NCBI GenBank assembly: GCA_045627385.1
Contig: JAZQNO010000020.1
Location: 11,475 to 75,474, forward strand
Reading direction: 5' to 3'
Length of the DNA: 64,000 nucleotides
DNA from: Bacteroidales bacterium
GTDB lineage: Bacteria > Bacteroidota > Bacteroidia > Bacteroidales > UBA1402
A program made the translations under genes and the position numbers. This document shows, piece after piece, positions 1 to 64,000 of this stretch. The notes beneath the pieces were generated by a model, which saw only the letters and a program-made list of their open reading frames with translations, did not search any database and was not told the origin of the DNA. How positions within the stretch are numbered: position 1 is the first letter of the stretch; every line of letters begins with the position of its first letter.

Positions 1-1
1 T

Positions 2-499
2 CAGCTGAACATCATCGACTACAACCGTGTGGTGAAAGACCTCAACGGCATGTCGGCCGACGAGTTCCTGAAGGCGCTGGCCCAGGATTTCGAAGTGGAG
101 GAGAAGGGTGGCGACATCTACCGCCCCTGTGCCCTGCACAATTTCTCGCTCTATCTGGAAGGCAAGTGGTATTCACTGACCGCCAAGGCCGGCCGCTACG
201 ACGATGCCGACCCCATCGGCGTGCTCGACGTGACCATCTCTTCTCAGTTGATTCTGGACAAGCTCTTGGGCATCAAGGATCTGCGCAGCGACAAGCGCAT
301 TGATTTCGTGGGCGGCATCCGCGGCCTGGGCGAATTGAAGCGTCGCGTGGACAACGGAGAAATGAAGGTGGCTCTGGCACTGTATCCGGTTTCGATGAAG
401 CAGCTGATCGATATTGCCGACAGCGGCAACATCATGCCTCCGAAGACCACCTGGTTTGAACCTAAACTTCGCAGCGGACTGATCATCCACACTTTTTGA
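2..499 (+). CDS. DUF1015-family protein, C-terminal part (5' truncated by window edge)
   Basis: Frame is open from base 2; C-terminal motif IMPPKTTWFEPKLRSGL is characteristic of DUF1015 proteins. Confidence 0.85.
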   Translation, partial: QLNIIDYNRVVKDLNGMSADEFLKALAQDFEVEEKGGDIYRPCALHNFSLYLEGKWYSLTAKAGRYDDADPIGVLDVTISSQLILDKLLGIKDLRSDKRIDFVGGIRGLGELKRRVDNGEMKVALALYPVSMKQLIDIADSGNIMPPKTTWFEPKLRSGLIIHTF

Positions 500-510
500 A
501 CACTCTATAA

Positions 511-550
511 AAGGCTGTGACGGATGCGTTTGTGCGCCCGTTGCAGCCTT
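511..550. other. Intergenic stem-loop (about 18 bp with G-U pairs and one mismatch), possible terminator or processing/stability hairpin
   Basis: AAGGCTGTGACGGATGCG-TTTG-TGCGCCCGTTGCAGCCTT; no strong U-tract follows. Confidence 0.5.
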
Positions 551-561
551 ATTGGCTTCTG

Positions 562-1167
562 ATGGCAACAGATCTGTACAAGACATTGGCCGGCCCTTCC
601 GAGGGCCTGTACAAGGATAAAGGCAGCCGATTCCTGTCTTTCGCCTTTCCTGTGTCGTCGGTCGAGGAAGCCATGTCGCTGGTGGAAGACCTGCGCAAGC
701 GCTATCACGATGCCCGTCACTGCTGCTATGCCTACAGTGTGGGGGTGGACAGTCCGCAGACCCGTGCCAATGACGACGGCGAGCCTTCGGGCACGGCGGG
801 CAGGCCGATTCTGGGGCAGATCCGTTCGTTCGGTCTGGACAATGTGCTGATTGCGGTGGTGCGCTATTTCGGGGGTGTTCTGCTGGGTACGGGCGGTCTG
901 ACGGTGGCCTACAAGTCGGCGGCGGCAGATGCGCTTGAGAAGGCGCAGACGGTGGAAAAGACTTTGGAAGATGCGATTTGTCTGAGTTGTGACTATCTTT
1001 GCATCAACGAAGTGATGAAGCTGGTCAAGGAAGAGAAGCTGGGTCTGGTGGATCCGGTCTACGACCAGGTGTGCACGATGACGCTGCGGGTGCCCAAGAG
1101 CAGTCGCGAGTCGCTGGAGAATCGTCTGCTGAAAATTGAATCGCTCCGATTGCTGGAATCTGTATGA
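562..1167 (+). CDS. yigZ: YigZ/IMPACT family protein
   Basis: [49 protein letters not shown] motifs; ATG 562 preferred over GTG 517, which lies in the hairpin. Confidence 0.9.
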
Positions 1168-1631
1168 AAATGAAACTTGAACATAAGGTATTGGTCAAGA
1201 ACAAGAAGGCTTCTTTCGACTACATCCTCACCGATTTCTATACGGCGGGGCTGGTGCTGACGGGCACTGAGATGAAGGCGCTCCGCCAGGGAAAGGCCAG
1301 TCTGACCGACAGTTATGTGGTCTTCTACGGCAACGAGCTTTGGGTCAAGGGTACGCAGATTTCGGTCTATGAAAACGGTTCCTACAACAACCATCAGCCC
1401 AAGCGTGACCGCAAGCTGCTGCTGACGAAGAAGGAACTTCGCAAAATCGAACGTGAGACCAAGGAGACGGGTTTCACCATTGTGCCGACCAAGCTGTTCA
1501 TCAACGATGGGGGTTGGGCCAAGCTGGAGATTGCCATCGCGAAGGGTAAGAAGGCCTATGACAAACGCGAGTCGCTGAAGGAAAAGGACGACCGCCGCGA
1601 CATGGACCGTGTCTTCAAGTCACATCTGTAG
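1164..1631 (+). CDS. smpB: SsrA-binding protein SmpB
   Basis: [39 protein letters not shown]; ATGA overlap with yigZ. Confidence 0.97.
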
Positions 1632-1634
1632 AAA

Positions 1635-2750
1635 TCAGAAGATTTTGATGTAGCAGCGTTTGCGCTTGTTCTGCACGTGGTTGTAGTTTTTCCAGTTGCG
1701 GATGGCGGCCTGATTGTCTTCCAGCATGCCGGTGGTTTCCACTTGGAGCATCTGATACTTGGAGAAGACCGGCTGCGCGGCGTTGATGACCATTCCCAAC
1801 ACACCTTTTGACTGATATTCGGGATCTATTCCGGTGAGGAACAGGTCGATGGTGTCGTTGTGCTTGCGCGACCAGAGCAGGGAAATGAGGGCGCGCAGGC
1901 CCAGTTTGCCTTTGGCGATCTGCATGGTGCGGGTGAGCGATGGCACGGGCACGATGAAGGCCACGATGTGGTCGTTCTCGTCCATGACCAGTTTGACGAA
2001 TTCTGTGTTGATGACGGGCACATAGTCGTTGAGCACGGCTTCGATCATCTTGTCGTCGAGGGGGGCGAAGGAGAAGAGGTTGTAGAACGATTTGTTGAGC
2101 AGATGGAACACGTCGTGTCCCAGACGGCGCAGCTCTTTTTTGGAATGGACGTCCACCACATGCAGTTTGTAGCGCTGGGCGATGATGTCGGAAAGGCGTA
2201 CGGCTTTTTCGGGCATTTCGGCGTCGAGCTGGAGGCGGAATTCGATCCAGTCTTTGTGTTTGAGATAGCCGAGGCGCTCGATGTGGCGGTGGTAATATTC
2301 GTGATGATAGACCGAGGCTACTGAGGGCATCTGGTCGAAGCCTTCCACCAGTACGGCCTGACTGTCGAGGTTGGAGAATCCCAACGGACCCATGATGCCG
2401 GTCATTCCTTTTTCTTTGGCCCAGGCTTCGGCCGTGGCGAACAGGGCGTCGACCACTTCTTCGTCGTCGATGAATTCGCAGCGGGTGAAACGGCCCAGCT
2501 TTTCCTGGGTCTTTTCGATATAGGCGTAGTGGATGATGCCGCCGATGCGTCCGACGGTCTCTCCGTCGCGGCGGGCGATCCAGAATTTGGCTTCGCTGAA
2601 ATTGAGGTAGGGGTTTTCGGGGCTGATGCTCTTCATTTCACCCTTGATGATGGGCGGCACCCAATAGGGGTTGCCTTTGTACAGCTTGAAAGGAAGCATG
2701 ACGAACTCTTTGCGCAGGGCAGGTGTGTTGACTTCAATGATTTCTACCAT
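1635..2750 (-). CDS. YghO-like GNAT-fold acyltransferase, candidate bacterial ceramide synthase (bCerS family)
   Basis: LPFKLYKGNPYWVPP, VGRIGGII, EFIDDEEVVDALF, GPLGFSNLD...LVEGFD pattern; start taken at MVEII (2750). Confidence 0.65.
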   Translation of the reverse strand: MVEIIEVNTPALRKEFVMLPFKLYKGNPYWVPPIIKGEMKSISPENPYLNFSEAKFWIARRDGETVGRIGGIIHYAYIEKTQEKLGRFTRCEFIDDEEVVDALFATAEAWAKEKGMTGIMGPLGFSNLDSQAVLVEGFDQMPSVASVYHHEYYHRHIERLGYLKHKDWIEFRLQLDAEMPEKAVRLSDIIAQRYKLHVVDVHSKKELRRLGHDVFHLLNKSFYNLFSFAPLDDKMIEAVLNDYVPVINTEFVKLVMDENDHIVAFIVPVPSLTRTMQIAKGKLGLRALISLLWSRKHNDTIDLFLTGIDPEYQSKGVLGMVINAAQPVFSKYQMLQVETTGMLEDNQAAIRNWKNYNHVQNKRKRCYIKIF

Positions 2751-2822
2751 AACGATACACTCTTTAAAAATTTCCTCAAAAATGTGGTGAAGGCGTCCGA
2801 CACTCAAGCGGGCGCCTCCTGA

Positions 2823-4850
2823 TTATTCGTACAGTCCTTCGGCCGAAAGGGGAAGGGCGGCATAGTCGCGTGAGTAGCGCAGGTGCTGCTCCACATAGCC
2901 TTCGCTGTAGTCGATGGTGACGTCGGTGATGTGGCCGTCCTTGTCGCAGACGGGCTTGAGAACGGGGTTGACGAATCCGCTGTAGGGGGCGATGTCGAGT
3001 TTGGAGTAGCGGCTGAGGATTTCCTCGTGCAACTGGCTGTCCACTTTGACAGCGTAGGTCTCTACCAGACTGCGGGCGGCCTCGTAGTCGCCTTCCGATT
3101 TGCAGCGCTGGATTTCGGCCAGCAACTGGCCGAAGGCTTCGCGCAGTTTCTTGTAGCTGTGGATGACCAGATAGGTCTTGCCTTCGCGTTTGACGAGTTC
3201 GGCCACTTGAGGACCGGCGTTGCGGAGCACCCAGTTGGCTACCAGGGCACGGTTGCGCATGTGGGCCTCTTCGATGTCATTGCCAAGTTCGATGCGTCTG
3301 AGCTGGGTCATGGCGCCGTTCATCATATAGGAGTAGTACTGTGCCTTGTAGGAGTCTTTGGGCATGAGGCCGAGCTCGACCATCTTGTCGTCGCCCATGA
3401 AGTAGAGGGCGAAGAGGTCGGCGCGGGCTTCTTCCATGGTGGATGAATAGGAACGCATGGCGTTGGGGTCGGTGCCTTCGAGCAATTGGCCGGAGCCGTG
3501 TCCCAGACATTCGTGCAGGTCGGTGTGGAGGTTGTCGGTGAGGTGTCCGTATTTCTCAATCATACGGATTTCCTTCTGGCTCCAGACGAATTCCTCGCTG
3601 CTGCCGTTGCCCATGGAGGCGGCGCTGTAGGCTTCGGTGATGTTTTCGATGGTGACCGATTTGCTGCCGTAGTCGCGGCGGATCCAGTCGGCGTTGGGCA
3701 GGTTGATGCCGATGGGTGTGGTGGGGTAGCAGTCACCGCCCAGCATGGCCACGTTGATGACTTTGGCGGAAACGCCTTTGACCTGGGGCTTGCGGAAACG
3801 CGGGTCGATGGGAGCATGGTCTTCGAACCACTGGGCGTTGGCGCTGATGATTTCGGTGCGCTCCGAGGCTTCCTGATTCTTGAAGTTGATGCTGCTTTCC
3901 CAGCTCGACTTGTAGCCGATGGGGTCGCCGTAGTTTTCGATGAATCCGTTGACGAAGTCGACATGCGAATCCAGATCCTTGACCCACAATACACTGTATT
4001 CGTCAAAAGTCTTCAGGTCGCCGTTGCGGTAGTATTCGATCAGCTTGGCGATGGTGGCGGCCTGTGCCGGATTCTCGGCCACGGTCTGGGCCTTTTCCAG
4101 CCAATAGACAATCTTTTCGATGGCTTGCGAATAGCGTCCGCCGATGCGGTAGACTTCTTCCTGGAGCTGGCCCTTGGCGTCTTTGACCAGACGGCTGTTC
4201 AGTCCGTAGGAGATGGGGCAGGGGTCGTCGGGGTCGGCCATTTCGGCATAGAACTCTTCGGCTTCTTTCTGGGAAACGCCATAGTAGTAGTTCTCGGCGG
4301 AAGTGAGCAGCAGGTCGGCACCGTCGGCCTGGTTGACGCGCTTGGCCAGGAAGTCGGGGTTGAAGATGACGTCCTGGAGGATGGCCAGCAGTCTGTCGGC
4401 GGGCATGGGCAACTTGTCGGCGGGAACGGTGTTGAGCGTTTGGGCGAAGTATTCGGCCGAGAAACCGGGTACGAACTTGTCGGTGGCGTAGTGGTGGTGG
4501 ATGCCGTTGGCCACCCAGACGCGCTTGAGATAGGTCTCGAGGGCTTTCCAGTCGGCGCTTTCGCGGTCGGTTTGGGCGTTTACGTAGACGGCTTCGAGGG
4601 TCTGGCGCACCAGCAGGTTGTAGCGGCAGTTCTGGTCGAAGAGGATGTCGCGTCCCCACAGTCCGGCTTCGCTCAGATAATAGACGAGCTCTTTCTGCTG
4701 CAGGCTGAGGCGGTCGAAGCCGGGCACCTGGTAGTGAAGGATGGAAAGGTCGGCGAAGCGGTCGGCCTGATACTGGAAGGAATCGCTGTTCTTGACCGAG
4801 CACGAGAGGCTCAGGCAGGCTAGGGCACACATGGGAATGATTTTTTTCAT
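2823..4850 (-). CDS. Dipeptidyl peptidase III (M49 metallopeptidase), lipoprotein
   Basis: HECLGH zinc motif, EEARAD motif, GINLPN; N-terminal signal ending LSLSC. Confidence 0.93.
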   Translation of the reverse strand: MKKIIPMCALACLSLSCSVKNSDSFQYQADRFADLSILHYQVPGFDRLSLQQKELVYYLSEAGLWGRDILFDQNCRYNLLVRQTLEAVYVNAQTDRESADWKALETYLKRVWVANGIHHHYATDKFVPGFSAEYFAQTLNTVPADKLPMPADRLLAILQDVIFNPDFLAKRVNQADGADLLLTSAENYYYGVSQKEAEEFYAEMADPDDPCPISYGLNSRLVKDAKGQLQEEVYRIGGRYSQAIEKIVYWLEKAQTVAENPAQAATIAKLIEYYRNGDLKTFDEYSVLWVKDLDSHVDFVNGFIENYGDPIGYKSSWESSINFKNQEASERTEIISANAQWFEDHAPIDPRFRKPQVKGVSAKVINVAMLGGDCYPTTPIGINLPNADWIRRDYGSKSVTIENITEAYSAASMGNGSSEEFVWSQKEIRMIEKYGHLTDNLHTDLHECLGHGSGQLLEGTDPNAMRSYSSTMEEARADLFALYFMGDDKMVELGLMPKDSYKAQYYSYMMNGAMTQLRRIELGNDIEEAHMRNRALVANWVLRNAGPQVAELVKREGKTYLVIHSYKKLREAFGQLLAEIQRCKSEGDYEAARSLVETYAVKVDSQLHEEILSRYSKLDIAPYSGFVNPVLKPVCDKDGHITDVTIDYSEGYVEQHLRYSRDYAALPLSAEGLYE

Positions 4851-5926
4851 CGGGATGATTTTGAGAGAAGGAAGGCGTCGGCCAGACAGAGTGCGGTCAT
4901 GGCTTCCACGACGGGCAGCACGCGGGGCGACAGGCAGATGTCGTGGCGTCCTGTGATTTGCAGTCCGACGCTTTCTCCTTTGTTGTTGACGGTGGTCTGG
5001 GGTTTGGCTATGCTGGCGACGGGCTTGAAGGCCAGATCGAAGCGAATGTCTTCTCCGTTGCTGATGCCGCCTTGGATGCCGCCGCTGTGATTGGTGAGCG
5101 TGCGCACACGGCCGTCACGGCAGCAGAAGGGGTCGTTGGCTTGGGAGCCTTTCAGGCTGATGTCGAAGCCGCTGCCGTAGGAAAAGCCTTTGCAGGCGGG
5201 AATGGAAAGCATGGCGGCGGCGAGTCGGGCTTCCAGCTTGTCGAAAATGGGTTCACCCCATCCGGCGGGTACGTTTTTGACGCATACGCTGACACGGCAG
5301 CCCAGGGAATCGCCTTCTTGGCGGGTCTGCCGGAGCAGATGTTCCATTTCGAGGGCTATTTCTTTGTCGGGGCAGTGGTAAGCGTTGCCGGAGGCTGACT
5401 GGGAATCGAGCTGGCAGCCGGAGGGCAGCTGTAGGGGGCCGATGCCGGTGGTGAAGGCTTCGATGCAGATGTCGGAGGGCAGCACTTGGCGGGCGATGGC
5501 GCCGGCCGCCACGCGGACGGCGGTTTCGCGTCCCGACGCGCGGCCTCCTCCGCGATGGTCGCGGATGCCGTAGCGGGCTTGCCAGGTGTAGTCGGCGTGT
5601 GAGGGGCGGTAGAGCTCGCGGAGTGTGTCGTAATCTTCGCTGCGGGCGTCTTCGTTGCGGATGATGAAGGCCAGGGGGGCTCCGGTGGTGACGCCTTCGA
5701 ACAGGCCCGAAAGCCATTCGATGCGGTCGCTTTCCTGTCGGGCGGAGCCGGAAGGTTCTTCCGGGCGGGCCGGATGGCCCGGCCTGCGGCGGTCGGTCTC
5801 CTTCTGCACGGCCTCCAGGTCGAGCCGCAGGCCGGCGGGGCAGCCGTCGATGACGCCGCCTATGGCCGGTCCGTGCGATTCGCCGAATGTGGTGAGCCGG
5901 AACAGATGTCCGAAGGTGTTGCCCAT
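4847..5926 (-). CDS. aroC: Chorismate synthase
   Basis: MGNTFGHLFRLTTFGESHG, RPSHADY, GGGRASGRET, NHSGGIQGGISNG, GRHD. Confidence 0.97.
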   Translation of the reverse strand: MGNTFGHLFRLTTFGESHGPAIGGVIDGCPAGLRLDLEAVQKETDRRRPGHPARPEEPSGSARQESDRIEWLSGLFEGVTTGAPLAFIIRNEDARSEDYDTLRELYRPSHADYTWQARYGIRDHRGGGRASGRETAVRVAAGAIARQVLPSDICIEAFTTGIGPLQLPSGCQLDSQSASGNAYHCPDKEIALEMEHLLRQTRQEGDSLGCRVSVCVKNVPAGWGEPIFDKLEARLAAAMLSIPACKGFSYGSGFDISLKGSQANDPFCCRDGRVRTLTNHSGGIQGGISNGEDIRFDLAFKPVASIAKPQTTVNNKGESVGLQITGRHDICLSPRVLPVVEAMTALCLADAFLLSKSSR

Positions 5927-5938
5927 AGCGTTATGGCT

Positions 5939-6511
5939 TCAATGGCAATGGCCGCATCCGCAGCCGCACTCGTCTTCTCCTTCGCCGCAGCAGTCGTGGT
6001 GACAGTCGCCGCAGGAGCAGGGGTGCATGAGGGCTTCCATTTCTTCGTCGGTGCTTTCGCGCACTTCGAGCACCTTGCCGATGAAGTGGAGGTCTTCGCC
6101 TGCCAGCGGGTGGTTGAAGTCCATCTTCACATGGTCTTCGGCCACTTCCAGCACGACGCCGTCGAGACGCTGTCCGTCTTCGGTCATCATGGGCACCATC
6201 TTGTCTACGGCGATGTTTTCGCTGTCGAACTTGCCGTCGACTGTGAAGAGGGATTTGGGCAGGTCGACCACGTGCTCTTGCTCATAGTCGCCGTAGGCCT
6301 GGTCGCAGGGAAGCGTAAAGTCGAAAGTATCGTTTTCGTCGAGTCCGGCCAGCTGTTTCTCAAAGGAGTCGAGCATCATGCCCATGCCGAAGACGAAGGT
6401 CAGGGGCTGCTGTTCGGTGGCACGTTCCATCAGTTCGGGCTTGGAGCCGTCTTCGCCGCCTACATAGAGGTCGTAGGAAACGGCGACGAATTTCTTGTCG
6501 TTGATTTTCAT
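5939..6511 (-). CDS. slyD: FKBP-type peptidyl-prolyl isomerase SlyD with Cys/His-rich tail
   Basis: MKINDKKFVAVSYDLY, DQAYG, DFNHPLAGEDLHF, tail HPCSCGDCHHDCC...CGCGCGHCH; it is the C-terminal part of the 911-aa minus ORF in the track. Confidence 0.92.
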   Translation of the reverse strand: MKINDKKFVAVSYDLYVGGEDGSKPELMERATEQQPLTFVFGMGMMLDSFEKQLAGLDENDTFDFTLPCDQAYGDYEQEHVVDLPKSLFTVDGKFDSENIAVDKMVPMMTEDGQRLDGVVLEVAEDHVKMDFNHPLAGEDLHFIGKVLEVRESTDEEMEALMHPCSCGDCHHDCCGEGEDECGCGCGHCH

Positions 6512-6540
6512 AAACTTCAGATTATTTATAATTCGAGGCA

Positions 6541-6581
6541 CAAATATACAAATTAAACCAATCAAATTTGTATTATCTTTG
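6541..6581. promoter_or_regulatory. Divergent Bacteroidota sigma70 -7 elements: TATATTTG (minus, 6541-6548, slyD operon) and TATCTTTG (plus, 6574-6581, porin-ligA operon)
   Basis: Both match TAnnTTTG in an AT-rich divergent intergenic gap. Confidence 0.75.
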
Positions 6582-6598
6582 CCGCATAAACGAGATTT

Positions 6599-10754
<4,156 letters not shown>

Positions 10755-10757
10755 CCT

Positions 10758-11270
10758 ATGATACAGCTATTTGTCCGTCAGGCCTGCCGCCGTCGCCGGC
10801 AATTGCCGCGCGAGCGCCGATTCATGGTGTTCGGCGATGTCCGCCGCATTGTGATGCATTTCGACTATCCCGACTACGACAAGGCTATGCGGGTGAAGCG
10901 GGAGTTGGAGAAGGAGGGCAAAAAAGTGTTTGCCTGGACCTATTCGCAGATTGAGCGCGACAACACCGCCCTGTCGTCGGATGTGCACGTCCTGACCGAC
11001 CGTCACTTGAATTTTTTCTTTCTGCCCAAGAAATACGTGCTGGCCAACTATACGGGTCAGCATGCGGACATGCTGCTCGACCTTTCCCAGACCCAAAATC
11101 CGCTGATGGAGTATCTCACGCTTGCTTCGGGGTGTCCTTTCCGTGTGGGATTCAAGGCCGATGATCCTTCCATCTACGATTTTGTGCTGGATATTTCGCA
11201 TAGTTCTTCCGACCTCGACGAAAATGCGGCCACGCTGCTTTTTTATTTGAAAAGCCTGCGTTTTCAATAG
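10758..11270 (+). CDS. Conserved Bacteroidota hypothetical protein (DUF6913-like), between ligA and dapA
   Basis: Clean ORF in operon; DMLLDLS, PFRVGF, YDFVLD motifs; family name recalled, not searched. Confidence 0.6.
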   Translation: MIQLFVRQACRRRRQLPRERRFMVFGDVRRIVMHFDYPDYDKAMRVKRELEKEGKKVFAWTYSQIERDNTALSSDVHVLTDRHLNFFFLPKKYVLANYTGQHADMLLDLSQTQNPLMEYLTLASGCPFRVGFKADDPSIYDFVLDISHSSSDLDENAATLLFYLKSLRFQ

Positions 11271-11279
11271 GAAATTCGC

Positions 11280-11287
11280 TATTTTTG
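11280..11287 (+). promoter_or_regulatory. Sigma70 -7 element for dapA-pheT-yebC
   Basis: TATTTTTG, 28 nt upstream of dapA ATG. Confidence 0.6.
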
Positions 11288-11315
11288 CAAATTCTTATAG
11301 AAACGCGTTTTTCCA

Positions 11316-12218
11316 ATGGAAGCATCAATTGCAAACAAGTTGACGGGCATGGGCGTGGCCCTGATCACCCCTTTCAAGCAAGATGAGAGCGTCGATTTCG
11401 ATGCCTTAGGTCAGCTCGTTGATTATCAGATACGGAATAAGGCTGATTACCTGGTGGTTCTGGGTACCACGGCCGAAACTCCCACGCTCAGCGAAGAGGA
11501 AAAGCAGCAGGTCATCGACTATGTGCGTTTGCGTGTGAACGGTCGCCTGCCGCTGGTGCTCGGTCTGGGGGGCAACTGCACGGCCAATGTGGTCCGCACG
11601 CTGCAGACGGCCGATCTGGACGGTTTCTGCGCCATCCTGTCGGTGACCCCTTATTACAACAAGCCCTCTCAGGAAGGCATCTATCAGCATTACAAGGCGA
11701 TTGCGGAGGCTTCTCCCGTCCCTGTGATTCTCTACAACGTGCCCGGCCGCACGGGTGTGAACATGACGGCCGACACCATCCTGCGTCTGGCCCGCGATTT
11801 CAAGAACATCGTGGCGGTGAAGGAGGCTTCGGGCAACATCGGTCAGATGAACAACATCATCAAGAACAAACCTGCCGGATTCATGGTCATTTCGGGTGAC
11901 GACGGCATCGCCTATCCGCTCATCACCATGGGTGCCGTGGGGGTCATTTCCGTCATCGGAAACGCTTTCCCGAAAGAGTTCAGCCGCATGGTGCGCCTGG
12001 CGCTCAACGGCGACTATGAGAATGCGCTGAAGATCCATCACCGTTTCACCGACCTGTTCGACCTGCTGTTCGTGGACGGCAATCCGGCCGGTGTGAAATG
12101 TCTGCTCAGCATGATGGGCTACATCGAAAACAAGCTTCGTCTGCCGCTGGTGCCCACTCGTCTGGCCACCTACGAGAAGATTCACGAAGTGCTCAACAAA
12201 CTCGGTATCAAATGCTAA
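11316..12218 (+). CDS. dapA: 4-hydroxy-tetrahydrodipicolinate synthase
   Basis: ALITPF, LGTTAE, PYYNKP, LYNVPGRTG, VAVKEASG. Confidence 0.97.
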   Translation: MEASIANKLTGMGVALITPFKQDESVDFDALGQLVDYQIRNKADYLVVLGTTAETPTLSEEEKQQVIDYVRLRVNGRLPLVLGLGGNCTANVVRTLQTADLDGFCAILSVTPYYNKPSQEGIYQHYKAIAEASPVPVILYNVPGRTGVNMTADTILRLARDFKNIVAVKEASGNIGQMNNIIKNKPAGFMVISGDDGIAYPLITMGAVGVISVIGNAFPKEFSRMVRLALNGDYENALKIHHRFTDLFDLLFVDGNPAGVKCLLSMMGYIENKLRLPLVPTRLATYEKIHEVLNKLGIKC

Positions 12219-12226
12219 TGTAAGAT

Positions 12227-14680
12227 ATGAACATCTCTTATTCCTGGCTCAAAGATTTTGTCGATTTCGACCTTTCGGCTGTAGAGACGGCCGATTTGCT
12301 CACGTCCATCGGTCTGGAGAACGGACCGGTCGAGATGGTGGAATCCATCCGTGGCGGACTGGAAGGTCTGGTCATCGGCGAAGTGCTGACGTGCGAGCCT
12401 CATCCCGACTCCGACCATCTCCATGTGACGACTGTCGACGTGGGCGGTCCCGAGCCTCTTCCCATCGTCTGCGGTGCGCCCAACGTGGCTGCCGGACAGA
12501 AAGTCGTCGTGGCCACCATCGGCACGAAACTCTACGACGGCGACGAGTGCTTCACCATCAAGAAATCCAAGATCCGCGGCAAGGAGTCGTTCGGCATGAT
12601 CTGTGCCGAAGACGAAATCGGTATCGGAACCAGTCATGAGGGCATCATCGTGCTGCCTGCCGACGCGCAGGTGGGCATGCCTGCCAGCCGATATTACCAT
12701 CTGGAAAGCCAGCCTGTGCTGGAGGTCGACATCACGCCCAACCGGGCCGATGCCGCTTCGCATTTCGGCGTGGCCCGCGACCTGTATGCGGCTCTGAAAA
12801 GCAAGGGCCAGAACGTCTGCCTGCGCCGTCCTTCGGTCGACGCGTTCAAGGTGGACAACCACAAGCTCGAAATCGAGGTCGACGTTCAGAATACCGAGGC
12901 CTGCCCGCGCTATGCCGGCATCAGCCTCACCGGCGTCCATGTGAAGGAATCGCCGAAGTGGCTGCAGGACCGTCTGCGTCTCATCGGTCTGCATCCCATC
13001 AACAACGTGGTCGACATCACCAACTATCTGCTTCACGAATTCGGTCAGCCTCTGCATGCCTTCGACGCCGACAAGATCAAAGGCCGCCGCATTGAAGTGC
13101 GTTGCAGCGGCGGCAGCAAGTTCACGACGCTCGACGGCGTGGAACGCACGCTCGACGAGAAGGATCTGATGATCTGCAATGCCGGGGAGCCTATGTGCAT
13201 GGCCGGCGTCTTCGGCGGACTGGACTCGGGTGTGACCGAGCAGACCACTTCCGTTTTTCTGGAGAGTGCCTATTTCAATCCGGTCTGGGTGCGCAAGACG
13301 GCCCGCCGTCACGGTCTGAACACCGATTCGTCGTTCCGTTTCGAACGCGGTGTGGATCCCCATCAGACGCTTTATGTGTTGAAACGTGCCGCGCTGATGG
13401 TGAAGGAACTGGCCGATGCCGAGATTTCGAGTGAAATTGTGGACAAGTATCCGCAGCCCATCGAGGACTTCAAGGTGACGCTTTCGTACGAAAAGTGTGA
13501 CAGCCTTATCGGCAAGCAGCTCGGTCACGATGTCATCAAGAATATTCTGGAAGCGCTTGAAATGAAGGTCGTTTCCGAAAAGGACGGCGTGCTGGAACTG
13601 CTTGTGCCCGCCTACAGGGTTGACGTGCAGCGCGACTGCGATGTGATCGAGGACATTCTCCGCATCTACGGCTACAACAATGTGGAATACACCTCGTCCA
13701 TCAAGAGTACGCTGACTTACAGCAGCCATCCCGACAGCAACCGGCTTCAGAACCTGATTTCGGAACAGCTGACGGCCTGCGGTTTCCACGAGATTCTCAA
13801 CAATTCGCTCACTTCGGTGTCCTATTATAAAGACCTGCAGACTTTCCCGGAGGCCAATGCCGTGCGTGTGATCAACGCGCTCAGCCAGGATCTGGAACTG
13901 ATGCGTCAGACGCTGCTGTTCGGCGGTCTGGAAAACATCGCCCGCAACCGCAACCGCCGTGCCACCGACCTGAAGTTCTACGAGTTCGGCTCCTGCTATC
14001 ATTTCCATGCGGAAAACCGCAGGGAAGGGGAGGTGCTTTCGCCTTATTCGGAGGAGATGCATCTGGGCATGTGGCTGTGCGGCAACCGCAATCCGCAGAC
14101 TTGGAATGCGGCTGCAGAACCGGCTACTGTCTATGATCTGAAGGCTTATGTGCAGAACGTGTTCCTGCGTCTGGGCCTGGAAGGCGTGCAGATGGAGGAA
14201 GCTGAGGCCTGTGACCTTTACACGCACAGTTTGCTTTATCGCACGCGCAGCGGCAAGCTTCTGGCCGGTGTTTCGGAGGTCAATCCAGCCGTTCTGGCCA
14301 AGTTTGACATCGACGCTCCTGTCTTCTATGCCGACATCGAGTGGCCGCTTCTGATGAAGTCTATCCGCAACAACAAGGTTCTGTATGCCGAATTGCCCAA
14401 GTTCCCGGAAGTGCGCCGCGACTTGGCTCTGCTCATCGACTCGCAGGTCCATTTCTCCGATATCGAGCGTATCGCCCTGCAGAGCGAGAAGAAACTGCTC
14501 AAGAAGGTGTCGCTTTTCGATGTCTACGAAGGCAAGTCGCTGCCTGCCGGCAAGAAGTCGTACGCTGTGAGCTTTGTCCTTCAGGACGAGTCGCAGACGC
14601 TGACGGACCAGCGCATTGAGGCGATCATGAATAAGATAATCAGCAACATTAAACAACAATTGGGCGCAAGCCTCAGATAA
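12227..14680 (+). CDS. pheT: Phenylalanine-tRNA ligase beta subunit
   Basis: IVCGAPNV, DITPNRAD, NNVVDITNY, FERGVD, FDX-ACB C-terminus (RRDLAL, FDVYEG). Confidence 0.98.
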   Translation: MNISYSWLKDFVDFDLSAVETADLLTSIGLENGPVEMVESIRGGLEGLVIGEVLTCEPHPDSDHLHVTTVDVGGPEPLPIVCGAPNVAAGQKVVVATIGTKLYDGDECFTIKKSKIRGKESFGMICAEDEIGIGTSHEGIIVLPADAQVGMPASRYYHLESQPVLEVDITPNRADAASHFGVARDLYAALKSKGQNVCLRRPSVDAFKVDNHKLEIEVDVQNTEACPRYAGISLTGVHVKESPKWLQDRLRLIGLHPINNVVDITNYLLHEFGQPLHAFDADKIKGRRIEVRCSGGSKFTTLDGVERTLDEKDLMICNAGEPMCMAGVFGGLDSGVTEQTTSVFLESAYFNPVWVRKTARRHGLNTDSSFRFERGVDPHQTLYVLKRAALMVKELADAEISSEIVDKYPQPIEDFKVTLSYEKCDSLIGKQLGHDVIKNILEALEMKVVSEKDGVLELLVPAYRVDVQRDCDVIEDILRIYGYNNVEYTSSIKSTLTYSSHPDSNRLQNLISEQLTACGFHEILNNSLTSVSYYKDLQTFPEANAVRVINALSQDLELMRQTLLFGGLENIARNRNRRATDLKFYEFGSCYHFHAENRREGEVLSPYSEEMHLGMWLCGNRNPQTWNAAAEPATVYDLKAYVQNVFLRLGLEGVQMEEAEACDLYTHSLLYRTRSGKLLAGVSEVNPAVLAKFDIDAPVFYADIEWPLLMKSIRNNKVLYAELPKFPEVRRDLALLIDSQVHFSDIERIALQSEKKLLKKVSLFDVYEGKSLPAGKKSYAVSFVLQDESQTLTDQRIEAIMNKIISNIKQQLGASLR

Positions 14681-14690
14681 TCATTTACTT

Positions 14691-15425
14691 ATGGGAAGAG
14701 CGTTTGAATACAGAAAAGCTAGAAAGCTGAAACGTTGGGGCAACATGTCCCGCACATTTACGAAAATCGGTAAGGAAATTTCCAGCTGTGTCAAGGAAGC
14801 AGGTCCTGATCCAAACTCCAATGCACGTCTTCGTGTGCTCATTCAGAATGCCAAGGCTGCCAATATGCCTAAGGACAATGTGGAGCGTGCCATCAAAAAG
14901 GCCGTTTCGAAGGATTTCGCAGGCTATAAGGATATGGTTTATGAAGGCTACGGCCCTCACGGCATTGCCATTCTGGTGGAAACTCAGACCGACAATCCAA
15001 CCCGTACCGTTGCCAATGTCCGCAGCGTCTTCACCCGCTATGCCGGCACGCTGGGAACCAGCGGCAGTCTGTCGTTCATCTTTGAGCGTAAGGCTGTTTT
15101 CAAAATCAAACCCAAAGAGGGTATGGATATGGATGAACTCCAGCTTGAACTTATCGACCTGGGTGCCGACGATTTCGACCAGGACGAGGAAGAGGTCATC
15201 ATCTTCGGTGCTCCCGACTGCTTCGCCAAGATCCAGAACTATCTCGAAGGTGCCGGCTACGAACTGATTTCGGCCGAATTCGAGCGTTTTGCCAACGATT
15301 ACAAGGATGTGACTCCCGAACAGCGCGAGACCATCAACAAAATGGTGGAACGTCTGGAGGAGGACGACGATGTGTCGACCGTCTACACCAATATGAAGGA
15401 GGAGGAAGGCGAAGACGAAGAATAA
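14691..15425 (+). CDS. yebC: YebC/PmpR family protein
   Basis: MGRAFEYRK, NMPKDNVERAIKKA, YEGYGPHG, TDNPTRT. Confidence 0.96.
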   Translation: MGRAFEYRKARKLKRWGNMSRTFTKIGKEISSCVKEAGPDPNSNARLRVLIQNAKAANMPKDNVERAIKKAVSKDFAGYKDMVYEGYGPHGIAILVETQTDNPTRTVANVRSVFTRYAGTLGTSGSLSFIFERKAVFKIKPKEGMDMDELQLELIDLGADDFDQDEEEVIIFGAPDCFAKIQNYLEGAGYELISAEFERFANDYKDVTPEQRETINKMVERLEEDDDVSTVYTNMKEEEGEDEE

Positions 15426-15446
15426 ACCGCTTCTTTCCGGATACGA

Positions 15447-15480
15447 AAAAGGCTGCTCCGTATGGGGCAGCCTTTTCTTT
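15447..15480. terminator. Bidirectional intrinsic terminator between convergent yebC and tRNA-Cys
   Basis: AAAAGGCTGCTCC-GTAT-GGGGCAGCCTTTT with A-tract before and T-tract after. Confidence 0.85.
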
Positions 15481-15484
15481 TGTG

Positions 15485-15555
15485 AGGTACCTGGCGGAAT
15501 CGAACCGCCGTCCCCGGTTTTGCAGACCGATCCCTAACCGCTCGGGCAAGGTACC
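15485..15555 (-). tRNA. trnC: tRNA-Cys (GCA), CCA not encoded
   Basis: Reverse complement GGTACCTTGCCCGAGCGGTTAGGGATCGGTCTGCAAAACCGGGGACGGCGGTTCGATTCCGCCAGGTACCT: 7-bp acceptor stem, GCA anticodon, TTCGA T-loop, U discriminator. Confidence 0.95.
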
Positions 15556-15580
15556 AACTGCATTTTTTGGAAATGCGCGG

Positions 15581-15611
15581 CAAAGATAGGCCTTTTTTTG
15601 ACTTTCACAAA
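15581..15611 (-). promoter_or_regulatory. Sigma70 promoter of tRNA-Cys
   Basis: Minus strand TTTG (15608-15611), 19-nt spacer, TATCTTTG (15581-15588). Confidence 0.85.
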
Positions 15612-15626
15612 GGACTTTGTCCAAAA

Positions 15627-15827
15627 TTATGACAAAGCCACGAAGATTTCACCTTCCGTTTCGCTGAAGTTGAGTTTGCCTTCGCGGGCAAGCCAACCGA
15701 GAGCGGCGTAAAGGTCTTTTTCGGTCAGTTTGGTCAGTTTCTTGACGTCTTTCAGGCTCTTGGCCTGACCGGCAGCGTTCAGCACGGTCCAGACGGAACC
15801 GGCGTTGTTTCCGATTTTTTCAATCAT
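15627..15827 (-). CDS. Small winged-helix protein (DUF2582-like), 66 aa
   Basis: MIEKIGNNAGSVWTVL...LYAALGWLAREGKL matches the IG..AG.VW / AIGWLAREGK signature. Confidence 0.85.
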   Translation of the reverse strand: MIEKIGNNAGSVWTVLNAAGQAKSLKDVKKLTKLTEKDLYAALGWLAREGKLNFSETEGEIFVALS

Positions 15828-15854
15828 AATAAGGGGTAAGTTGTAAAAAGGTTG

Positions 15855-15889
15855 ATATAAAAGATAAAGGCTCCATTCCCTGGAGCCTT
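15855..15889 (-). terminator. Intrinsic terminator after SPOR gene
   Basis: AAGGCTCCA-TTCCC-TGGAGCCTT perfect 9-bp stem; minus strand continues TATCTTTT. Confidence 0.65.
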
Positions 15890-15912
15890 GTAAGTCGTCT
15901 CTGTGGAGAGGG

Positions 15913-16371
15913 CTATTCTTTGATAAGGATCCAGGCATCCGGGAAGTCCTTCTTCAGGGTCTTGACCAGTTCCTGAGCGTCTGCCTTGTTCTGGAAGAAA
16001 GATACGATGACTCTGTACATGAGTTTCTCGTTCTGTCCGAGAACGGTGTTGGGGTAACCGGCTTCCTGCATGCGTTTCAGCAGGCTTTCGGCATTGGTGC
16101 GGTTGATGAAACTGCCCACGACAACGCCATAAGTGCCTTCAGAGGCCTTTCCGATGATTTCGAGAGATTCGGCAGCCTCCTTGATGCTGCTCTTTTCGAC
16201 CACTTCGATGGTTTCGTTCTGAGCAGGCTGCTTCTCTGCTTCAAGCGCTTCCTGTCTGGCTTTGGCCCGTTCGTAGGCAGCGTCGTAAGCTTCCTTGTTG
16301 GACTTGCAGCCGGTGAGTGCCAAAGCGGCCAAAGTGGCCAGGCAAAGGGTGAATTTGCTGAATGTTTTCAT
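15913..16371 (-). CDS. SPOR-domain lipoprotein
   Basis: Lipobox LTGC, coiled-coil segment, YGVVVGSFINRTNA and YRVIV SPOR strands; -7 element TATCTTTG at 16393-16400 (minus). Confidence 0.88.
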   Translation of the reverse strand: MKTFSKFTLCLATLAALALTGCKSNKEAYDAAYERAKARQEALEAEKQPAQNETIEVVEKSSIKEAAESLEIIGKASEGTYGVVVGSFINRTNAESLLKRMQEAGYPNTVLGQNEKLMYRVIVSFFQNKADAQELVKTLKKDFPDAWILIKE

Positions 16372-16489
16372 ATTGGCTTGTGTTTGAGACGGCAAAGATA
16401 CATATTTTTTCAATTTGATTCAAGCCGATTGGCTTTTTGCGTAAATTTGCGCCTCGGATGCGGTGCCCTAAGGCCTGCAGGCATACAAG

Positions 16490-17812
16490 ATGACATACGA
16501 CGAAGTTCTCCAATATCTGTATTCGCAAGTTCCTCAGTTTCAATTGGTCGGTTCTGAGGCTTATCATCCCGGGCTGGACAACGTGCTCTTGCTCGACCGC
16601 TGGTGCGGCGCGCCTCACAAGGCTTTTGCCAGCATTCATGTGGCGGGCACCAACGGCAAGGGTAGCACTTCTCATATGCTGGCTTCTGTGTTGCAGTCGG
16701 CCGGCTACAGGGTGGGTCTCTACACTTCGCCGCATCTGAAGGATTTCCGCGAGCGCATTCGGGTGGACGGTCAGATGATTGACCGCGATTTTGTGGTTTC
16801 CTTTGTGGAAAAATACCGTCGGGCCAAAGAATTGCCGCCGTTTCCCGCCGATTTCCAGCCTTCTTTCTTTGAACTGACCACCGAACTGGCGTTCTGTTAT
16901 TTCGCCGATCGGAAGGTGGATGTGGCCATCATTGAGGTGGGTTTGGGCGGACGCTTCGACAGCACCAACATCATTCGTCCGCTGGTGTCGGTCATAGCGC
17001 ATGTCAGTTTCGACCACATGGCCATTCTGGGCGACACTCTGGAGCAGATTGCCGGCGAGAAGGCCGGCATCGCCAAACGCGATGTGCCTCTGGTGCTGGC
17101 TTCCAACGGGGAGGTTGTGCGTGGGGTGGTCGAAGGCCAATGCGTTTCTGTGGGTGCGCCTTTGCATTACGCGCCTGCTGCATGGCGTTGCCAGTCGCGT
17201 CCGCAACTGCCCGGACAGGTCTTCGATTTCCACCGCTTGCCCGGTGCGGGGCTGACGGCTTCGTCGCTCCCGTGCTGTCGGGATGTCTATTGTGACCTGG
17301 GCGGCAACTATATAGCCGACAATGTGCTGAGCGTCCTCACGACGCTTGATCTGATCGCTGCGCAATTTCCTGTGGGAGAATCGGCTTTGAGAGAAGGTCT
17401 GGCCGATGTGATCGGACAGACCGGCATCCGCGGCCGTTGGGAAATCTTGGGTGAGCATCCTTTGCGCATTGCCGACACGGGGCATAACGAGGACTGCATG
17501 GACCGTCTGATGGCTCAGTTGGCGGAAACGCCCCACCGACGTCTGCATCTGGTGCTGGGTTTCGTCAAAGACAAGGATGTGGATGCCATGTTTCGTCTGA
17601 TGCCTTCCGATGCGGCTTATTATTTTGCCAATGCGCCCATTCCCAGAGCTTTGTCTGCGGCCGAACTGGCCGAAAAGGCTGGCGCATACGGCTTGAAAGG
17701 ATGTGCGTATCCTTCTGTGGGCGCAGCCTATAAGGCGGCCCTGGATGCGGCGGAAGGGGAGGATGTCGTCTTTGTGGGCGGCAGCAATTTCACCGTTTCC
17801 GAAATTCTCTGA
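16490..17812 (+). CDS. folC: Folylpolyglutamate synthase / dihydrofolate synthase
   Basis: IHVAGTNGKGS, GLYTSPHL, FFELTT, EVGLGGRFDSTN, GRWE, DTGHN; -7 element TAAATTTG at 16442-16449. Confidence 0.96.
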   Translation: MTYDEVLQYLYSQVPQFQLVGSEAYHPGLDNVLLLDRWCGAPHKAFASIHVAGTNGKGSTSHMLASVLQSAGYRVGLYTSPHLKDFRERIRVDGQMIDRDFVVSFVEKYRRAKELPPFPADFQPSFFELTTELAFCYFADRKVDVAIIEVGLGGRFDSTNIIRPLVSVIAHVSFDHMAILGDTLEQIAGEKAGIAKRDVPLVLASNGEVVRGVVEGQCVSVGAPLHYAPAAWRCQSRPQLPGQVFDFHRLPGAGLTASSLPCCRDVYCDLGGNYIADNVLSVLTTLDLIAAQFPVGESALREGLADVIGQTGIRGRWEILGEHPLRIADTGHNEDCMDRLMAQLAETPHRRLHLVLGFVKDKDVDAMFRLMPSDAAYYFANAPIPRALSAAELAEKAGAYGLKGCAYPSVGAAYKAALDAAEGEDVVFVGGSNFTVSEIL

Positions 17813-17816
17813 GCGC

Positions 17817-18872
17817 TTATTTCATGATGCGGTTGCGGTCGAGCGCTCTGTGGTAGCGTTCGGCGTAGCGGTTGTGCTGGGCGAGGGTGGACGAATAGTA
17901 GTGTCCGCCTGAGAAATCGTCTTTGGCACACATGTACAGGTAGTTGTGCTGGCTGGCGTTCAGCACGGCGTCGAGGGCTGTTTTGGAAGGTATGCGGATG
18001 GGGCCTGGGGGCAGGCCCATGTGCTTGTAGGTGTTGTAGGGCGAATCTACTTCGGTGTATTCTTTCAGGACTCGGTGCATGCTCCAGTCGTTCATGGCGA
18101 ACTTGATGGTGGGGCAGGCCTGCAGGTACATCCTTTTTTTCATGCGGTTCATATAGAGGCCGGCCACGACGGGCCATTCGTCCTTGCGGTTGGTCTCTTC
18201 TTCGATGATGGAAGCCAGCGTGGACACTTGCCAGGGCTCCAGCCCTTTGTCGGCGGCCTTTTTCAGGCGTTCTTCCGTCCAGAACTGACGGTAGGCGCGC
18301 TGGAAGGTCTGCATCAGTTTCTCGGGACTGCAGTTCCACCACACTTCGTAGGTGTCGGGCAGGAAGAGCGACATGGCTGTTTCGGCTCTGAATCCCAGGG
18401 AATCTTGCCATTGGCTGTCTTTGAAGGTGTCGAGCAGGGTGAGGGAATCGAGCATGATCTGGTGCGAAAGCACACCGGCCAGCTGTTCGAGTGTGCGCAG
18501 GTTGTTGAACTGGATGCGGACCGGTTTTTGAAGGCCTTGTTTCAGAATGACGAGCATCTGCCGGTTGTTCATCCCGCTTTTCAGTTCGTAGTGACCGCTT
18601 CTGACGGCATCGGCATAACCGCTTTTCCGGGCGGCCTTTTCGAACGACTGAGGCCTGACGAGCACATTCTGCTGTTGGAGGTTTGAGAACACTTTGTCGA
18701 AGTTGTCGCCTTTGTGAATGTTCAGAATGACGGTTTTGTCGGACTGGATGTTGGGCAGCAGATAGGTGCGGTAGAAGCCGATTCCGCAGAACAATATGAT
18801 AATCAGGACTGCTGCGGCAGACACGAGACCGTATCGGAACCACTTTGAGGAAAAGAGATTATTTTTTTTCAT
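17817..18872 (-). CDS. mltG: Endolytic transglycosylase MltG
   Basis: N-terminal TM, LASIIEEET, LQACPT, SPYNTY, GLPPGPI, YLYMCA. Confidence 0.95.
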   Translation of the reverse strand: MKKNNLFSSKWFRYGLVSAAAVLIIILFCGIGFYRTYLLPNIQSDKTVILNIHKGDNFDKVFSNLQQQNVLVRPQSFEKAARKSGYADAVRSGHYELKSGMNNRQMLVILKQGLQKPVRIQFNNLRTLEQLAGVLSHQIMLDSLTLLDTFKDSQWQDSLGFRAETAMSLFLPDTYEVWWNCSPEKLMQTFQRAYRQFWTEERLKKAADKGLEPWQVSTLASIIEEETNRKDEWPVVAGLYMNRMKKRMYLQACPTIKFAMNDWSMHRVLKEYTEVDSPYNTYKHMGLPPGPIRIPSKTALDAVLNASQHNYLYMCAKDDFSGGHYYSSTLAQHNRYAERYHRALDRNRIMK

Positions 18873-18879
18873 TTATAAT

Positions 18880-18911
18880 TTTGAATCTTGACAATAAGTT
18901 TCCTATCTTTG
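18880..18911 (+). promoter_or_regulatory. Sigma70 promoter of tRNA-Ser
   Basis: TTTG (18880-18883), 20-nt spacer, TATCTTTG (18904-18911). Confidence 0.85.
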
Positions 18912-18955
18912 CGCCGCATTTGAAACCGGTTTGGCCGGCTTTCAGCTTCGCTTCC

Positions 18956-19042
18956 GGAAGGATGGGTGAGTGGCTGAAACCAACAGTTTGCTAAACTGTC
19001 GTACTCGTAAGGGTACCGGGGGTTCGAATCCCCCTTCTTCCG
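18956..19042 (+). tRNA. trnS: tRNA-Ser (GCT), long variable arm
   Basis: GGAAGGA acceptor pairing TTCTTCC, anticodon stem ACAGT-TTGCTAA-ACTGT, variable arm GTACTC-GTAA-GGGTAC, GGTTCGAATCC. Confidence 0.96.
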
Positions 19043-19055
19043 CCGGAATACAACA

Positions 19056-19094
19056 TTGGGTACAGGATGGAAATCCTGTACCCAACTTTTTTTT
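19056..19094 (+). terminator. Intrinsic terminator of tRNA-Ser
   Basis: Perfect 13-bp stem TTGGGTACAGGAT-GGAA-ATCCTGTACCCAA followed by a T8 run. Confidence 0.9.
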
Positions 19095-19141
19095 GTTCTC
19101 TTGCAGGATGCGGCTGCAAAGGTAATACATTTTTGCAAAAA

Positions 19142-22100
19142 TCATTTCACTCTCACCGCGGCCGCCGCATTGTCGAGTCGGACGATGTAGAGGCCTGTCT
19201 GGAAGCCGTTCAGGCTGGTGGTGCCGGCGGCGATTCCGGCATTGTACAGCACGCGTCCGCTCAGATCGCAGACCTGCAGCTGTCCGCCTTCTGCGCTGTG
19301 AAGGTTCAGCTGGCCCTGTCTGTCGCTCCAGCCATAGAGCTGGCTCTTGTCGGCTTCGATATTCCTGCTCAGACCGTCGACGGTGACATAGAGCCATTCG
19401 GGACCCAGCGGAGCGCCGTTGAGACCGGCCGTGTAGAGCGGCGACTGGAGGCTGATGCTGAGAAGGCTTTCGTCGGCGAAGATGTGGTCGAGGCCCATCG
19501 TGTAGAGATAGAGGTCGTTGCTGCGATTGACTGCCACGAGGTTGTTGTCATCTTCTTCGACCATGTTGCCCTTGCTGTCGGCCAAAGCCAGATTCTGGGT
19601 GGAGTTGGTCGGAGCCACCGGATTGGCTGTCAGTGATTCGTCACCCGTGTAGTAGCGGCCTTCGAAGAGGTTGTTGGTGACACGGATGTCGGAGGTGACG
19701 GTCGAATCGGCCGCATAGAGCGCCAGCAGCGCCACAGGATAGTTGACGTTGCTCCAGCGTTTGCAGAAGATGTTGTTGGCGATGGAGATGTCGACCGTGC
19801 TGCCTGAGGGAACAGAGGCGAATTCCAGGAAGGAACGCAGTTTGTCGCTGGCGTTGCCACCGATCTTGTAGAACAGGTTGTTGTCGATGCGGATGCTGAA
19901 ATTCAGATCGGAAGTCGAACCCGAACGTCCGAGATTGAACATCTGGCTGCCGTGGAAGTTGGAAACTACGTTGTTGATGAAGGTGAAGCGGTTGAGCGTA
20001 TAGGTGGCCGAAGCGTCGAGCTGGAACAGATGGCCGCCCAGCTTGCCGTCGGGCAGGCTGCCGCCGTTGTTCTCGAAACGGCAGTTCTCCACCCAGATGC
20101 CACCGTAGTAGCTGCCGGCCGCTGCGGCGCGGCTGCGGAGAGTCACCTGTACTTCCTGATCGTAGAACTGGCAGTTGCGGATGACGAACAGTCCGCTGAC
20201 CGTGTCGTTGGCACAGTTGAAGAAGAAGGGGTTGTAGGCTTCTTTGTCGTAGCCTTCGAACCAGGTGCTGTCGACCCAAGTAAGGCCCTCGTATATGAGC
20301 GTGTCGCAGCGCGAAGAGCGATTGGTGGTGATGCGGCCGAACAGTTTGGGATGGGCGTCTTCGGCGGCTTTGATCTGAATGGTGCCGCTGGTTCTGGGAT
20401 AGGCGAATCCCGTGCTGCCCAGGAAGTAGACGTCACATGTGTCGGCCGGGCTCTCGTAGAAGTCTTCGAGCAGGATGACATCGCCGCCGATGGCGATTTC
20501 GATGGCGGTCTTCAGCTCGGGAACGTTGCTGACGCTGACGGTGCGCGGCTCTGTGCGTGTGGCGTAGGCCATGCGGGCGCCCAGATAGCTGCGGCCTTCA
20601 CCGGCGGTGAACAGGTCGGAGGTGAGGTCGAGGACGATGCCGTCGGCAAACAGCTGGCCGATGCTCAGGTCGTCCGGAATCATGTTGCTCGGATCGGAAG
20701 CCCAGTCGGCCAGCCCGTCGGAGAACAGATTGTATCGGGCCATAAGCTCGGAAGAATCGCCCAGTGCGTCCAGTGCGAGCGATGTCTTTCCCGTCTGGTG
20801 GAAGATGTTGTCGCTCAGGTCGAGAAGGGCGGTATGTCCGGAAGCGTTCAGAGCGACGAGGGTGGAAGCTCCGGCCTGTGCCGTTTGGAAGAAGATGTTG
20901 TGTTTGAGGACAAGCTGTGACAAGTCGTTCTGACTGTTCCATGCGATCCAAGTGTCGGGACGGCAGTTTTCGAATATGTTTTCGCCGATATAGAGGCTGT
21001 CGGCAACGATACCCTCGACACAGAACAGGGAGCCTCCCGTGGCACATTGGTTCAGACGGCTGGATTTGAGGCTGATGCAGGCGATTTTGGAAGATGCGTC
21101 GGACTTGGCTTCGAGCAGTGATGCGAGCGATTCGAAGCGGCAGTCTTCGATGAAGAAGCCTTCGCTCAGCTGCAGGTTGTCGCCCAGTTTGAAAGGCGTG
21201 CCGTTTTCGAAAGTGACTCCCTTGAACAGCAGTTTTTCCAAGTCAAGGGAGGTGGGCTGGAAACTGCCTTTGAAGACGACCGACTGATGTACGTCATAAG
21301 GCTGCAGGGTGATTTTGCCGCGGCCTGCTGAAACCAGCTGGCTCAGATCGTAGCGGGCATCACCGTCGGTGCTGGTCTTGAGCAGAATGAGGGGTTCGGT
21401 ATTGCCGATGACGCTGAAGTCGTAGGCAAGCGCCGATTTCAGTTCGGCCGTGTTGTCGACGGTGGCGCCGGTGGTGGTCAGATTGAAGTCGGGCGCCTCG
21501 AAATGGCCTGCAGACAGCAGGTAGGACAGAGCGTTGTCGAGCAGTTTCAGTCCTTCTTCGTTCAGATTGGTGTTCTGGTCGGCACAGATGGCCAGCATCA
21601 GATATTTGGCCGCGTCGTTGCTGTAGTCTTCATACATGTTGACGATGCCCGAATGGACACCTCGTCCGATGACGTATCCCGAAGGCTCCTCGGTGTAGGT
21701 GAATCCCTGGAAGTATTTGCCTGTCTGGGAATTGTCTTTGAAGAAGGATGGCGTAAGCAGGTGCTCGCCCTGCTCCGTGAGGCTGATTCCGTTGAAGAGC
21801 GGGTGAATGAGGAAATTGGAGGCGATGACGGCCAGGCTGTCGTTGTCGCCGTTGTTCTGTGTGAAGCCGCTGCCCCAGTTCTTGTAGGCGAAAGCCTTCA
21901 GATTGAGGAAAGGCTTGTAGCCGATGAGATACTTGGCGTTTTTGACCACGTCTGCGCCGCTGCCGGGATATTCGCTGAGCACGACGGCGTCACAGTCGGC
22001 AAAGGCCGCCTTGACGGCCTCTTCGCTGTCGAGACCGGCCGTTTCGGCTTGAGTGAACAGCTTGACACGATAATTTTTGCTCTGCATCAGCGACTTGAGC

Positions 22101-23695
22101 CAGATGTCGCTGGAATCGGCCGTGGTGGCGCGGTTGAGCAAGTGGATGCGGTCGGTGGCGTTGCTGATGTAGCCGACGGTCGGGGCGTCTTCATCCTTTT
22201 CGTACCAGTCGTTGAAACCGCTCACTTTCAGGTCGGAAATGTACAAAGCGGATTTCTGGTTCTCCAGATAGGCCGGCAGGATGCGGATGCTGAACTTGCC
22301 GTTGGCCATGATGGAGTCGGGAAGAGGCAGGCTGACATGCGACATCTGAGGCTCCTCGGTGGCGGCGTCGTAGGCGTTTCTGAAAAAGCCCAGCACGACC
22401 CATTCGCTGTCACCTTGGCGCTGCAGGGCCACGGCTATGGAGTCGGGACAGTCCATCGGGTTGCCGTTGCGGATTTCGAAATCGAAATCGAGCGTCATCT
22501 CCTGGCATCCGGTGGCGGTTCCGCTCAGCTGGAACCAGTTGCGGTGGAATTCGCCGTTCTCGTAGCCCATCGTGTCGGGCTTGACGGCATATCCGGCGCC
22601 GTCGACCTCATCGGCCTCCAAATCGTCGATGGCGGTGCAGAAGCGCTGGCTGGCATCGTCGTAGCCCACGGTCATGCCCTTTTCTGCCGAACAGGTGAGC
22701 AGCACGCGGACGATGCCTAGATCGGAGGCGTATTTGGCGTAACGGGCCGTTTCCACATCGCTCTCGGTGAGCTGATAGGAAAGGTCGACCGTGCCGGATG
22801 TCTTGGGCCGGTAAAGGTTGGTCCATCCGAAGACGGTGCCGTCGAATTCGGGCACTTCGCCCTTGTCAATGCGTCCGTACACTTTGATGCGGTTGATGTT
22901 GATGGGCATGAAGATGCCCCAGCGCTGTCCTTTGTAATACTTGTTGGTGCCGTCCCAGATCTGAACGGCCTTGTAGGCGCCGTGGTCGCTCCAGAGGTTG
23001 CCGGCTTCCTTCACGAAAAAATCCTTGAAGCAGGCCAGAATGACGATGTCAAGGGAATCCTGGCCTTCGATGGGGGTGGGCCGGATGCCGATTTTCTTGA
23101 TGGAGCCGGCGTCGGTGCCGTACCAGTGGAAATGCGATTCGTCGCGGCCGAGGGCTTTCTCATAGACCATCAGGCCGTAGCCGTAGCCGGCCACACCGCC
23201 GCCTTGGATGTAAATGGAGTCGCAATCCTTGGGAATGCGCACGACAATGGAGTCGGAGGGACGGTTGTAGGCGTTGATGTCCTGGTTGTAGTACCAGAGG
23301 TATCCTGTCTTCTGTTCTTCGGTGATGCCGCGCTTCTTTTTCCACTCGAGGGCGCCCACCTGGAAAGGACCGTTTTCGTTGGCGTTGTCCTGGGGTATCT
23401 TCAGACCCCAGACATTCTGACCGCTCAGAGCGCTTGAGGACATGGTGGCCGGGTAGCCCAGCTGTTCGGGCGTGCCGGCGACGTAGATGCCGCAGTTGCA
23501 CAGTGTGACGTGCTCCGACAGGAACAGTCTGACGCTGCCTGGGTCGGTGGTGAAGTTTTCGACTGCATAGGCCGAATCTGAAAGACAACCGGTGTCGTAG
23601 ATGATGTAGTCGTCGGGATCGGTGATGATGGCCTTGGCGTCGGGCATGGCGGCTGCCAGTAGGCACAGCAGGGAGAAGAAACGGATTTTGTTCAT
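19142..23695 (-). CDS. 1517-aa T9SS-secreted multidomain protein with two tandem DUF4957/DUF5123-like beta-helix modules and uncharacterised N-terminal domains
   Basis: SPI signal MNKIRFFSLLCLLAAAMPDAKA; two modules starting V.N..ELK.A and ending S.L.TAG..G..LG; C-terminal VCDLSGRVL...GLYIVRL T9SS CTD; -7 element TATATTTG at 23719-23726 (minus). Confidence 0.75.
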   Translation of the reverse strand: MNKIRFFSLLCLLAAAMPDAKAIITDPDDYIIYDTGCLSDSAYAVENFTTDPGSVRLFLSEHVTLCNCGIYVAGTPEQLGYPATMSSSALSGQNVWGLKIPQDNANENGPFQVGALEWKKKRGITEEQKTGYLWYYNQDINAYNRPSDSIVVRIPKDCDSIYIQGGGVAGYGYGLMVYEKALGRDESHFHWYGTDAGSIKKIGIRPTPIEGQDSLDIVILACFKDFFVKEAGNLWSDHGAYKAVQIWDGTNKYYKGQRWGIFMPININRIKVYGRIDKGEVPEFDGTVFGWTNLYRPKTSGTVDLSYQLTESDVETARYAKYASDLGIVRVLLTCSAEKGMTVGYDDASQRFCTAIDDLEADEVDGAGYAVKPDTMGYENGEFHRNWFQLSGTATGCQEMTLDFDFEIRNGNPMDCPDSIAVALQRQGDSEWVVLGFFRNAYDAATEEPQMSHVSLPLPDSIMANGKFSIRILPAYLENQKSALYISDLKVSGFNDWYEKDEDAPTVGYISNATDRIHLLNRATTADSSDIWLKSLMQSKNYRVKLFTQAETAGLDSEEAVKAAFADCDAVVLSEYPGSGADVVKNAKYLIGYKPFLNLKAFAYKNWGSGFTQNNGDNDSLAVIASNFLIHPLFNGISLTEQGEHLLTPSFFKDNSQTGKYFQGFTYTEEPSGYVIGRGVHSGIVNMYEDYSNDAAKYLMLAICADQNTNLNEEGLKLLDNALSYLLSAGHFEAPDFNLTTTGATVDNTAELKSALAYDFSVIGNTEPLILLKTSTDGDARYDLSQLVSAGRGKITLQPYDVHQSVVFKGSFQPTSLDLEKLLFKGVTFENGTPFKLGDNLQLSEGFFIEDCRFESLASLLEAKSDASSKIACISLKSSRLNQCATGGSLFCVEGIVADSLYIGENIFENCRPDTWIAWNSQNDLSQLVLKHNIFFQTAQAGASTLVALNASGHTALLDLSDNIFHQTGKTSLALDALGDSSELMARYNLFSDGLADWASDPSNMIPDDLSIGQLFADGIVLDLTSDLFTAGEGRSYLGARMAYATRTEPRTVSVSNVPELKTAIEIAIGGDVILLEDFYESPADTCDVYFLGSTGFAYPRTSGTIQIKAAEDAHPKLFGRITTNRSSRCDTLIYEGLTWVDSTWFEGYDKEAYNPFFFNCANDTVSGLFVIRNCQFYDQEVQVTLRSRAAAAGSYYGGIWVENCRFENNGGSLPDGKLGGHLFQLDASATYTLNRFTFINNVVSNFHGSQMFNLGRSGSTSDLNFSIRIDNNLFYKIGGNASDKLRSFLEFASVPSGSTVDISIANNIFCKRWSNVNYPVALLALYAADSTVTSDIRVTNNLFEGRYYTGDESLTANPVAPTNSTQNLALADSKGNMVEEDDNNLVAVNRSNDLYLYTMGLDHIFADESLLSISLQSPLYTAGLNGAPLGPEWLYVTVDGLSRNIEADKSQLYGWSDRQGQLNLHSAEGGQLQVCDLSGRVLYNAGIAAGTTSLNGFQTGLYIVRLDNAAAAVRVK

Positions 23696-23792
23696 AGTGT
23701 TGGGGAGATTGTTGTTCGCAAATATATTAATTTTTTTCTCGTTGCCGTCTTTTTCCGTATCTTTGTTGGATATTAATGACTGGATTTCATTT

Positions 23793-24218
23793 ATGGGAAG
23801 ACTGCTGGCCATTGACTACGGACTGAAACGCACGGGCATCGCCGTGAGCGATCCCCTGCAACTGATTGCAAACGGTCTGACGACTGTGGAAACCGCCCGG
23901 CTGATGGACTGGCTCAAGGACTATCTGTCGCGCGAGAAAGTCGACACGCTGGTGCTTGGCCTGCCCCGTCAGATGAGCGGCCGCGAGTCGGCCACGATGC
24001 CTTATATCAGGCAGTTCGCCGCTGAGTTTCAAAAGCGTTTTCCCGACTGTCCGGTGGCTTTTTCCGACGAGCGCTTCACTTCGGTGCTGGCACATCAGGC
24101 CATGCTCGAGGGCGGTCTGAAAAAGAAGGACCGCCAGAACAAACCTCTGGTGGACTGCATCAGCGCCACCATCATTTTGCAGGGCTACATGGAATCCAGG
24201 CTAAACCAACAGCGTTGA
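23793..24218 (+). CDS. ruvX: YqgF/RuvX family nuclease (pre-16S rRNA processing)
   Basis: LLAIDYGLKRTGIAVSD, DERFTS, VDCISATIILQGY; -7 element TATCTTTG at 23758-23765. Confidence 0.95.
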   Translation: MGRLLAIDYGLKRTGIAVSDPLQLIANGLTTVETARLMDWLKDYLSREKVDTLVLGLPRQMSGRESATMPYIRQFAAEFQKRFPDCPVAFSDERFTSVLAHQAMLEGGLKKKDRQNKPLVDCISATIILQGYMESRLNQQR

Positions 24219-24226
24219 TTTCTGTC
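24202..24226 (+). promoter_or_regulatory. Candidate ECF-sigma promoter upstream of def
   Basis: TAAACC-N15-TGTC, 24 nt before def ATG; same geometry as the two copies at the ECF locus. Confidence 0.55.
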
Positions 24227-24250
24227 CAAACCTCATCAATACGTTTCAGT

Positions 24251-24805
24251 ATGCAATTGCCTATCTATCTCTACGGTCAGCCGGTTCTCCGGAACGAGAC
24301 CGAGGACATCGCCGCCGACTATCCCAAGCTCTCTGAGCTGCTCGACAATATGTACGAAACTCTGCTCAAGGCCGACGGCGTCGGTCTGGCCGCTCCGCAG
24401 GTCGGCCTGGGCATCCGTCTGTTTGTCATCGATCTGCGCCCGCTGGCAGACGAGGATCCCGCTTTCAAGGATTATACGAAAACTTTCATCAATCCTGAAA
24501 TACTCGAGTTTTCCGAAGAGAAGGAATCGATGGAGGAGGGCTGTCTGAGCATCCCGGGCATCCACGAGTCGGTCAGTCGCAGCACGCGTATCCGCATTGC
24601 CTATCAGGATGAAAAGTTCGAGGAGCACGACGAATGGTTCGAAGGCTTCCCGGCGCGCGTCATCCAGCACGAGTACGACCATCTGGAAGGCCACGTGTTT
24701 ACCGACCGCATCACGCCCATCCGCAAGCAACTGGTCAAGGCCAAGTTGCTCAACATCGTCAAGGGCCGTGTCTACTGTGACTACAAGGTGAAATTGGCCA
24801 AATGA
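24251..24805 (+). CDS. def: Peptide deformylase
   Basis: GVGLAAPQVG, EGCLSIPG, QHEYDHLEG. Confidence 0.97.
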   Translation: MQLPIYLYGQPVLRNETEDIAADYPKLSELLDNMYETLLKADGVGLAAPQVGLGIRLFVIDLRPLADEDPAFKDYTKTFINPEILEFSEEKESMEEGCLSIPGIHESVSRSTRIRIAYQDEKFEEHDEWFEGFPARVIQHEYDHLEGHVFTDRITPIRKQLVKAKLLNIVKGRVYCDYKVKLAK

Positions 24806-26874
24806 AGCCTCCCATGGGTATCGGCGGAAATGGAAAATCTCTCAGAAAGTATTTGCTGACCGTCCTTTTCGGAATGTCGGCCCTGTTTGCCTCTGCCCAG
24901 CTCAACACTGACCGCCTGATGGCTATCGGGCGCAATGCGCTTTATTTCGACGACTACATTCTCTCGATCCAGTATTTCAACCAGGTCATCAAGGTGAAGC
25001 CTTATCTGGCCGACCCTTATCTTTTCCGCGCCATCGCCAAATTGAGTCTGGAAGACTATCAGGGAGCCGAAGACGACTGCACGGAAGCGCTCCAGCGCAA
25101 TCCTTTCATGGTGAGAGCCTATTACTGCCGCAGTTATGCGCGGATGAACCTGAAGGACTACCGCGGTTCCATCGAAGACTGCCAGAAAGGACTGGAGTTC
25201 GATACGGAAAACAGTTCTCTGATGCTGAACAAGGCCATTTCGCGCCTTTATGCCGAGCAGTACGACTCGGCCCGGATTGACCTGGACAATCTCATCGACC
25301 GCTTTCCCAGAAACATGTACGCCTATATGAGCCGCGGCCAGCTGTGCATTGCCGTCGACGACACGCTGGGCGCCATCGACGATTTCAGCCGTGCCATTTC
25401 GGTGGACCGCTACTATGCGCCGGCTTATGCGGCCCGGGCCTATGTCTCCCTGCTGCGTGAAAGCTATACCGACGCCATTCCCGACCTCAACGAGGCTATC
25501 CGCCTGGAACCCGACAACGAAGGCTACTACATCAACCGCGGTCTGGCCCGCTACTATACGCACGACTACCGTGGCGTGCTGAGCGATTTCGACCGCGTGC
25601 TGCAGCTCAATCCCAATTCGGTGGAGACCTACTACAACCGTGGTCTGATCCGGGCCGAGGTGGGCGATGACAACCGCGCCATCGAAGATTTCGACAAGGT
25701 CATCTATCTGGATCCGGACAACGACATGGCCATTTACAATCGGGCGCTGCTGCGGGAGAACACGGGCGACCTGGCCGGTGCGGAAGAAGACCTGAATGTG
25801 ATCATCGACCGCTATCCGCAGTTTATCCCAGCCTATTACCAGCGTTCGGAACTTCGCCGCAAGCGGGGCGATGCCAAGGGGGCCGACAAGGATTATTTCG
25901 ATGCCTGGGACCTGGAGAACAAACTGCGTGAAGACCGTGCCGCCGGCCGTCGTTTTTCGGCCCGGGGCGACCGTCAGGAGGATGGGAAGGACGACAATGG
26001 CAAGGTGCGTCACGCCGACGAAACCGACATCAGCAAGTACAACCGTGTGATTGTGGCCGAGTCGGACGCCTCGCAGACGGCCCGCTATGCCAATCCCATC
26101 CGTGGCAACGTGCAGAATTTCAATGTGGACATCCAGTCTGAACCGATGTTTGTGTTGACTTTCTATGAAACGGAGAACTATGTGGAACGCCGTCGGGCGA
26201 TGAATATGGAAGCCTATCTGCAGCCTCTGACCGAACATTCGGCGGAGAATCTGCTGGTTACCAATGCGCCCAAGGCATTGGATACGCCTCAGGCAAACCG
26301 TCATTTCGCTTCGGTGGACCGCCACTCGAAGCAGATAGCGGAGGACGGCCGCAATGCGCGGCTCTATTTCGCCCGCGCCATCGATTTTTCGCTCATCAAG
26401 GATGTGGACAATGCCATCAAAGATCTCGACAGGGCGCTGACGCTGGACGAAGGCTTTGTGCTGGCCTATTTCGAACGGGCCAATCTGCGTTTCAGCCGCA
26501 TGATGTTCGAAATGTCCGAAAACCAGGATTCGGGTCAGGACGAAATGACTCCGTCGGACCAGTCCTTCAGCTCGGATTATCTGCTGGTGATGCAGGATTA
26601 CGACCGTCTGCTCGATGTGGATCCGGCATTCGTCTATGCCTGGTACAACCGCGGCTATATCCATTGCATGCAGAAGGATTACCGCAGTGCGCTGGAAGAC
26701 TACGACAAGGCCATCGGAATCAGTCCCGAATTTGCCGAAGCCTGGTTCAACCGCGGTCTCACCCATATCTATCTCGGTCAGCGAGAACAGGGCCTGCGCG
26801 ATTTGAGCCGCGCCGGCGAACTGGGCATCTACAAGGCCTACAACATCATCAAGCGTTTTTCCGACAACAACTGA
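24802..26874 (+). CDS. Secreted tetratricopeptide-repeat protein
   Basis: Signal peptide, many TPR units (AYYNRG / A..DY.KAI pattern); ATGA overlap with def. Confidence 0.88.
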   Translation: MKPPMGIGGNGKSLRKYLLTVLFGMSALFASAQLNTDRLMAIGRNALYFDDYILSIQYFNQVIKVKPYLADPYLFRAIAKLSLEDYQGAEDDCTEALQRNPFMVRAYYCRSYARMNLKDYRGSIEDCQKGLEFDTENSSLMLNKAISRLYAEQYDSARIDLDNLIDRFPRNMYAYMSRGQLCIAVDDTLGAIDDFSRAISVDRYYAPAYAARAYVSLLRESYTDAIPDLNEAIRLEPDNEGYYINRGLARYYTHDYRGVLSDFDRVLQLNPNSVETYYNRGLIRAEVGDDNRAIEDFDKVIYLDPDNDMAIYNRALLRENTGDLAGAEEDLNVIIDRYPQFIPAYYQRSELRRKRGDAKGADKDYFDAWDLENKLREDRAAGRRFSARGDRQEDGKDDNGKVRHADETDISKYNRVIVAESDASQTARYANPIRGNVQNFNVDIQSEPMFVLTFYETENYVERRRAMNMEAYLQPLTEHSAENLLVTNAPKALDTPQANRHFASVDRHSKQIAEDGRNARLYFARAIDFSLIKDVDNAIKDLDRALTLDEGFVLAYFERANLRFSRMMFEMSENQDSGQDEMTPSDQSFSSDYLLVMQDYDRLLDVDPAFVYAWYNRGYIHCMQKDYRSALEDYDKAIGISPEFAEAWFNRGLTHIYLGQREQGLRDLSRAGELGIYKAYNIIKRFSDNN

Positions 26875-26889
26875 TTATCATATGAACCG

Positions 26890-28818
26890 ATGAAACGGAT
26901 TTCTACTCTTTCAATTCTCCTGTGTGTCTCCATTCTGGCCTGGGCGGGAGAATCTCTGTTGGGATGGGCCTGCTACGAAGGTCTCGGTCTGGCCGGCACG
27001 TACGGTGGAATGACCGGAAAGACCGTCCATGTGGACAACCGCGAAGATTTGGCCCGATATGCCATGATGGAAGAACCGCTCACGATTGTCATCGACAAGG
27101 ACTTGAGCGGGGCTGGCCTGGATGACCGCAAGGATTTCATCTATATCGGCAGCGACAAGACCATCGTCGGTGCCGGCGACGGCATCCTGCTCAACGGCCT
27201 GGGTCTGGAACTGCAGGGACAGAGCAACGTCATCATCCGCAACCTCACGATTACAAAGGCCAAACCCGACGGGCTGGCCCTGCGCAACTGCCACCACATC
27301 TGGGTGGACCATAGCGATTTCTCTTCGGCCGACGACGGACTGCTCGACCTGACGCTCGGTTCTGACTTCATGACGGTTTCCTGGTGCCGCTTCCACCATC
27401 ACAACAAGGTGTCGCTGGCCAATTCGGGAACGGGCCATTCCGAGGATATCGGCAAGGAACGGGTCACCTACCATCACAACTGGTATTACGACGCCGTGCA
27501 GCGCAATCCCCGCGTCGGATACGGCAAAGGACATGTCTTCAACAACCTGTATACGCGCATCTCTTCCTATTGCGTGGGCTTCTTCTGCCGCGCCGAAGTG
27601 CTGGTCGAAAACAACAGTTTCCACGAGTCGGCCGCTTCGGTCCGTCAGATGTACAACGATTATCCGGGTTCGGCCTACTATGGCCTGTGTCTGACGAGGG
27701 GCAATCTCTACGACCGGACACCCTCGAAGGAATATCAGGACGATGTCTTCGATCCGGAAGATTTCTATTCTTACCGCTTCGCGCTAGATCCTGCCGAACA
27801 GGTCGAACAGAAGGTGCTGGCCTTTTCCGGTCCGCAGCCCGGCATCGCCGAAGATCTGATCCTGTATCCCGGCGACGGCACGCTCGACTATCAGGCTTCG
27901 CGTCTGATGTGGTCGAAGACAGGTGAAGAACAGAAGTGGATCCTTTCTTGGGGAACCGACAAGGAAAATCTTCAGAATCAAGAAATTGAAGATGCTTTCT
28001 GTGAATTGCCTCTGGATGCCGCCACCACTTATTTCTGGCAGGTCAAGGCGCTTATGAAAGATGGTTCCACGCGTGTCAGCCAGCTCAACCGCCTGAGCAC
28101 CGCTCCGGCACAGGCCAGCCGTCCGATGCCTGCCGACGGCAGTAAGAACGCCGCTCTCTATGTCGGCGCACAACGCTATTCGCTCAGTGCCGCTCCCTTG
28201 ACCTGGACGCCGGCCCGCGGCGCTGTCAAAGAACAGGTTTATGTGGGGACCACGCGCAAACTGACTGCCGCCAACCTGGTGCAGGATTCCGACCAGAGTG
28301 TCTTTTGGCCGGAGACGGGTTGGGATTTCAACCGCACCTATTATTGGAAGGTAGTCAGTCAGCTGGCCGACGGAAGCAGGGTGGAAAGTCCGGTCTGGTC
28401 TTTTTCATCGCAGCTTCCCGCGCTCAAGCCGGGTTTGACCGAGTGCGAGACGATGGCGCTTTCCGGACGGGCTTTCCAGGAACTGGTCGACTCCAAATGG
28501 TTCCAACCTTCTCAAGGACTGGTGGCCATGGCAGAATCGGGCATGGGCCTGATCAGTGGCGTATGGGCCGGTAAAAAAGGTGAGTACCGCATCTCGGTGA
28601 CCTATTTCGACGAAAAGGACGGACGCAGCCAGTGGCGCCTTCTCGTCAACGGCGAGGAAGCCGATGCCTGGCGCGGGGATTTGGACAACGAACAGCTGGT
28701 CTCGCATCAGTGTCCGACAGTCAGCCTCAAGCCTGGCGATGTCATCTCATTGGAAATCGTACAGCAGCGCGGCGAACAGGCCCGCACGGACTGTATCTCA
28801 ATAGAATCCGTCAAATGA
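26890..28818 (+). CDS. Multimodular PL1 pectate/pectin lyase with two FN3-like domains and a C-terminal CBM6/35-like domain
   Basis: NVIIRNL, IWVDH, DGLLD, HNKVSL, RNPRV PL1 motifs; YFWQVKA and YYWKVVSQ FN3-like ends; SPI signal; no CTD. Confidence 0.85.
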   Translation: MKRISTLSILLCVSILAWAGESLLGWACYEGLGLAGTYGGMTGKTVHVDNREDLARYAMMEEPLTIVIDKDLSGAGLDDRKDFIYIGSDKTIVGAGDGILLNGLGLELQGQSNVIIRNLTITKAKPDGLALRNCHHIWVDHSDFSSADDGLLDLTLGSDFMTVSWCRFHHHNKVSLANSGTGHSEDIGKERVTYHHNWYYDAVQRNPRVGYGKGHVFNNLYTRISSYCVGFFCRAEVLVENNSFHESAASVRQMYNDYPGSAYYGLCLTRGNLYDRTPSKEYQDDVFDPEDFYSYRFALDPAEQVEQKVLAFSGPQPGIAEDLILYPGDGTLDYQASRLMWSKTGEEQKWILSWGTDKENLQNQEIEDAFCELPLDAATTYFWQVKALMKDGSTRVSQLNRLSTAPAQASRPMPADGSKNAALYVGAQRYSLSAAPLTWTPARGAVKEQVYVGTTRKLTAANLVQDSDQSVFWPETGWDFNRTYYWKVVSQLADGSRVESPVWSFSSQLPALKPGLTECETMALSGRAFQELVDSKWFQPSQGLVAMAESGMGLISGVWAGKKGEYRISVTYFDEKDGRSQWRLLVNGEEADAWRGDLDNEQLVSHQCPTVSLKPGDVISLEIVQQRGEQARTDCISIESVK

Positions 28819-31091
28819 AGAAATCGTTTTTGTGGGGAATTGCCCTTACTCTTTTCCCCTTTTTCGCTCTTGATGCGCAGGAACCGGTGTTCAGCGAACC
28901 GGGCGGTCTGCGCACCGAAGCTTTCCAACTGAGTCTGAGCCCTTCGATGGAAGGTCTGCAGGTTTACTACACGCTCGACGGTCGGCGTCCGACCCGACAG
29001 AACGCCCACTTGTACGAATCGCCGATAGAAATCGCCAAGAATACCGTGGTGAGCGCTTTCTGCGCCGATCCTGCGGCTGGTGACGGGGCGATTGTGACAG
29101 CCACCTATCTGTTTGTGGATGACGTGCTTTCGCAGTCGGATTCGCCCGAAGGATACCCCTCTGGCTGGAGCATTTCTTCGGTCAGCGGCAAGGACACGGC
29201 TTTCTTTCCCGCGGACTATGGAATGGACTCGGCCATCTGTCAGTCGGCCTCTTACAAAAGCTTGATGTCGAGTGCACTGATGTCTTTGCCGACGCTTTGT
29301 CTGGTGACGGATGCTTCCAATCTATTCTCCCATTCGACCGATGAAGAGACGGGCGGCATTTATATCCATACCGGCAAGTCGTCGGGCAGTTACGGCAAAG
29401 AGTGGGAGCGTCCGGCCTCTTTGGAATATTACGATCCGCAGACGGGAAAATCTTTCCAGATCAACTGCGGACTTCGTCTGCACGGCGGCAACAGCCGCAA
29501 TCCGAGCAATTCGCCCAAGCATTCGTTCCGTGTCTCTTTCCGCACCGAATATGGCGACAGCAAACTGAAATTCCGCATTTTCGGCGACAAGTCGACCACC
29601 AAGAAGTTTGACCATCTGATTTTCCGTGCCGGATACAACTACACTTGGATTGTGAACGGAAGCAAGTCGCTGTATGCCAACAAGATTGTCCAGCGTCGGA
29701 ATGCCCAGTACATTTTGGATTCCTTTGCCAAGGAAGTGCATGCGGCTATGGGAAATCCGATTACGCACCGCCGGTTTGCGCATCTCTATCTCAACGGCAT
29801 CTACTGGGGCATGTATGAGATCAGCGAAAAGATAAACAACGATTTCGTACAGGCCTATCTGGGCGGAAAAGACGAAGATTACGACGTGGTGGGTGACCAC
29901 AACGAGACGATTGACGGCACTCGGGATATCTACAGCAAGATGTATGCCGCCGCCAAAGCGGTCACTTCGAGCGCCAATGACAAGAATTACGCGCTGCTGC
30001 TCGACAGTGCCTGGCTGGATATGGCCAACTACATCGACTATATGCTGGTGAACTGGTACATAGGTAACGAAGACTGGGGCGAGAACAACTGGCGTACGGC
30101 CCGCAGCCGTGTGGATCCGGGAAATGGTTTCACCTGGTTTGTCTGGGATGCAGAGACGTCGCTGACGGCTGTTGATATCAACAAGGTGACTTTCACGAAG
30201 GGCGATCCCTGCGTGATGATGAAGTCTCTCAAGAACCATCCGGAATTCAAGATGCTGATGGCTGACCGCATTCACCGTCATCTCTTCAACGACGGCATCC
30301 TGACGCCCGACAGCGCGGCTGCTCTCTACAGCCGTCTGGCCGACGGCATTTCGCTGGCTGTGATTGCCGAATCGGCCCGTTGGGGCGATTACCGGCTGAC
30401 GAAGACGGGCGAGGCGGAAGAGACTTACACGCGGGACGACTATTGGCTGCCGCGTTATGTTGACCTTCTGGAAAACTATTTCCCGCTGCGCACGGAATTT
30501 CTGTTGGACCAGCTGATAGCGGCAGACTGTTATCCGAAAGTCGCTGCGCCTGAATGTTCGCGCTGGGGCGGTACATTCAAGGAAAAGGAAATCGCTCTGG
30601 CTCTGACGGCGCCCGCCGGCACTGTCTGGTACACCCTCGACGGGAGCGACCCGCGCGAAGCTTACACGTCGAAAGTATCTTCTTCGGCTGTCAAATATCA
30701 GGATTCCATCCGTCTGAGCCGTTCCGACGAGGACACGCTGGCGTGCGTGACTCTGAAGGCCCGTTGTCTGTCGGGCAGCACCTGGTCGGCGCTGACGGAA
30801 TTTGAGTACCGTCTTGAAAAGGAACAGGTCGTCGATGCGCTTCCGATGCTGGAACGCTTCGATGCCTCTGTGGCTTATTGCAATGGAAATCTGGAGTTTG
30901 CAGTGCCTGAAAACGGCGATGCCGTCTGGATGGTCTATACGCTCGAAGGTCGGTTCGTGGCCGAAGGTCTGGTGCCTGACTGCAGTGCCGGACAGATTCG
31001 GTCGGTGTCTCTGGAACTGTCGGAAGGCGGGTATCTCTACCGGCTGGTCAGCGGCGGCAGATGCCGCACGGGAAAGTTCCTGGCCCGCTGA
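28815..31091 (+). CDS. CotH-kinase-family protein with flanking FN3-associated/chitobiase-C-like domains and T9SS CTD
   Basis: YYTLDGRRPT and WYTLDGSDP repeats; KHSFRVSFR, YLNGIYWGMYEISEK, GNEDWGENNW, WDAE; CTD VYTLEGR...GGYLYRL; ATGA overlap with PL1. Confidence 0.82.
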   Translation: MKKSFLWGIALTLFPFFALDAQEPVFSEPGGLRTEAFQLSLSPSMEGLQVYYTLDGRRPTRQNAHLYESPIEIAKNTVVSAFCADPAAGDGAIVTATYLFVDDVLSQSDSPEGYPSGWSISSVSGKDTAFFPADYGMDSAICQSASYKSLMSSALMSLPTLCLVTDASNLFSHSTDEETGGIYIHTGKSSGSYGKEWERPASLEYYDPQTGKSFQINCGLRLHGGNSRNPSNSPKHSFRVSFRTEYGDSKLKFRIFGDKSTTKKFDHLIFRAGYNYTWIVNGSKSLYANKIVQRRNAQYILDSFAKEVHAAMGNPITHRRFAHLYLNGIYWGMYEISEKINNDFVQAYLGGKDEDYDVVGDHNETIDGTRDIYSKMYAAAKAVTSSANDKNYALLLDSAWLDMANYIDYMLVNWYIGNEDWGENNWRTARSRVDPGNGFTWFVWDAETSLTAVDINKVTFTKGDPCVMMKSLKNHPEFKMLMADRIHRHLFNDGILTPDSAAALYSRLADGISLAVIAESARWGDYRLTKTGEAEETYTRDDYWLPRYVDLLENYFPLRTEFLLDQLIAADCYPKVAAPECSRWGGTFKEKEIALALTAPAGTVWYTLDGSDPREAYTSKVSSSAVKYQDSIRLSRSDEDTLACVTLKARCLSGSTWSALTEFEYRLEKEQVVDALPMLERFDASVAYCNGNLEFAVPENGDAVWMVYTLEGRFVAEGLVPDCSAGQIRSVSLELSEGGYLYRLVSGGRCRTGKFLAR

Positions 31092-31092
31092 T

Positions 31093-32136
31093 TCAACATG
31101 TCATCTCACCGCAAAGGCTCTGCGAAAGCAGGGCCTTTACTTTTTCCTGTCCGTCGGGGTCGTCGCGATATTCGCCCAGCAGATACATCAGCTTGCTGAC
31201 AAGGGCTTCCGTGGTGATGTCGTGGCCGCTCAGAATGCCGGCTTGCAGCAGATTGACGCCGGTGGCATAGCGGTCCATCTCCACCGTGCCTGTGCTGCAC
31301 TGTGTCTTGTTGACGATGATGATGCCGCGACGGATGGCCTCCAGCAGTTCCTGCTTGAGCCATTCCTGGCGCGAGGCGTTGCCCGATCCGAAGGTTTCCA
31401 GTACGACGGCTTTCAGGTCGGGAATGCCCAAGATGGCCTGCACGGTCTGGCGCGAAATGCCGGGGAACAGTTTCAGAATGGCCACTCGGCTGTCGGTCTG
31501 CGTCATCAGGCGCAGCGGCTCTTTGTCCTGCGGATAGTGGATGTTGGCGCTTTCGTAACGGATGTGGACTCCGGCTTTGGCCAGAGGAGGGTAGTTGTAG
31601 GAAGTGAAGGCATTGAAATGTTCGGCATTCTTCTTGGTGGTGCGGTTGCCGCGGAAGAGTGTGTCTTCGAAGAAGATGCAGACTTCGGGCACCATGGCGC
31701 TGCCGTCGGGGCGGGTGGCGGCTGCTATCTCTATGGCGGTGAGCAGATTTTCTTTGGCATCGCTTCGCAGGACGCCCACCGGAAGCTGTGAACCGGTGAA
31801 GATGACGGGCTTGGACAGATGCTGCAGCATGAAACTCAGGGCCGAGGCGGAATAGGCCATGGTGTCGGTGCCGTGCAGGACGACAAAACCCTTGTATCGG
31901 TCGTAATGCTCGAAAATGCTTTCTGCCAGGCGTTTCCAGTCGTCAGGCGAAATGTCGGACGAATCGACCATGGGATTGAAATGGATGGAATCGATGCGGA
32001 AACCGAACTGGTCGAGCTCGGGAAGATATTGGCGCAACTGGTTGAAATCGAGCGGCTCCAGTGATGCGTTCGGTCCGCTGGGGGCCATGCTGATGGTTCC
32101 GCCGGTAAAGATGAGCAGAATGGCTTTTTCGTCCAT
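31093..32136 (-). CDS. ansA: L-asparaginase type I
   Basis: IFTGGTISM, HGTDTMAY, TGSQLP, ETFGSGN; -7 element TATCTTTG at 32173-32180 (minus). Confidence 0.95.
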   Translation of the reverse strand: MDEKAILLIFTGGTISMAPSGPNASLEPLDFNQLRQYLPELDQFGFRIDSIHFNPMVDSSDISPDDWKRLAESIFEHYDRYKGFVVLHGTDTMAYSASALSFMLQHLSKPVIFTGSQLPVGVLRSDAKENLLTAIEIAAATRPDGSAMVPEVCIFFEDTLFRGNRTTKKNAEHFNAFTSYNYPPLAKAGVHIRYESANIHYPQDKEPLRLMTQTDSRVAILKLFPGISRQTVQAILGIPDLKAVVLETFGSGNASRQEWLKQELLEAIRRGIIIVNKTQCSTGTVEMDRYATGVNLLQAGILSGHDITTEALVSKLMYLLGEYRDDPDGQEKVKALLSQSLCGEMTC

Positions 32137-32238
32137 ATGTATTCAAATGAAAAATCGCTTGTAGAGAACGCTCAAAGATATAGGAAAGTTTGCGGAAAAA
32201 ATCTATTTTTGGGGACTAATCACAAGTATTCAGCCCAT

Positions 32239-34491
32239 ATGCGCCAAACCAATTACCAACTGTATGATTTTCTGGATTTCGATCCGGACCTCAATAAAGG
32301 CGAACGCCTCTGGAAAGCCTGCCGGCCGACCGGTATCGAAGAAATCGGCGGCGAAATTTTCCTGACGGTTCCTTTCCAACAGCAGCAGAATTCCAATGAG
32401 ATAGCTCCTGACGAGACAGTGGCACGCCGTCCCGTGCGTATCCGTCTGAAAGCCTACGGCGACAGCATCATCCGTGTGTCGGCCGCTTTCGACGAAGGCA
32501 AGCCGACCACCAACCCGGGCTCCCTGAGCGCCGTCCACGAAGATTCGGCCATGCTTCAGCTGCATCCCGAACTGAAGGCGGAGGCTCTTCATCTAGGCCC
32601 GGTTTCGAAGGAGGGCGACCAGCCTTGGCAAATCTTCGATACGAAGAATGTGCTGAGGGCTCAGGTCTGTTTCGCCGAACCGGCGCTGGAGCCTTGGAGC
32701 GACCTGCAGCCTGCGCCTGCCGAATCGATGGACCTGCGGCTGTATCCTCACGGCAAAGAAGTCCGTCTGCCCAAGTACGACATGTTTTCTCCGGCCCGTC
32801 ACGATGCGTTTCCCATAGCCTTTGTCACGGTGGACGGTGTGGCCGACCGAGCCACCTGCTCCATCGCCGCCAAAGCCGACGAGTGTTTCTTCGGCACAGG
32901 CGAGCGTTTTGCCAAGATGGACCTTTCAGGCCGCACCGTACAGTTGTACAACCAGGACGGCCAGGGTGTCAACAACCGCCGCGCCTACAAGAACATACCT
33001 TTCTATCTGTCGTCAGAGGGCTACGGCCTTTTCGTCCACACCACTTACTTTACAAAATTCTCGCTGGCCGAGCATTCGACCCGTTCGGCACAGGTGCTGG
33101 TGGACGAACCTGTCATTGACTTTTTCGCCATCGGCGGCGACACGCCCGAACGCATTCTCTACGGCTACCGTCAGTTGACGGGATTCCCTTCGATGCCTCC
33201 TGTCTGGAGTTTCGGCACCTGGATGAGCCGCATGACCTATTTTTCGGCCGACGAGGTGAATGAAATCTGCGACCGTATGCGTGCGGAGGGCTATCCCTGT
33301 GATGTGATCCATCTCGATACCGGCTGGTTCAAGACCGACTGGCTCTGCGAATGGAAGTTCAACGACGAGCGTTTTCCCGACCCGAAGGGTTTCATTCAGA
33401 AACTGAAGAAACAGGGCTATCGCGTGAGCCTCTGGCAGTTGCCCTACATTTCGTATGCGGCCGCCCAGTACGAAGAAGCCAGCCGCAACCACTATATCAG
33501 TCAGAGTGAGAAGAAGATTCAGGGCGCTTCGAACTTCAGCGTGCAGGATTATGCCGGCACCATCGATTTCACCTACGCTCCCGCCACCGAATGGTACAAG
33601 AATCTGCTGCGTCAGCTGCTGGAAATGGGTGTGGCCTGCATCAAGACCGATTTCGGCGAGGACATCCACATGGATGCCCAGTATCACGGCATGACGCCGA
33701 AGGAATTGCGCAACATCTATTCGCTCTATTATCAGAAGGCTGCCTACGAGGTGACGGAGGAAGTGAACGGGGAGGGCATCGTCTGGGCCCGCAGCGCCTG
33801 GGCAGGCTGCCAGCGCTATCCGCTTCACTGGGGCGGAGACTCGGCTTCCTCCTGGGACGGACTGGCCGGTTCTCTGAAGGGCGGTCTGCATTTCGGACTT
33901 TCGGGCTTCGGTTTCTGGAGTCACGACGTGCCCGGTTTCCACAGCGTCCCCAACTTTATGAACACCCGACTGGACGAGACGGTCTATGTGCGTTGGACCC
34001 AGTTCGGCGTCTTCACTTCGCATCTGCGCTATCACGGCTCCTTCAAACGTGAGCCCTGGCATTATCCGACCATCGCTCCAATCGTGCGCGACTGGCTGCA
34101 GCTGCGTTACCATCTGATGCCTTATATCCTGGAGCAGGCCCGCAAGACCACGCAGACGGGTTATCCCATGCTGCGCGCGCTCTGTCTGATGTTCCCCGGC
34201 GACAGGCTCTGCCGACATATCGACGACGAATACATGTTTGGCGACGACTTCCTGGTGGCGCCTGTGATGAATGCCGAAGGGGTGCGCGATGTCTATCTGC
34301 CGGAAGGCAAGTGGGTGAATTTCTTCACGAAGGAACGTTTCGAAGGCCCCGTCTGGCTGAAGGATCTCCAAGTGCCCTTGGAGGAAATGCCCGTTTATGT
34401 GCGCGAGGGCGCCGGAATTCCCTGGTATCCCGAAGAGGTGGCCTGCACCGACGATATGGATTTCAATAAAGTAATCATAAAACGTTTCTGA
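32239..34491 (+). CDS. GH31 glycoside hydrolase (YicI-like alpha-xylosidase or alpha-galactosidase type), cytoplasmic
   Basis: IHLDTGWF, nucleophile motif CIKTDFGE, WGGDS, acid/base WSHDVPGF, YMFGDDFLVAP; no signal peptide; -7 element TATTTTTG at 32204-32211. Confidence 0.9.
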   Translation: MRQTNYQLYDFLDFDPDLNKGERLWKACRPTGIEEIGGEIFLTVPFQQQQNSNEIAPDETVARRPVRIRLKAYGDSIIRVSAAFDEGKPTTNPGSLSAVHEDSAMLQLHPELKAEALHLGPVSKEGDQPWQIFDTKNVLRAQVCFAEPALEPWSDLQPAPAESMDLRLYPHGKEVRLPKYDMFSPARHDAFPIAFVTVDGVADRATCSIAAKADECFFGTGERFAKMDLSGRTVQLYNQDGQGVNNRRAYKNIPFYLSSEGYGLFVHTTYFTKFSLAEHSTRSAQVLVDEPVIDFFAIGGDTPERILYGYRQLTGFPSMPPVWSFGTWMSRMTYFSADEVNEICDRMRAEGYPCDVIHLDTGWFKTDWLCEWKFNDERFPDPKGFIQKLKKQGYRVSLWQLPYISYAAAQYEEASRNHYISQSEKKIQGASNFSVQDYAGTIDFTYAPATEWYKNLLRQLLEMGVACIKTDFGEDIHMDAQYHGMTPKELRNIYSLYYQKAAYEVTEEVNGEGIVWARSAWAGCQRYPLHWGGDSASSWDGLAGSLKGGLHFGLSGFGFWSHDVPGFHSVPNFMNTRLDETVYVRWTQFGVFTSHLRYHGSFKREPWHYPTIAPIVRDWLQLRYHLMPYILEQARKTTQTGYPMLRALCLMFPGDRLCRHIDDEYMFGDDFLVAPVMNAEGVRDVYLPEGKWVNFFTKERFEGPVWLKDLQVPLEEMPVYVREGAGIPWYPEEVACTDDMDFNKVIIKRF

Positions 34492-36056
34492 TGAACAATT
34501 TAGTACAACTGTCGACTGCCGACATCATTGTGTTTGTCGCCTATGTCGTGATCCTTTTGGGCATCGCCGTCTGGGCAAGTTTCGGAAAGAACAAGAGTGA
34601 CAATCTGTTCCTGGCCAACAAGTCGCTGGGCTGGTTCGCCATCGGTCTCACGATGTGGGGCACCAATGTGGGCCCGTCCATGCTGGTGGCCAACGCTTCG
34701 AGCGGTTTTGAGGGCGGTATCGCCGCCGGGATGTTCTCCTGGTATGCGTTTCCGTTCATCTTGTTGCTGGCCTTTGTGTTCGCTCCCCGGTATCTGGGCT
34801 CTCAAGTGAGCACACTGCCCGAATATATGGGCAAACGCTTCGGACAGAACACCCGCAGCTACATTGCCTGGTACACCATTCTGACCATCCTCATCTCCTG
34901 GCTGGCGCTGACGCTGTTCTGCGGAGGGGTCTTCATGGCGCAGATCCTAGCCTTCCCGCTGTGGGCATGCATTGTCATCCTGGTGCTCGTATCGGCTGCC
35001 TTCGCCATTGCCGGAGGTCTGAAAGCCATTGCCTATACCAATGTGTTCCAGATGCTTCTGCTCATCGGCGTATCGGTGCTGCTGGTCATTATGGGACTGG
35101 TCAAGGTGGGCGGAACGGGCGCGCTCATCGAAAAGACGCCGGCCGATTACTGGAATCTGTTCCGTCCATTGGCCGACAGGGATTTCCCCTGGCTGGCCAT
35201 CATTCTGGGCTATCCCATCATGGGTGTCTGGTTCTGGTGCACGGACCAGTCGATGGTGCAGTCGGTGCTCGGTGCCCGCGACCTGAAAGAAGGCCAGAAG
35301 GGCGCCAATTTCTGCGCCTGGCTGAAACTGCTCGACATTCCTCTGTTCATTCTTCCGGGTGTCCTGTGCTTCTGCCTGCTGCCCGAACTGGAAAATTCCA
35401 CCGATTCTTATCTGCAGCTGGTCAGCCACGTGTTCCCCTCGGGTCTGATGGGTTTGGTCATCGTGGTGATGGTCGCCGCTCTCGTCAGTACCATCGGCTC
35501 GGCTTTGAACTCTCTGAGTACGGTGTTCACCATGGACATCTATCTGAAGAAATTCCGTCCGGACGCTTCTGAAAAGGAAATCCGGAGCATCGGCCGCTGG
35601 GTGGTGGTCGCCGGAGCCGTATTGAGCATTTTCCTGGCCCTGGTCATCACCCGCATCCAGGGCTTGAGTTTCTTCAACATCTTCCAGTCGGTGCTCGGTT
35701 TCATCGCTCCTCCGATGTCGGCGGCCTTCCTGTTCGCCGCTCTTTGGAACAAGACATCCGCCAAGGCTGTCAACATCACGCTGACTGCGGGCACCGTCTT
35801 CAGCATCGGCCTGGGCATCCTTTATTATTGCGGTCTCATCCTGCCCGGTGTGCATTACCTGTATTTGTCGGCCGGCATTTTCGCAGTGCTGGCTCTTTAT
35901 ATCTGGATTCATTCTCTGCTTGAGAGCAGGGGAGCGGAAGCGCCCGAAAGTGTCGCTGTCGCCGCACCCGTCAAGGTGACGGGCGGACTGAAACTGGCAT
36001 GGGTGCTGCTGATTGTCTGCATGGCTGCCGCCTATCTGATTTTCAACGGTCATTAA
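34491..36056 (+). CDS. Sodium:solute symporter (SGLT/SSS family sugar transporter)
   Basis: About 14 hydrophobic segments, TLPEYMGKRF, WFWCTDQSMVQSVLGA, DIY. Confidence 0.93.
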   Translation: MNNLVQLSTADIIVFVAYVVILLGIAVWASFGKNKSDNLFLANKSLGWFAIGLTMWGTNVGPSMLVANASSGFEGGIAAGMFSWYAFPFILLLAFVFAPRYLGSQVSTLPEYMGKRFGQNTRSYIAWYTILTILISWLALTLFCGGVFMAQILAFPLWACIVILVLVSAAFAIAGGLKAIAYTNVFQMLLLIGVSVLLVIMGLVKVGGTGALIEKTPADYWNLFRPLADRDFPWLAIILGYPIMGVWFWCTDQSMVQSVLGARDLKEGQKGANFCAWLKLLDIPLFILPGVLCFCLLPELENSTDSYLQLVSHVFPSGLMGLVIVVMVAALVSTIGSALNSLSTVFTMDIYLKKFRPDASEKEIRSIGRWVVVAGAVLSIFLALVITRIQGLSFFNIFQSVLGFIAPPMSAAFLFAALWNKTSAKAVNITLTAGTVFSIGLGILYYCGLILPGVHYLYLSAGIFAVLALYIWIHSLLESRGAEAPESVAVAAPVKVTGGLKLAWVLLIVCMAAAYLIFNGH

Positions 36057-36074
36057 TCAAAACAGCTCGTTCAG

Positions 36075-39000
36075 ATGAAAAAGTTTATTCCGATGGCTGT
36101 CGCAGGGATGCTGGGGCTTGTCTGTCTTCCCTGTCTGAAAGCTGAAACCCTGTCGCTCAACGAAGCTTGGCAAACGTATCTGCTGGAATCCCACACGGGT
36201 GCACCCACCGATACCTTTACGGTGGACATTCCCCACAACTGGGACGACTACTACGGCTATCGGCAACTGACTCACGGCAATCTGCACGGTTCGGCGTTTT
36301 ATTCCTGCCATTTCAGTCTGACGGACAAGCAGTGGCACGACGGACGTCACGGTCTGCTCCGTTTCGAGGGTGTGGGCTCCTATGCGACGGTCCGGCTCAA
36401 CGGCCGCGATTTGGGACGCTATGCCGGAGGTCGTGTCTGCTTTTTCGTGGATGCCACCGAAGCGCTCAGAACGGGTGACAACTATCTGGAAGTGAAGGTG
36501 GAACACCCGGAAATGATCAGCGATCTACCTTGTGTTTGCGGAGGCTGTTCATCGGAATGGGGATTCAGCGAAGGTTCGCAGCCGCTGGGCATTTTCCGCC
36601 CGCTGAGTCTGGAACTGACCGATGAAGTGCGTGTGGAACCTTTCGGCGTGCATGTGTGGTCCAATGATGCGCTCGACACGCTTTTCGTGGAAACGGAAAT
36701 CCGTAACCAGACTTCCCGCGAACAGACTGTTGTCTTGAATTCAAAAGCAGTCGGAGCGGAAGGCGAGACGCTGTTGTCGTTTGACGGACTCGGTCTGAGG
36801 GTGCCTGCCGATACGGTGGTGATTGTGCGTCAGAGCGTCCGGCTCGACAAGTTCCGCCGCTGGAGTCCGACCGACCCCTATCTGTACAGCCTGGAATCGG
36901 TCCTGAATGACAGCCGTGGCACGCAGCAATACGCGCTTTCGACCCGTTTCGGACTCAGAAGCATTTCCTGGCCGGTGAAACGGCAGGATGGAGACGGTCG
37001 TTTCTATATCAACGGTGAGCCTTATTTCATCAACGGCACTTGTGAATACGAACATCTGCTGGGCGGCGGACACGCTTTTTCCGAGGCTCAGATCCGTGCC
37101 CGTGCCAAAGAAATCCTTTCGGCCGGTTTCAATGCCTACCGCGATGCCCATCAGCCTCACAATCTGCTCTATCAGCAGATTTGGGACGAAAATGGAGTGC
37201 TGTTCTGGACGCAGCTGTCGGCGCATATTTGGTATGACACGCCCGAATTCAGGGAAACTTTCAAGGCTCAGATGCGCCAGTGGGTGAGGGAACGCCGCAA
37301 TTCGCCTTCCGTGGTCCTCTGGGGCTTGCAGAACGAGAGCGTGCTTCCCGAAAGTTTCGCCCGCGAATGTTGCGAAATTATCCGCGAGATGGATCCGACG
37401 GCCCGTACGATGCGGGCCATCACCACCTGCAACGGCGGTGTCGGCACCGATTGGAATGTGGTCCAGAACTGGAGCGGAACCTATGGAGGCGACCTTTTCC
37501 TGTATGACCGCGAACTGGCCGGACCTTCGCAGCTGCTTAACGGTGAATATGGCGCCTGGCGCACTTTCGGACTGCATCAGGAACCGGCTCCTTTCGACGC
37601 CCAGGGTGCATACAGCGAGGAACGTTTCACCCAACTGCTGGAAACCAAGGTCCGCTTGGCCGAACAGGCCCGCGACCGGGTTTGCGGTCAGTTTCAATGG
37701 ATTTTCGAAAGTCACGACAATCCCGGCCGACGTCAGCCCGAAGAGGCGTACCGTGCCATCGACCGTGTCGGCCCTGTCAACTACAAAGGCCTGCTGACTC
37801 CCTGGGAGGAACCTGTGGATGCCTATTACATGTACCGTTCCAACTATGTGGAGGCTGAGGAAGATCCTATGGTCTATGTGGTGTCGCACACCTGGCCTGA
37901 CCGTTTCCCGACTTCTGCATCGGCCGATGTGGAAGTTTTCAGCAACTGCGATTCGGTGGTGCTCTTCAACGATGCCGACGGATGTCGTCTCGGCTCTCAG
38001 GCCCGACCGGAAGGGAAGGGCCGCCATTTTGTCTTCCAAAAGGTGTCTATCCGCTACAATGTGCTGAAAGCGGTCGGCTATGTCGGCGGCAAATCTTGCG
38101 CTGAGGATCTGATAGTGCTTTCCAATCTGCCCGAATCGCCCGAATTCAAGTCTTTGTACGTTTGCAGCGACGGTCGACGGCTGACGGCCAAGACCGATCT
38201 GCTCCGTCCGGCCAAGGGCTATCGCTATGTGTGCCGTCTCAACTGTGGCGGCGACGATTATACCGATGCCTACGGGCATCTGTGGCAGCAGGACAACCTG
38301 ATCTGGTCTCATTCCTGGGCGCAGGATTTTCCCTCGATGAATCCCTATCAGGCCAGTCAGCGCTGGACGGCCGATCCGATTGCCAATACCCGCGACTGGC
38401 CGCTGATCGGTCATTTCCGCTACGGCCGGCAGCGGCTGTCGTACCGTTTTCCTTTGCCCAACGGTTCTTATCGTCTCGAACTGTATTTCGTGGAGCCCTG
38501 GTACGGCACCGGAGGAATGAAAGACGCTTCCGGTCTGCGCCGTTTCGACGTGGCAGTCAATGGTGAAACCCGTTTGAAGGACTTGGATATCTGGTCAGAA
38601 GCCGGCCACGATGCGGGCTTGCGCAAGACTTTGGACGTGGAGGTGACCGATGGTTGCCTCTGCGTGTCGTTCCCGAAAGTGGAAGTGTCTCAGGCCCTGA
38701 TTTCGGCCATTGCCATTTCTTGCCGAGACCGCAAACTGAGCAAAGAGGCGACGGCCATGTTGCAGGAAAACCTGTTTCCTGTAACCAAGTCGCTGAATGC
38801 CATCGAATATGCGCAGAATTATGTGGACGACTGGTCTTGGGAGGAAGCCGACGGGATCTGCTATGGCAAACTCCCCTCCGAGTTGCTTCCTGAAGATATA
38901 CCGGCCCGTCCTTCTGTCAATTATCCGGCTGTGGAGGCGGCCAGGGAAGGGCAGTGGCGACAGATTTTTGAACGCAAGAAGGATGCCGTCATGTATATGG

Positions 39001-39299
39001 CTGCGGAAAACGGAACTCAGTCCATCACATGGGAGATTGCTACGGGGTTGGCTCAAGTCTACGCACTCCGTTTCAACTATCGCAATCTGTCAACGGAAGA
39101 TGTGCCGGTCAAGCTGCGTATGACTTCGGCCGACGGCAGAGTGCTGAAGGAGTCGGTTCTGACCTTCTCTCCCAATGACAGAGGCTGGAAGGCGCTCAGC
39201 ACCACCACAGGCACTTACGTGAATGCGGGAACCTATTTTATCGAACTGTCAGCCCCCAGCATGGAAGGCCTGCAGTTAGAAAGTCTGGATGTCCAGTAA
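36075..39299 (+). CDS. GH2 beta-galactosidase-like enzyme with malectin and C-terminal CBM-like domains, periplasmic
   Basis: SPI signal; LRFEGV, WGLQNES acid/base, NGEYGAW nucleophile, FSNCDSVVLF, malectin LNCGG...LYFVEPW...FDVAVNG. Confidence 0.9.
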   Translation: MKKFIPMAVAGMLGLVCLPCLKAETLSLNEAWQTYLLESHTGAPTDTFTVDIPHNWDDYYGYRQLTHGNLHGSAFYSCHFSLTDKQWHDGRHGLLRFEGVGSYATVRLNGRDLGRYAGGRVCFFVDATEALRTGDNYLEVKVEHPEMISDLPCVCGGCSSEWGFSEGSQPLGIFRPLSLELTDEVRVEPFGVHVWSNDALDTLFVETEIRNQTSREQTVVLNSKAVGAEGETLLSFDGLGLRVPADTVVIVRQSVRLDKFRRWSPTDPYLYSLESVLNDSRGTQQYALSTRFGLRSISWPVKRQDGDGRFYINGEPYFINGTCEYEHLLGGGHAFSEAQIRARAKEILSAGFNAYRDAHQPHNLLYQQIWDENGVLFWTQLSAHIWYDTPEFRETFKAQMRQWVRERRNSPSVVLWGLQNESVLPESFARECCEIIREMDPTARTMRAITTCNGGVGTDWNVVQNWSGTYGGDLFLYDRELAGPSQLLNGEYGAWRTFGLHQEPAPFDAQGAYSEERFTQLLETKVRLAEQARDRVCGQFQWIFESHDNPGRRQPEEAYRAIDRVGPVNYKGLLTPWEEPVDAYYMYRSNYVEAEEDPMVYVVSHTWPDRFPTSASADVEVFSNCDSVVLFNDADGCRLGSQARPEGKGRHFVFQKVSIRYNVLKAVGYVGGKSCAEDLIVLSNLPESPEFKSLYVCSDGRRLTAKTDLLRPAKGYRYVCRLNCGGDDYTDAYGHLWQQDNLIWSHSWAQDFPSMNPYQASQRWTADPIANTRDWPLIGHFRYGRQRLSYRFPLPNGSYRLELYFVEPWYGTGGMKDASGLRRFDVAVNGETRLKDLDIWSEAGHDAGLRKTLDVEVTDGCLCVSFPKVEVSQALISAIAISCRDRKLSKEATAMLQENLFPVTKSLNAIEYAQNYVDDWSWEEADGICYGKLPSELLPEDIPARPSVNYPAVEAAREGQWRQIFERKKDAVMYMAAENGTQSITWEIATGLAQVYALRFNYRNLSTEDVPVKLRMTSADGRVLKESVLTFSPNDRGWKALSTTTGTYVNAGTYFIELSAPSMEGLQLESLDVQ

Positions 39300-39307
39300 A
39301 AGAAAAG

Positions 39308-39341
39308 GCAAAAAAAGTCGGCCGTCATTTGCGGTCGACTT
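39308..39341 (-). terminator. Intrinsic terminator of the ECF module, also facing GH2
   Basis: AAGTCGGCCG-loop7-CGGTCGACTT followed on the minus strand by a T-run. Confidence 0.7.
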
Positions 39342-39804
39342 GGCGGAGTATCTCGCGTGTCCAGGCGTCTTCTGTCTGATAAAACTTGTAGATCTTTTCG
39401 GGACTCAGCAATTTTGTCAGCTGTTCGTAAAACTCCCGGTCTACCGTCGCCTGACTTTCTTTCAGCTCGATGATTCTTTTGTTGACGCGGGTGTAATTGG
39501 CAGCCGCGTCTTCCGTTTTCTTGAAACATTTGCCCAACTCGTGGTTGATTTTCCAGCTTTTCAGACTGTATTCGTTGTAGATGGGCCAAAAGAGATCGGA
39601 TTCTTCAGGAGTGAGACCGATGCGACTGGTGTAGAAAGCCACCATGCGCTGGCGTATTTCCAAGCGTTTGGCTTCGAGCTGCTGGCGGCGTTCGGCTTTC
39701 TGCGCCTCGGTCAGCTGTTGACCTGCGTTGGCTTGAGAAGTCTGTGCCGGCACATTGGCGCAAACAGACAGGAGCAGCAGAAGGGGAAGGAATATCTTTT
39801 TCAT
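39325..39804 (-). CDS. Secreted helical protein, Spy/CpxP-like
   Basis: Signal MKKIFLPLLLLLSVCANVPA; LTPEES..FWPIYNEY and LSPEKI pattern. Confidence 0.65.
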   Translation of the reverse strand: MKKIFLPLLLLLSVCANVPAQTSQANAGQQLTEAQKAERRQQLEAKRLEIRQRMVAFYTSRIGLTPEESDLFWPIYNEYSLKSWKINHELGKCFKKTEDAAANYTRVNKRIIELKESQATVDREFYEQLTKLLSPEKIYKFYQTEDAWTREILRQVDRK

Positions 39805-39811
39805 TGCCCAA

Positions 39812-40180
39812 TCAATCCATGTTGTCTTCGTCTTCGTAGAGGTAGTAGTAGATGGCGTTGCCATCGAGTGATCCGATCAGAATGTCTTCTGCGGTGAGTT
39901 CCGTATCGATGGAAATCTCTTCCAACTGATCGAGCAAAGTGTACTGTTCGGCCGGTTCTTCCTGGTGGCGGAGTTTCATCACACCGTTAATGGTGAGGAA
40001 CATCAGCACAAACATGGCAGCAAAATAAACATACGGGCGGAAACGGCCCCACATCGTCATACGCGGAGTCTCCATTTCGTCCAAACGGGCGTCCAGCCGA
40101 GCCTGAAAATCATCGAAATAATTCTCAGGGAGCTGGAAACAACTTCTGTCGCCCGGTTCTTTCAAACAATCCTTATTCAT
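39812..40180 (-). CDS. Single-TM membrane protein, candidate anti-sigma factor
   Basis: FQLPENYFDDFQARL N-terminus, one TM (YVYFAAMFVLMFLTI), directly downstream of ECF sigma. Confidence 0.6.
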   Translation of the reverse strand: MNKDCLKEPGDRSCFQLPENYFDDFQARLDARLDEMETPRMTMWGRFRPYVYFAAMFVLMFLTINGVMKLRHQEEPAEQYTLLDQLEEISIDTELTAEDILIGSLDGNAIYYYLYEDEDNMD

Positions 40181-40202
40181 AAAACTCTTTAAACATTCCT
40201 TT

Positions 40203-40229
40203 GACGATACTCGCTTTCAAAGGTTTAAA
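40203..40229 (-). promoter_or_regulatory. Candidate ECF promoter (internal, before anti-sigma candidate)
   Basis: Minus strand TTTAAACC-N15-CGTC, 22 nt before ATG. Confidence 0.7.
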
Positions 40230-40242
40230 ATATCAATTATTT

Positions 40243-40797
40243 CTATATCAAATCGGCTGTCAGGTAAGCCTGTATCTTCTTGACGGCTATGTGGTACGAG
40301 GCTTTCAGAGCGCCGACCGAAGTGCCCAGTATTTCGGACATTTCTTCGTATTTCATGTCGTCGTAATATTTCATATTGAACACCAGCCGCTGTTTGTCGG
40401 GCAGGTTCAGAACGGCTTTCTGGAGCTTCTCGGTAGTCTCATCGCCCGAAAAATAGGGGTCGCTGTGGAGTTGTTGCACCATCACATCTTCCAGATCGGT
40501 GAAATCGGCCAGGCTCTCTTCGCGCTGCTTGTTCAGAAACGAGTACGTTTCGTTGATGGCGATGCGGAACATCCAGGTGGACAGGCGGGAATCGCCTTTG
40601 AACTGATCCAAGTGCTCCCAGACTTTGATGAAGGTGTTCTGCAAAATGTCGTCGGAATCGTCGTGCGACAACACCATCTTTCGAATCTGCCAATACAGCG
40701 AATGGGACATCTCTTTGACGAGCCGGCTGAATCCCTGCCGCTTGGTCTTTTCGTCGGCAAGCAGTTTCAGAATCTCTTTTTCGGTTTGGATGTCCAT
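40243..40797 (-). CDS. ECF RNA polymerase sigma-70 factor
   Basis: Region 2 DDILQNTFIKVW...STWMFRIAIN; region 4 LPDKQRLVF...YEEMSEILG. Confidence 0.95.
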   Translation of the reverse strand: MDIQTEKEILKLLADEKTKRQGFSRLVKEMSHSLYWQIRKMVLSHDDSDDILQNTFIKVWEHLDQFKGDSRLSTWMFRIAINETYSFLNKQREESLADFTDLEDVMVQQLHSDPYFSGDETTEKLQKAVLNLPDKQRLVFNMKYYDDMKYEEMSEILGTSVGALKASYHIAVKKIQAYLTADLI

Positions 40798-40820
40798 AGT
40801 TGGCTGATTAACTAAATAAA

Positions 40821-40847
40821 GACATTGACTTGTCCGAATGGTTTAAA
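40821..40847 (-). promoter_or_regulatory. Candidate autoregulatory ECF promoter
   Basis: Minus strand TTTAAACC-N15-TGTC, 23 nt before sigma ATG, overlapping the cdsA stop. Confidence 0.7.
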
Positions 40848-41658
40848 AACAGAGCAGATAGAAACAGGCGGCGGCAGGAAGCGCCATCAGACTGCTGTCG
40901 AAACGGTCGAGCAGACCGCCGTGACCGGGCATGATGCGTCCGGAGTCCTTGACGCCGGTCACGCGCTTGAGCGTGGATTCGAACAGGTCGCCCATCACGC
41001 CGAACAGGCCGCAGAGAAGGGCGAAGCCCAACCATTGCCAGAGACTGTCGAAGTGGAAACTGAAGAGGCCGGTGAAATGAAAAAGGGCGGCGGCGACCAG
41101 TGTGAACAGAAGTCCGCCGACTAGACCTTCCACCGTTTTGTGCGGAGAAATCCGTTCGATCAGATGGTGTTTGCCCAGAAAACGACCGGTAAGATAGGCA
41201 AAAGTGTCTGAAATCCAGATGAAAATGAAAACACAAAGGGCCAGTTCCGGATGGTAGCTGTGCTCTTTGCCGAAAACCAGCAGGCAGAGTGACATCATGG
41301 GAATGGCAATGTACAGCTGTCCGAACAGACTGTAGGCCACACTGTCGATGTCCGTGAGCTTGCTCTTGAACACTTCTTCACACAAAATGAGGAGAAAGAC
41401 AAGCAGATAGGGGAGAAACACCTGCGCGGAGACCTGTCCGGCCCCGTAGAGCCAGGCGGCCGTGAACAGGTAGATGCCGCCCAGCAGATTGAGCGGCAGG
41501 TTGATGCGGACGCCTTTTTGACGGAACATCCGGTAGAATTCCCACAGGCAGATGAGCGTGACGGCGGCGAAGACACCGCCGAAGGCCACCGGCCCCAGGA
41601 GGAAACCGCCGATGACGACGGCCAGAAAAACGATACCGCTTATGGTTCGGGTCAGCAT
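40843..41658 (-). CDS. cdsA: Phosphatidate cytidylyltransferase
   Basis: WISDTFAY, ISPHKTVEG, GDLFES.LKR..GVKDSG..MPGHGGLLDRFDS. Confidence 0.96.
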   Translation of the reverse strand: MLTRTISGIVFLAVVIGGFLLGPVAFGGVFAAVTLICLWEFYRMFRQKGVRINLPLNLLGGIYLFTAAWLYGAGQVSAQVFLPYLLVFLLILCEEVFKSKLTDIDSVAYSLFGQLYIAIPMMSLCLLVFGKEHSYHPELALCVFIFIWISDTFAYLTGRFLGKHHLIERISPHKTVEGLVGGLLFTLVAAALFHFTGLFSFHFDSLWQWLGFALLCGLFGVMGDLFESTLKRVTGVKDSGRIMPGHGGLLDRFDSSLMALPAAACFYLLCF

Positions 41659-43724
41659 GATTCTTGATTGTCGGGTTCTGACTGTACTTCTTCGGATTGA
41701 GGCTCAGACGGACCTTCGGTTTGAGGTTCGGTGGCCGGCTGCGTTTCCTCCTCCTCCTCCTTCAGCGCTTTGTTCTCTTCGAACAGCTCTTCGGTGCGGG
41801 ATGACCAGGGACGCTTGCCGAAAATCTGTTCCAGATCGTCGGCGAAGATGACTTCGCGCTCGACCAGAAGGTCAGCCAGGCGGTGATGTCCTTCGGCGTT
41901 CTCGGTGAGTATCCGTTTGGCACGTTCGTACTGCTCGTCGATGAGCTGTTTCACTTCCCGGTCGATCAGTTCGGCCGTCTTCTCGCTGAAGGGTTTCTGG
42001 AAGGAATAGTCGCTGGCGCCGGTCGAATCGAAGTAGGAGACGTTGCGCAATTGATCGCTCATGCCGTAATAGGCGACAATGGCATACACTTGCTTGGAAA
42101 CGCGTTCCAGATCGTTGAGCGCTCCGGTGGACACTTTACCCAAGAACAGTTCTTCGGCGGCGCGTCCGCCCAAAGTGGAGCATATTTCGTCGAGCATCTG
42201 CTCTTTGGTGGTCAGCTGACGTTCTTCGGGCAGATACCAGGCGGCACCTAAAGCCTTTCCACGGGGCACGATGGTGACTTTGATGAGCGGATGGGCGAAT
42301 TCGAGCAGCCAGCTGAGGGTGGCGTGACCGGATTCGTGTATGGCGATGGCCCGCCTTTCCTCGGCGGTCATGATTTTGTTCTTCTTTTCCAATCCGCCGA
42401 CGATGCGGTCAACGGCATCCAGAAAATCCTGCTTCTCGATGGTCTTCTTGTTTTTGCGGGCGGCAATCAGGGCTGCCTCGTTGCAGACATTGGCGATGTC
42501 GGCACCGGAAAAACCGGGAGTCTGCTTGGCCAGAAAGTCCGATTGGATGCCGGGATCCAACTTCAGCGGCCGCAGATGCACTTCGAAGATTTCCTTGCGT
42601 TCGTTGATGTCGGGCAGGTCCACACTGATCTGGCGGTCGAAGCGGCCGGCACGGAGCAGGGCCTTGTCGAGAATGTCGGCCCGGTTGGTGGCGGCCAGAA
42701 TGATGATGCCGCTGTTGGTGCCGAAACCGTCCATTTCGGTCAGAAGCTGGTTCAGCGTATTTTCGCGTTCGTCATTGGAACCCATGTTCGGGTTGCGGCC
42801 TCGGGCACGGCCCACAGCGTCGATTTCGTCGATGAAGATGCTGCAAGGAGCCTTTTCCTTGGCCTGACGGAACAGGTCTCTCACGCGGGATGCGCCGACA
42901 CCGACAAACATTTCCACGAAATCCGAACCCGACAGAGAGAAGAAGGGGACGTCCGCTTCACCGGCCACTGCCTTGGCCAACAATGTCTTACCGGTTCCCG
43001 GAGGGCCGACCAGAAGGGCTCCCTTGGGTATTTTGCCGCCCAGTTCCGTGTATTTGGCCGGATTTTTCAGGAATGCGACGATTTCCTCCACTTCCTGCTT
43101 GGCTTCGGCCAGACCGGCCACATCCTTGAAGGTGACCTTGTCGGCGCCGGTCTTGTCGAACAGACGGGCCTGCGACTTGCCGACGTTGAACACGCCGCCG
43201 TTGGGTCCGCCACCTCCGTTGGGACCTCCCATCATCCGTCTCATCAGGAAGACATAGAGCAGAATCAGCAGAATGAAGGGTCCTACATTGACCAGCAGGC
43301 TGACCAGCACGTTGGAGCCTTCCTTGAAGATGACTTCCACTTCGGCGCCATTTTCAGTTCTTGCCTTGTCTATCAAAGCGTTGAACTGCTCGGCAGATGC
43401 GATACGGATGAGCAGGCGGGGAGGGTTCTTCTCGTTGACGTTTTCGCCGAAGACCTCTTTAAGAGCCTCTTTGCGAACGGTGAGTTCCACTTGCTTGCGG
43501 TTGGAGATGCAGACGGCCCTCTCTATCTGGCCGGCACGGACGTAAGTCTCCATTTTCGACCAGGAGATTTCCTGCGTGCCGCCGCCTTTGCCGTTTCCGA
43601 AGAAATTGATGCCGAACAGGCCGAACAGGATAATCAGATAGATCCAGTAGATGCTGAAGCCCTTCTTCGGGCGCTTTCCTTGGGGAGAGTGACCGCTCCC
43701 GCCGGGTATGTTACGTTTGTCCAT
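41652..43724 (-). CDS. ftsH: ATP-dependent zinc metalloprotease FtsH
   Basis: Two TMs, [25 protein letters not shown]; start at MDKRN (43724). Confidence 0.98.
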
Positions 43725-43726
43725 AA

Positions 43727-44086
43727 TCAGTCGAGGTTGGGAATGTCGGTCAGAGAAGCGTCGGACCAAAGGTGTTCAAGGTCGTAGAACTGACGGGTGT
43801 TTTTCTCAAAGATGTGCACCATCACGTCGCCGTAGTCCATGGCCACCCAAAGCGCATGGCCTTGTCCTTCCATGGAAAACGGCTTCTGGTGCAGCTGTTT
43901 GCGTACGGTTTCGCATATCGAGTCTGCGATGGCCATGATTTGGATGTTGGTGTTGCCTTCGCATATGACGAAATAATCGCAGACATGCGTTTCGAGAGCG
44001 CTCATGTCGACGATGGAGATATTCTTGCCTTTCTTTTCCTGGACGGCATCGATGATGACATTCAGCAGTTTTTCGTTTTCAGTCAT
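43727..44086 (-). CDS. rsfS: Ribosome silencing factor
   Basis: EKKGKNI, DYFVIC, WVAMDYGDVMVHIF, FYDLEHLW; -7 element TATCTTTG at 44113-44120 (minus). Confidence 0.95.
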   Translation of the reverse strand: MTENEKLLNVIIDAVQEKKGKNISIVDMSALETHVCDYFVICEGNTNIQIMAIADSICETVRKQLHQKPFSMEGQGHALWVAMDYGDVMVHIFEKNTRQFYDLEHLWSDASLTDIPNLD

Positions 44087-44211
44087 AAATGTTGGTAGGA
44101 TATGTTATCCGACAAAGATACAATGGAAATACGTAACATAGGTATCTCCCGACTGAATTTTAAGATTTTTTTGGGTGGAGCGGGGCGGCCGACAGAAGTC
44201 GGGCCCGTGCC

Positions 44212-46287
44212 TTATGCCTTGATGATGCGTTCTCCCAGATGGCGTGCGAATTCCTTTTCGATTTCGCGCTGCTGCTGGTACACCTTCATCCATCGGGTGA
44301 CCGCTTCGTCGTCTTTGGTCCGTGACGCTTCCTTGATTTTGGTCAAAGTCTCTTCGATGGACTTTTTCAGAAGCTGGAACTTGTATTCGTCCATCAGGCG
44401 GGGCACCAAGAGGTCCAGCATTTCGTCTTCTCTTTCTATCTTCTTGTGAAATACGGCGTTGCGGTTTTCGGATTCGTCGGGCAGGTAGATGCGGCTGAGC
44501 TCGTATCGCTCCGTCACCAGATCGGCGGCCAGCAGGCTCACCTGGCTGTCGCGATGCTGAAGGAAGAAACGCTCGGCCACGAATCCCTCGTCGAGACGGT
44601 GCTGCCAGGCTTCTTCAAGAAGGTTTCTGAAAATGGGTGTGCTGAGCGTAATTTGGTCTCTTTCAAAGTCTTCACGGATGAATTCGAGGACAGAAACACT
44701 GCTGCCGTCTTCGTTTTCACAAATGGGCCTTTCTCCGTATCGGACCAGCATCCTCATCAGATTCTTTTCGTAAGCCTCCAGCGGATTGACGCGCGACGCC
44801 TGCTGTCGGGCCCTGTCGGAGGACCGGACTTCGGGTCGGCTGTTCTCGGGCAGTACGGAAGCGCCTGCATCCGACGTGGAAGAGTGGGAGAGACCTCCCG
44901 TTGCGCCGGATGTGACCGCTTGGGAGACTTGACCCTGCTGCTGACGGTATTCCAGTTCGCGTTTCTGCCGGTTGCGGTCGATGAGCCGACTGCGCTGCAG
45001 GTTGACCTGCTTGAGCAGCAGATCTTCTCGCGTCTCCAACAGACGGCTGCACTGACGGATGTATTCGGATCGGATTATTTCGTTGGGAATCAGAGAAATG
45101 CTTTCAACCAGATCTTGTATCAGGTTGGCTCTTCCGATGGGGTCGTCGCTGCAGTCTTTCAGCAGGATATCCGTCTTGAAGCGGATGAAATCCGTTTCGT
45201 GCGTGCGGATGTATTCCATGGTCTCGGAAGTGCTGTGTGACTGTGCGTAGGAGTCGGGGTCTTCTCCGTCGGGCAGGAGAACCACCTTGATGTTGAGACC
45301 TTCCTCCAGCAGAAGGTTGATGCCCCGCAGCGAGGCCTTGATGCCGGCCGCATCGCCGTCGTAGAGCACCGTGACGTTGTCGGTGAAACGATGGATGAGC
45401 CGTATCTGCCCGTGTGTCAGTGCGGTGCCGGAGGAGGCGACTACGTTGCAGATGCCGGCCTGATGCATGGAGATCACGTCCAGATAGCCTTCCACCAGAT
45501 AGCAGCGGTTCTGTCTGACAATCTCCTGTTTGGCGAAGTATATGCCGTACAGTTCCGAACTCTTGTGGTAGATTTCGGATTCGGGCGAATTGATGTATTT
45601 GCCCACATTCTCCTTCTTCTTGAGAATGCGTCCGCCGAAGGCCACCACTTTGCCGCTGACGGTGTGGACGGGGAAGATGACACGACCGCGGTAGCGGTCG
45701 AAAAGCGCTTCGTTATCGGCGGCGACGGAAAGCCCGGTCTTTACCAACAGATCTTTTTTGTAACCCTTTGACAATGCGAGTTTTGAGAAATCATCCCGAC
45801 GTTCTGCGCAGTACCCTAATTGGAATTTTTTTATAGTCTCTTCGCGTAGTCCTCTCTGTTGGAAGTAGGCCAGTCCGACAGCCCGTCCGTCGGTGCTGTT
45901 GAAAAGTACATTCGTAAAGTAGTCGCGCGCGTATTCGTTGACCACGAACATGCTTTCGCGTTCGTTGTTCAGCTGCTCCTCTTCGGGGGTCAGCTCCCGT
46001 TCGACCACTTCGATGCCGTATTTGCGGGCCAGCCACTTGAGCGCGTCGTAATAGCTGAGCTGCTCGTGCTCCATGATGAAATGGACCACATTGCCGCCTT
46101 TGCCGCAACTGAAACATTTGCATATCCCTTTGGAAGGGGATACGTAAAACGATGGGGTCTTGTCGTCGTGGAAAGGGCAGAGGCCGACATAGTTGACACC
46201 CCGCTTTCGCAGGCTGACGAATTCGCCGACCACCTCTTCGATTCTGGCGGCGCCCAAGATGCGGTTTACGGTGTTCTGATCAATCAT
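44212..46287 (-). CDS. dnaG: DNA primase
   Basis: CHC2 zinc finger CPFHDDKTPSF...CFSC, KYINSPE, VEGYLDVI, YDGDAAG, DPD; start MIDQN. Confidence 0.97.
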   Translation of the reverse strand: MIDQNTVNRILGAARIEEVVGEFVSLRKRGVNYVGLCPFHDDKTPSFYVSPSKGICKCFSCGKGGNVVHFIMEHEQLSYYDALKWLARKYGIEVVERELTPEEEQLNNERESMFVVNEYARDYFTNVLFNSTDGRAVGLAYFQQRGLREETIKKFQLGYCAERRDDFSKLALSKGYKKDLLVKTGLSVAADNEALFDRYRGRVIFPVHTVSGKVVAFGGRILKKKENVGKYINSPESEIYHKSSELYGIYFAKQEIVRQNRCYLVEGYLDVISMHQAGICNVVASSGTALTHGQIRLIHRFTDNVTVLYDGDAAGIKASLRGINLLLEEGLNIKVVLLPDGEDPDSYAQSHSTSETMEYIRTHETDFIRFKTDILLKDCSDDPIGRANLIQDLVESISLIPNEIIRSEYIRQCSRLLETREDLLLKQVNLQRSRLIDRNRQKRELEYRQQQGQVSQAVTSGATGGLSHSSTSDAGASVLPENSRPEVRSSDRARQQASRVNPLEAYEKNLMRMLVRYGERPICENEDGSSVSVLEFIREDFERDQITLSTPIFRNLLEEAWQHRLDEGFVAERFFLQHRDSQVSLLAADLVTERYELSRIYLPDESENRNAVFHKKIEREDEMLDLLVPRLMDEYKFQLLKKSIEETLTKIKEASRTKDDEAVTRWMKVYQQQREIEKEFARHLGERIIKA

Positions 46288-46388
46288 TTTTGACGCTTTT
46301 AAGCCTCTTTGGAGGAATATGGACAAAAATTCACCCACTTTCAGTAAAATTTGCCAAAAGCCCTCTGCAATGGTGACGCTTTTATTGG

Positions 46389-46408
46389 TATATTTGCCCG
46401 CAAAATTA
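46389..46408. promoter_or_regulatory. Divergent sigma70 -7 elements: TATATTTG (plus, 46389-46396, fasciclin-Sus locus) and TAATTTTG (minus, 46401-46408, dnaG)
   Basis: TAnnTTTG matches in an AT-rich divergent gap. Confidence 0.6.
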
Positions 46409-46441
46409 ATACATCCGAAGGGAATTTCAAAAGTAACAATC

Positions 46442-49400
46442 ATGCATAAGTTCAGACAACTTCGAAAGACTGCTCTGGCATTGCTGGCCATCACGACGGT
46501 TCTGGTCTCTTGCAAGGACCCGTATTACTACGACGACCGTGAACCGGAATGGCTGGGAGCCAGCATCTATGATTACCTGGAGAAGAAGGGCGATTTCAAG
46601 TATTTCTTGAGAATCGTTGACACGACGGGCTATGCCGAGACGCTCAAGCGCACCGGCAGCAAGACGGTTTTCGTCTGCCCCGACTCCTGCTTCGAGTATT
46701 ATTTCAAACACAATGAAGACGGCATCACCTGCTTCGAAGATTTCACCCTTTCCGATTTGAAGGGCATCAAGGAGTACGCCATCGTCAACGATGCAAACCT
46801 CATAGAACTGCTTTCGTATGACGTGGGCTATGTGGAGGGCGAAGTGATGCGTCGTCCGACCGCATTGGATCCTCTTGACAAACTGGTTAAGGAATCTCCC
46901 TCGCAGCTGCCTGATTTCAACCCTTATTATGCGCGTTTCCTGAACAGCGGCATCTGGGTGCTCAACGACAACACCAGTCCGCGTCTGGTCCAGTTCTTCG
47001 AATCGCAGATGAAGATGAAGAACATCACCAATGAGGATTTCAGCATTCTTTTCAACGGTCAGACCCGTGAAGACGGAGATGCTCACCTCTTTGACCGGAA
47101 GGTCGTCGAAAGGGACATCACCTGCAAAAACGGCTATATTCACGTGCTCGACGGTCTGCTCCGTCCGCAACCCAACATGGCCGAGTTTATCCGGGACAAT
47201 GGAAAACTGACTGTGTTCAACCGCTTGTTGGACCGCTACAACGCGCCTTACCCAAACGTGTCTGTTACCGAGCAGTACCGCACTTTGGCTGGCAACGAGT
47301 CATTCGCCGACACGATTTACGTTCGCCGTTATTTCTCCAAACGGAGTGCCGGCGAAATAGCCAATTCCACCGATCCTCAGGGCGAACCGGTTCTGGATGC
47401 GGAACTCCTGCTGCTGGATCCCAACTGGAATGCCTATGCCTACACCAACAGCGGCAAGTCCGACATGGCCGTCATGTTCGTACCCAGCGACTCGGCCATG
47501 AACGCCTATTTCTCGCCTTCCGGAACCGGATCTTACCTACATGAGCGCTATCAGTACTGGGACAGCGTGCCCAACGACATCGCCGCTCTCTTCCTGAACG
47601 CCCACATGAAGTACTCGTTCCTGGCTTCGCTTCCAAGCAAGATGACCGAGGCCACCAACGGTCTGAACGGCATCAAGAACGAGGCCGGCGACTACATGTA
47701 CATCAGCAAGAACGATATCGAAAGCGCCAAAGTGACCACCAACGGCGTGGTTTATGTGACCAAGAAGGTGTATCCTCCCATCGAATATGCCTCTGTGATG
47801 GCCCCTATTCTGGTCAGCGAAAACACCAAGGTGTTCAACTACGCTCTGAAGAACCTCACCTTCGACATCTATCTGAAGTCGATGGAAACGGTCTACAGTC
47901 AGGGCTACGTTCCGCCATACACATTTATCGTCCCCACCGACGAGTATCTCAACCATTATGTGTACATTCCTTCGTTGCCGCGCGCCAATGCCAACAAGGA
48001 GATGATTTCGATTTATTATGACGATGCCGTCAGCAAGATTGCCTGCGATCGCTTCTCCTACGATGTCAATACCGGTGTGCTCGGTGCCAACAAAGGTTAT
48101 GAAGAACGTTTTACACAGACAGACATCACCCATGCTCTTTTGAACGAGATGATGGACTACCACATCATTGTCGGCGAAATCACTCCTGAGCAGAAATATT
48201 ATATTACAAAAGGTAAGTGCTTCGTCCGTATCGACATGAAGGACGAGAACAACATTGACTTCCTCGGCGGTGGCAATATCGAACAGAACGAAATGTGGTC
48301 CTCTTCGGGCGACAAGTTCGACGGTGACTACACGGCACGTCTTAACCGGAAACTTACTTTCAGCAACGGAAAGACCTATTTCGTGGACCATCCCCTCCAG
48401 CATTCCAGCCGTTCCATCCTGACGACTTTGAAACTCTACAGCGACCTGTCTGAGTTCGCCGACTGCCTGAACGACGCCGGTCTGACGGTTTCTGTCAAGA
48501 ACGGCTACAGTGTGCTTGGCGACGGAAATATCTCTTTCCTGTCCGATTATCATTATTCGGTCTATGCGCCCAGCAATGCGGCCATGGCTCGGGCCTATGC
48601 CGCCGGCCTTCCTTCGGGTGACCAGATTGAAGCTGAAACCGATACCGACATCAAGGCAGCAAAGAAAGAAAAGCTGGCCAACTTCATCCGCTATCATTTC
48701 CAGGACAACTCGGTCTTTATCGAAGGCGAAAAAATTGACAATGTCCGTTATGAGTCGTCCGACAAGAACGATGTTACCGGAAAGTTCTTTTCGATTCAGG
48801 TCACTCAGGACGGACAGAAGATTTCGCTGGTTCCCGCGGTGTCCGACGTCAACGGTACCGAAGCCTATTTCCGCAGTCCGATTGTGATTGACAAGACTGC
48901 CAGTGAAACGGCCGGAACTCCTTATAATGTCATGACCCGCGACTACTTCTTCAAGGGCACCGACAACAAGAACGTCAACGCCAGCCTCAACAACTATTCG
49001 GCCCGCGCTGTCGTCCACGAAATCGACGATTATCTCTATGTGGTGAAAGCGCCTGTCGTTTCGCGTATCTCCACCGACTTCGAAACCACCACCTCCTCTG
49101 CTGTCGGTTTGATTGTCACCATCTCCGACAACGGTGACGGCGTGGCTTACGACAATCACGTCATCACCGACCGCGGTGTCATCTGGGGTTGGACTCCCGA
49201 CCTGAACGTCAACAACTGCGAAGGCAAGGTCTCCTTCACTTCGACCAAGGACGTCGGCGAAATCAAGGGCAAACTCACTTATCCTGCAGCCGATGTCTGC
49301 GCAAGTCATGGAAATGTCATTTATGTACGAGCCTATGCCGAAAGCAAATGGTGCACCGATATGAGGACATATCTGGTCGAACGCGCTCATGGCGAGGGTG

Positions 49401-49471
49401 ATGACCATTTGGTAACCTATGGTTCCACAGTCTTGGGCATCAATACGCTAACCGGTAAAAAAGCTGAATGA
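46442..49471 (+). CDS. Lipoprotein with four fasciclin (FAS1) domains and a C-terminal FN3-like domain
   Basis: Lipobox LVSC; H1/H2 pairs TVFVCPD/NGYIHVLD, VMFVPSD/NGVVYVT, TFIVPTD/NGKTYFVD, SVYAPSN/VVHEID; C-terminal DRGVIW...YVRAYAE. Confidence 0.82.
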   Translation: MHKFRQLRKTALALLAITTVLVSCKDPYYYDDREPEWLGASIYDYLEKKGDFKYFLRIVDTTGYAETLKRTGSKTVFVCPDSCFEYYFKHNEDGITCFEDFTLSDLKGIKEYAIVNDANLIELLSYDVGYVEGEVMRRPTALDPLDKLVKESPSQLPDFNPYYARFLNSGIWVLNDNTSPRLVQFFESQMKMKNITNEDFSILFNGQTREDGDAHLFDRKVVERDITCKNGYIHVLDGLLRPQPNMAEFIRDNGKLTVFNRLLDRYNAPYPNVSVTEQYRTLAGNESFADTIYVRRYFSKRSAGEIANSTDPQGEPVLDAELLLLDPNWNAYAYTNSGKSDMAVMFVPSDSAMNAYFSPSGTGSYLHERYQYWDSVPNDIAALFLNAHMKYSFLASLPSKMTEATNGLNGIKNEAGDYMYISKNDIESAKVTTNGVVYVTKKVYPPIEYASVMAPILVSENTKVFNYALKNLTFDIYLKSMETVYSQGYVPPYTFIVPTDEYLNHYVYIPSLPRANANKEMISIYYDDAVSKIACDRFSYDVNTGVLGANKGYEERFTQTDITHALLNEMMDYHIIVGEITPEQKYYITKGKCFVRIDMKDENNIDFLGGGNIEQNEMWSSSGDKFDGDYTARLNRKLTFSNGKTYFVDHPLQHSSRSILTTLKLYSDLSEFADCLNDAGLTVSVKNGYSVLGDGNISFLSDYHYSVYAPSNAAMARAYAAGLPSGDQIEAETDTDIKAAKKEKLANFIRYHFQDNSVFIEGEKIDNVRYESSDKNDVTGKFFSIQVTQDGQKISLVPAVSDVNGTEAYFRSPIVIDKTASETAGTPYNVMTRDYFFKGTDNKNVNASLNNYSARAVVHEIDDYLYVVKAPVVSRISTDFETTTSSAVGLIVTISDNGDGVAYDNHVITDRGVIWGWTPDLNVNNCEGKVSFTSTKDVGEIKGKLTYPAADVCASHGNVIYVRAYAESKWCTDMRTYLVERAHGEGDDHLVTYGSTVLGINTLTGKKAE

Positions 49472-52400
49472 TTATGAAGAATATTCTTAAATATGGCAGC
49501 ACACTGCTGCTGGCATTCCTTTTGAGTGCCCCGTCTTTCGCCCAGACGGTCGTCCGTGGTAAAGTTACGGCAGCTGTCGACGGTGAGAGTCTGATTTCGG
49601 TTACCGTCATGGAGGTCGATGCGAACAACCGTGTCGTCGGCGTCACCATCACCAACTACGACGGTGAATACGCCATTCAGGTGAACAATACCGAAAATAT
49701 GCTGCGGTTCAAATATCTGGGCTTCGAAACCAAGGATGTGGCCATCGGCAGCAAAAAGGTCCTCAACGTGGTGATGGAGGAACAGTCCCACACGCTTCAG
49801 GATGCCGTGGTCACCGCCAAGGCCACACAGTCGGACGGACGTTTCGTCATTCCGGAGCGTGAGGTCTCCATGGCTATGCAGAAGATCAGTGCGGAAGAGT
49901 TCGACGGCATCCAAGTGGCATCTATCGACGATGCCCTACAGGGCCGAATCGCCGGTTTGGACATTGTGAACGTTTCGGGTGAGCCCGGTGCCGGTATGTC
50001 GATGCGTATCCGCGGCACCACCACGCTGGGCGCCGATGCCGACGGCAACCGTCTGACTTCGGCCGAGCCTCTGATTGTCATCAACGACATCATCTACGAT
50101 ACGGAGATTGACGAAGGTTTCGATTTCGCCACTGCCAACCAGGACCAGTATGCACAGTTGATCAACGTCAACCCCGACGATATCGAATCGATCACCGTCC
50201 TGAAGGATGCCGCTTCTACGGCCATCTGGGGTTCGAAAGGTGCCAACGGTGTGTTGATGATCACCACCAAGAAGGGTACACCCGGTCCGACTCGAGTCAA
50301 CTATTCCTACTCGTTGACCCGTGCCCGTCAGCCGAAGGGTCTGCATATGCTCAACGGTGACAACTACACCATGCTGATGAAGCAGGCCTATTACAACCCT
50401 CAGTTGGAAAATGCTTCTTCCAATATTCCTGAACTCAACTACGACGATACCTTCACTGAGTACGAAAACTACAACAACAATACGGACTGGCGCAAGGAAA
50501 TCAGCCAGATAGGTTATACCCATGACCACAACGTCACCATTTCTGGTGGCGGTGACAAGGTGACTTTCCGCGTATCGGCCGCTTACTACACGCAGACCGG
50601 TACCGTCATCGGACAGCGCTTGGACCGTCTGAGTCTCCGTTCGAACATCAATTATCAGGTATCCGACCGTATCCGCTTCAGTTCGGATTTCTCCTACACC
50701 TTCTCCGACAACGACAAGAACTACGAGGATCTGTTGAACAACGCCTATAACAAGATGCCTAACCTGAGTGTCTACGCTCAGGATTGGGATGGCAACGATA
50801 CGGACGTCTACTATCACATCCGTTCGGATTCGCAGTTGAACGATGCTCAGAAGAATATGAGCAACCCGGTGGCTGTGGGTTATCTGGCCACCAACAACAA
50901 CAAAAGCTACCGCACTTCGCCCAACTTCAACCTCGACTACGAACTTCTCGACCGCAGCCGTACCGAAGGCTCGCTGAAAGCCTCTGTGAACGTGTCGTTC
51001 GACCTGAACAGTTCTCAGGTCACTTCTTACTTCCCGAAGGAAGCGGCCAACAAGATTTGGTCTGACCAGTCGGTCAACGTCTCCGAACGTGGCGAGAGCG
51101 AAAGCATGAGTCTGAACGGACGTGCCCAGCTGACTTGGCGTCCCGTCTTCAACAACCGAGACCACTCGTTGCAAGTGCTCGGACGTTTCAACATCGGAAC
51201 CAGCAACAACGGCTCTCTGTCGTCGTCCATCTACGGCCTGCCTTCTTCTAAACTGAAATCATCGACCTTGGACGCCGCCACGAAATCGATGTCGAACAAC
51301 TACAGCGATTCTCGCTCGCTGCAGGGCGCCGGTTCGTTCCACTATGCCTACAAGGGCCGCTATGTGTTCGACACGACGCTGTCGGTGAACGGAAGTTCGA
51401 AATTCGGTAAGAGCAAACGTTTCGGTACCTTCCCCGGCTTCTCCCTGAAGTGGATTGTCAGCGACGAGCCTTTCTTCGATTTTGTCCGCGATTACATCTC
51501 CGATATGGGTATCCGCTACAGTTTCGGCATCAACGGTAACGAGCCTGGCGGAGGTACGCTGCAGTACAGCCGTTACGGAAAGTTTGCCGAAGGCTACATC
51601 GACATGACAGCCATGTACCCGATCAACATGCGTCTGAACAATCTGCAGTGGGAAAAGACCACACAGCATAACATCGGTGCAGACTTCGATCTGGTAGACG
51701 GTAAGTTTGGCATCGACTACAACTACTATTTCAAGCACACGACCAACATGCTGTTCAGCGGTCTGGGCGTGTCTTCGTCGAGCGGTTTCAAGACGCTGGA
51801 TTACTCGAATGTGGGTGTGATGAACAACCAGGGTTGGGAGTTCAACGGCCACATCCGCGACCTTGTCCGGGTGAACCGTTTCAGCATGGACCTCAACTTC
51901 AACTTTTCGAACAACCGCAACACCATCATCGAACTGACCGACGAGGTGCTGACCCGCTACAACAAGGACTACGATTTCAAGAACGGTTCGTATCTGTCGC
52001 GTGTCCAGATCGGCAACTCAGTAGGCTCCATCTACGGCTTCGAATATTTGGGTGTCTACGAGAACGGCAAGTATGATCCGGCCAATCCTTCGGCCACCTG
52101 TCCGATTGCCCGCGACAAGGACGGCAATGCCATTCTCGATGCCAACGGCAACACCAAACCGATGATGTTCGCTTACGGAAACACGGCCGCTTACGAATTC
52201 AAGGCCGGTGACGCCATGTACCGCGACATCAACCACGACGGTTCCATCGACGAATTGGACATCGTTTATCTGGGCAACTCTCAGGCAAAGGTGAACGGTG
52301 GTTTCGGTACGAATTTCCGCTGGGGACAGATTTCGATGTCGGCCTTCTTCAACTTCCGTGCTGGTAACAAGGTGGTCAATTCGGCCCGTATGAATGCCGA

Positions 52401-52773
52401 AAACATGTACACCAACAACAACCAGAGCGTTGCTGTGAACTGGCGCTGGCGCAAGGAAGGCGACCAGACACTCATGCCTCGAGCTCTGTATAACTACGGT
52501 TACAACTGGCTGGCCAGTGACCGTTATGTGGAAGATGCCTCCTTCCTGCGCTTCAAATACCTCACCTTCAACTATTCGGTTCCTCGTGAGGTGTTGAAAC
52601 CCTATCATCTGAATTCTCTGAGCATTTATCTTTCCATTCAGAACGTCGCTGTCCTCACCCGTTACACCGGTGTGGATCCTGAAGTCGGTTACAACACCAC
52701 TCAGGTGGCATCCGACGGAAGCAAGACGCCTCGTTCGAAAGATTTCCTGCTCCGTTTAAGACTCGGTTTCTAA
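49468..52773 (+). CDS. SusC/RagA-like TonB-dependent transporter 1
   Basis: CarboxypepD-like N-domain, ALQGRIAGL plug, NPDDIESITVLKDAAS..IWGSKGANGV, LQWEKT, YVEDASFLR, C-terminal F. Confidence 0.96.
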   Translation: MIMKNILKYGSTLLLAFLLSAPSFAQTVVRGKVTAAVDGESLISVTVMEVDANNRVVGVTITNYDGEYAIQVNNTENMLRFKYLGFETKDVAIGSKKVLNVVMEEQSHTLQDAVVTAKATQSDGRFVIPEREVSMAMQKISAEEFDGIQVASIDDALQGRIAGLDIVNVSGEPGAGMSMRIRGTTTLGADADGNRLTSAEPLIVINDIIYDTEIDEGFDFATANQDQYAQLINVNPDDIESITVLKDAASTAIWGSKGANGVLMITTKKGTPGPTRVNYSYSLTRARQPKGLHMLNGDNYTMLMKQAYYNPQLENASSNIPELNYDDTFTEYENYNNNTDWRKEISQIGYTHDHNVTISGGGDKVTFRVSAAYYTQTGTVIGQRLDRLSLRSNINYQVSDRIRFSSDFSYTFSDNDKNYEDLLNNAYNKMPNLSVYAQDWDGNDTDVYYHIRSDSQLNDAQKNMSNPVAVGYLATNNNKSYRTSPNFNLDYELLDRSRTEGSLKASVNVSFDLNSSQVTSYFPKEAANKIWSDQSVNVSERGESESMSLNGRAQLTWRPVFNNRDHSLQVLGRFNIGTSNNGSLSSSIYGLPSSKLKSSTLDAATKSMSNNYSDSRSLQGAGSFHYAYKGRYVFDTTLSVNGSSKFGKSKRFGTFPGFSLKWIVSDEPFFDFVRDYISDMGIRYSFGINGNEPGGGTLQYSRYGKFAEGYIDMTAMYPINMRLNNLQWEKTTQHNIGADFDLVDGKFGIDYNYYFKHTTNMLFSGLGVSSSSGFKTLDYSNVGVMNNQGWEFNGHIRDLVRVNRFSMDLNFNFSNNRNTIIELTDEVLTRYNKDYDFKNGSYLSRVQIGNSVGSIYGFEYLGVYENGKYDPANPSATCPIARDKDGNAILDANGNTKPMMFAYGNTAAYEFKAGDAMYRDINHDGSIDELDIVYLGNSQAKVNGGFGTNFRWGQISMSAFFNFRAGNKVVNSARMNAENMYTNNNQSVAVNWRWRKEGDQTLMPRALYNYGYNWLASDRYVEDASFLRFKYLTFNYSVPREVLKPYHLNSLSIYLSIQNVAVLTRYTGVDPEVGYNTTQVASDGSKTPRSKDFLLRLRLGF

Positions 52774-52785
52774 ATTGATGGAATT

Positions 52786-54423
52786 ATGAAAAGAATACTC
52801 AATAAAATCCAGATTGTCCTGATGTCGTCGGTGATGGCACTCAGTTTCAATTCCTGTGGTGACTGGTTGGAAATCCTGCCGGAAGGCGAGACTCTGCTTG
52901 AAGATTACTGGCAGAATGCCTCTGATGTGCAGGGCGTTGTGGCATCCTGCTATCGTTCCATGCTTGAACCCGCTTGCATTGCACGAATGATTCTTTGGGG
53001 TGAAGTTCGCTCTGACAACATCAATCCCGGTTCAAAAGTCACGACCGACCAGAAATATCTCTTGGAAGCCAACATCCTTCCTACCAACGTTTATTGCGAC
53101 TGGTCAACTCTGTATACGGTCATCAACTACTGCAATACGGTGCTGCATTTCGCACCACAGGTGCAGGATGTAGATAAAAACTATTCCCCACGACAAATGA
53201 ATGCCCATCGGGCCGAAGCTCAGGCTATCCGCGCCTTGTGCTATTTCTATCTGGTGCGCGCTTTCCGTGATGTCCCTTTCAACACAGAGCCGACCATCGA
53301 CGATGACAAGGAATTCGACCTGCCGGCCACTCCGGGTTCGATAATCCTTGACTATATGATTGCCGATCTGAAGGAAGCCAAGCAGAATGCCCAGTCTTCC
53401 TACACGGGCAGCAACGCACTTGCCCACAACAAGGGCCGTTTCAACCGACAGAGCATCCGAGCCTTGTTGGCTGACATTTATCTGTGGAAGGGTATGTATA
53501 AGGAGTGTTTGGACGAGTGCAACGAGTTCCTCGATTACAATGCGTCTCTTTCCCGTACTTCCCGTAATTCGGGTTACAGTTTGGTCGATCCGGATTTCTT
53601 TTTTGATGAAGTGTTCTCCCGCGGCAATTCTTCTGAAAGTATTTTCGAACTTCAGTTCGAATCAGGCACCGAACTTTCCAATTCCAGCATTTCGTCTTTC
53701 TATGGCAATAGCAAGGATGCCGGTCAGCTTTCCGCATCGGCATCGGCCATCCGCAGTTGGGCATTCCCCATGGAAGACGATGATATCCGCAGCAATCTTT
53801 TCATCGGATCTGTCCGCGACGAACTCTACAACGAAATAACCAAATATTCCTGCAGCTCCTGCATCGATAACGGACTCGGCGGTTACACGTTCTCATATCG
53901 CACCAAGAGTGACTGCAACTGGATTGTCTACCGTCTGTCGGACATCTATCTGATTCGTGCCGAGGCTTTGGTCGAACTGGCCAAAGGCAAGGAAACTCAG
54001 GATGTCCAGGTCTGGGAGAAACTTTTGCGCGAGTCAATCAGCATGGTCAACAAGACCTGGTTCCGTTCCCATCCTACCAACCGATTGTCAGACACTCTTT
54101 CGTTCGATGAATATGGCAGTTATTACTCTGTCAGAGATTTGGTGTTCATGGAGCGTCAGCGCGAATTCCTCTTTGAGGGAAAACGCTGGTTCGATTTGGT
54201 CCGAAAGGCTGAACACGACAACGATCCCACATCGGTATGGGAAACGGTAGACCACAAGTATGACAGTCGTTTCTACAATACTACCGAAAATCTGATGAAG
54301 AGCAAGTATTCCTCTATGGATGCATTGTATCTGCCTGTCAGTGAGGATGAAATCCTGGCCAATGATTCTATCCAGCAGAATCCGTTCTACCGGACCAACG
54401 AAACTTCTTCCAAAAACAATTAA
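52786..54423 (+). CDS. SusD/RagB-like lipoprotein 1
   Basis: Lipobox FNSC; YTVINYCN, RALCYFYLVRAF.DVP, YRLSDIYL..AEA, ERQREFLFEGKRWFDLVR. Confidence 0.95.
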   Translation: MKRILNKIQIVLMSSVMALSFNSCGDWLEILPEGETLLEDYWQNASDVQGVVASCYRSMLEPACIARMILWGEVRSDNINPGSKVTTDQKYLLEANILPTNVYCDWSTLYTVINYCNTVLHFAPQVQDVDKNYSPRQMNAHRAEAQAIRALCYFYLVRAFRDVPFNTEPTIDDDKEFDLPATPGSIILDYMIADLKEAKQNAQSSYTGSNALAHNKGRFNRQSIRALLADIYLWKGMYKECLDECNEFLDYNASLSRTSRNSGYSLVDPDFFFDEVFSRGNSSESIFELQFESGTELSNSSISSFYGNSKDAGQLSASASAIRSWAFPMEDDDIRSNLFIGSVRDELYNEITKYSCSSCIDNGLGGYTFSYRTKSDCNWIVYRLSDIYLIRAEALVELAKGKETQDVQVWEKLLRESISMVNKTWFRSHPTNRLSDTLSFDEYGSYYSVRDLVFMERQREFLFEGKRWFDLVRKAEHDNDPTSVWETVDHKYDSRFYNTTENLMKSKYSSMDALYLPVSEDEILANDSIQQNPFYRTNETSSKNN

Positions 54424-54435
54424 TCAAAAACAGAT

Positions 54436-56109
54436 ATGACAGACAAACTGAAACTGTTGTGGATGGTTCCGCTGCTCACGCTGTTCGCCTCATGTACGGA
54501 CAAAATGTGGGATGAGCACTACCAGTCCTATGTGGACGAAATCCTGGATCAGACCCTGATGGATGCCATCAACGAGCGTCCCGAACTGAGCATTTTTTCC
54601 GGAATGCTGAAATCGACCGGATACGATTCCATCCTTTCGCGTTCCCAGAGCTATACCGTCTGGGCTCCTGTCAACGCATCTCTGACGAATCTCAAGTACA
54701 GCGATGACGAACTGAAGACCTTCGTCGAAAACCATATCACCCGTTATCCGCTGACCTGCACATCCATTACGGAAGATGACAAACCTGTGAGTATGCTGAA
54801 CCACAAGAAAATCCGTTTCTCGCGTTCCGGTCCCGGGTATACTTTCGGACAGCAGACCGTCATCGAAAACGACATTACGGTCAACAATGGCATTCTGCAG
54901 GTGCTGGATCATTACGAGCCTTACGTGCGAAACATTTGGGAATTCCTGCAGTATACGCCCGGTTTTGAGAATTATTTCAGATTCCTGAATTCTTATGAAG
55001 AGTACGAGTTCAACGAAGCTGCCAGTACTTTCCTGACTTTCGACGAGAACGGACAGTCGGTTTATGATTCTATTTTTTGGTACAATAACGGGTTGCTATC
55101 CGATATTGGCAGTTTTAAAGACGAAGACAGTTCCTATACGCTGCTGGCTCCAAAAAATGCCGCATGGGACGAAATGTTCGACAGTATCAAATCGTATTTC
55201 GTCTATTCCAACAGTGTCATTCCCCGTCTGGAGACCGGAATGACAATCGGTCCGGACTACAAGGAAGACAACTATGCCGATTCAATGCAGTATCAGTCAA
55301 CCGTATCGGTCATGGCATTGAAAATGTCTTTCCGTGGAGTGCGTACTCCTGAAGACATAGCCGCAGCAACCTATATGAAACCGAATATCTGTGAGGTTTA
55401 CAATTTGGTAGACGAGGAAGACTACATCATCAAGAATCCTGCCGAATTCTTTTCCGATTCCCGCGACACGACTGTCAGCAACGGTGTCGTCTATATGGCT
55501 GACCATCTTCATTTCTCTCCTTCGGACTGGTGCAAGACCGTCAAAGTGGAAGCCGAAAGCAATTCTGGAGCGTTCACTCTTGATCCTGCCGAAATGAGGG
55601 CCCGCAATACCTACAGCCGTCAGACCCGGTCTTATCCCTGGATTTCGGACCAGATTTCAAACAAGGGTTTTCTGGAAGTCGTTCCTGTGAGTTCGACGGA
55701 CAAGGCGTATGCCACTTTCTTTGTCTACGATCTTCAGAGTACCGCCTACAATATTTATGTGGTACTGGTACCTGCCACCTATTACGTTCGCGAGCCTGAA
55801 GCTGAGGATTCGGCCAAATGTCTGCCCAACAAGATGCAGTTTACGCTGGCATATCCTACAGGAGACGGCCTTCGTGAGGAAATCAACTACAACAAGTTCA
55901 CCTACACGAACGATCCTTTCAAGGTGGATACCGTGCTTGTCACGCGTGATGCCGACGGCAATCCTTCGCCGGTCACTTTCCCGTATTGCACTTGTTTTGA
56001 GATTCCTTCGGTCACTTTCAAGGTCTATAATAATGTGAGTTCCAAGGAAACCAAGCGCTATTCGCGCAATCTGCTGATCGACTGCGTGATTTTCGAACCT
56101 GCCCTTTAA
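54436..56109 (+). CDS. Lipoprotein with two FAS1 domains and a C-terminal beta-sandwich
   Basis: Lipobox FASC; YTVWAPVN/NGILQVLD and YTLLAPKN/NGVVYMAD. Confidence 0.85.
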   Translation: MTDKLKLLWMVPLLTLFASCTDKMWDEHYQSYVDEILDQTLMDAINERPELSIFSGMLKSTGYDSILSRSQSYTVWAPVNASLTNLKYSDDELKTFVENHITRYPLTCTSITEDDKPVSMLNHKKIRFSRSGPGYTFGQQTVIENDITVNNGILQVLDHYEPYVRNIWEFLQYTPGFENYFRFLNSYEEYEFNEAASTFLTFDENGQSVYDSIFWYNNGLLSDIGSFKDEDSSYTLLAPKNAAWDEMFDSIKSYFVYSNSVIPRLETGMTIGPDYKEDNYADSMQYQSTVSVMALKMSFRGVRTPEDIAAATYMKPNICEVYNLVDEEDYIIKNPAEFFSDSRDTTVSNGVVYMADHLHFSPSDWCKTVKVEAESNSGAFTLDPAEMRARNTYSRQTRSYPWISDQISNKGFLEVVPVSSTDKAYATFFVYDLQSTAYNIYVVLVPATYYVREPEAEDSAKCLPNKMQFTLAYPTGDGLREEINYNKFTYTNDPFKVDTVLVTRDADGNPSPVTFPYCTCFEIPSVTFKVYNNVSSKETKRYSRNLLIDCVIFEPAL

Positions 56110-56121
56110 TCCGAAACTGCA

Positions 56122-59100
56122 ATGAGTATGAAAAAGTATATGAAAAGTGTTCTGTTGACAGCTGTAATGGCGCTGGGCATGCTCTCTTTTGCGGCTTACG
56201 CGCAGGATAACGGCGATATGGTCAACATCAAGGGTCGGGTGTTCAACTCGGCTACCGGAGATCCTGTCGACGGTGCCAAGGTGAGCATGGGCACTGCCTT
56301 TGTCTACACCCTCGATGATGGTACCTTTGTCTTGAAAGTTAAAAATCCCACGTCCATACTTCGGGTCAGTGCCAATGGATTCGACAGAGGCGATGTGGAA
56401 TGGCGCGGTCGTGACAGCGTGATGGTCTATCTTTCGGCTGCCGAGTTCTCCACTCCTATGGGTTATCGTCCTCAGGTGGATCCTGCCGATATGACGCTTC
56501 TGTCGCGCGGTGCCGCTACCAAGACTGTCGAAGATCTCGACCTGCTTTCGCCGATTGAGACCGTCGAGAGTGTTTTGCTCGACCGTATGGGCGATATCCG
56601 TATCACACGCCGTTCCGGAAAGGAGGGCATCGGTGCCAATATGTATGTCCGCGGTTTCAATTCGATCAACTCGCACTCCCAGCCGCTGATCATTGTGGAC
56701 GGCATCATCACGGAAACTTATCTGGATCTGGAGTCCATCCACGACGGATTCAAAGCCAACTACCTGCTCAACATCGATTTGAAGGATATCGAAAACATTA
56801 CGGTCATCAAAGACGCCACCTCGCTCTACGGTGCCAAGGCTGCCAACGGTGTCATCCTTATCGAGACGGTCCGCGGTCATGACCCTGTCACCCGCATTCT
56901 GGCCAACGCTTCCGCCGGAATCACTCTTCCATATCAGACGCTTCCCATGCTCGACGCCGAGCAGAGCCGCGTGCTGGCCAGCGAAATGTTTGCCGGTACT
57001 TCTTACACTATGGCAGAGGTGGACAATATGGCCCTTTTCAACGATGATCCCAACTATCTGTATTACAACCAGTATCACAACGAAACGGATTGGAGTGACT
57101 GGGTGTTCCAGAATGCTTTCAGCCAGAGCTACGGTGCCCGCGCCACCGGTGGTGACCAGGTCGGTATGTATGCTCTGTCTGTCGGTTTCCTGACCAATCA
57201 AGGTATTCTGGACGGCAATACGATGAACCATCTGAATTTCAGATTCAATTCGGATATCAGCATTTCCAAGACCATCAATCTGCCGGTCGATTTCGCCGTC
57301 AGTTCGGTGCAGTACAACCTCAACAACGACGGTGTCAGCGCTACGGCGCCCGCTTATCAGGCAGCCATCAAGTCTCCGATGTTCTATCCGTATTCGTATT
57401 CGCGTGTAAAGAACGATAACGGCATTTATCCTGTCACTTCGGAAATGGAAGATTATGACATCCTGCTGGTCAACAATCCTGTCTCCATCCTGAACTTGGC
57501 AGAGCAGTCGAGCAAGCAGACCACATTCACGGCATCTGCCCGTCCGAAATGGGATATCAACCAGCACATGTCGCTGAAAGGAACGGCAGCCTATGCCCTC
57601 AACAAATTCTACGAATCTTATTTCACTCCGATTCTGGGTGTGGCTCCGCGTGTCGAATTCTCTTCGGGCGGTTATACCCAAAGATACCTCAACGAGGCTA
57701 AGTCTCAGAGTATGCGTGACATCCGCAATACCTTCGAACTGACTTATGATTACCACAACAGTTTCGGCGGCAATTCGCTCAAGGCGATGGCCGGATGGCG
57801 CTATATGAAGGAATTCCGCGTATGGGATCTGGTCGGCGGTTACAATACCGGTGAAGACAACCAGACTTTCGTAAAGGCCGACCTGTCTTACAAATTCATG
57901 GACGGAGAAGACCGCACGGTCAAGAATCTGTCTTATTTCGCCAATGCGGACTGGAACTATCTCGAAAAGTATTACTTGAATGCCACGGTCTCGATGAACG
58001 CCTCGTCGCGTTTCGGCAAGAATATCGACGGCGCATTGAACCTCTTCGGTGTCAACTGGGCCGTATTTCCTTCCATGACGGCAGCTTGGCTGGTTTCGGC
58101 CGAAGACTTTATGGCAGACCTCAACATGCTCGACATGTTAAAGCTTCGTGCCAGCTACGGTCTGACCGGCAATGACGACATCGAGGATTATCTGTCGTAC
58201 GCCTACTTCGTTTCCTCCAACTATTATGGCAACCTGAACGGTCTTGTACTGGGCAATCTGGGCAATACCAGACTGAAGTGGGAAACGACGACCAAGGCCA
58301 ACTTCGGTGTCGATCTGTCGCTCTTCCGCAACCGTTTTTCGGTGTCTGCCGACGTGTTCAGCCACCGCACTAAAGATTTGCTGGCTCTGAAGGCACTGAA
58401 TCCGATTGCCGGTTTCGATTCCTACTGGGCCAACGACGGCGAGCTCACCAACAAAGGTTACGATGTGTCTGCCAACCTGCGTCTGATTGATACGAAGAAT
58501 TTCCGTTGGGAAGCCTCCGTATCGGCTGCCCATTACAAGAATGAGATTGTCAGCCTGGCCAACGGCGATTATCTGACCGACCTGTATGACGGACAGATTC
58601 TGACGGCTGTCGGCGGTCCTATCGGCCAGTTCTACGGCTTGAAGGCCATCAAGGTGCTGAAGAACGATGCAGAAGCATCCACAGCCAACTATCTGGGTAA
58701 CGATTATGTCTATCTGGTGGGTGAAGATACTTCGAAGAAGCCCTTTACAGCCGGAAACATGTTGTTTGAAGACGTCAACAAAGACGGCTTTATCGACGAG
58801 CACGACAAGCAGGTCATCGGCGATCCGAATCCCGACCTGACGGGTATGCTCAGTTCCAAGATTTCCTACAAGGGTGTCAGCCTCACCGCCATGTTCAACT
58901 ATTCGCTTGGCAACGATGTCTACAACTACTATCGCCGTCAGCTGGAATCCTTGAGCGGTTTCGACAATCAGACCATTGCGACTCTTAACCGCTGGAGATC
59001 GGAAAAGCAACAGACCGTGACCATGCCGAAGGCGACCTACGGAGATCCCATGGGCAACTCCACTTTCTCCAGCCGTTGGATTGAGGACGGCTCCTTCCTG

Positions 59101-59322
59101 CGTCTGAGCAGTCTGAAACTCGCATGGGATGTGCCCTACAAGATTCCCAACATCAACGGACTCACCATTTGGGCCGCCGCCAACAATCTGGCGCTTTGGA
59201 CCCACTATTTGGGCCTGGATCCCGAAACGTCCATTTCGACCAATGTCCTCTGCCAGGGTATTGATGCCGGTCTGCAGCCTCAGTGCCAGTCGTTTATGTT
59301 TGGCCTTAAGTTCAATCTCTAA
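56122..59322 (+). CDS. SusC/RagA-like TonB-dependent transporter 2
   Basis: Signal peptide, RGFNS...QPLIIVDG plug, DIENITVIKDA..YGAKAANGV, LKWETT, WIEDGSFLRL, KFNL end. Confidence 0.95.
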   Translation: MSMKKYMKSVLLTAVMALGMLSFAAYAQDNGDMVNIKGRVFNSATGDPVDGAKVSMGTAFVYTLDDGTFVLKVKNPTSILRVSANGFDRGDVEWRGRDSVMVYLSAAEFSTPMGYRPQVDPADMTLLSRGAATKTVEDLDLLSPIETVESVLLDRMGDIRITRRSGKEGIGANMYVRGFNSINSHSQPLIIVDGIITETYLDLESIHDGFKANYLLNIDLKDIENITVIKDATSLYGAKAANGVILIETVRGHDPVTRILANASAGITLPYQTLPMLDAEQSRVLASEMFAGTSYTMAEVDNMALFNDDPNYLYYNQYHNETDWSDWVFQNAFSQSYGARATGGDQVGMYALSVGFLTNQGILDGNTMNHLNFRFNSDISISKTINLPVDFAVSSVQYNLNNDGVSATAPAYQAAIKSPMFYPYSYSRVKNDNGIYPVTSEMEDYDILLVNNPVSILNLAEQSSKQTTFTASARPKWDINQHMSLKGTAAYALNKFYESYFTPILGVAPRVEFSSGGYTQRYLNEAKSQSMRDIRNTFELTYDYHNSFGGNSLKAMAGWRYMKEFRVWDLVGGYNTGEDNQTFVKADLSYKFMDGEDRTVKNLSYFANADWNYLEKYYLNATVSMNASSRFGKNIDGALNLFGVNWAVFPSMTAAWLVSAEDFMADLNMLDMLKLRASYGLTGNDDIEDYLSYAYFVSSNYYGNLNGLVLGNLGNTRLKWETTTKANFGVDLSLFRNRFSVSADVFSHRTKDLLALKALNPIAGFDSYWANDGELTNKGYDVSANLRLIDTKNFRWEASVSAAHYKNEIVSLANGDYLTDLYDGQILTAVGGPIGQFYGLKAIKVLKNDAEASTANYLGNDYVYLVGEDTSKKPFTAGNMLFEDVNKDGFIDEHDKQVIGDPNPDLTGMLSSKISYKGVSLTAMFNYSLGNDVYNYYRRQLESLSGFDNQTIATLNRWRSEKQQTVTMPKATYGDPMGNSTFSSRWIEDGSFLRLSSLKLAWDVPYKIPNINGLTIWAAANNLALWTHYLGLDPETSISTNVLCQGIDAGLQPQCQSFMFGLKFNL

Positions 59323-59340
59323 TCGCAAAAGAACAAGCTT

Positions 59341-61134
59341 ATGAAACGCTTTAATGTATATGTATGCCTGTTGGCTGTATTAGCTCCGGCATTCGTTTCC
59401 TGCGAAAAGATGCTCGAGGTGGAGTCGAACCGCTATCTGATGGCGAAAGACAACAAACTCGACAACCCCAACGATTCTCTTTACTCCATTGCCGGCATTT
59501 TGAACAAACTGCAGACATTGGGTGACGACTATGTGATTTTGGGTGAGTTGCGTGCCGATATGATGGACGTCACTCACAATGCCGACATCAACCTGCGTGA
59601 AGTGTCGGAACTGATGAATCTGTCGGAAGACAGCTACTGGAACAACGTCAATGACTACTATGTGGTCATCAATCACTGCAATTATCTGATTCAGAATATG
59701 GATACATCGGTGATGGTGAACGGTGCCAAACCGCTTACCGAGGACTGGGCCGCCGCCAAGGCCATCCGTGCCTGGGTCTATATGCAGTTGGCTTTGAACT
59801 ATGGTGAGGCTTATTATTTCGTTTCGCCCATTCTGACAATCGAAGATGTGAGCAAAACCAGAACCAAGCTGAACCGGAGTGAACTTTTCGACCAGCTGAT
59901 TCTGGATCTGAAGGACATTGAAGGCATCAAGATGCCCGATTACGGTAGCATGGGAGGAGTGCAATCCAGTCTGGTGTTCCCGTCGGTCAATTATATGCTC
60001 GGTGAATTGTACCTCTGGCAGAATGAATATGAGAATGCCGCCAGAGTCTTCTATCAGGATATTTTCGACAACCGCCGCACCGTCAATTCTACCACGGCCA
60101 GTTACGTAACGAGTGAGACGGATGCCTACGACACCTATTTTTCCATCACCGATAAATGGTCGACTTCTCTGCAGGCCAATACCGCAGGTGGAGATGTCAT
60201 ATTTGCCATTCCATACTATTACTCGTCTTTGTACGGTCATTTCGAGCAGTGTCCCTTATACCGTCTGACCTATGCCGACTACAAACTGTTTCCGTCGGAA
60301 CGTGCTGTCGACTGGTTCGAAAGTCAGACTTATACCGGATACAACCGCCGTGGTGGCGGTTCGACTGACAACGATGACACTTCCGAAGATGAGGGTATTC
60401 AAGAAGGTTCCAATGACAACTCAATCGTAGAGTTCTCCGGTGACCTGCGCGGCCGTTGGGGCAGTTACGGCCGTTTGTCCGGCCAGATTGTCATTAATGG
60501 TGTCGGCAGTTCGTCGGCCGTTACGGACAACTCGGATGAACTTTTGGATGAAGAGTTCCAGATTACCAAGGAACCGGATGGCTCGCCTTACATCAGAATT
60601 TACAGCAGCGATATCATCTATGTGCAACGTGCGTCTGTTGAATATCTGCGTTTTGCCGAGGCTGTCAACCGCTATGGTTGTCCTTCGCTGGCCCTTGCTG
60701 TGATCAATTATGGTCTTTCCAACAACATTCTGGCCGACTCCACCAAGGTCAACCCCTCCGAATTGGGCCAAGACTTCACGGACTGGAGTTCGGACCGTTT
60801 CAGCCGGAATATCGGTACCCGTTCACGCGGTCAAGGCGTTGCCAAACCGGTTTCTCTTGAAGATTATGCTGAACTTGACACTATTCCGACCCGCGCAGAC
60901 TCCATCAAATGGGTTGAGAAACTCATTCTGGAAGAATGTGCTTTCGAATCGGCTTTCGAGGGTACCCGTTTTCAGGACCTGATGCGTTTCACCCTGCATG
61001 AGCCTAGTGCCAACTATATCGGCAAGGCCATCGGCCTGAAACACGGTGAGGCAGAGAGTGACGAAACCGGAGCGTATCATCTCTGGCTGAAAGACCAGAA
61101 GAACTGGTACCTGCCGTACCCTGATTACGAATAA
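59341..61134 (+). CDS. SusD/RagB-like lipoprotein 2
   Basis: Lipobox FVSC; YVVINHCNY, IRAWVYMQLALNYG, YLRFAEAVN, EECAFESAFEGTRFQDLMR. Confidence 0.9.
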   Translation: MKRFNVYVCLLAVLAPAFVSCEKMLEVESNRYLMAKDNKLDNPNDSLYSIAGILNKLQTLGDDYVILGELRADMMDVTHNADINLREVSELMNLSEDSYWNNVNDYYVVINHCNYLIQNMDTSVMVNGAKPLTEDWAAAKAIRAWVYMQLALNYGEAYYFVSPILTIEDVSKTRTKLNRSELFDQLILDLKDIEGIKMPDYGSMGGVQSSLVFPSVNYMLGELYLWQNEYENAARVFYQDIFDNRRTVNSTTASYVTSETDAYDTYFSITDKWSTSLQANTAGGDVIFAIPYYYSSLYGHFEQCPLYRLTYADYKLFPSERAVDWFESQTYTGYNRRGGGSTDNDDTSEDEGIQEGSNDNSIVEFSGDLRGRWGSYGRLSGQIVINGVGSSSAVTDNSDELLDEEFQITKEPDGSPYIRIYSSDIIYVQRASVEYLRFAEAVNRYGCPSLALAVINYGLSNNILADSTKVNPSELGQDFTDWSSDRFSRNIGTRSRGQGVAKPVSLEDYAELDTIPTRADSIKWVEKLILEECAFESAFEGTRFQDLMRFTLHEPSANYIGKAIGLKHGEAESDETGAYHLWLKDQKNWYLPYPDYE

Positions 61135-61153
61135 TTATTTAAAACTCTGATAG

Positions 61154-61192
61154 AGAGGGGGTTCCCGAAATTGCGGGATTCCCCTCTTTTTT
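61154..61192 (+). terminator. Intrinsic terminator closing the fasciclin-SusCD locus
   Basis: AGAGGGGGTTCCCG-AAATTG-CGGGATTCCCCTCT followed by a T-run. Confidence 0.85.
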
Positions 61193-61267
61193 GTGCCTAA
61201 AGGTCTGGGAAAAATGAGGTATTTTGAGTACCTTCGCGCACAAAAGACAACAATTTTTTTCCCCTAT

Positions 61268-61855
61268 ATGAATACTATCCAAGAACTGACCGAACAGCTT
61301 TTCCACGAGGGTGTTGAGAAAGGCAATCAGGAGGCTGGAGCCATTGTCGCTGCTGCCCGCAAACAGAGTGAAGACCTGCTTTCAGAAGCCAAGAAACAGG
61401 CTGAAGCCATTCTGGCCGATGCCGGCAAGAAGGCTGCCGAACTCGACAAGAACACCAAGGCCGAACTGAAACTTTTCGCCGCCCAGTCGGTGGAAGCCCT
61501 CAAGTCGGAAGTGGTCGACCTGCTCAACGGCAAGGTGGTCGAAGCGGCTGTGGAACAAGCCACATCAGACAAGAATTTCATGCAGCAGATGCTGCTGACT
61601 TTCGTTCAGAACTGGGCATCGAAAGGCGAACTCTGCATCGAGACCGCCGACGAGGCCGCGCTGACGGCTTTCTTCAAGGCCAAAGCCGCTGAAGAACTCA
61701 AGAAGGGTCTCCAGATCCGTCAGGTCAACGGCAATGAAACCGATTTCACCTTGGCCGCAGCCGACGGCTCCTACAAGATCCAGTTCGGAAAGCAGGATTT
61801 CGTGGAATATTTCAAGGAATTCCTCCGTCCCCGTCTTGTCGAAATGCTCTTCTAA
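61268..61855 (+). CDS. ntpE: V/A-type ATP synthase subunit E
   Basis: MNTIQELTEQLFHEGVEKGN, coiled coil, FKEFLRPRLVEMLF; position in V-ATPase operon. Confidence 0.9.
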   Translation: MNTIQELTEQLFHEGVEKGNQEAGAIVAAARKQSEDLLSEAKKQAEAILADAGKKAAELDKNTKAELKLFAAQSVEALKSEVVDLLNGKVVEAAVEQATSDKNFMQQMLLTFVQNWASKGELCIETADEAALTAFFKAKAAEELKKGLQIRQVNGNETDFTLAAADGSYKIQFGKQDFVEYFKEFLRPRLVEMLF

Positions 61856-61864
61856 GCTCCGGAT

Positions 61865-62698
61865 ATGTCAAAGTATTACTATCTGGTCACCGGTCTGCCC
61901 GACATCACAGCCGACGACGGCAAGCTGTCCATGGGCTATGAGGAGTGCCTTTCGCAGCTGATGCAGGCGCTTACGGCCAGCGACCGCCGTCTGGCGGGCT
62001 ATTTCCGCATGACCTACGACAACCGGAACCTGCTGGCCTGGCTGCGCGACAAAGAAGCCGCTTTCCATCCGTTGGGAAGCATCAGCGCCGAGCAGTTTCA
62101 GGAACAGTTGTCCGAAGCCGACTATGACGACCGCAAGCCGCTTCCCGGTGTGCCCGCCTATATGCTTCTGTTCTTGAAAGAACGCATCGAAGGCCTAATC
62201 CCGGAGGGTGGGGAGGAGAACCGCCTGACGGCTCTGTTCTACGAGTTTGCCGCTCAAGCGCCCAATGCCATGGTCCGCAACTGGTTTGCTTTCGAACAGA
62301 ACCTCAACAACATTCAATTGGCCCTCAACTGTCGCAAGTACGGACTTGATGTGGAAGGTCAACTGGTGGGCGACAATGAAATCTGCCAGGCGCTGGCCAA
62401 TTCTACGGCCCGCGATTTTAACCTGTCGCAGGTGTTCCCCCAGATGGACAGCCTGCTGCGCATCAGTGAAGAACCCGACCTGCTCGAACGGGAGAAGAAG
62501 ATTGACCGTCTCAAATGGGCCTATCTGGATGAACTCTGTGAAAGCTGTCATTTCTCAGTGGAACTGTTGCTTGCCTATTTGGTCAAACTGCAGAGCTTGG
62601 AACGCTGGATCGCTCTCGACGCACGCACCGGCGAGGAAAAATTCCGCAGCCTGATTGCGTCGCTCAAAGAAAACGTCGCCATTCCCAAAGAGGCGTAA
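61865..62698 (+). CDS. DUF2764-family protein (V-ATPase subunit C-like)
   Basis: MSKYYYLVTGLP, LLEREKKIDRLKW; lies between subunits E and A as in Bacteroidota V-ATPase operons. Confidence 0.85.
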   Translation: MSKYYYLVTGLPDITADDGKLSMGYEECLSQLMQALTASDRRLAGYFRMTYDNRNLLAWLRDKEAAFHPLGSISAEQFQEQLSEADYDDRKPLPGVPAYMLLFLKERIEGLIPEGGEENRLTALFYEFAAQAPNAMVRNWFAFEQNLNNIQLALNCRKYGLDVEGQLVGDNEICQALANSTARDFNLSQVFPQMDSLLRISEEPDLLEREKKIDRLKWAYLDELCESCHFSVELLLAYLVKLQSLERWIALDARTGEEKFRSLIASLKENVAIPKEA

Positions 62699-62734
62699 AT
62701 CCCCATATGCACAAAATTTTTAACGAATACGATA

Positions 62735-64000
62735 ATGTCAACTAAAGGAACAGTAAAAGGAATCATTTCCAATCTGGTGATCGTGACCGTTGACGGCCCG
62801 GTGTCGCAGAATGAAATCTGCTACATCCTTACCGCCGGCACCCGGCTCATGGCTGAGGTCATCAAGGTGATCGGTGCCGATGCCTACGTGCAGGTCTTCG
62901 AAAGCACCCGTGGCCTGAAAGTGGGCAGCGAAGTGGAATTCTCCGGCCACATGCTGGAGGTGCTGCTCGGCCCGGGCCTTCTGTCGCGCAACCTCGACGG
63001 TCTGGAAAACGACCTCGACAAGATGGAGGGCGTCTTCCTCCGTCGCGGACAGTACACCTCTCCGCTCGATGAAGAGAAGCTGTGGGATTTCAAGGCCATC
63101 GCCAAGGTGGGCGACCGCGTGGATGCCGCCGCCTGGCTGGGCGAAGTGGACGAAAACCAGCAGCCGCACAAGATTATGGTCCCCTTCACTTTCAAGGGCC
63201 AGTACACCGTCAAGAGCATCGTCGCCGACGGCCAGTACAGAATAAATGACACCATCGCCGTCCTGAGCGACGAGAACGGTCAGGACGTGAATGTGACCAT
63301 GGTACAGCGCTGGCCCGTCAAGAAGGCCATCACCGCCTATAAGGAAAAACCGCGTCCCTTCCGTCTGCTCGAAACCGGTGTCCGCATCATCGATATCGCC
63401 AACCCCATCGTCGAGGGCGGTACGGGATTCATCCCCGGTCCTTTCGGTACAGGCAAGACGGTGCTTCAGCATGCCATTTCCAAACAGGCCGAAGCCGACA
63501 TCGTCATCATGGCAGCCTGCGGCGAACGTGCCAATGAGGTGGTCGAAATCTTCACCGAGTTCCCCGAACTGGTCGACCCGCATACCGGTCGCAAACTGAT
63601 GGAACGCACCATCATCGTGGCCAATACGTCCAATATGCCTGTGGCCGCCCGTGAGGCCTCTGTCTACACGGCCATGACCATTGCCGAATATTACCGTTCG
63701 ATGGGTCTGAAGGTGTTGCTGATGGCCGACTCCACTTCTCGTTGGGCTCAGGCGCTGCGTGAAATGTCGAACCGTCTGGAGGAACTTCCCGGACAGGACG
63801 CTTTCCCGATGGACCTTTCCGCCATCATCTCGGCCTTCTACGGCCGTGCCGGCTACGTGTATCTCAACAACGGACAGACCGGTTCCATCACTTTCATCGG
63901 TACGGTTTCGCCTGCCGGCGGCAATCTGAAGGAACCTGTGACCGAAGGCACCAAGAAAGCCGCCCGCTGTTTCTATGCCCTGGAACAGGCCCGTGCCGAC
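62735..64000 (+). CDS. ntpA: V/A-type ATP synthase subunit A (3' truncated; absent from the ORF track because it has no stop in the window)
   Basis: My translation: MSTKGTVKGIISNLVIVTVDGPVSQNEICY..., Walker A GPFGTGKT, CGERANE, ANTSNMPVAAREAS, DSTSRWAQALRE. Confidence 0.96.
   Translation, partial: MSTKGTVKGIISNLVIVTVDGPVSQNEICYILTAGTRLMAEVIKVIGADAYVQVFESTRGLKVGSEVEFSGHMLEVLLGPGLLSRNLDGLENDLDKMEGVFLRRGQYTSPLDEEKLWDFKAIAKVGDRVDAAAWLGEVDENQQPHKIMVPFTFKGQYTVKSIVADGQYRINDTIAVLSDENGQDVNVTMVQRWPVKKAITAYKEKPRPFRLLETGVRIIDIANPIVEGGTGFIPGPFGTGKTVLQHAISKQAEADIVIMAACGERANEVVEIFTEFPELVDPHTGRKLMERTIIVANTSNMPVAAREASVYTAMTIAEYYRSMGLKVLLMADSTSRWAQALREMSNRLEELPGQDAFPMDLSAIISAFYGRAGYVYLNNGQTGSITFIGTVSPAGGNLKEPVTEGTKKAARCFYALEQARAD

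Follow-up and report, generated by a model that had tools for sequence, protein, structure and literature searches.

An ECF sigma factor is encoded in the 64,000-nt stretch of Bacteroidales DNA analysed here (the window), and an earlier note on this sequence described one pattern, TAAACC-N15-YGTC, at three gene starts within it: before the sigma gene, before the gene that follows it (+1), and before def, the first gene of a block that continues with genes for a TPR protein, a PL1 pectate lyase and a CotH-family protein. These sites raise the question of whether the element is the promoter read by the sigma factor itself and, if it is, how far the regulon extends.

A rare element with exact spacing

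All three sites were found at the positions that the note had given, 22–24 nt ahead of the ATG codons (Table 1). The exact pattern occurs three times in the window, compared with 0.13 times on average, and never more than once, in 100 dinucleotide-preserving shuffles. Across the 2.13-Mb genome there were only five exact matches, each of them in non-coding DNA ahead of an ORF start; the other spacers from 10 to 21 gave 0–1 such matches each. The looser pattern AAACC-N13-17-GTC was not enriched in the window (11 observed, 11 expected); exact spacing and flanking bases are what matter, and a loose core is insufficient. Two of the -35 boxes reach into neighbouring genes: that of P1 contains a TAA (40845–40843) that is the cdsA stop codon, and that of the def site lies inside the final ruvX codons (ruvX stop 24216–24218). 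Because the def site itself helped to define the motif, it lends the motif no independent support.

Table 1 Features of the def block and the sigma locus, in window coordinates
Feature	Position	Strand	Sequence, score or basis
def site	24201..24226	+	CTAAACC-N15-TGTC; 24 nt to def ATG at 24251; core-only match CTAAACCAAC-N-TGTCCAA; matrix 9.3 bits, rank 42
Co-directional four-gene block	24251..31091	+	Pfam assignments
def	24251-24805	+
TPR protein gene	24802-26874	+
PL1 pectate lyase gene	26890-28818	+
CotH-family gene	ends 31091	+
Weak hairpin after PL1	28832-28849
Strong terminator-like hairpin directly after CotH gene	31113..31138	+	11 bp + T-run
+2 gene, secreted helical protein, about 159 aa	39325..39804	-	translation
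+1 gene, 122-aa single-pass membrane protein	39812..40180	-	translation; N-terminal FQLPENYF motif
P2 promoter, gap between sigma gene and +1 gene	40203..40229	-	TTTAAACC-N15-CGTC; 22 nt to ATG at 40180; -35 TTTAAACCTTT, -10 CGTCAAA; 29.0 bits, top site of genome
ECF sigma factor gene, group ECF03, 184 aa	40243..40797	-	Pfam Sigma70_r2 + Sigma70_r4_2
P1 promoter before sigma gene	40821..40847	-	TTTAAACC-N15-TGTC; 23 nt to sigma ATG at 40797; -35 TTTAAACCATT, -10 TGTCTTT; 22.9 bits
cdsA, upstream neighbour of sigma gene	40843..41658	-	Pfam CTP_transf_1
ftsH, upstream of cdsA	41652-43769		Pfam Peptidase_M41 + AAA

The sigma factor and its neighbours

The sigma factor has the make-up of an ECF (group 4) sigma-70 protein, with sigma-2 and sigma-4 regions only (Sigma70_r2, E 2e-12; Sigma70_r4_2, E 1e-12; TIGR02937 sigma70-ECF, 92 bits with a cut-off of 42.9) and 184 residues where about 180–200 are expected. 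It aligns with ECF03_1244 (54% identity, E 6e-68), which, on gi-number arithmetic only, may be PG1318, and with ECF03_1198 (43% identity, E 5e-51), and it clusters with the ECF03 reference proteins, a placement by sequence that assigns it to this group. The genome encodes only four ECF sigmas in total, and upstream of the others just one -35-like box was visible, GTAAC rather than TAAACC; this scarcity of rivals supports the present sigma factor as the predicted reader of the TAAACC element.

The +1 protein matched no Pfam or NCBIfam family, and a motif of the form FxVP(E/D)xYF recurs in 70 of the 74 +1 proteins compared across Bacteroidota. Only about 45 residues, predicted to be cytoplasmic, precede its membrane helix, and no N-terminal domain of about 80–90 aa, as expected of a Class I anti-sigma factor (ASD), was recognised in it by profiles. 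Linkage alone makes this protein a candidate non-canonical anti-sigma factor, and ECF03 has been described as a group without a conserved anti-sigma factor (PMC7406223). The +2 protein, which probably starts at MKKIFLPLL in an overlap with the end of the +1 gene, likewise gave no family match, and it has no similarity to a secreted 167-aa protein among the regulon targets.

Conservation and identity of the promoter

Both boxes and their spacing are kept, with the spacer sequence free, upstream of the sigma gene in 17 relatives and upstream of the +1 gene in 22, out of 25 compared. Across Bacteroidota (Bacteroides, Pedobacter, Mucilaginibacter, Chitinophaga and others), 73 of 80 loci have a P2-type element. 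Two positions beyond TAAACC, a T stands in 15 of the 17 sites upstream of sigma genes and in 14 of 14 sites before outer-membrane barrels. P1 and P2 have the layout AAC-N17-xTC-TAA of Pecf03_up1198 (TTTAAC-N17-TTCTAA), a promoter of B. thetaiotaomicron that in E. coli was activated 314-fold by ECF03_1198 and 27.7-fold by ECF03_1244 (PMC3817407 supplement). Given this conservation and the published test of other group members, the repeated element is very probably a phylum-wide ECF03-type sigma promoter, and we regard P1 and P2 as genuine. The proposal that the sigma factor reads this element as its own, autoregulated promoter thus finds support in the conserved boxes and spacing, in ECF03 membership and in the matching promoter tested in E. 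coli. Its presentation as a de novo motif does not hold: this type of promoter is known rather than new, since a B. thetaiotaomicron promoter with this layout had earlier been shown to respond to ECF03 sigmas in E. coli. What the comparison yields is a usable promoter model, TTAAACC(A/T)TT-N12-nRTCWAA, also written without the leading T as TAAACC(A/T)TT-N12-n(G/A)TC(T/A)AA.

In the mechanism that we propose, region 4 of the sigma factor would recognise the -35 box, with region 2 recognising the GTC of the -10 box. P1 would provide positive autoregulation of the sigma gene, added to any read-through from ftsH-cdsA, and P2, which either overlaps the stop codon of the sigma gene or lies right beside it, would drive expression of both the +1 membrane protein and the +2 secreted protein. 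As the +1 protein is the likely inhibitor, its expression from P2 would place the sigma factor under negative feedback. The def site might add sigma-dependent transcription to def-TPR-PL1-CotH, a step to which we give slightly less than an even chance.

A small predicted regulon

We searched the genome with a weight matrix built from 94 sites, all of them from outside the studied genome. With genes called by a crude ORF caller, which makes the label 'non-coding' approximate, there were eight non-coding sites of at least 21 bits at spacer 15 and none at the other spacers from 10 to 21; at 15 bits or more the counts were 16 at spacer 15 vs about 2.8 at other spacers, and in the band of 9–15 bits they were 19 vs about 16. 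The regulon predicted from these scores comprises about 8–13 sites besides the sigma operon.

The predicted targets include two TonB-receptor-like outer-membrane barrels, small secreted proteins, one of them rich in Gln and Gly, and an efflux adaptor; others are an S8 protease, a PL1, probably a PL10-CE8, a rhamnogalacturonan-type operon and an esterase. When 13 relatives were scanned, barrel orthologues were preceded by the motif in 10 genomes, and the motif was also found before PL1, PL11 and esterase genes. The sigma operon and the two TonB-like outer-membrane barrels make up the conserved core regulon, and 'envelope stress' is a plausible label for this putative regulon.

Of the 16 highest upstream scores among 1552 genes, three belong to pectate-lyase genes, and PL1 genes of congeners have sites of 12–30 bits. 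The suggestion that the regulon takes in pectate lyases therefore draws indirect support from the good sites at other PL1, PL10 and PL11 genes, here and in relatives, but for the PL1 of the def block the link is not established.

The def site

The genes of the def block are separated by gaps of -4 and 15 nt, and the order def-TPR-PL1 is kept in three relatives (G002, G006 and G007). The block had been described as having no visible internal terminator; this is correct for strong terminators, the first of which follows the CotH gene, but a weak hairpin stands after PL1.

If the def copy were a working ECF03-dependent internal promoter, as the earlier note proposed, deformylase, the TPR protein, PL1 and CotH would be induced with the regulon. 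We hold this reading tentatively, as nearly an even possibility. The def core and spacer are perfect and well placed ahead of the ATG, and transcription would meet no strong terminator before position 31113. Exact non-coding cores are rare, at about 0.55 per genome as judged from other spacers and about 0.3 per genome in six relatives, and here three lie beyond the sigma locus. The block holds a PL1 lyase, PL genes are a recurrent target class, and the conserved PL1 sites of G002 and G007, ATAAACCAAA, likewise lack the T-tract. The ruvX-def spacer, 3–10 nt in relatives, is 32 nt in the studied genome and unique to it. Against these points stands the score of the def site, which falls in the 9–15-bit band, where spacer 15 is no richer than background. 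The site also has a C at -1, an A at a nearly invariant T and a C after GTC, and the motif definition was itself fitted to it. The motif is missing upstream of def in all 29 relatives, and the syntenic ruvX-def-TPR-PL1 regions of G002, G006 and G007 hold no site anywhere, including the TPR/PL1 gap and the region before ruvX. That the regulon reaches def is thus not established; judged by these comparisons, the def site fits just the core and is peculiar to this species, and the claim is of lesser weight because it would concern a species-level quirk. DNA runs X1 and X2 represent the same strain, so they hold no informative variation at the def site.

The def site and two other bare-core sites, before a PL1-like gene (C2) and a PL10 gene (C34), could instead be chance pairings of two short words that abound around the starts of Bacteroidota genes, an explanation that we consider unlikely. 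TAAACC frequently follows close behind TTTG-type primary promoters, and by itself it occurs upstream of dozens of genes, often behind a TTTG box; TGTC arises from TTTG followed by TC, and the TGTC of the C34 site overlaps a perfect TAnnTTTG box (TATATTTG). The C2 site and partly the C34 site, like the def site, are without the T-rich -35 extension, and none of the three recurs in the promoters of orthologous genes, those of the C34 PL10 and C2 PL1-like genes included. Chance is harder to reconcile with three matches where 0.3–0.55 are expected (P about 0.003–0.02, or 0.03–0.1 when def, the discovery site, is left out) and with the pectate lyases that stand behind two of the three sites, a class enriched in the independent matrix scan.

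It is highly improbable that the conserved element is no promoter but an operator bound by some other regulator or a signal that acts in the RNA where the sigma gene ends, a position which, with P2 overlapping the sigma stop codon in many genomes, could suit a terminator or processing site: the element consists of two boxes that are always 15 nt apart, the spacer between them being free, it has a single orientation, it lies 20–60 nt ahead of the start codons of unlinked genes, and it fits both the AAC/GTC pattern of ECF promoters and the tested ECF03 promoter.

Possible role in pectin breakdown

Taking the element as an ECF03-type promoter, one may ask what the regulon is for. A broad interpretation, which we offer as speculative and rather doubtful, is that an ancient phylum-wide ECF03 sigma factor was recruited in a gut Bacteroidales family as a stand-alone regulator of pectin breakdown, held by a short, hitherto unrecognised FxVPxxYF anti-sigma factor and switching TonB-like barrels and scattered PL1, PL10 and PL11 lyases, here also def-TPR-PL1-CotH. 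If this were true, secretion of plant-wall enzymes would be tied to an envelope signal outside any PUL. The target set suggests that lyase genes outside PULs are wired to an ECF03 sigma factor in a pectin-specialised gut lineage, which would parallel the distant ECF control recently reported for PUL59 of B. thetaiotaomicron.

Comparison with known systems

The promoter consensus of E. coli sigma-E (RpoE, ECF02) is GGAACTT-N16-TCAAA, and the present element resembles it in its AAC(T/C)TT -35 and TC(T/A)AA -10 boxes. The two systems are also alike in autoregulation, in an operon shared with an inhibitor (here a candidate) and in outer-membrane-protein targets, and ECF02 sigmas cross-activate Pecf03_up1198 12–15-fold (PMC3817407 supplement). 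Unlike the sigma-E system, the one studied here is without homologues of RseA, RseB and DegS, its +1 protein has only the short cytoplasmic segment, and secreted polysaccharide lyases are among its targets.

PUL-embedded ECF/FecR/SusC-like systems (ECF10, ECF240) likewise place polysaccharide-degrading enzymes of Bacteroidota under ECF control, but the studied sigma factor has no adjacent FecR-like anti-sigma factor or SusC with an N-terminal signalling extension, and its targets are scattered across contigs. SigW-1 (BT1817) of B. thetaiotaomicron differs in its placement in ECF251 and in that no significant motif was found for it; it is similar as a stand-alone ECF sigma factor with an adjacent transmembrane protein (BT1816) that regulates genes for glycan breakdown, those of the PUL59 sulfatases, remotely and from outside the PUL (BtModulome, PMC12596196).

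The closest relatives are the ECF03 sigmas themselves (Staron 2009; Rhodius et al. 2013, PMC3817407), a group found mainly in Bacteroidota (PMC7826278) and represented by ECF03_1244 of Porphyromonas gingivalis W83 and ECF03_1198 of B. thetaiotaomicron. Pecf03_up1198 and the present sites have the AAC-N17-(G/T)TC-TAA layout in common, whereas the tested promoter reads TTTAAC...TTCTAA and those of the studied clade TAAACC...(G/A)TCTAA. In the accessible literature we found no description of a native regulon, signal or anti-sigma factor or other inhibitor for ECF03; to this group, across Bacteroidota, our analysis adds a promoter model, a conserved core regulon and a candidate partner protein that carries a short conserved motif.

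Conserved promoter element at the sigma locus

The three TAAACC-N15-YGTC sites reported in the earlier note lie exactly where it had placed them (see table) and are the only matches in the window, against 0.13 expected from shuffles; the looser AAACC-N13-17-GTC is not enriched there (11 observed, 11 expected). Gene order is ftsH, cdsA, sigma gene, 122-aa ORF (the +1 gene) and 179-aa ORF on the minus strand, and ruvX, def, TPR protein, PL1 pectate lyase and CotH-family protein on the plus strand, with Pfam in agreement at both loci. The TAA stop codon of cdsA falls within the −35 box of P1, and the last ruvX codons contain that of the def site.

Conservation before the sigma gene and the next gene, a check the earlier note had proposed, was borne out. 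Sigma orthologues occur in 27 of 41 related genomes, and nAAACn-N15-n(G/A)TC is kept before the sigma gene at 17 of 25 oriented loci and before the +1 gene at 22 of 25, including loci from other families in which sigma identity is just 46–56%. The 15-nt spacer sequence varies among loci, and the motif is absent from a paralogous sigma clade (44–50% identity). GTDB genomes yielded 80 loci on scanning, spread over Bacteroides, Dysgonomonas, Pedobacter, Mucilaginibacter, Chitinophaga, Flavobacteriaceae, Paludibacter, Muribaculaceae and Prevotellaceae; the element directly follows the sigma gene in 73 and additionally lies upstream of it in 25. Such a pattern amounts to the phylogenetic footprint of a two-box promoter.

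The sigma TAA stop often forms the first three bases of the next promoter's −35 TAAACC (window 40227-40229 region; loci L011, L014, L022-L025 and many of L151-L230), and at P2-type sites the T just before TAAACC, which occupies a third codon position, shows 95% conservation, so that the coding sequence and the promoter interlock.

Candidate promoter sites and associated features
Feature	Location	Strand	Element	Score (bits)	Context
P1	40847-40821	−	TTTAAACC-N15-TGTC	22.9	23 nt before ATG of 184-aa sigma gene
P2	40229-40203	−	TTTAAACC-N15-CGTC	29.0	22 nt before 122-aa ORF
def site	24201-24226	+	CTAAACC-N15-TGTC	9.3 (rank 42)	24 nt before def
C34 site	contig C34		exact core	15.0	before 707-aa PL10 pectic-acid lyase with long C-terminal extension (Pfam E 4e-117)
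C2 site	contig C2		exact core	5.6	before 549-aa secreted pectate lyase (PDB 9buj, E 6e-37)
C1 match	C1:8416-8456			21.4	just before 968-aa secreted protein
Barrel genes (two)	C28:64991-71142				68144-71074 with site; 64991-68107, directly downstream, without its own
Barrel gene	C17:8189-10735				8189-10669 with site
RuvX tail	24160-24250				ESRLNQQR
CotH/PL1 overlap	28632-28849				187 nt
Weak hairpin	28832-28849				T-run; between PL1 and CotH genes
Strong terminator-like hairpin	from 31113				after CotH

Genome-wide sites and predicted regulon

The source assembly comprises 2.13 Mb in 34 contigs (54% G+C; window at C20:11475-75474), and window DNA was detected in gut and mouse-gut metagenomes. 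The genome-wide scan suggested earlier gave five exact-core matches, all of them in non-coding DNA ahead of an ORF start, as judged from a crude ORF caller, on which both attributes depend; other spacers from 10 to 21 gave 0–1 such cases each. Both matches beyond the window precede pectin enzymes.

Near gene starts, TAAACC alone is common just 3' of primary promoter boxes of the TTTG type (for example tttgccttcagaTAAACC; C15:32570, C4:49532, C8:18575) and may be favoured around transcription starts, which raises the background for any motif containing it. Across six relatives (G001, G006, G010, G011, G014, G018) the exact motif matched 48 times, nearly always within genes, against 130 for the pattern read backwards, being 2–5 times rarer; this could reflect composition or selection against stray promoters.

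We derived a weight matrix from genomes other than the source genome, using 94 distinct sites that precede the +1 gene (consensus a-T-T-A-A-A-C-C-T-T-t, N12, a-(G/A)-T-C-(T/A)-A-A). At ≥21 bits, the source genome has eight non-coding matches and one coding match at spacer 15 and none at comparison spacers from 10 to 21; at ≥15 bits, it has 16 non-coding matches at spacer 15 against a mean of ~2.8. Further strong sites lie 28–90 nt before genes for two OMP_b-brl_3/CarboxypepD_reg/Plug outer-membrane proteins (826 and 976 aa), an RND/HlyD adaptor, a 511-aa PL1-like lyase (22.3 bits), an 849-aa PL1 protein (16.3 bits), an S8 peptidase, a small secreted Gln/Gly-rich protein and, behind a PL11 rhamnogalacturonan lyase, a block encoding DHDPS-like, SSF transporter, DUF3826, two DUF6298 and BT_1020-like proteins. 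Three of the best 16 upstream scores among 1552 genes belong to pectate-lyase genes (P ~5e-4, a rough estimate).

The C1 match, overlapped by an inverted repeat (GCCCGAT...ATCGGGC) with a T-run after it, may mark a terminator instead of a promoter; the protein after it resembles, by eye, glycoside hydrolase family 95. DHDPS-family genes adjoin PL1-like lyase genes at C25:9150-23301, C25:29996-32738 and in two relatives (loci L100, L103), and one is the first gene of the SSF transporter–BT_1020-like operon, whose preceding PL11 lyase has 1509 aa; these sets resemble a pectin or rhamnogalacturonan pathway not yet characterised. With at least 11 PL1-like paralogues in 2.1 Mb beside five sigma-70-family genes, the genome is unusually lyase-rich and regulator-poor.

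In 13 relatives TTAAACY-N16-RTCWAA matched 45 times, against 25 for the reversed control, and downstream ORFs were assigned to source-genome genes by BLAST. Apart from the sigma and +1 genes, the targets include the two large outer-membrane barrels, whose orthologues have the site in 10 genomes. Other sites precede a PL1 gene (G007), PL11 rhamnogalacturonan lyases (G010, G014) and an esterase (G016, G018). PL1 orthologues score 21.8 (G006), 14.4 and 29.7 (G007), 12.0 (G002) and 22.5 bits (G003). The recurrence of barrel targets suggests a core regulon of the sigma operon and TonB-like barrels, to which pectin enzymes would be lineage-specific additions at the family level. The source genome has three such large barrel genes, two with sites and Gly-rich C-terminal tails; outside the sigma operon, no targets are conserved more widely than orthologues of the C28 pair.

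The def site

The earlier note had extended the regulon to def. The core matches perfectly, and P1 and P2 stand at the same distance from their ATGs, but the matrix score is at background, spacer 15 showing no enrichment at that score (19 non-coding matches against ~16), and no site precedes def in any of the 29 relatives examined, most of which have a ruvX–def gap of just 3–10 nt. Three of them (G002, G006, G007) keep def–TPR–PL1 synteny and have no site before ruvX, def or PL1. The def site departs from the consensus in its C at −1, AAC for (A/T)TT and C after GTC. Sites lacking the T-tract directly after TAAACC can persist, since orthologous PL1 sites in G002 and G007 both read ATAAACCAAA despite diverged spacers. 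In favour of def also count the rarity of non-coding exact-core matches (~0.3–0.55 per genome), the PL1 gene in a downstream block with no strong terminator before the hairpin that follows CotH, and a 32-nt ruvX–def spacer unique to the source genome. By rough estimate, the chance that the def site works as a promoter falls slightly short of even; the C2 site is a little more doubtful, and the C34 site, whose TGTC overlaps a perfect TAnnTTTG primary-promoter box, is probably functional.

The RuvX C-terminal tail is longer here than in most relatives, and the region upstream of def is a different one, with a TTTG-type box, in G001, G004 and G005. The longest CotH ORF runs into the PL1 gene end, so the true CotH start probably lies further downstream; between these genes is a weak hairpin.

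Relation to known ECF03 systems

The genome has five sigma-70-family genes (one primary, four ECF), and of the regions upstream of the other sigma genes the only one in which a −35-like box is visible reads GTAAC, which makes the ECF03 sigma the best assignment for the TAAACC-type sites. ECF03 is reported mainly in Bacteroidetes (PMC7826278) and without a conserved anti-sigma factor nearby (PMC7406223). The +1 protein (window 39812-40180, minus strand; 122 aa; ~45 cytoplasmic residues, then one membrane helix) has no family match in Pfam or NCBIfam, and FxVP(E/D)xYF lies near the N-terminus in 70 of 74 +1 proteins from throughout the phylum (loci L151-L230), twice in Sphingobacteriia (Pedobacter, Mucilaginibacter). 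Linkage makes it a candidate non-canonical anti-sigma, and such proteins may represent an unrecognised class of ECF03 partner.

Rhodius et al. 2013 (PMC3817407) list ECF03 reference proteins in their supplement; of these, ECF03_1244 (P. gingivalis) shares 54% identity with the sigma and ECF03_1198 (B. thetaiotaomicron) 43%. The promoter tested there, Pecf03_up1198 (TTTAAC-N17-TTCTAA), was induced in E. coli 314-fold by ECF03_1198, 27.7-fold by ECF03_1244 and 12–15-fold by ECF02 sigma-E proteins (PMC3817407). The motif, presented earlier as de novo, shares this layout as AAC-N17-GTCTAA, and with the published induction the promoter therefore belongs to a described and partly validated ECF03 class.

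Follow-up and report, generated by a model that had tools for sequence, protein, structure and literature searches.

What is the role of a locus that holds two SusC/SusD pairs and two fasciclin-domain (FAS1) lipoproteins, and neither an enzyme nor a regulator? One such locus is found in the window, the whole 64,000-nucleotide stretch of DNA analysed here, which comes from a genome of 2.1 Mb (the host genome below).

Organization of the Locus

The six genes lie on one strand between dnaG and the V-ATPase operon, in the order FasL, SusC1, SusD1, FasB, SusC2, SusD2; all coordinates given for them and their signals are on the plus strand. FasL (46442..49471) is a surface lipoprotein of 1009 aa with the lipobox LVSC and a Pfam FAS1 match. 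It is followed by SusC1 (49468..52773), a SusC/RagA TonB-dependent transporter, and SusD1 (52786..54423), a SusD-family lipoprotein with the lipobox FNSC. FasB (54436..56109), called Fas2 in the original prediction, is a lipoprotein of 557 aa consisting of two FAS1 domains and a C-terminal jelly-roll. A second SusC/RagA transporter, SusC2 (56122..59322), and the divergent SusD-family lipoprotein SusD2 (59341..61134, lipobox FVSC) complete the row. The domains of all six products are as expected, and so are their signal or lipoprotein sequences.

The FasL and SusC1 frames meet in an ATGA overlap, and the later gaps are 12, 12, 12 and 18 nt. Layout, gaps and flanks are thus as the original prediction had described them. 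It had also named one upstream TAnnTTTG element and one closing terminator, and both are found. The element, TATATTTG (46389..46396), is of the Bacteroidota -7 type, lies 46 nt upstream of the FasL start, and is the sole plus-strand TAnnTTTG match within the dnaG–FasL intergenic region. Its T-A-n-n-T-T-T-G is invariant across five orthologous intergenic regions, including those of four related genomes. Folding places an intrinsic terminator, a G+C-rich hairpin followed by a U-run, at approximately 61149..61195, between SusD2 and the V-ATPase genes, where it ends the operon; the hairpin has −26.1 kcal/mol (z = −3.89), and none of 200 shuffles reaches this stability. Together, the six genes form one operon; its expression may be constitutive, as the original prediction suggested.

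On the upstream flank, dnaG is on the minus strand and ends at 46287, and ftsH and cdsA lie further upstream in a region where no sigma factor was found. The local lack of enzymes and regulators is confirmed. CAZyme, peptidase and regulator families in Pfam and NCBIfam gave zero matches for the six proteins, there is no CAZyme between dnaG and the V-ATPase genes, and the cassette flanks hold no HTCS, SusR or ECF/anti-sigma gene. The closest CAZyme is a GH2 ~7 kb upstream, with housekeeping genes in between.

The SusC/SusD Pairs

The SusC proteins match TIGR04056 at 700 bits (SusC1) and 600 bits (SusC2) against a cut-off of 368, and PF07980 and PF14322 match both SusD proteins, SusD2 weakly. 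The two adjacent pairs are as strongly diverged as had been claimed, with 25% identity between SusC1 and SusC2 and 24% over 238 aa between SusD1 and SusD2. SusC1 is composed of an NTE, a TonB-box-like QDAVVTA (residues 111–117, after the NTE), a plug and a barrel, and the motif (D/E)xVV(T/S)A is kept across the SusC1 clade. SusC2 has an NTE, plug and barrel and is without a canonical TonB box. Its 48 orthologues include none with the strict pattern and six with a loose one, which we read as NTE strands; the B. thetaiotaomicron SusC2 orthologue is also without the motif. The canonical motif is present in all five non-cassette SusC proteins of the host genome. In BT1763, it was deletion of the NTE, not of the TonB box, that abolished growth (bioRxiv 10.64898/2026.09.16.752182); therefore, the missing DEVVV motif in SusC2 is no proof of TonB independence.

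The FAS1 Lipoproteins

The original prediction counted four FAS1 domains in FasL and two in FasB. Alignment and models uphold these counts, but the description omitted a C-terminal extension of FasL and the jelly-roll of FasB. The true start of FasL is MHKFRQLRK...LVSC, which carries the lipobox. Pfam FAS1 (PF02469) matches FasL at E 4e-16 and FasB at E 1e-16, in FasL within modules 1 and 4. Four modules are conserved in the FasL family alignment, with invariant NG at 230, 434 and 642 and with H859. Periostin and TGFBIp, which have four FAS1 domains, align with the FasL model across ~850 columns (E 1e-19). For the FAS1 fold, structure matches to these two proteins range from E 1e-11 to 1e-19. 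The FasL extension, of ~140 aa, is confined to the host genus and a sister genus and is conserved in orthologues with the motif DNGDGV...ITxRGxxWS. It has no significant Pfam or PDB match, the sole PDB match being at E 0.007.

The best database match of FasB is only 33% identical. Its model (pLDDT 82.8) contains two FAS1 domains by structural matches and a C-terminal jelly-roll that resembles CBM22 and other xylan-binding modules in a structure search.

The Seven-Gene Cassette

The locus belongs to a family of more than 60 loci across Bacteroidota with the order FasL-SusC1-SusD1-FasA-FasB-SusC2-SusD2. The order is strict in ~55 complete loci from Bacteroidales, Prolixibacteraceae, Chitinophagaceae, Pelobium and Cesiribacteraceae, which are often adjoined by HTCS, PL11, GH28 or GH2 genes. 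The FasB position is occupied in all cassettes. In the SusC tree, the SusC1 and SusC2 clades are sisters whose internal branching agrees, and so the cassette has been inherited as a unit. SusD1, SusD2, FasL and FasB match only homologues in the same position; among paralogues, SusD1 finds only those at the SusD1 position and SusD2 only those at the SusD2 position. The window copy departs from the fixed order in having six of the seven genes, correctly ordered, with FasA missing. It falls in a distinct clade, which we call W-type, and the remaining members of that clade have FasA. With its six genes, the block is derived from an ancient cassette of seven, and it is not an orphan system.

Throughout Bacteroidota, the seven-gene cassette supplies the transport core of PULs of the rhamnogalacturonan type, among them the RG-I PUL of B. 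thetaiotaomicron. In that organism, it occupies 5,472,207–5,487,852 of a 6,260,361-bp contig, with GH28/GH2 genes on one side and PL11 and an HTCS on the other; the FasB protein there is Q8A054_BACTN ('Fasciclin domain protein'). Gene order and published descriptions lead us to infer that this cassette corresponds to BT4163–BT4169. For the RG-I PUL, PMC8002723, summarising Luis et al. 2018, lists SusC/D pairs BT4164/65 and BT4168/69 and an RG-I-binding SGBP, BT4167. The core has the same succession of a long FAS1 lipoprotein, SusC1, SusD1, FAS1 lipoprotein(s), SusC2 and SusD2, and a TonB box on SusC1 with none on SusC2. Each window protein has its positional counterpart as its best match in the core, at 20–35% identity. 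FasB sits at the position of BT4167 and is the positional homologue of a BT4167-type SGBP. The original prediction knew of no substrate for FAS1-containing Sus loci; this is not borne out, as the same architecture, with BT4167 between the pairs, is the transport core of the RG-I PUL (PMC8002723). The PUL is largely the homologous locus of known substrate and like architecture that had been named as contrary evidence, with the identity as low as stated.

The differences are that the window copy is without FasA and without adjoining GH, PL and HTCS genes, that its FasL has the additional C-terminal domain, and that the B. thetaiotaomicron cassette groups not with the W-type but with a cassette on contig C7 of the host genome. 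The two substrates are probably not identical.

The Split in the Host Genome and Its Relatives

The host genome has three further cassettes, all with seven genes and inside canonical pectin PULs, two of the three with an HTCS. On contig C26, the neighbours are an HTCS, a PL11 RG lyase, GH28 and GH2; on C32, they are an HTCS, two CE8, a GH28 and DUF4957/DUF5123; and on C7, they are GDSL and AXE1 esterases, with no HTCS within the surveyed flanks. Cassettes hold eight of the 13 SusC genes of this genome. With paralogous and orthologous cassettes in pectin PULs, the link to pectin that was originally suggested is plausible.

The only W-type FasA of the host genome is encoded elsewhere (C13:19426-21492) and is 31–34% identical to W-type FasA proteins with E ~1e-100. 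It heads an operon that has no transporter and encodes GH78, GH140-like/GH78, GH127, GH2, GH106, an esterase and DUF5703. GH140 and GH127 are RG-II activities (PMC13501991), and the enzymes proposed for the W-type system in the host genome are RG-II-like GHs. The complementary absence, together with subfamily membership, suggests that the C13 operon holds the FasA counterpart of the window cassette, and the two are presumably co-regulated.

The genus shares this split layout: relatives keep the cassette between dnaG and the V-ATPase genes as well as the FasA-GH operon. The six-gene form is also found in G001, G006, G008, G011 and G010. In G010 (4.1 Mb), it is part of a contiguous PUL with genes for GH88, an HTCS, an ECF sigma factor, two lyases, GH97, CotH, a FasA-like protein and GH106. 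The host genome has no orthologue of this cassette-linked HTCS, and no dedicated regulator was found there. The enzyme neighbours of W-type cassettes vary between genomes (a lyase and GH88 in locus L001, GH43 and a beta-helix protein in L003, and lyases and GH97 in G010); therefore, the substrate may differ between lineages. The original prediction had treated the enzyme-free state as a property of the system. This does not agree with a FasA at the head of a GH operon elsewhere and a contiguous PUL with an HTCS in a relative. By these sequence comparisons, the missing local enzymes reflect a lineage-specific split.

Could the locus instead be the non-functional remnant of a decaying PUL that lost its enzymes and regulator? 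FasA, enzymes and HTCS are locally missing, and the lipoproteins are highly diverged, as the best match of FasB indicates. However, all six frames are intact in the window, the complete cassette, in the same synteny, is intact in all four relatives examined (G001, G006, G008, G011), FasB orthologues are open frames in eight same-genus genomes, and the promoter box is conserved. Identity to orthologues falls from SusC1 (61–66%) through SusC2 and SusD (39–43% for SusD2) to Fas, a gradient that fits exposed surface proteins and not pseudogenes. Within the genus, this cassette has also been retained more widely than the canonical PUL of the C26 type. We consider decay hardly credible.

Function and Substrate

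Given the gene content, domain architecture, family membership, conservation, synteny and complementary split, we think it probable that the operon is the outer-membrane capture-and-import half of a pectin-class PUL, importing pectic oligosaccharides, with the enzymes and FasA provided in trans. FasL, with its four FAS1 domains, and FasB, with two FAS1 domains and a distal CBM-like jelly-roll, would be the surface glycan-binding lipoproteins, and SusD1 and SusD2 would be the lids on the TonB-dependent barrels SusC1 and SusC2. In the host genus, the PUL would have been split, with the cassette fixed between dnaG and V-ATPase and FasA heading the C13 enzyme operon. The imported material would be oligosaccharides of RG-II-like or RG-I-like side chains and backbone, to be dismantled in the periplasm by the enzymes encoded in trans. 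The function is most likely uptake of a pectic glycan rich in rhamnose and uronic acid, whose exact identity, like the surface assembly, we infer.

Import of peptides or some other nutrient that is not a glycan, with no enzyme in the operon, has precedents in RagAB of Porphyromonas gingivalis and in BT2261-2264, whose operons also lack enzymes and encode extra lipoproteins beside SusC/D (PMC11817032). The lack of any CAZyme or regulator in or beside the locus and its housekeeping neighbours are in keeping with such a role. However, those systems import peptides through a single pair, have no FAS1 or CBM-like lipoproteins, and are without homologous cassettes embedded in CAZyme-rich PULs. Where a RagAB-type system has a single pair, peptide cargo and a proteolytic context, this one has two pairs, a CBM-like jelly-roll at the end of FasB, and no peptidases adjoining it. 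Every examined homologous cassette with neighbours sits among glycan-active genes, and the FasA partner heads a GH operon. Such import is very improbable.

Assembly of the Two Pairs

A mechanistic parallel to pectic import by this operon is in the levan (BT1760-63) and dextran utilisomes of B. thetaiotaomicron, where SusC/SusD are likewise joined by surface lipoproteins that associate stably, capture glycan and feed the transporter (PMC7618045). By analogy, the same pedal-bin lid, plug and TonB mechanism is expected here. The utilisomes differ in having a single SusC/D pair as a C2D2 homodimer, SGBPs with Ig-like and CBM domains in place of FAS1, and a surface endo-enzyme that is in the complex and encoded in the same locus (PMC7618045). 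The original prediction took C2D2 dimers to be the rule for SusCD; this is no longer general, as Bt SusCD has been described as monomeric, 1:1 (bioRxiv 10.64898/2026.09.16.752182).

It has been proposed that SusC1D1 and SusC2D2 form one heteromeric double-barrel machine in which the FAS1 lipoproteins act as a bridge or cap and SusC2 is energised via SusC1. This reading concerns assembly and is compatible with pectic import. The pairs are never apart in the more than 60 loci, with congruent SusC1 and SusC2 trees; SusC1 keeps the TonB box, whose canonical form SusC2 lacks, in B. thetaiotaomicron too; the five non-cassette SusC proteins all have it; and utilisomes with additional lipoproteins are established (PMC7618045). 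On the other hand, the SusC dimers known so far are homodimers besides the 1:1 Bt SusCD, SusC2 keeps the NTE on which growth depended in BT1763 (both bioRxiv 10.64898/2026.09.16.752182), and two transporters for two oligosaccharide classes would explain the co-inheritance equally well. We regard the hetero-oligomer as unlikely. Its extension to the whole family, in which the cassette, including the B. thetaiotaomicron RG-I core, is a distinct hetero-oligomeric utilisome on FAS1 arrays, with a SusC1 that bears the TonB box and an obligately co-inherited SusC2 that does not, is a shade more doubtful. If true, gating or energisation of SusC2 would come from SusC1 or from the NTE of SusC2 alone, and the window copy would show that such a machine can persist by itself next to housekeeping genes and serve enzymes that are encoded in trans.

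We give about even chances to two independent importers, each taking up its own class of fragments from one pectic polymer. They would leave unexplained both the systematic loss of the canonical TonB box in SusC2 and the permanent linkage of the pairs, but they accord with the deep, ancient divergence between the pairs, with purifying selection on each (the frames are intact in all relatives), and with a Fas gene directly upstream of SusC in each half. Tandem pairs in the homogalacturonan and RG-I PULs of B. thetaiotaomicron are described as two transporter complexes (PMC8002723). The homogalacturonan PUL (BT4113/14, BT4121/22) resembles the window locus in having two pairs per locus for one polymer (PMC8002723) and differs in that no FAS1 lipoproteins in a fixed interleaved order are known from it. 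The fragment classes might be, for example, backbone and side-chain or long and short oligosaccharides, and the Fas proteins could then serve as shared or pair-specific SGBPs.

Gene Content and Signals of the Window Operon

The block at 46442–61134 of the window consists of six ORFs, all in the same direction. It begins with FasL (46442–49471, plus strand), a 1009-aa FAS1 lipoprotein with the lipobox LVSC. FasL shares an ATGA overlap with SusC1 (49468–52773, plus strand; TIGR04056 at 700 bits). SusD1 (52786–54423), the second FAS1 lipoprotein FasB (54436–56109), SusC2 (56122–59322; TIGR04056 at 600 bits) and SusD2 (59341–61134) follow on the same strand, with gaps after the FasL/SusC1 overlap of 12, 12, 12 and 18 nt. 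Pfam and NCBIfam find Fasciclin in FasL and FasB and SusD families in SusD1 and SusD2, and none of the six products matches an enzyme or regulator family. On the minus strand upstream are dnaG (ending at 46287), ftsH and cdsA, and downstream is the V-ATPase operon. The gene order, coordinates, dnaG and V-ATPase flanks and lack of an internal enzyme or regulator are all as originally predicted. Two small ORFs at 39–41 kb of the window are not sigma factors. Long antisense ORFs of up to 699 aa lie on the minus strand of the cassette genes (47537–49408, 55657–57756 and 49936–51174); these are taken as composition artefacts of the coding strand, which is about 52% G+C.

The single promoter element and single closing terminator of the original prediction were both recovered. 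The promoter box, TATATTTG at 46389–46396 (plus strand), is the sole plus-strand TAnnTTTG match in the dnaG–FasL intergenic region. Since it is also invariant across the orthologous intergenic regions of four relatives, we take it as a real −7 promoter box. The operon ends at about 61149–61195 (plus strand) in a G+C-rich hairpin and U-run (−26.1 kcal/mol, z = −3.9). An ECF03-type promoter (TAAACC-N15-xGTC), a type reported elsewhere in the window, was not seen by eye upstream of FasL. A housekeeping-type −7 box with no linked sensor is compatible with constitutive or trans regulation of the cassette. Two genes resembling HTCS sensor/regulators, at C32:75260–79564 and C23:~65000–68740 on other contigs of the genome, lie away from any Fas cassette and are candidate trans regulators of the window cassette or of the one on contig C7.

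The Fas Lipoproteins

FasL has four FAS1 repeats with invariant NG or H end-motifs in the family alignment. In a structural comparison, its model (pLDDT 67.8) can be aligned with periostin and TGFBIp, both four-FAS1 proteins, across some 850 columns (E 1e-19). Modules 2 and 3, which a home-made FAS1 HMM did not detect by sequence, are shown by both the model and the family alignment, and the four modules predicted for this protein therefore stand. The two predicted for FasB are supported by its structure model (pLDDT 82.8, pTM 0.77), in which two FAS1 domains match TGFBIp, periostin and single FAS1 structures. The C-terminal jelly-roll of the same model matches CBM22 and other xylan-binding modules; this domain has no Pfam or NCBIfam family. 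The Fas proteins would act as surface glycan-binding proteins (SGBPs), with FAS1 stalks and, on FasB, a CBM-like head. A PDB sequence search returned no Bacteroidota Fas protein and no solved structure.

FasL also carries a C-terminal extension of about 140 aa (49052–49468, plus strand), modeled at low confidence. The extension, with the motif DNGDGV...ITxRGxxWS, is kept in the orthologues of the same genus and the sister genus and is missing from all more distant homologues in the family alignment. It has no significant Pfam, NCBIfam or PDB match, the only PDB match being at E 0.007. It occurs in lineages whose cassette lacks the third Fas lipoprotein, FasA; the relative G010 has neither the extension nor a cassette FasA.

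Distribution and Descent of the Cassette

The names of the closest database matches suggest that the source organism, an uncultured gut or rumen Bacteroidales bacterium, is from a Paludibacteraceae-related lineage. Its genome (2.13 Mb, 98% complete) has FAS1 genes at five loci. Three of these, on contigs C26, C7 and C32, are paralogous cassettes of seven genes (FasL-SusC1-SusD1-FasA-FasB-SusC2-SusD2), and each lies among pectin-active genes. The neighbours on C26 are an HTCS, a PL11 rhamnogalacturonan lyase, GH28 and GH2; those on C32 are an HTCS, two CE8 pectinesterases, GH28 and a DUF4957/DUF5123 protein; and those on C7 are GDSL (CE12-like) and AXE1 esterases, with no HTCS in the surveyed flanks. 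Together with the window copy, these cassettes hold 8 of the 13 SusC-like genes of the genome.

When species-representative genomes were scanned with a FasA profile, 62 loci came up, in Paludibacter, Dysgonomonadaceae, Bacteroides luti, B. reticulotermitis and others within Bacteroidales, and beyond it in Prolixibacteraceae, Chitinophagaceae, Pelobium and Cesiribacteraceae. Every scanned locus long enough to judge has the seven genes in one order, and HTCS, PL11, GH28 or GH2 genes often adjoin them. In the SusC tree, all SusC1 proteins form one clade and all SusC2 proteins form its sister clade. Inside both, the topologies are congruent and resolve the same three groups: C7/C32-type, W-type (which includes the window copy) and C26-type. 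We conclude that the tandem arose once and has been inherited since as a unit. A chance arrangement of the window genes is rejected.

Adjoining the C26 cassette and its HTCS is a 974-aa exported protein with no Pfam match (C26:97170–100094, L015:11170–14094 in the compared locus, minus strand). Homologues border the cassette at no fewer than 10 further loci (L025, L032, L035, L036, L038, L039, L041, L043, L050 and L059), and the protein could be a pectin-active enzyme or binding protein not described before.

A Counterpart in the Rhamnogalacturonan I Locus of B. thetaiotaomicron

A homologue search from the B. luti FasA did not have B. thetaiotaomicron (B. theta) among its matches. A genus-wide genome scan found a cassette there at 5,472,207–5,487,852 of a 6,260,361-bp contig, with GH28 and GH2 upstream and PL11 and an HTCS downstream. 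Exact-sequence look-up identified its three Fas proteins. The FasB-type is Q8A054_BACTN, "Fasciclin domain protein"; the FasA-type is Q8A055_BACTN, a DUF5108 lipoprotein; and the FasL-type is named "fasciclin domain-containing protein". Other public names for the FasA-type protein (L112:13433–15178) are "DUF5108 domain-containing protein" or "Lipoprotein", and the FasB-type is mostly "hypothetical protein". With such names, text searches for "fasciclin" miss the cassette in model organisms. Our literature search found no paper on fasciclin domains in Sus systems.

The RG-I polysaccharide utilisation locus (PUL) of B. theta has two SusC/D complexes, BT4164/BT4165 and BT4168/BT4169, and RG-I is bound by the SGBP BT4167 (reviewed in PMC8002723). 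In the B. theta DNA, two genes lie between the SusC/D pairs. These two genes and the published tags of the pairs would give BT4163–BT4169 as FasL, SusC1, SusD1, FasA, FasB, SusC2 and SusD2, and from this order we infer that BT4167 is the FasB-type protein. The original prediction, which knew of no substrate assigned to FAS1-containing Sus loci, thus does not hold as stated: tandem loci of this kind do have one, with the caveat that the BT tags rest on gene order. The window cassette is homologous to the core of the RG-I PUL, and is in kind a Sus-like PUL transport core as already known.

The Missing FasA and a Complementary Enzyme Operon

The window copy is a W-type cassette whose nearest database relatives are only about 33% identical in FasB. 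These relatives, L001, L003, L083 and L084, have the full seven genes, and their flanks include an HTCS, Laminin_G_3/T9SS proteins, a PF05426-type lyase, GH88/105, an MFS transporter, GH43 and a beta-helix protein. The window cassette is without FasA, and the single W-type FasA of the genome is at C13:19426–21492. It aligns over its full length with W-type FasA proteins at 31–34% identity (E ~1e-100), the same divergence as that of the window FasB from W-type FasB proteins.

On C13, FasA heads an operon of co-directional genes, none of them a SusC/D. After it come GH78, a GH140-like apiosidase fused to GH78, GH127, a C1-like peptidase, an unknown protein, GH2, GH106, a SASA-type esterase and a DUF5703 protein. 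Thus, the window cassette has transporters without enzymes, the C13 operon has enzymes and the missing FasA without a transporter, and the two loci are complementary. Rhamnosidases of families GH78 and GH106 take part in RG-II breakdown. GH140 (BT1012) and GH127 (BT1003) are RG-II activities as well, as stated in PMC13501991. The C1-like peptidase (C13:30716–32107, L087:2716–4107; PF03051, E 1e-143), between GH127 and the unknown gene, has no counterpart at that place in the corresponding operon of the relative G001, as judged with a reference set lacking a C1 peptidase query.

We consider that the window block is probably one half of a split pectin-class PUL, the half for capture and import. 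Our best guess for the substrate is a rhamnose- and uronic-acid-rich pectic glycan, and a peptide-import reading of the cassette is disfavoured. Taken on its own, the C13 operon would point to an RG-II-like substrate; we hold this narrower assignment to be rather doubtful because the W-type neighbours differ between genomes.

Conservation of the Split in Relatives

The order dnaG, six-gene cassette, V-ATPase is shared by G001, G006 and G008 of the same genus and by G011 of the sister genus. Identities of these four to the window orthologues fall from VatB (91–96%), VatA (83–91%) and FtsH (77%) through SusC1 (61–66%), DnaG (57–66%) and SusC2 (49–53%) to SusD1 (45–49%), FasL (42–50%), SusD2 (39–43%) and FasB (34–39%). 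Such a gradient would be expected of surface-exposed proteins evolving under diversifying pressure, and not of a decaying remnant or pseudogene. Six of six cassette ORFs are intact in all four relatives, and decay is disfavoured.

In G001, an operon of FasA-GH78-GH140-GH78-GH127-unknown-GH2-GH106-DUF5703 is on the same contig as the cassette, 85 kb away. G010, a relative with a 4.1-Mb genome, has the six-gene cassette inside a contiguous canonical PUL, in the order GH88/105, HTCS, ECF sigma factor, cassette, T9SS-tailed protein, heparinase-II/III-like lyase, GH97, PF05426 lyase with CBM6 and DUF4979, CotH, FasA-like lipoprotein and GH106. Its HTCS, lyases and CotH have no orthologues in the window genome. 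The enzyme-free cassette is kept more widely in the genus than the canonical C26-type PUL. By these sequence comparisons, the split between enzymes and transporter appears to be old and maintained.

The cassette can thus part from its enzymes and regulator yet persist across a genus, and the window copy will escape PUL predictors that demand neighbouring CAZymes. The missing FasA travels with the enzymes, which offers a genetic means of matching the parts of a split locus.

The TonB Box of SusC2

The TonB box of SusC, DEVVV (D105–V109), follows the N-terminal extension (NTE) (bioRxiv 10.64898/2026.09.16.752182; PMC7618045). In SusC1 orthologues, l-x-E-V-x-V-x-A is conserved after the NTE (QDAVVTA in the window, AVDEVVVSA in B. 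theta), and five of five non-cassette SusC proteins of the genome have DE(V/I)VMVGYG-type motifs. Among 48 SusC2 orthologues, none has the strict TonB-box pattern, and the six that match a loose pattern are read as matching in NTE strands. The motif is absent from the B. theta orthologue as well. At this site, some W-type SusC2 proteins carry a deletion, which is short in the window protein and in L001 takes out the whole NTE–plug linker. The NTE, plug and barrel of SusC2 are all kept. The missing TonB box is a real, conserved peculiarity of SusC2; it is not proof of TonB independence.

On whether SusC1D1 and SusC2D2 form separate complexes, our judgement is evenly balanced; a single hetero-complex of the two seems unlikely. 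Since SusC2 lacks a canonical TonB box in the tractable B. theta as well, the question of hetero-oligomers and energisation is directly testable there.

FAS1-built SGBPs and the fixed tandem-SusCD cassette are widespread, as seen in the more than 60 loci, the SusC complement of this genome (8 of 13) and the B. theta RG-I PUL. The window locus is a moderate variation on this known system. What is new is that the uncoupling from enzymes and regulator is conserved, that FasA has moved to an enzyme operon, that FasL has an extra domain and that a canonical TonB box is absent from SusC2 cassette-wide.

Other Observations in the Window

A 1556-aa ORF at 19142–23812 (minus strand) matches no Pfam family at E <= 0.001. 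At 26890–31091, a CotH-family protein follows a PL1 pectate lyase. A different CotH protein is found inside the W-type PUL of G010 (L105:13730–16153), beside the FasA-like gene, and such proteins may be a repeated feature of pectin-type PULs in this family.
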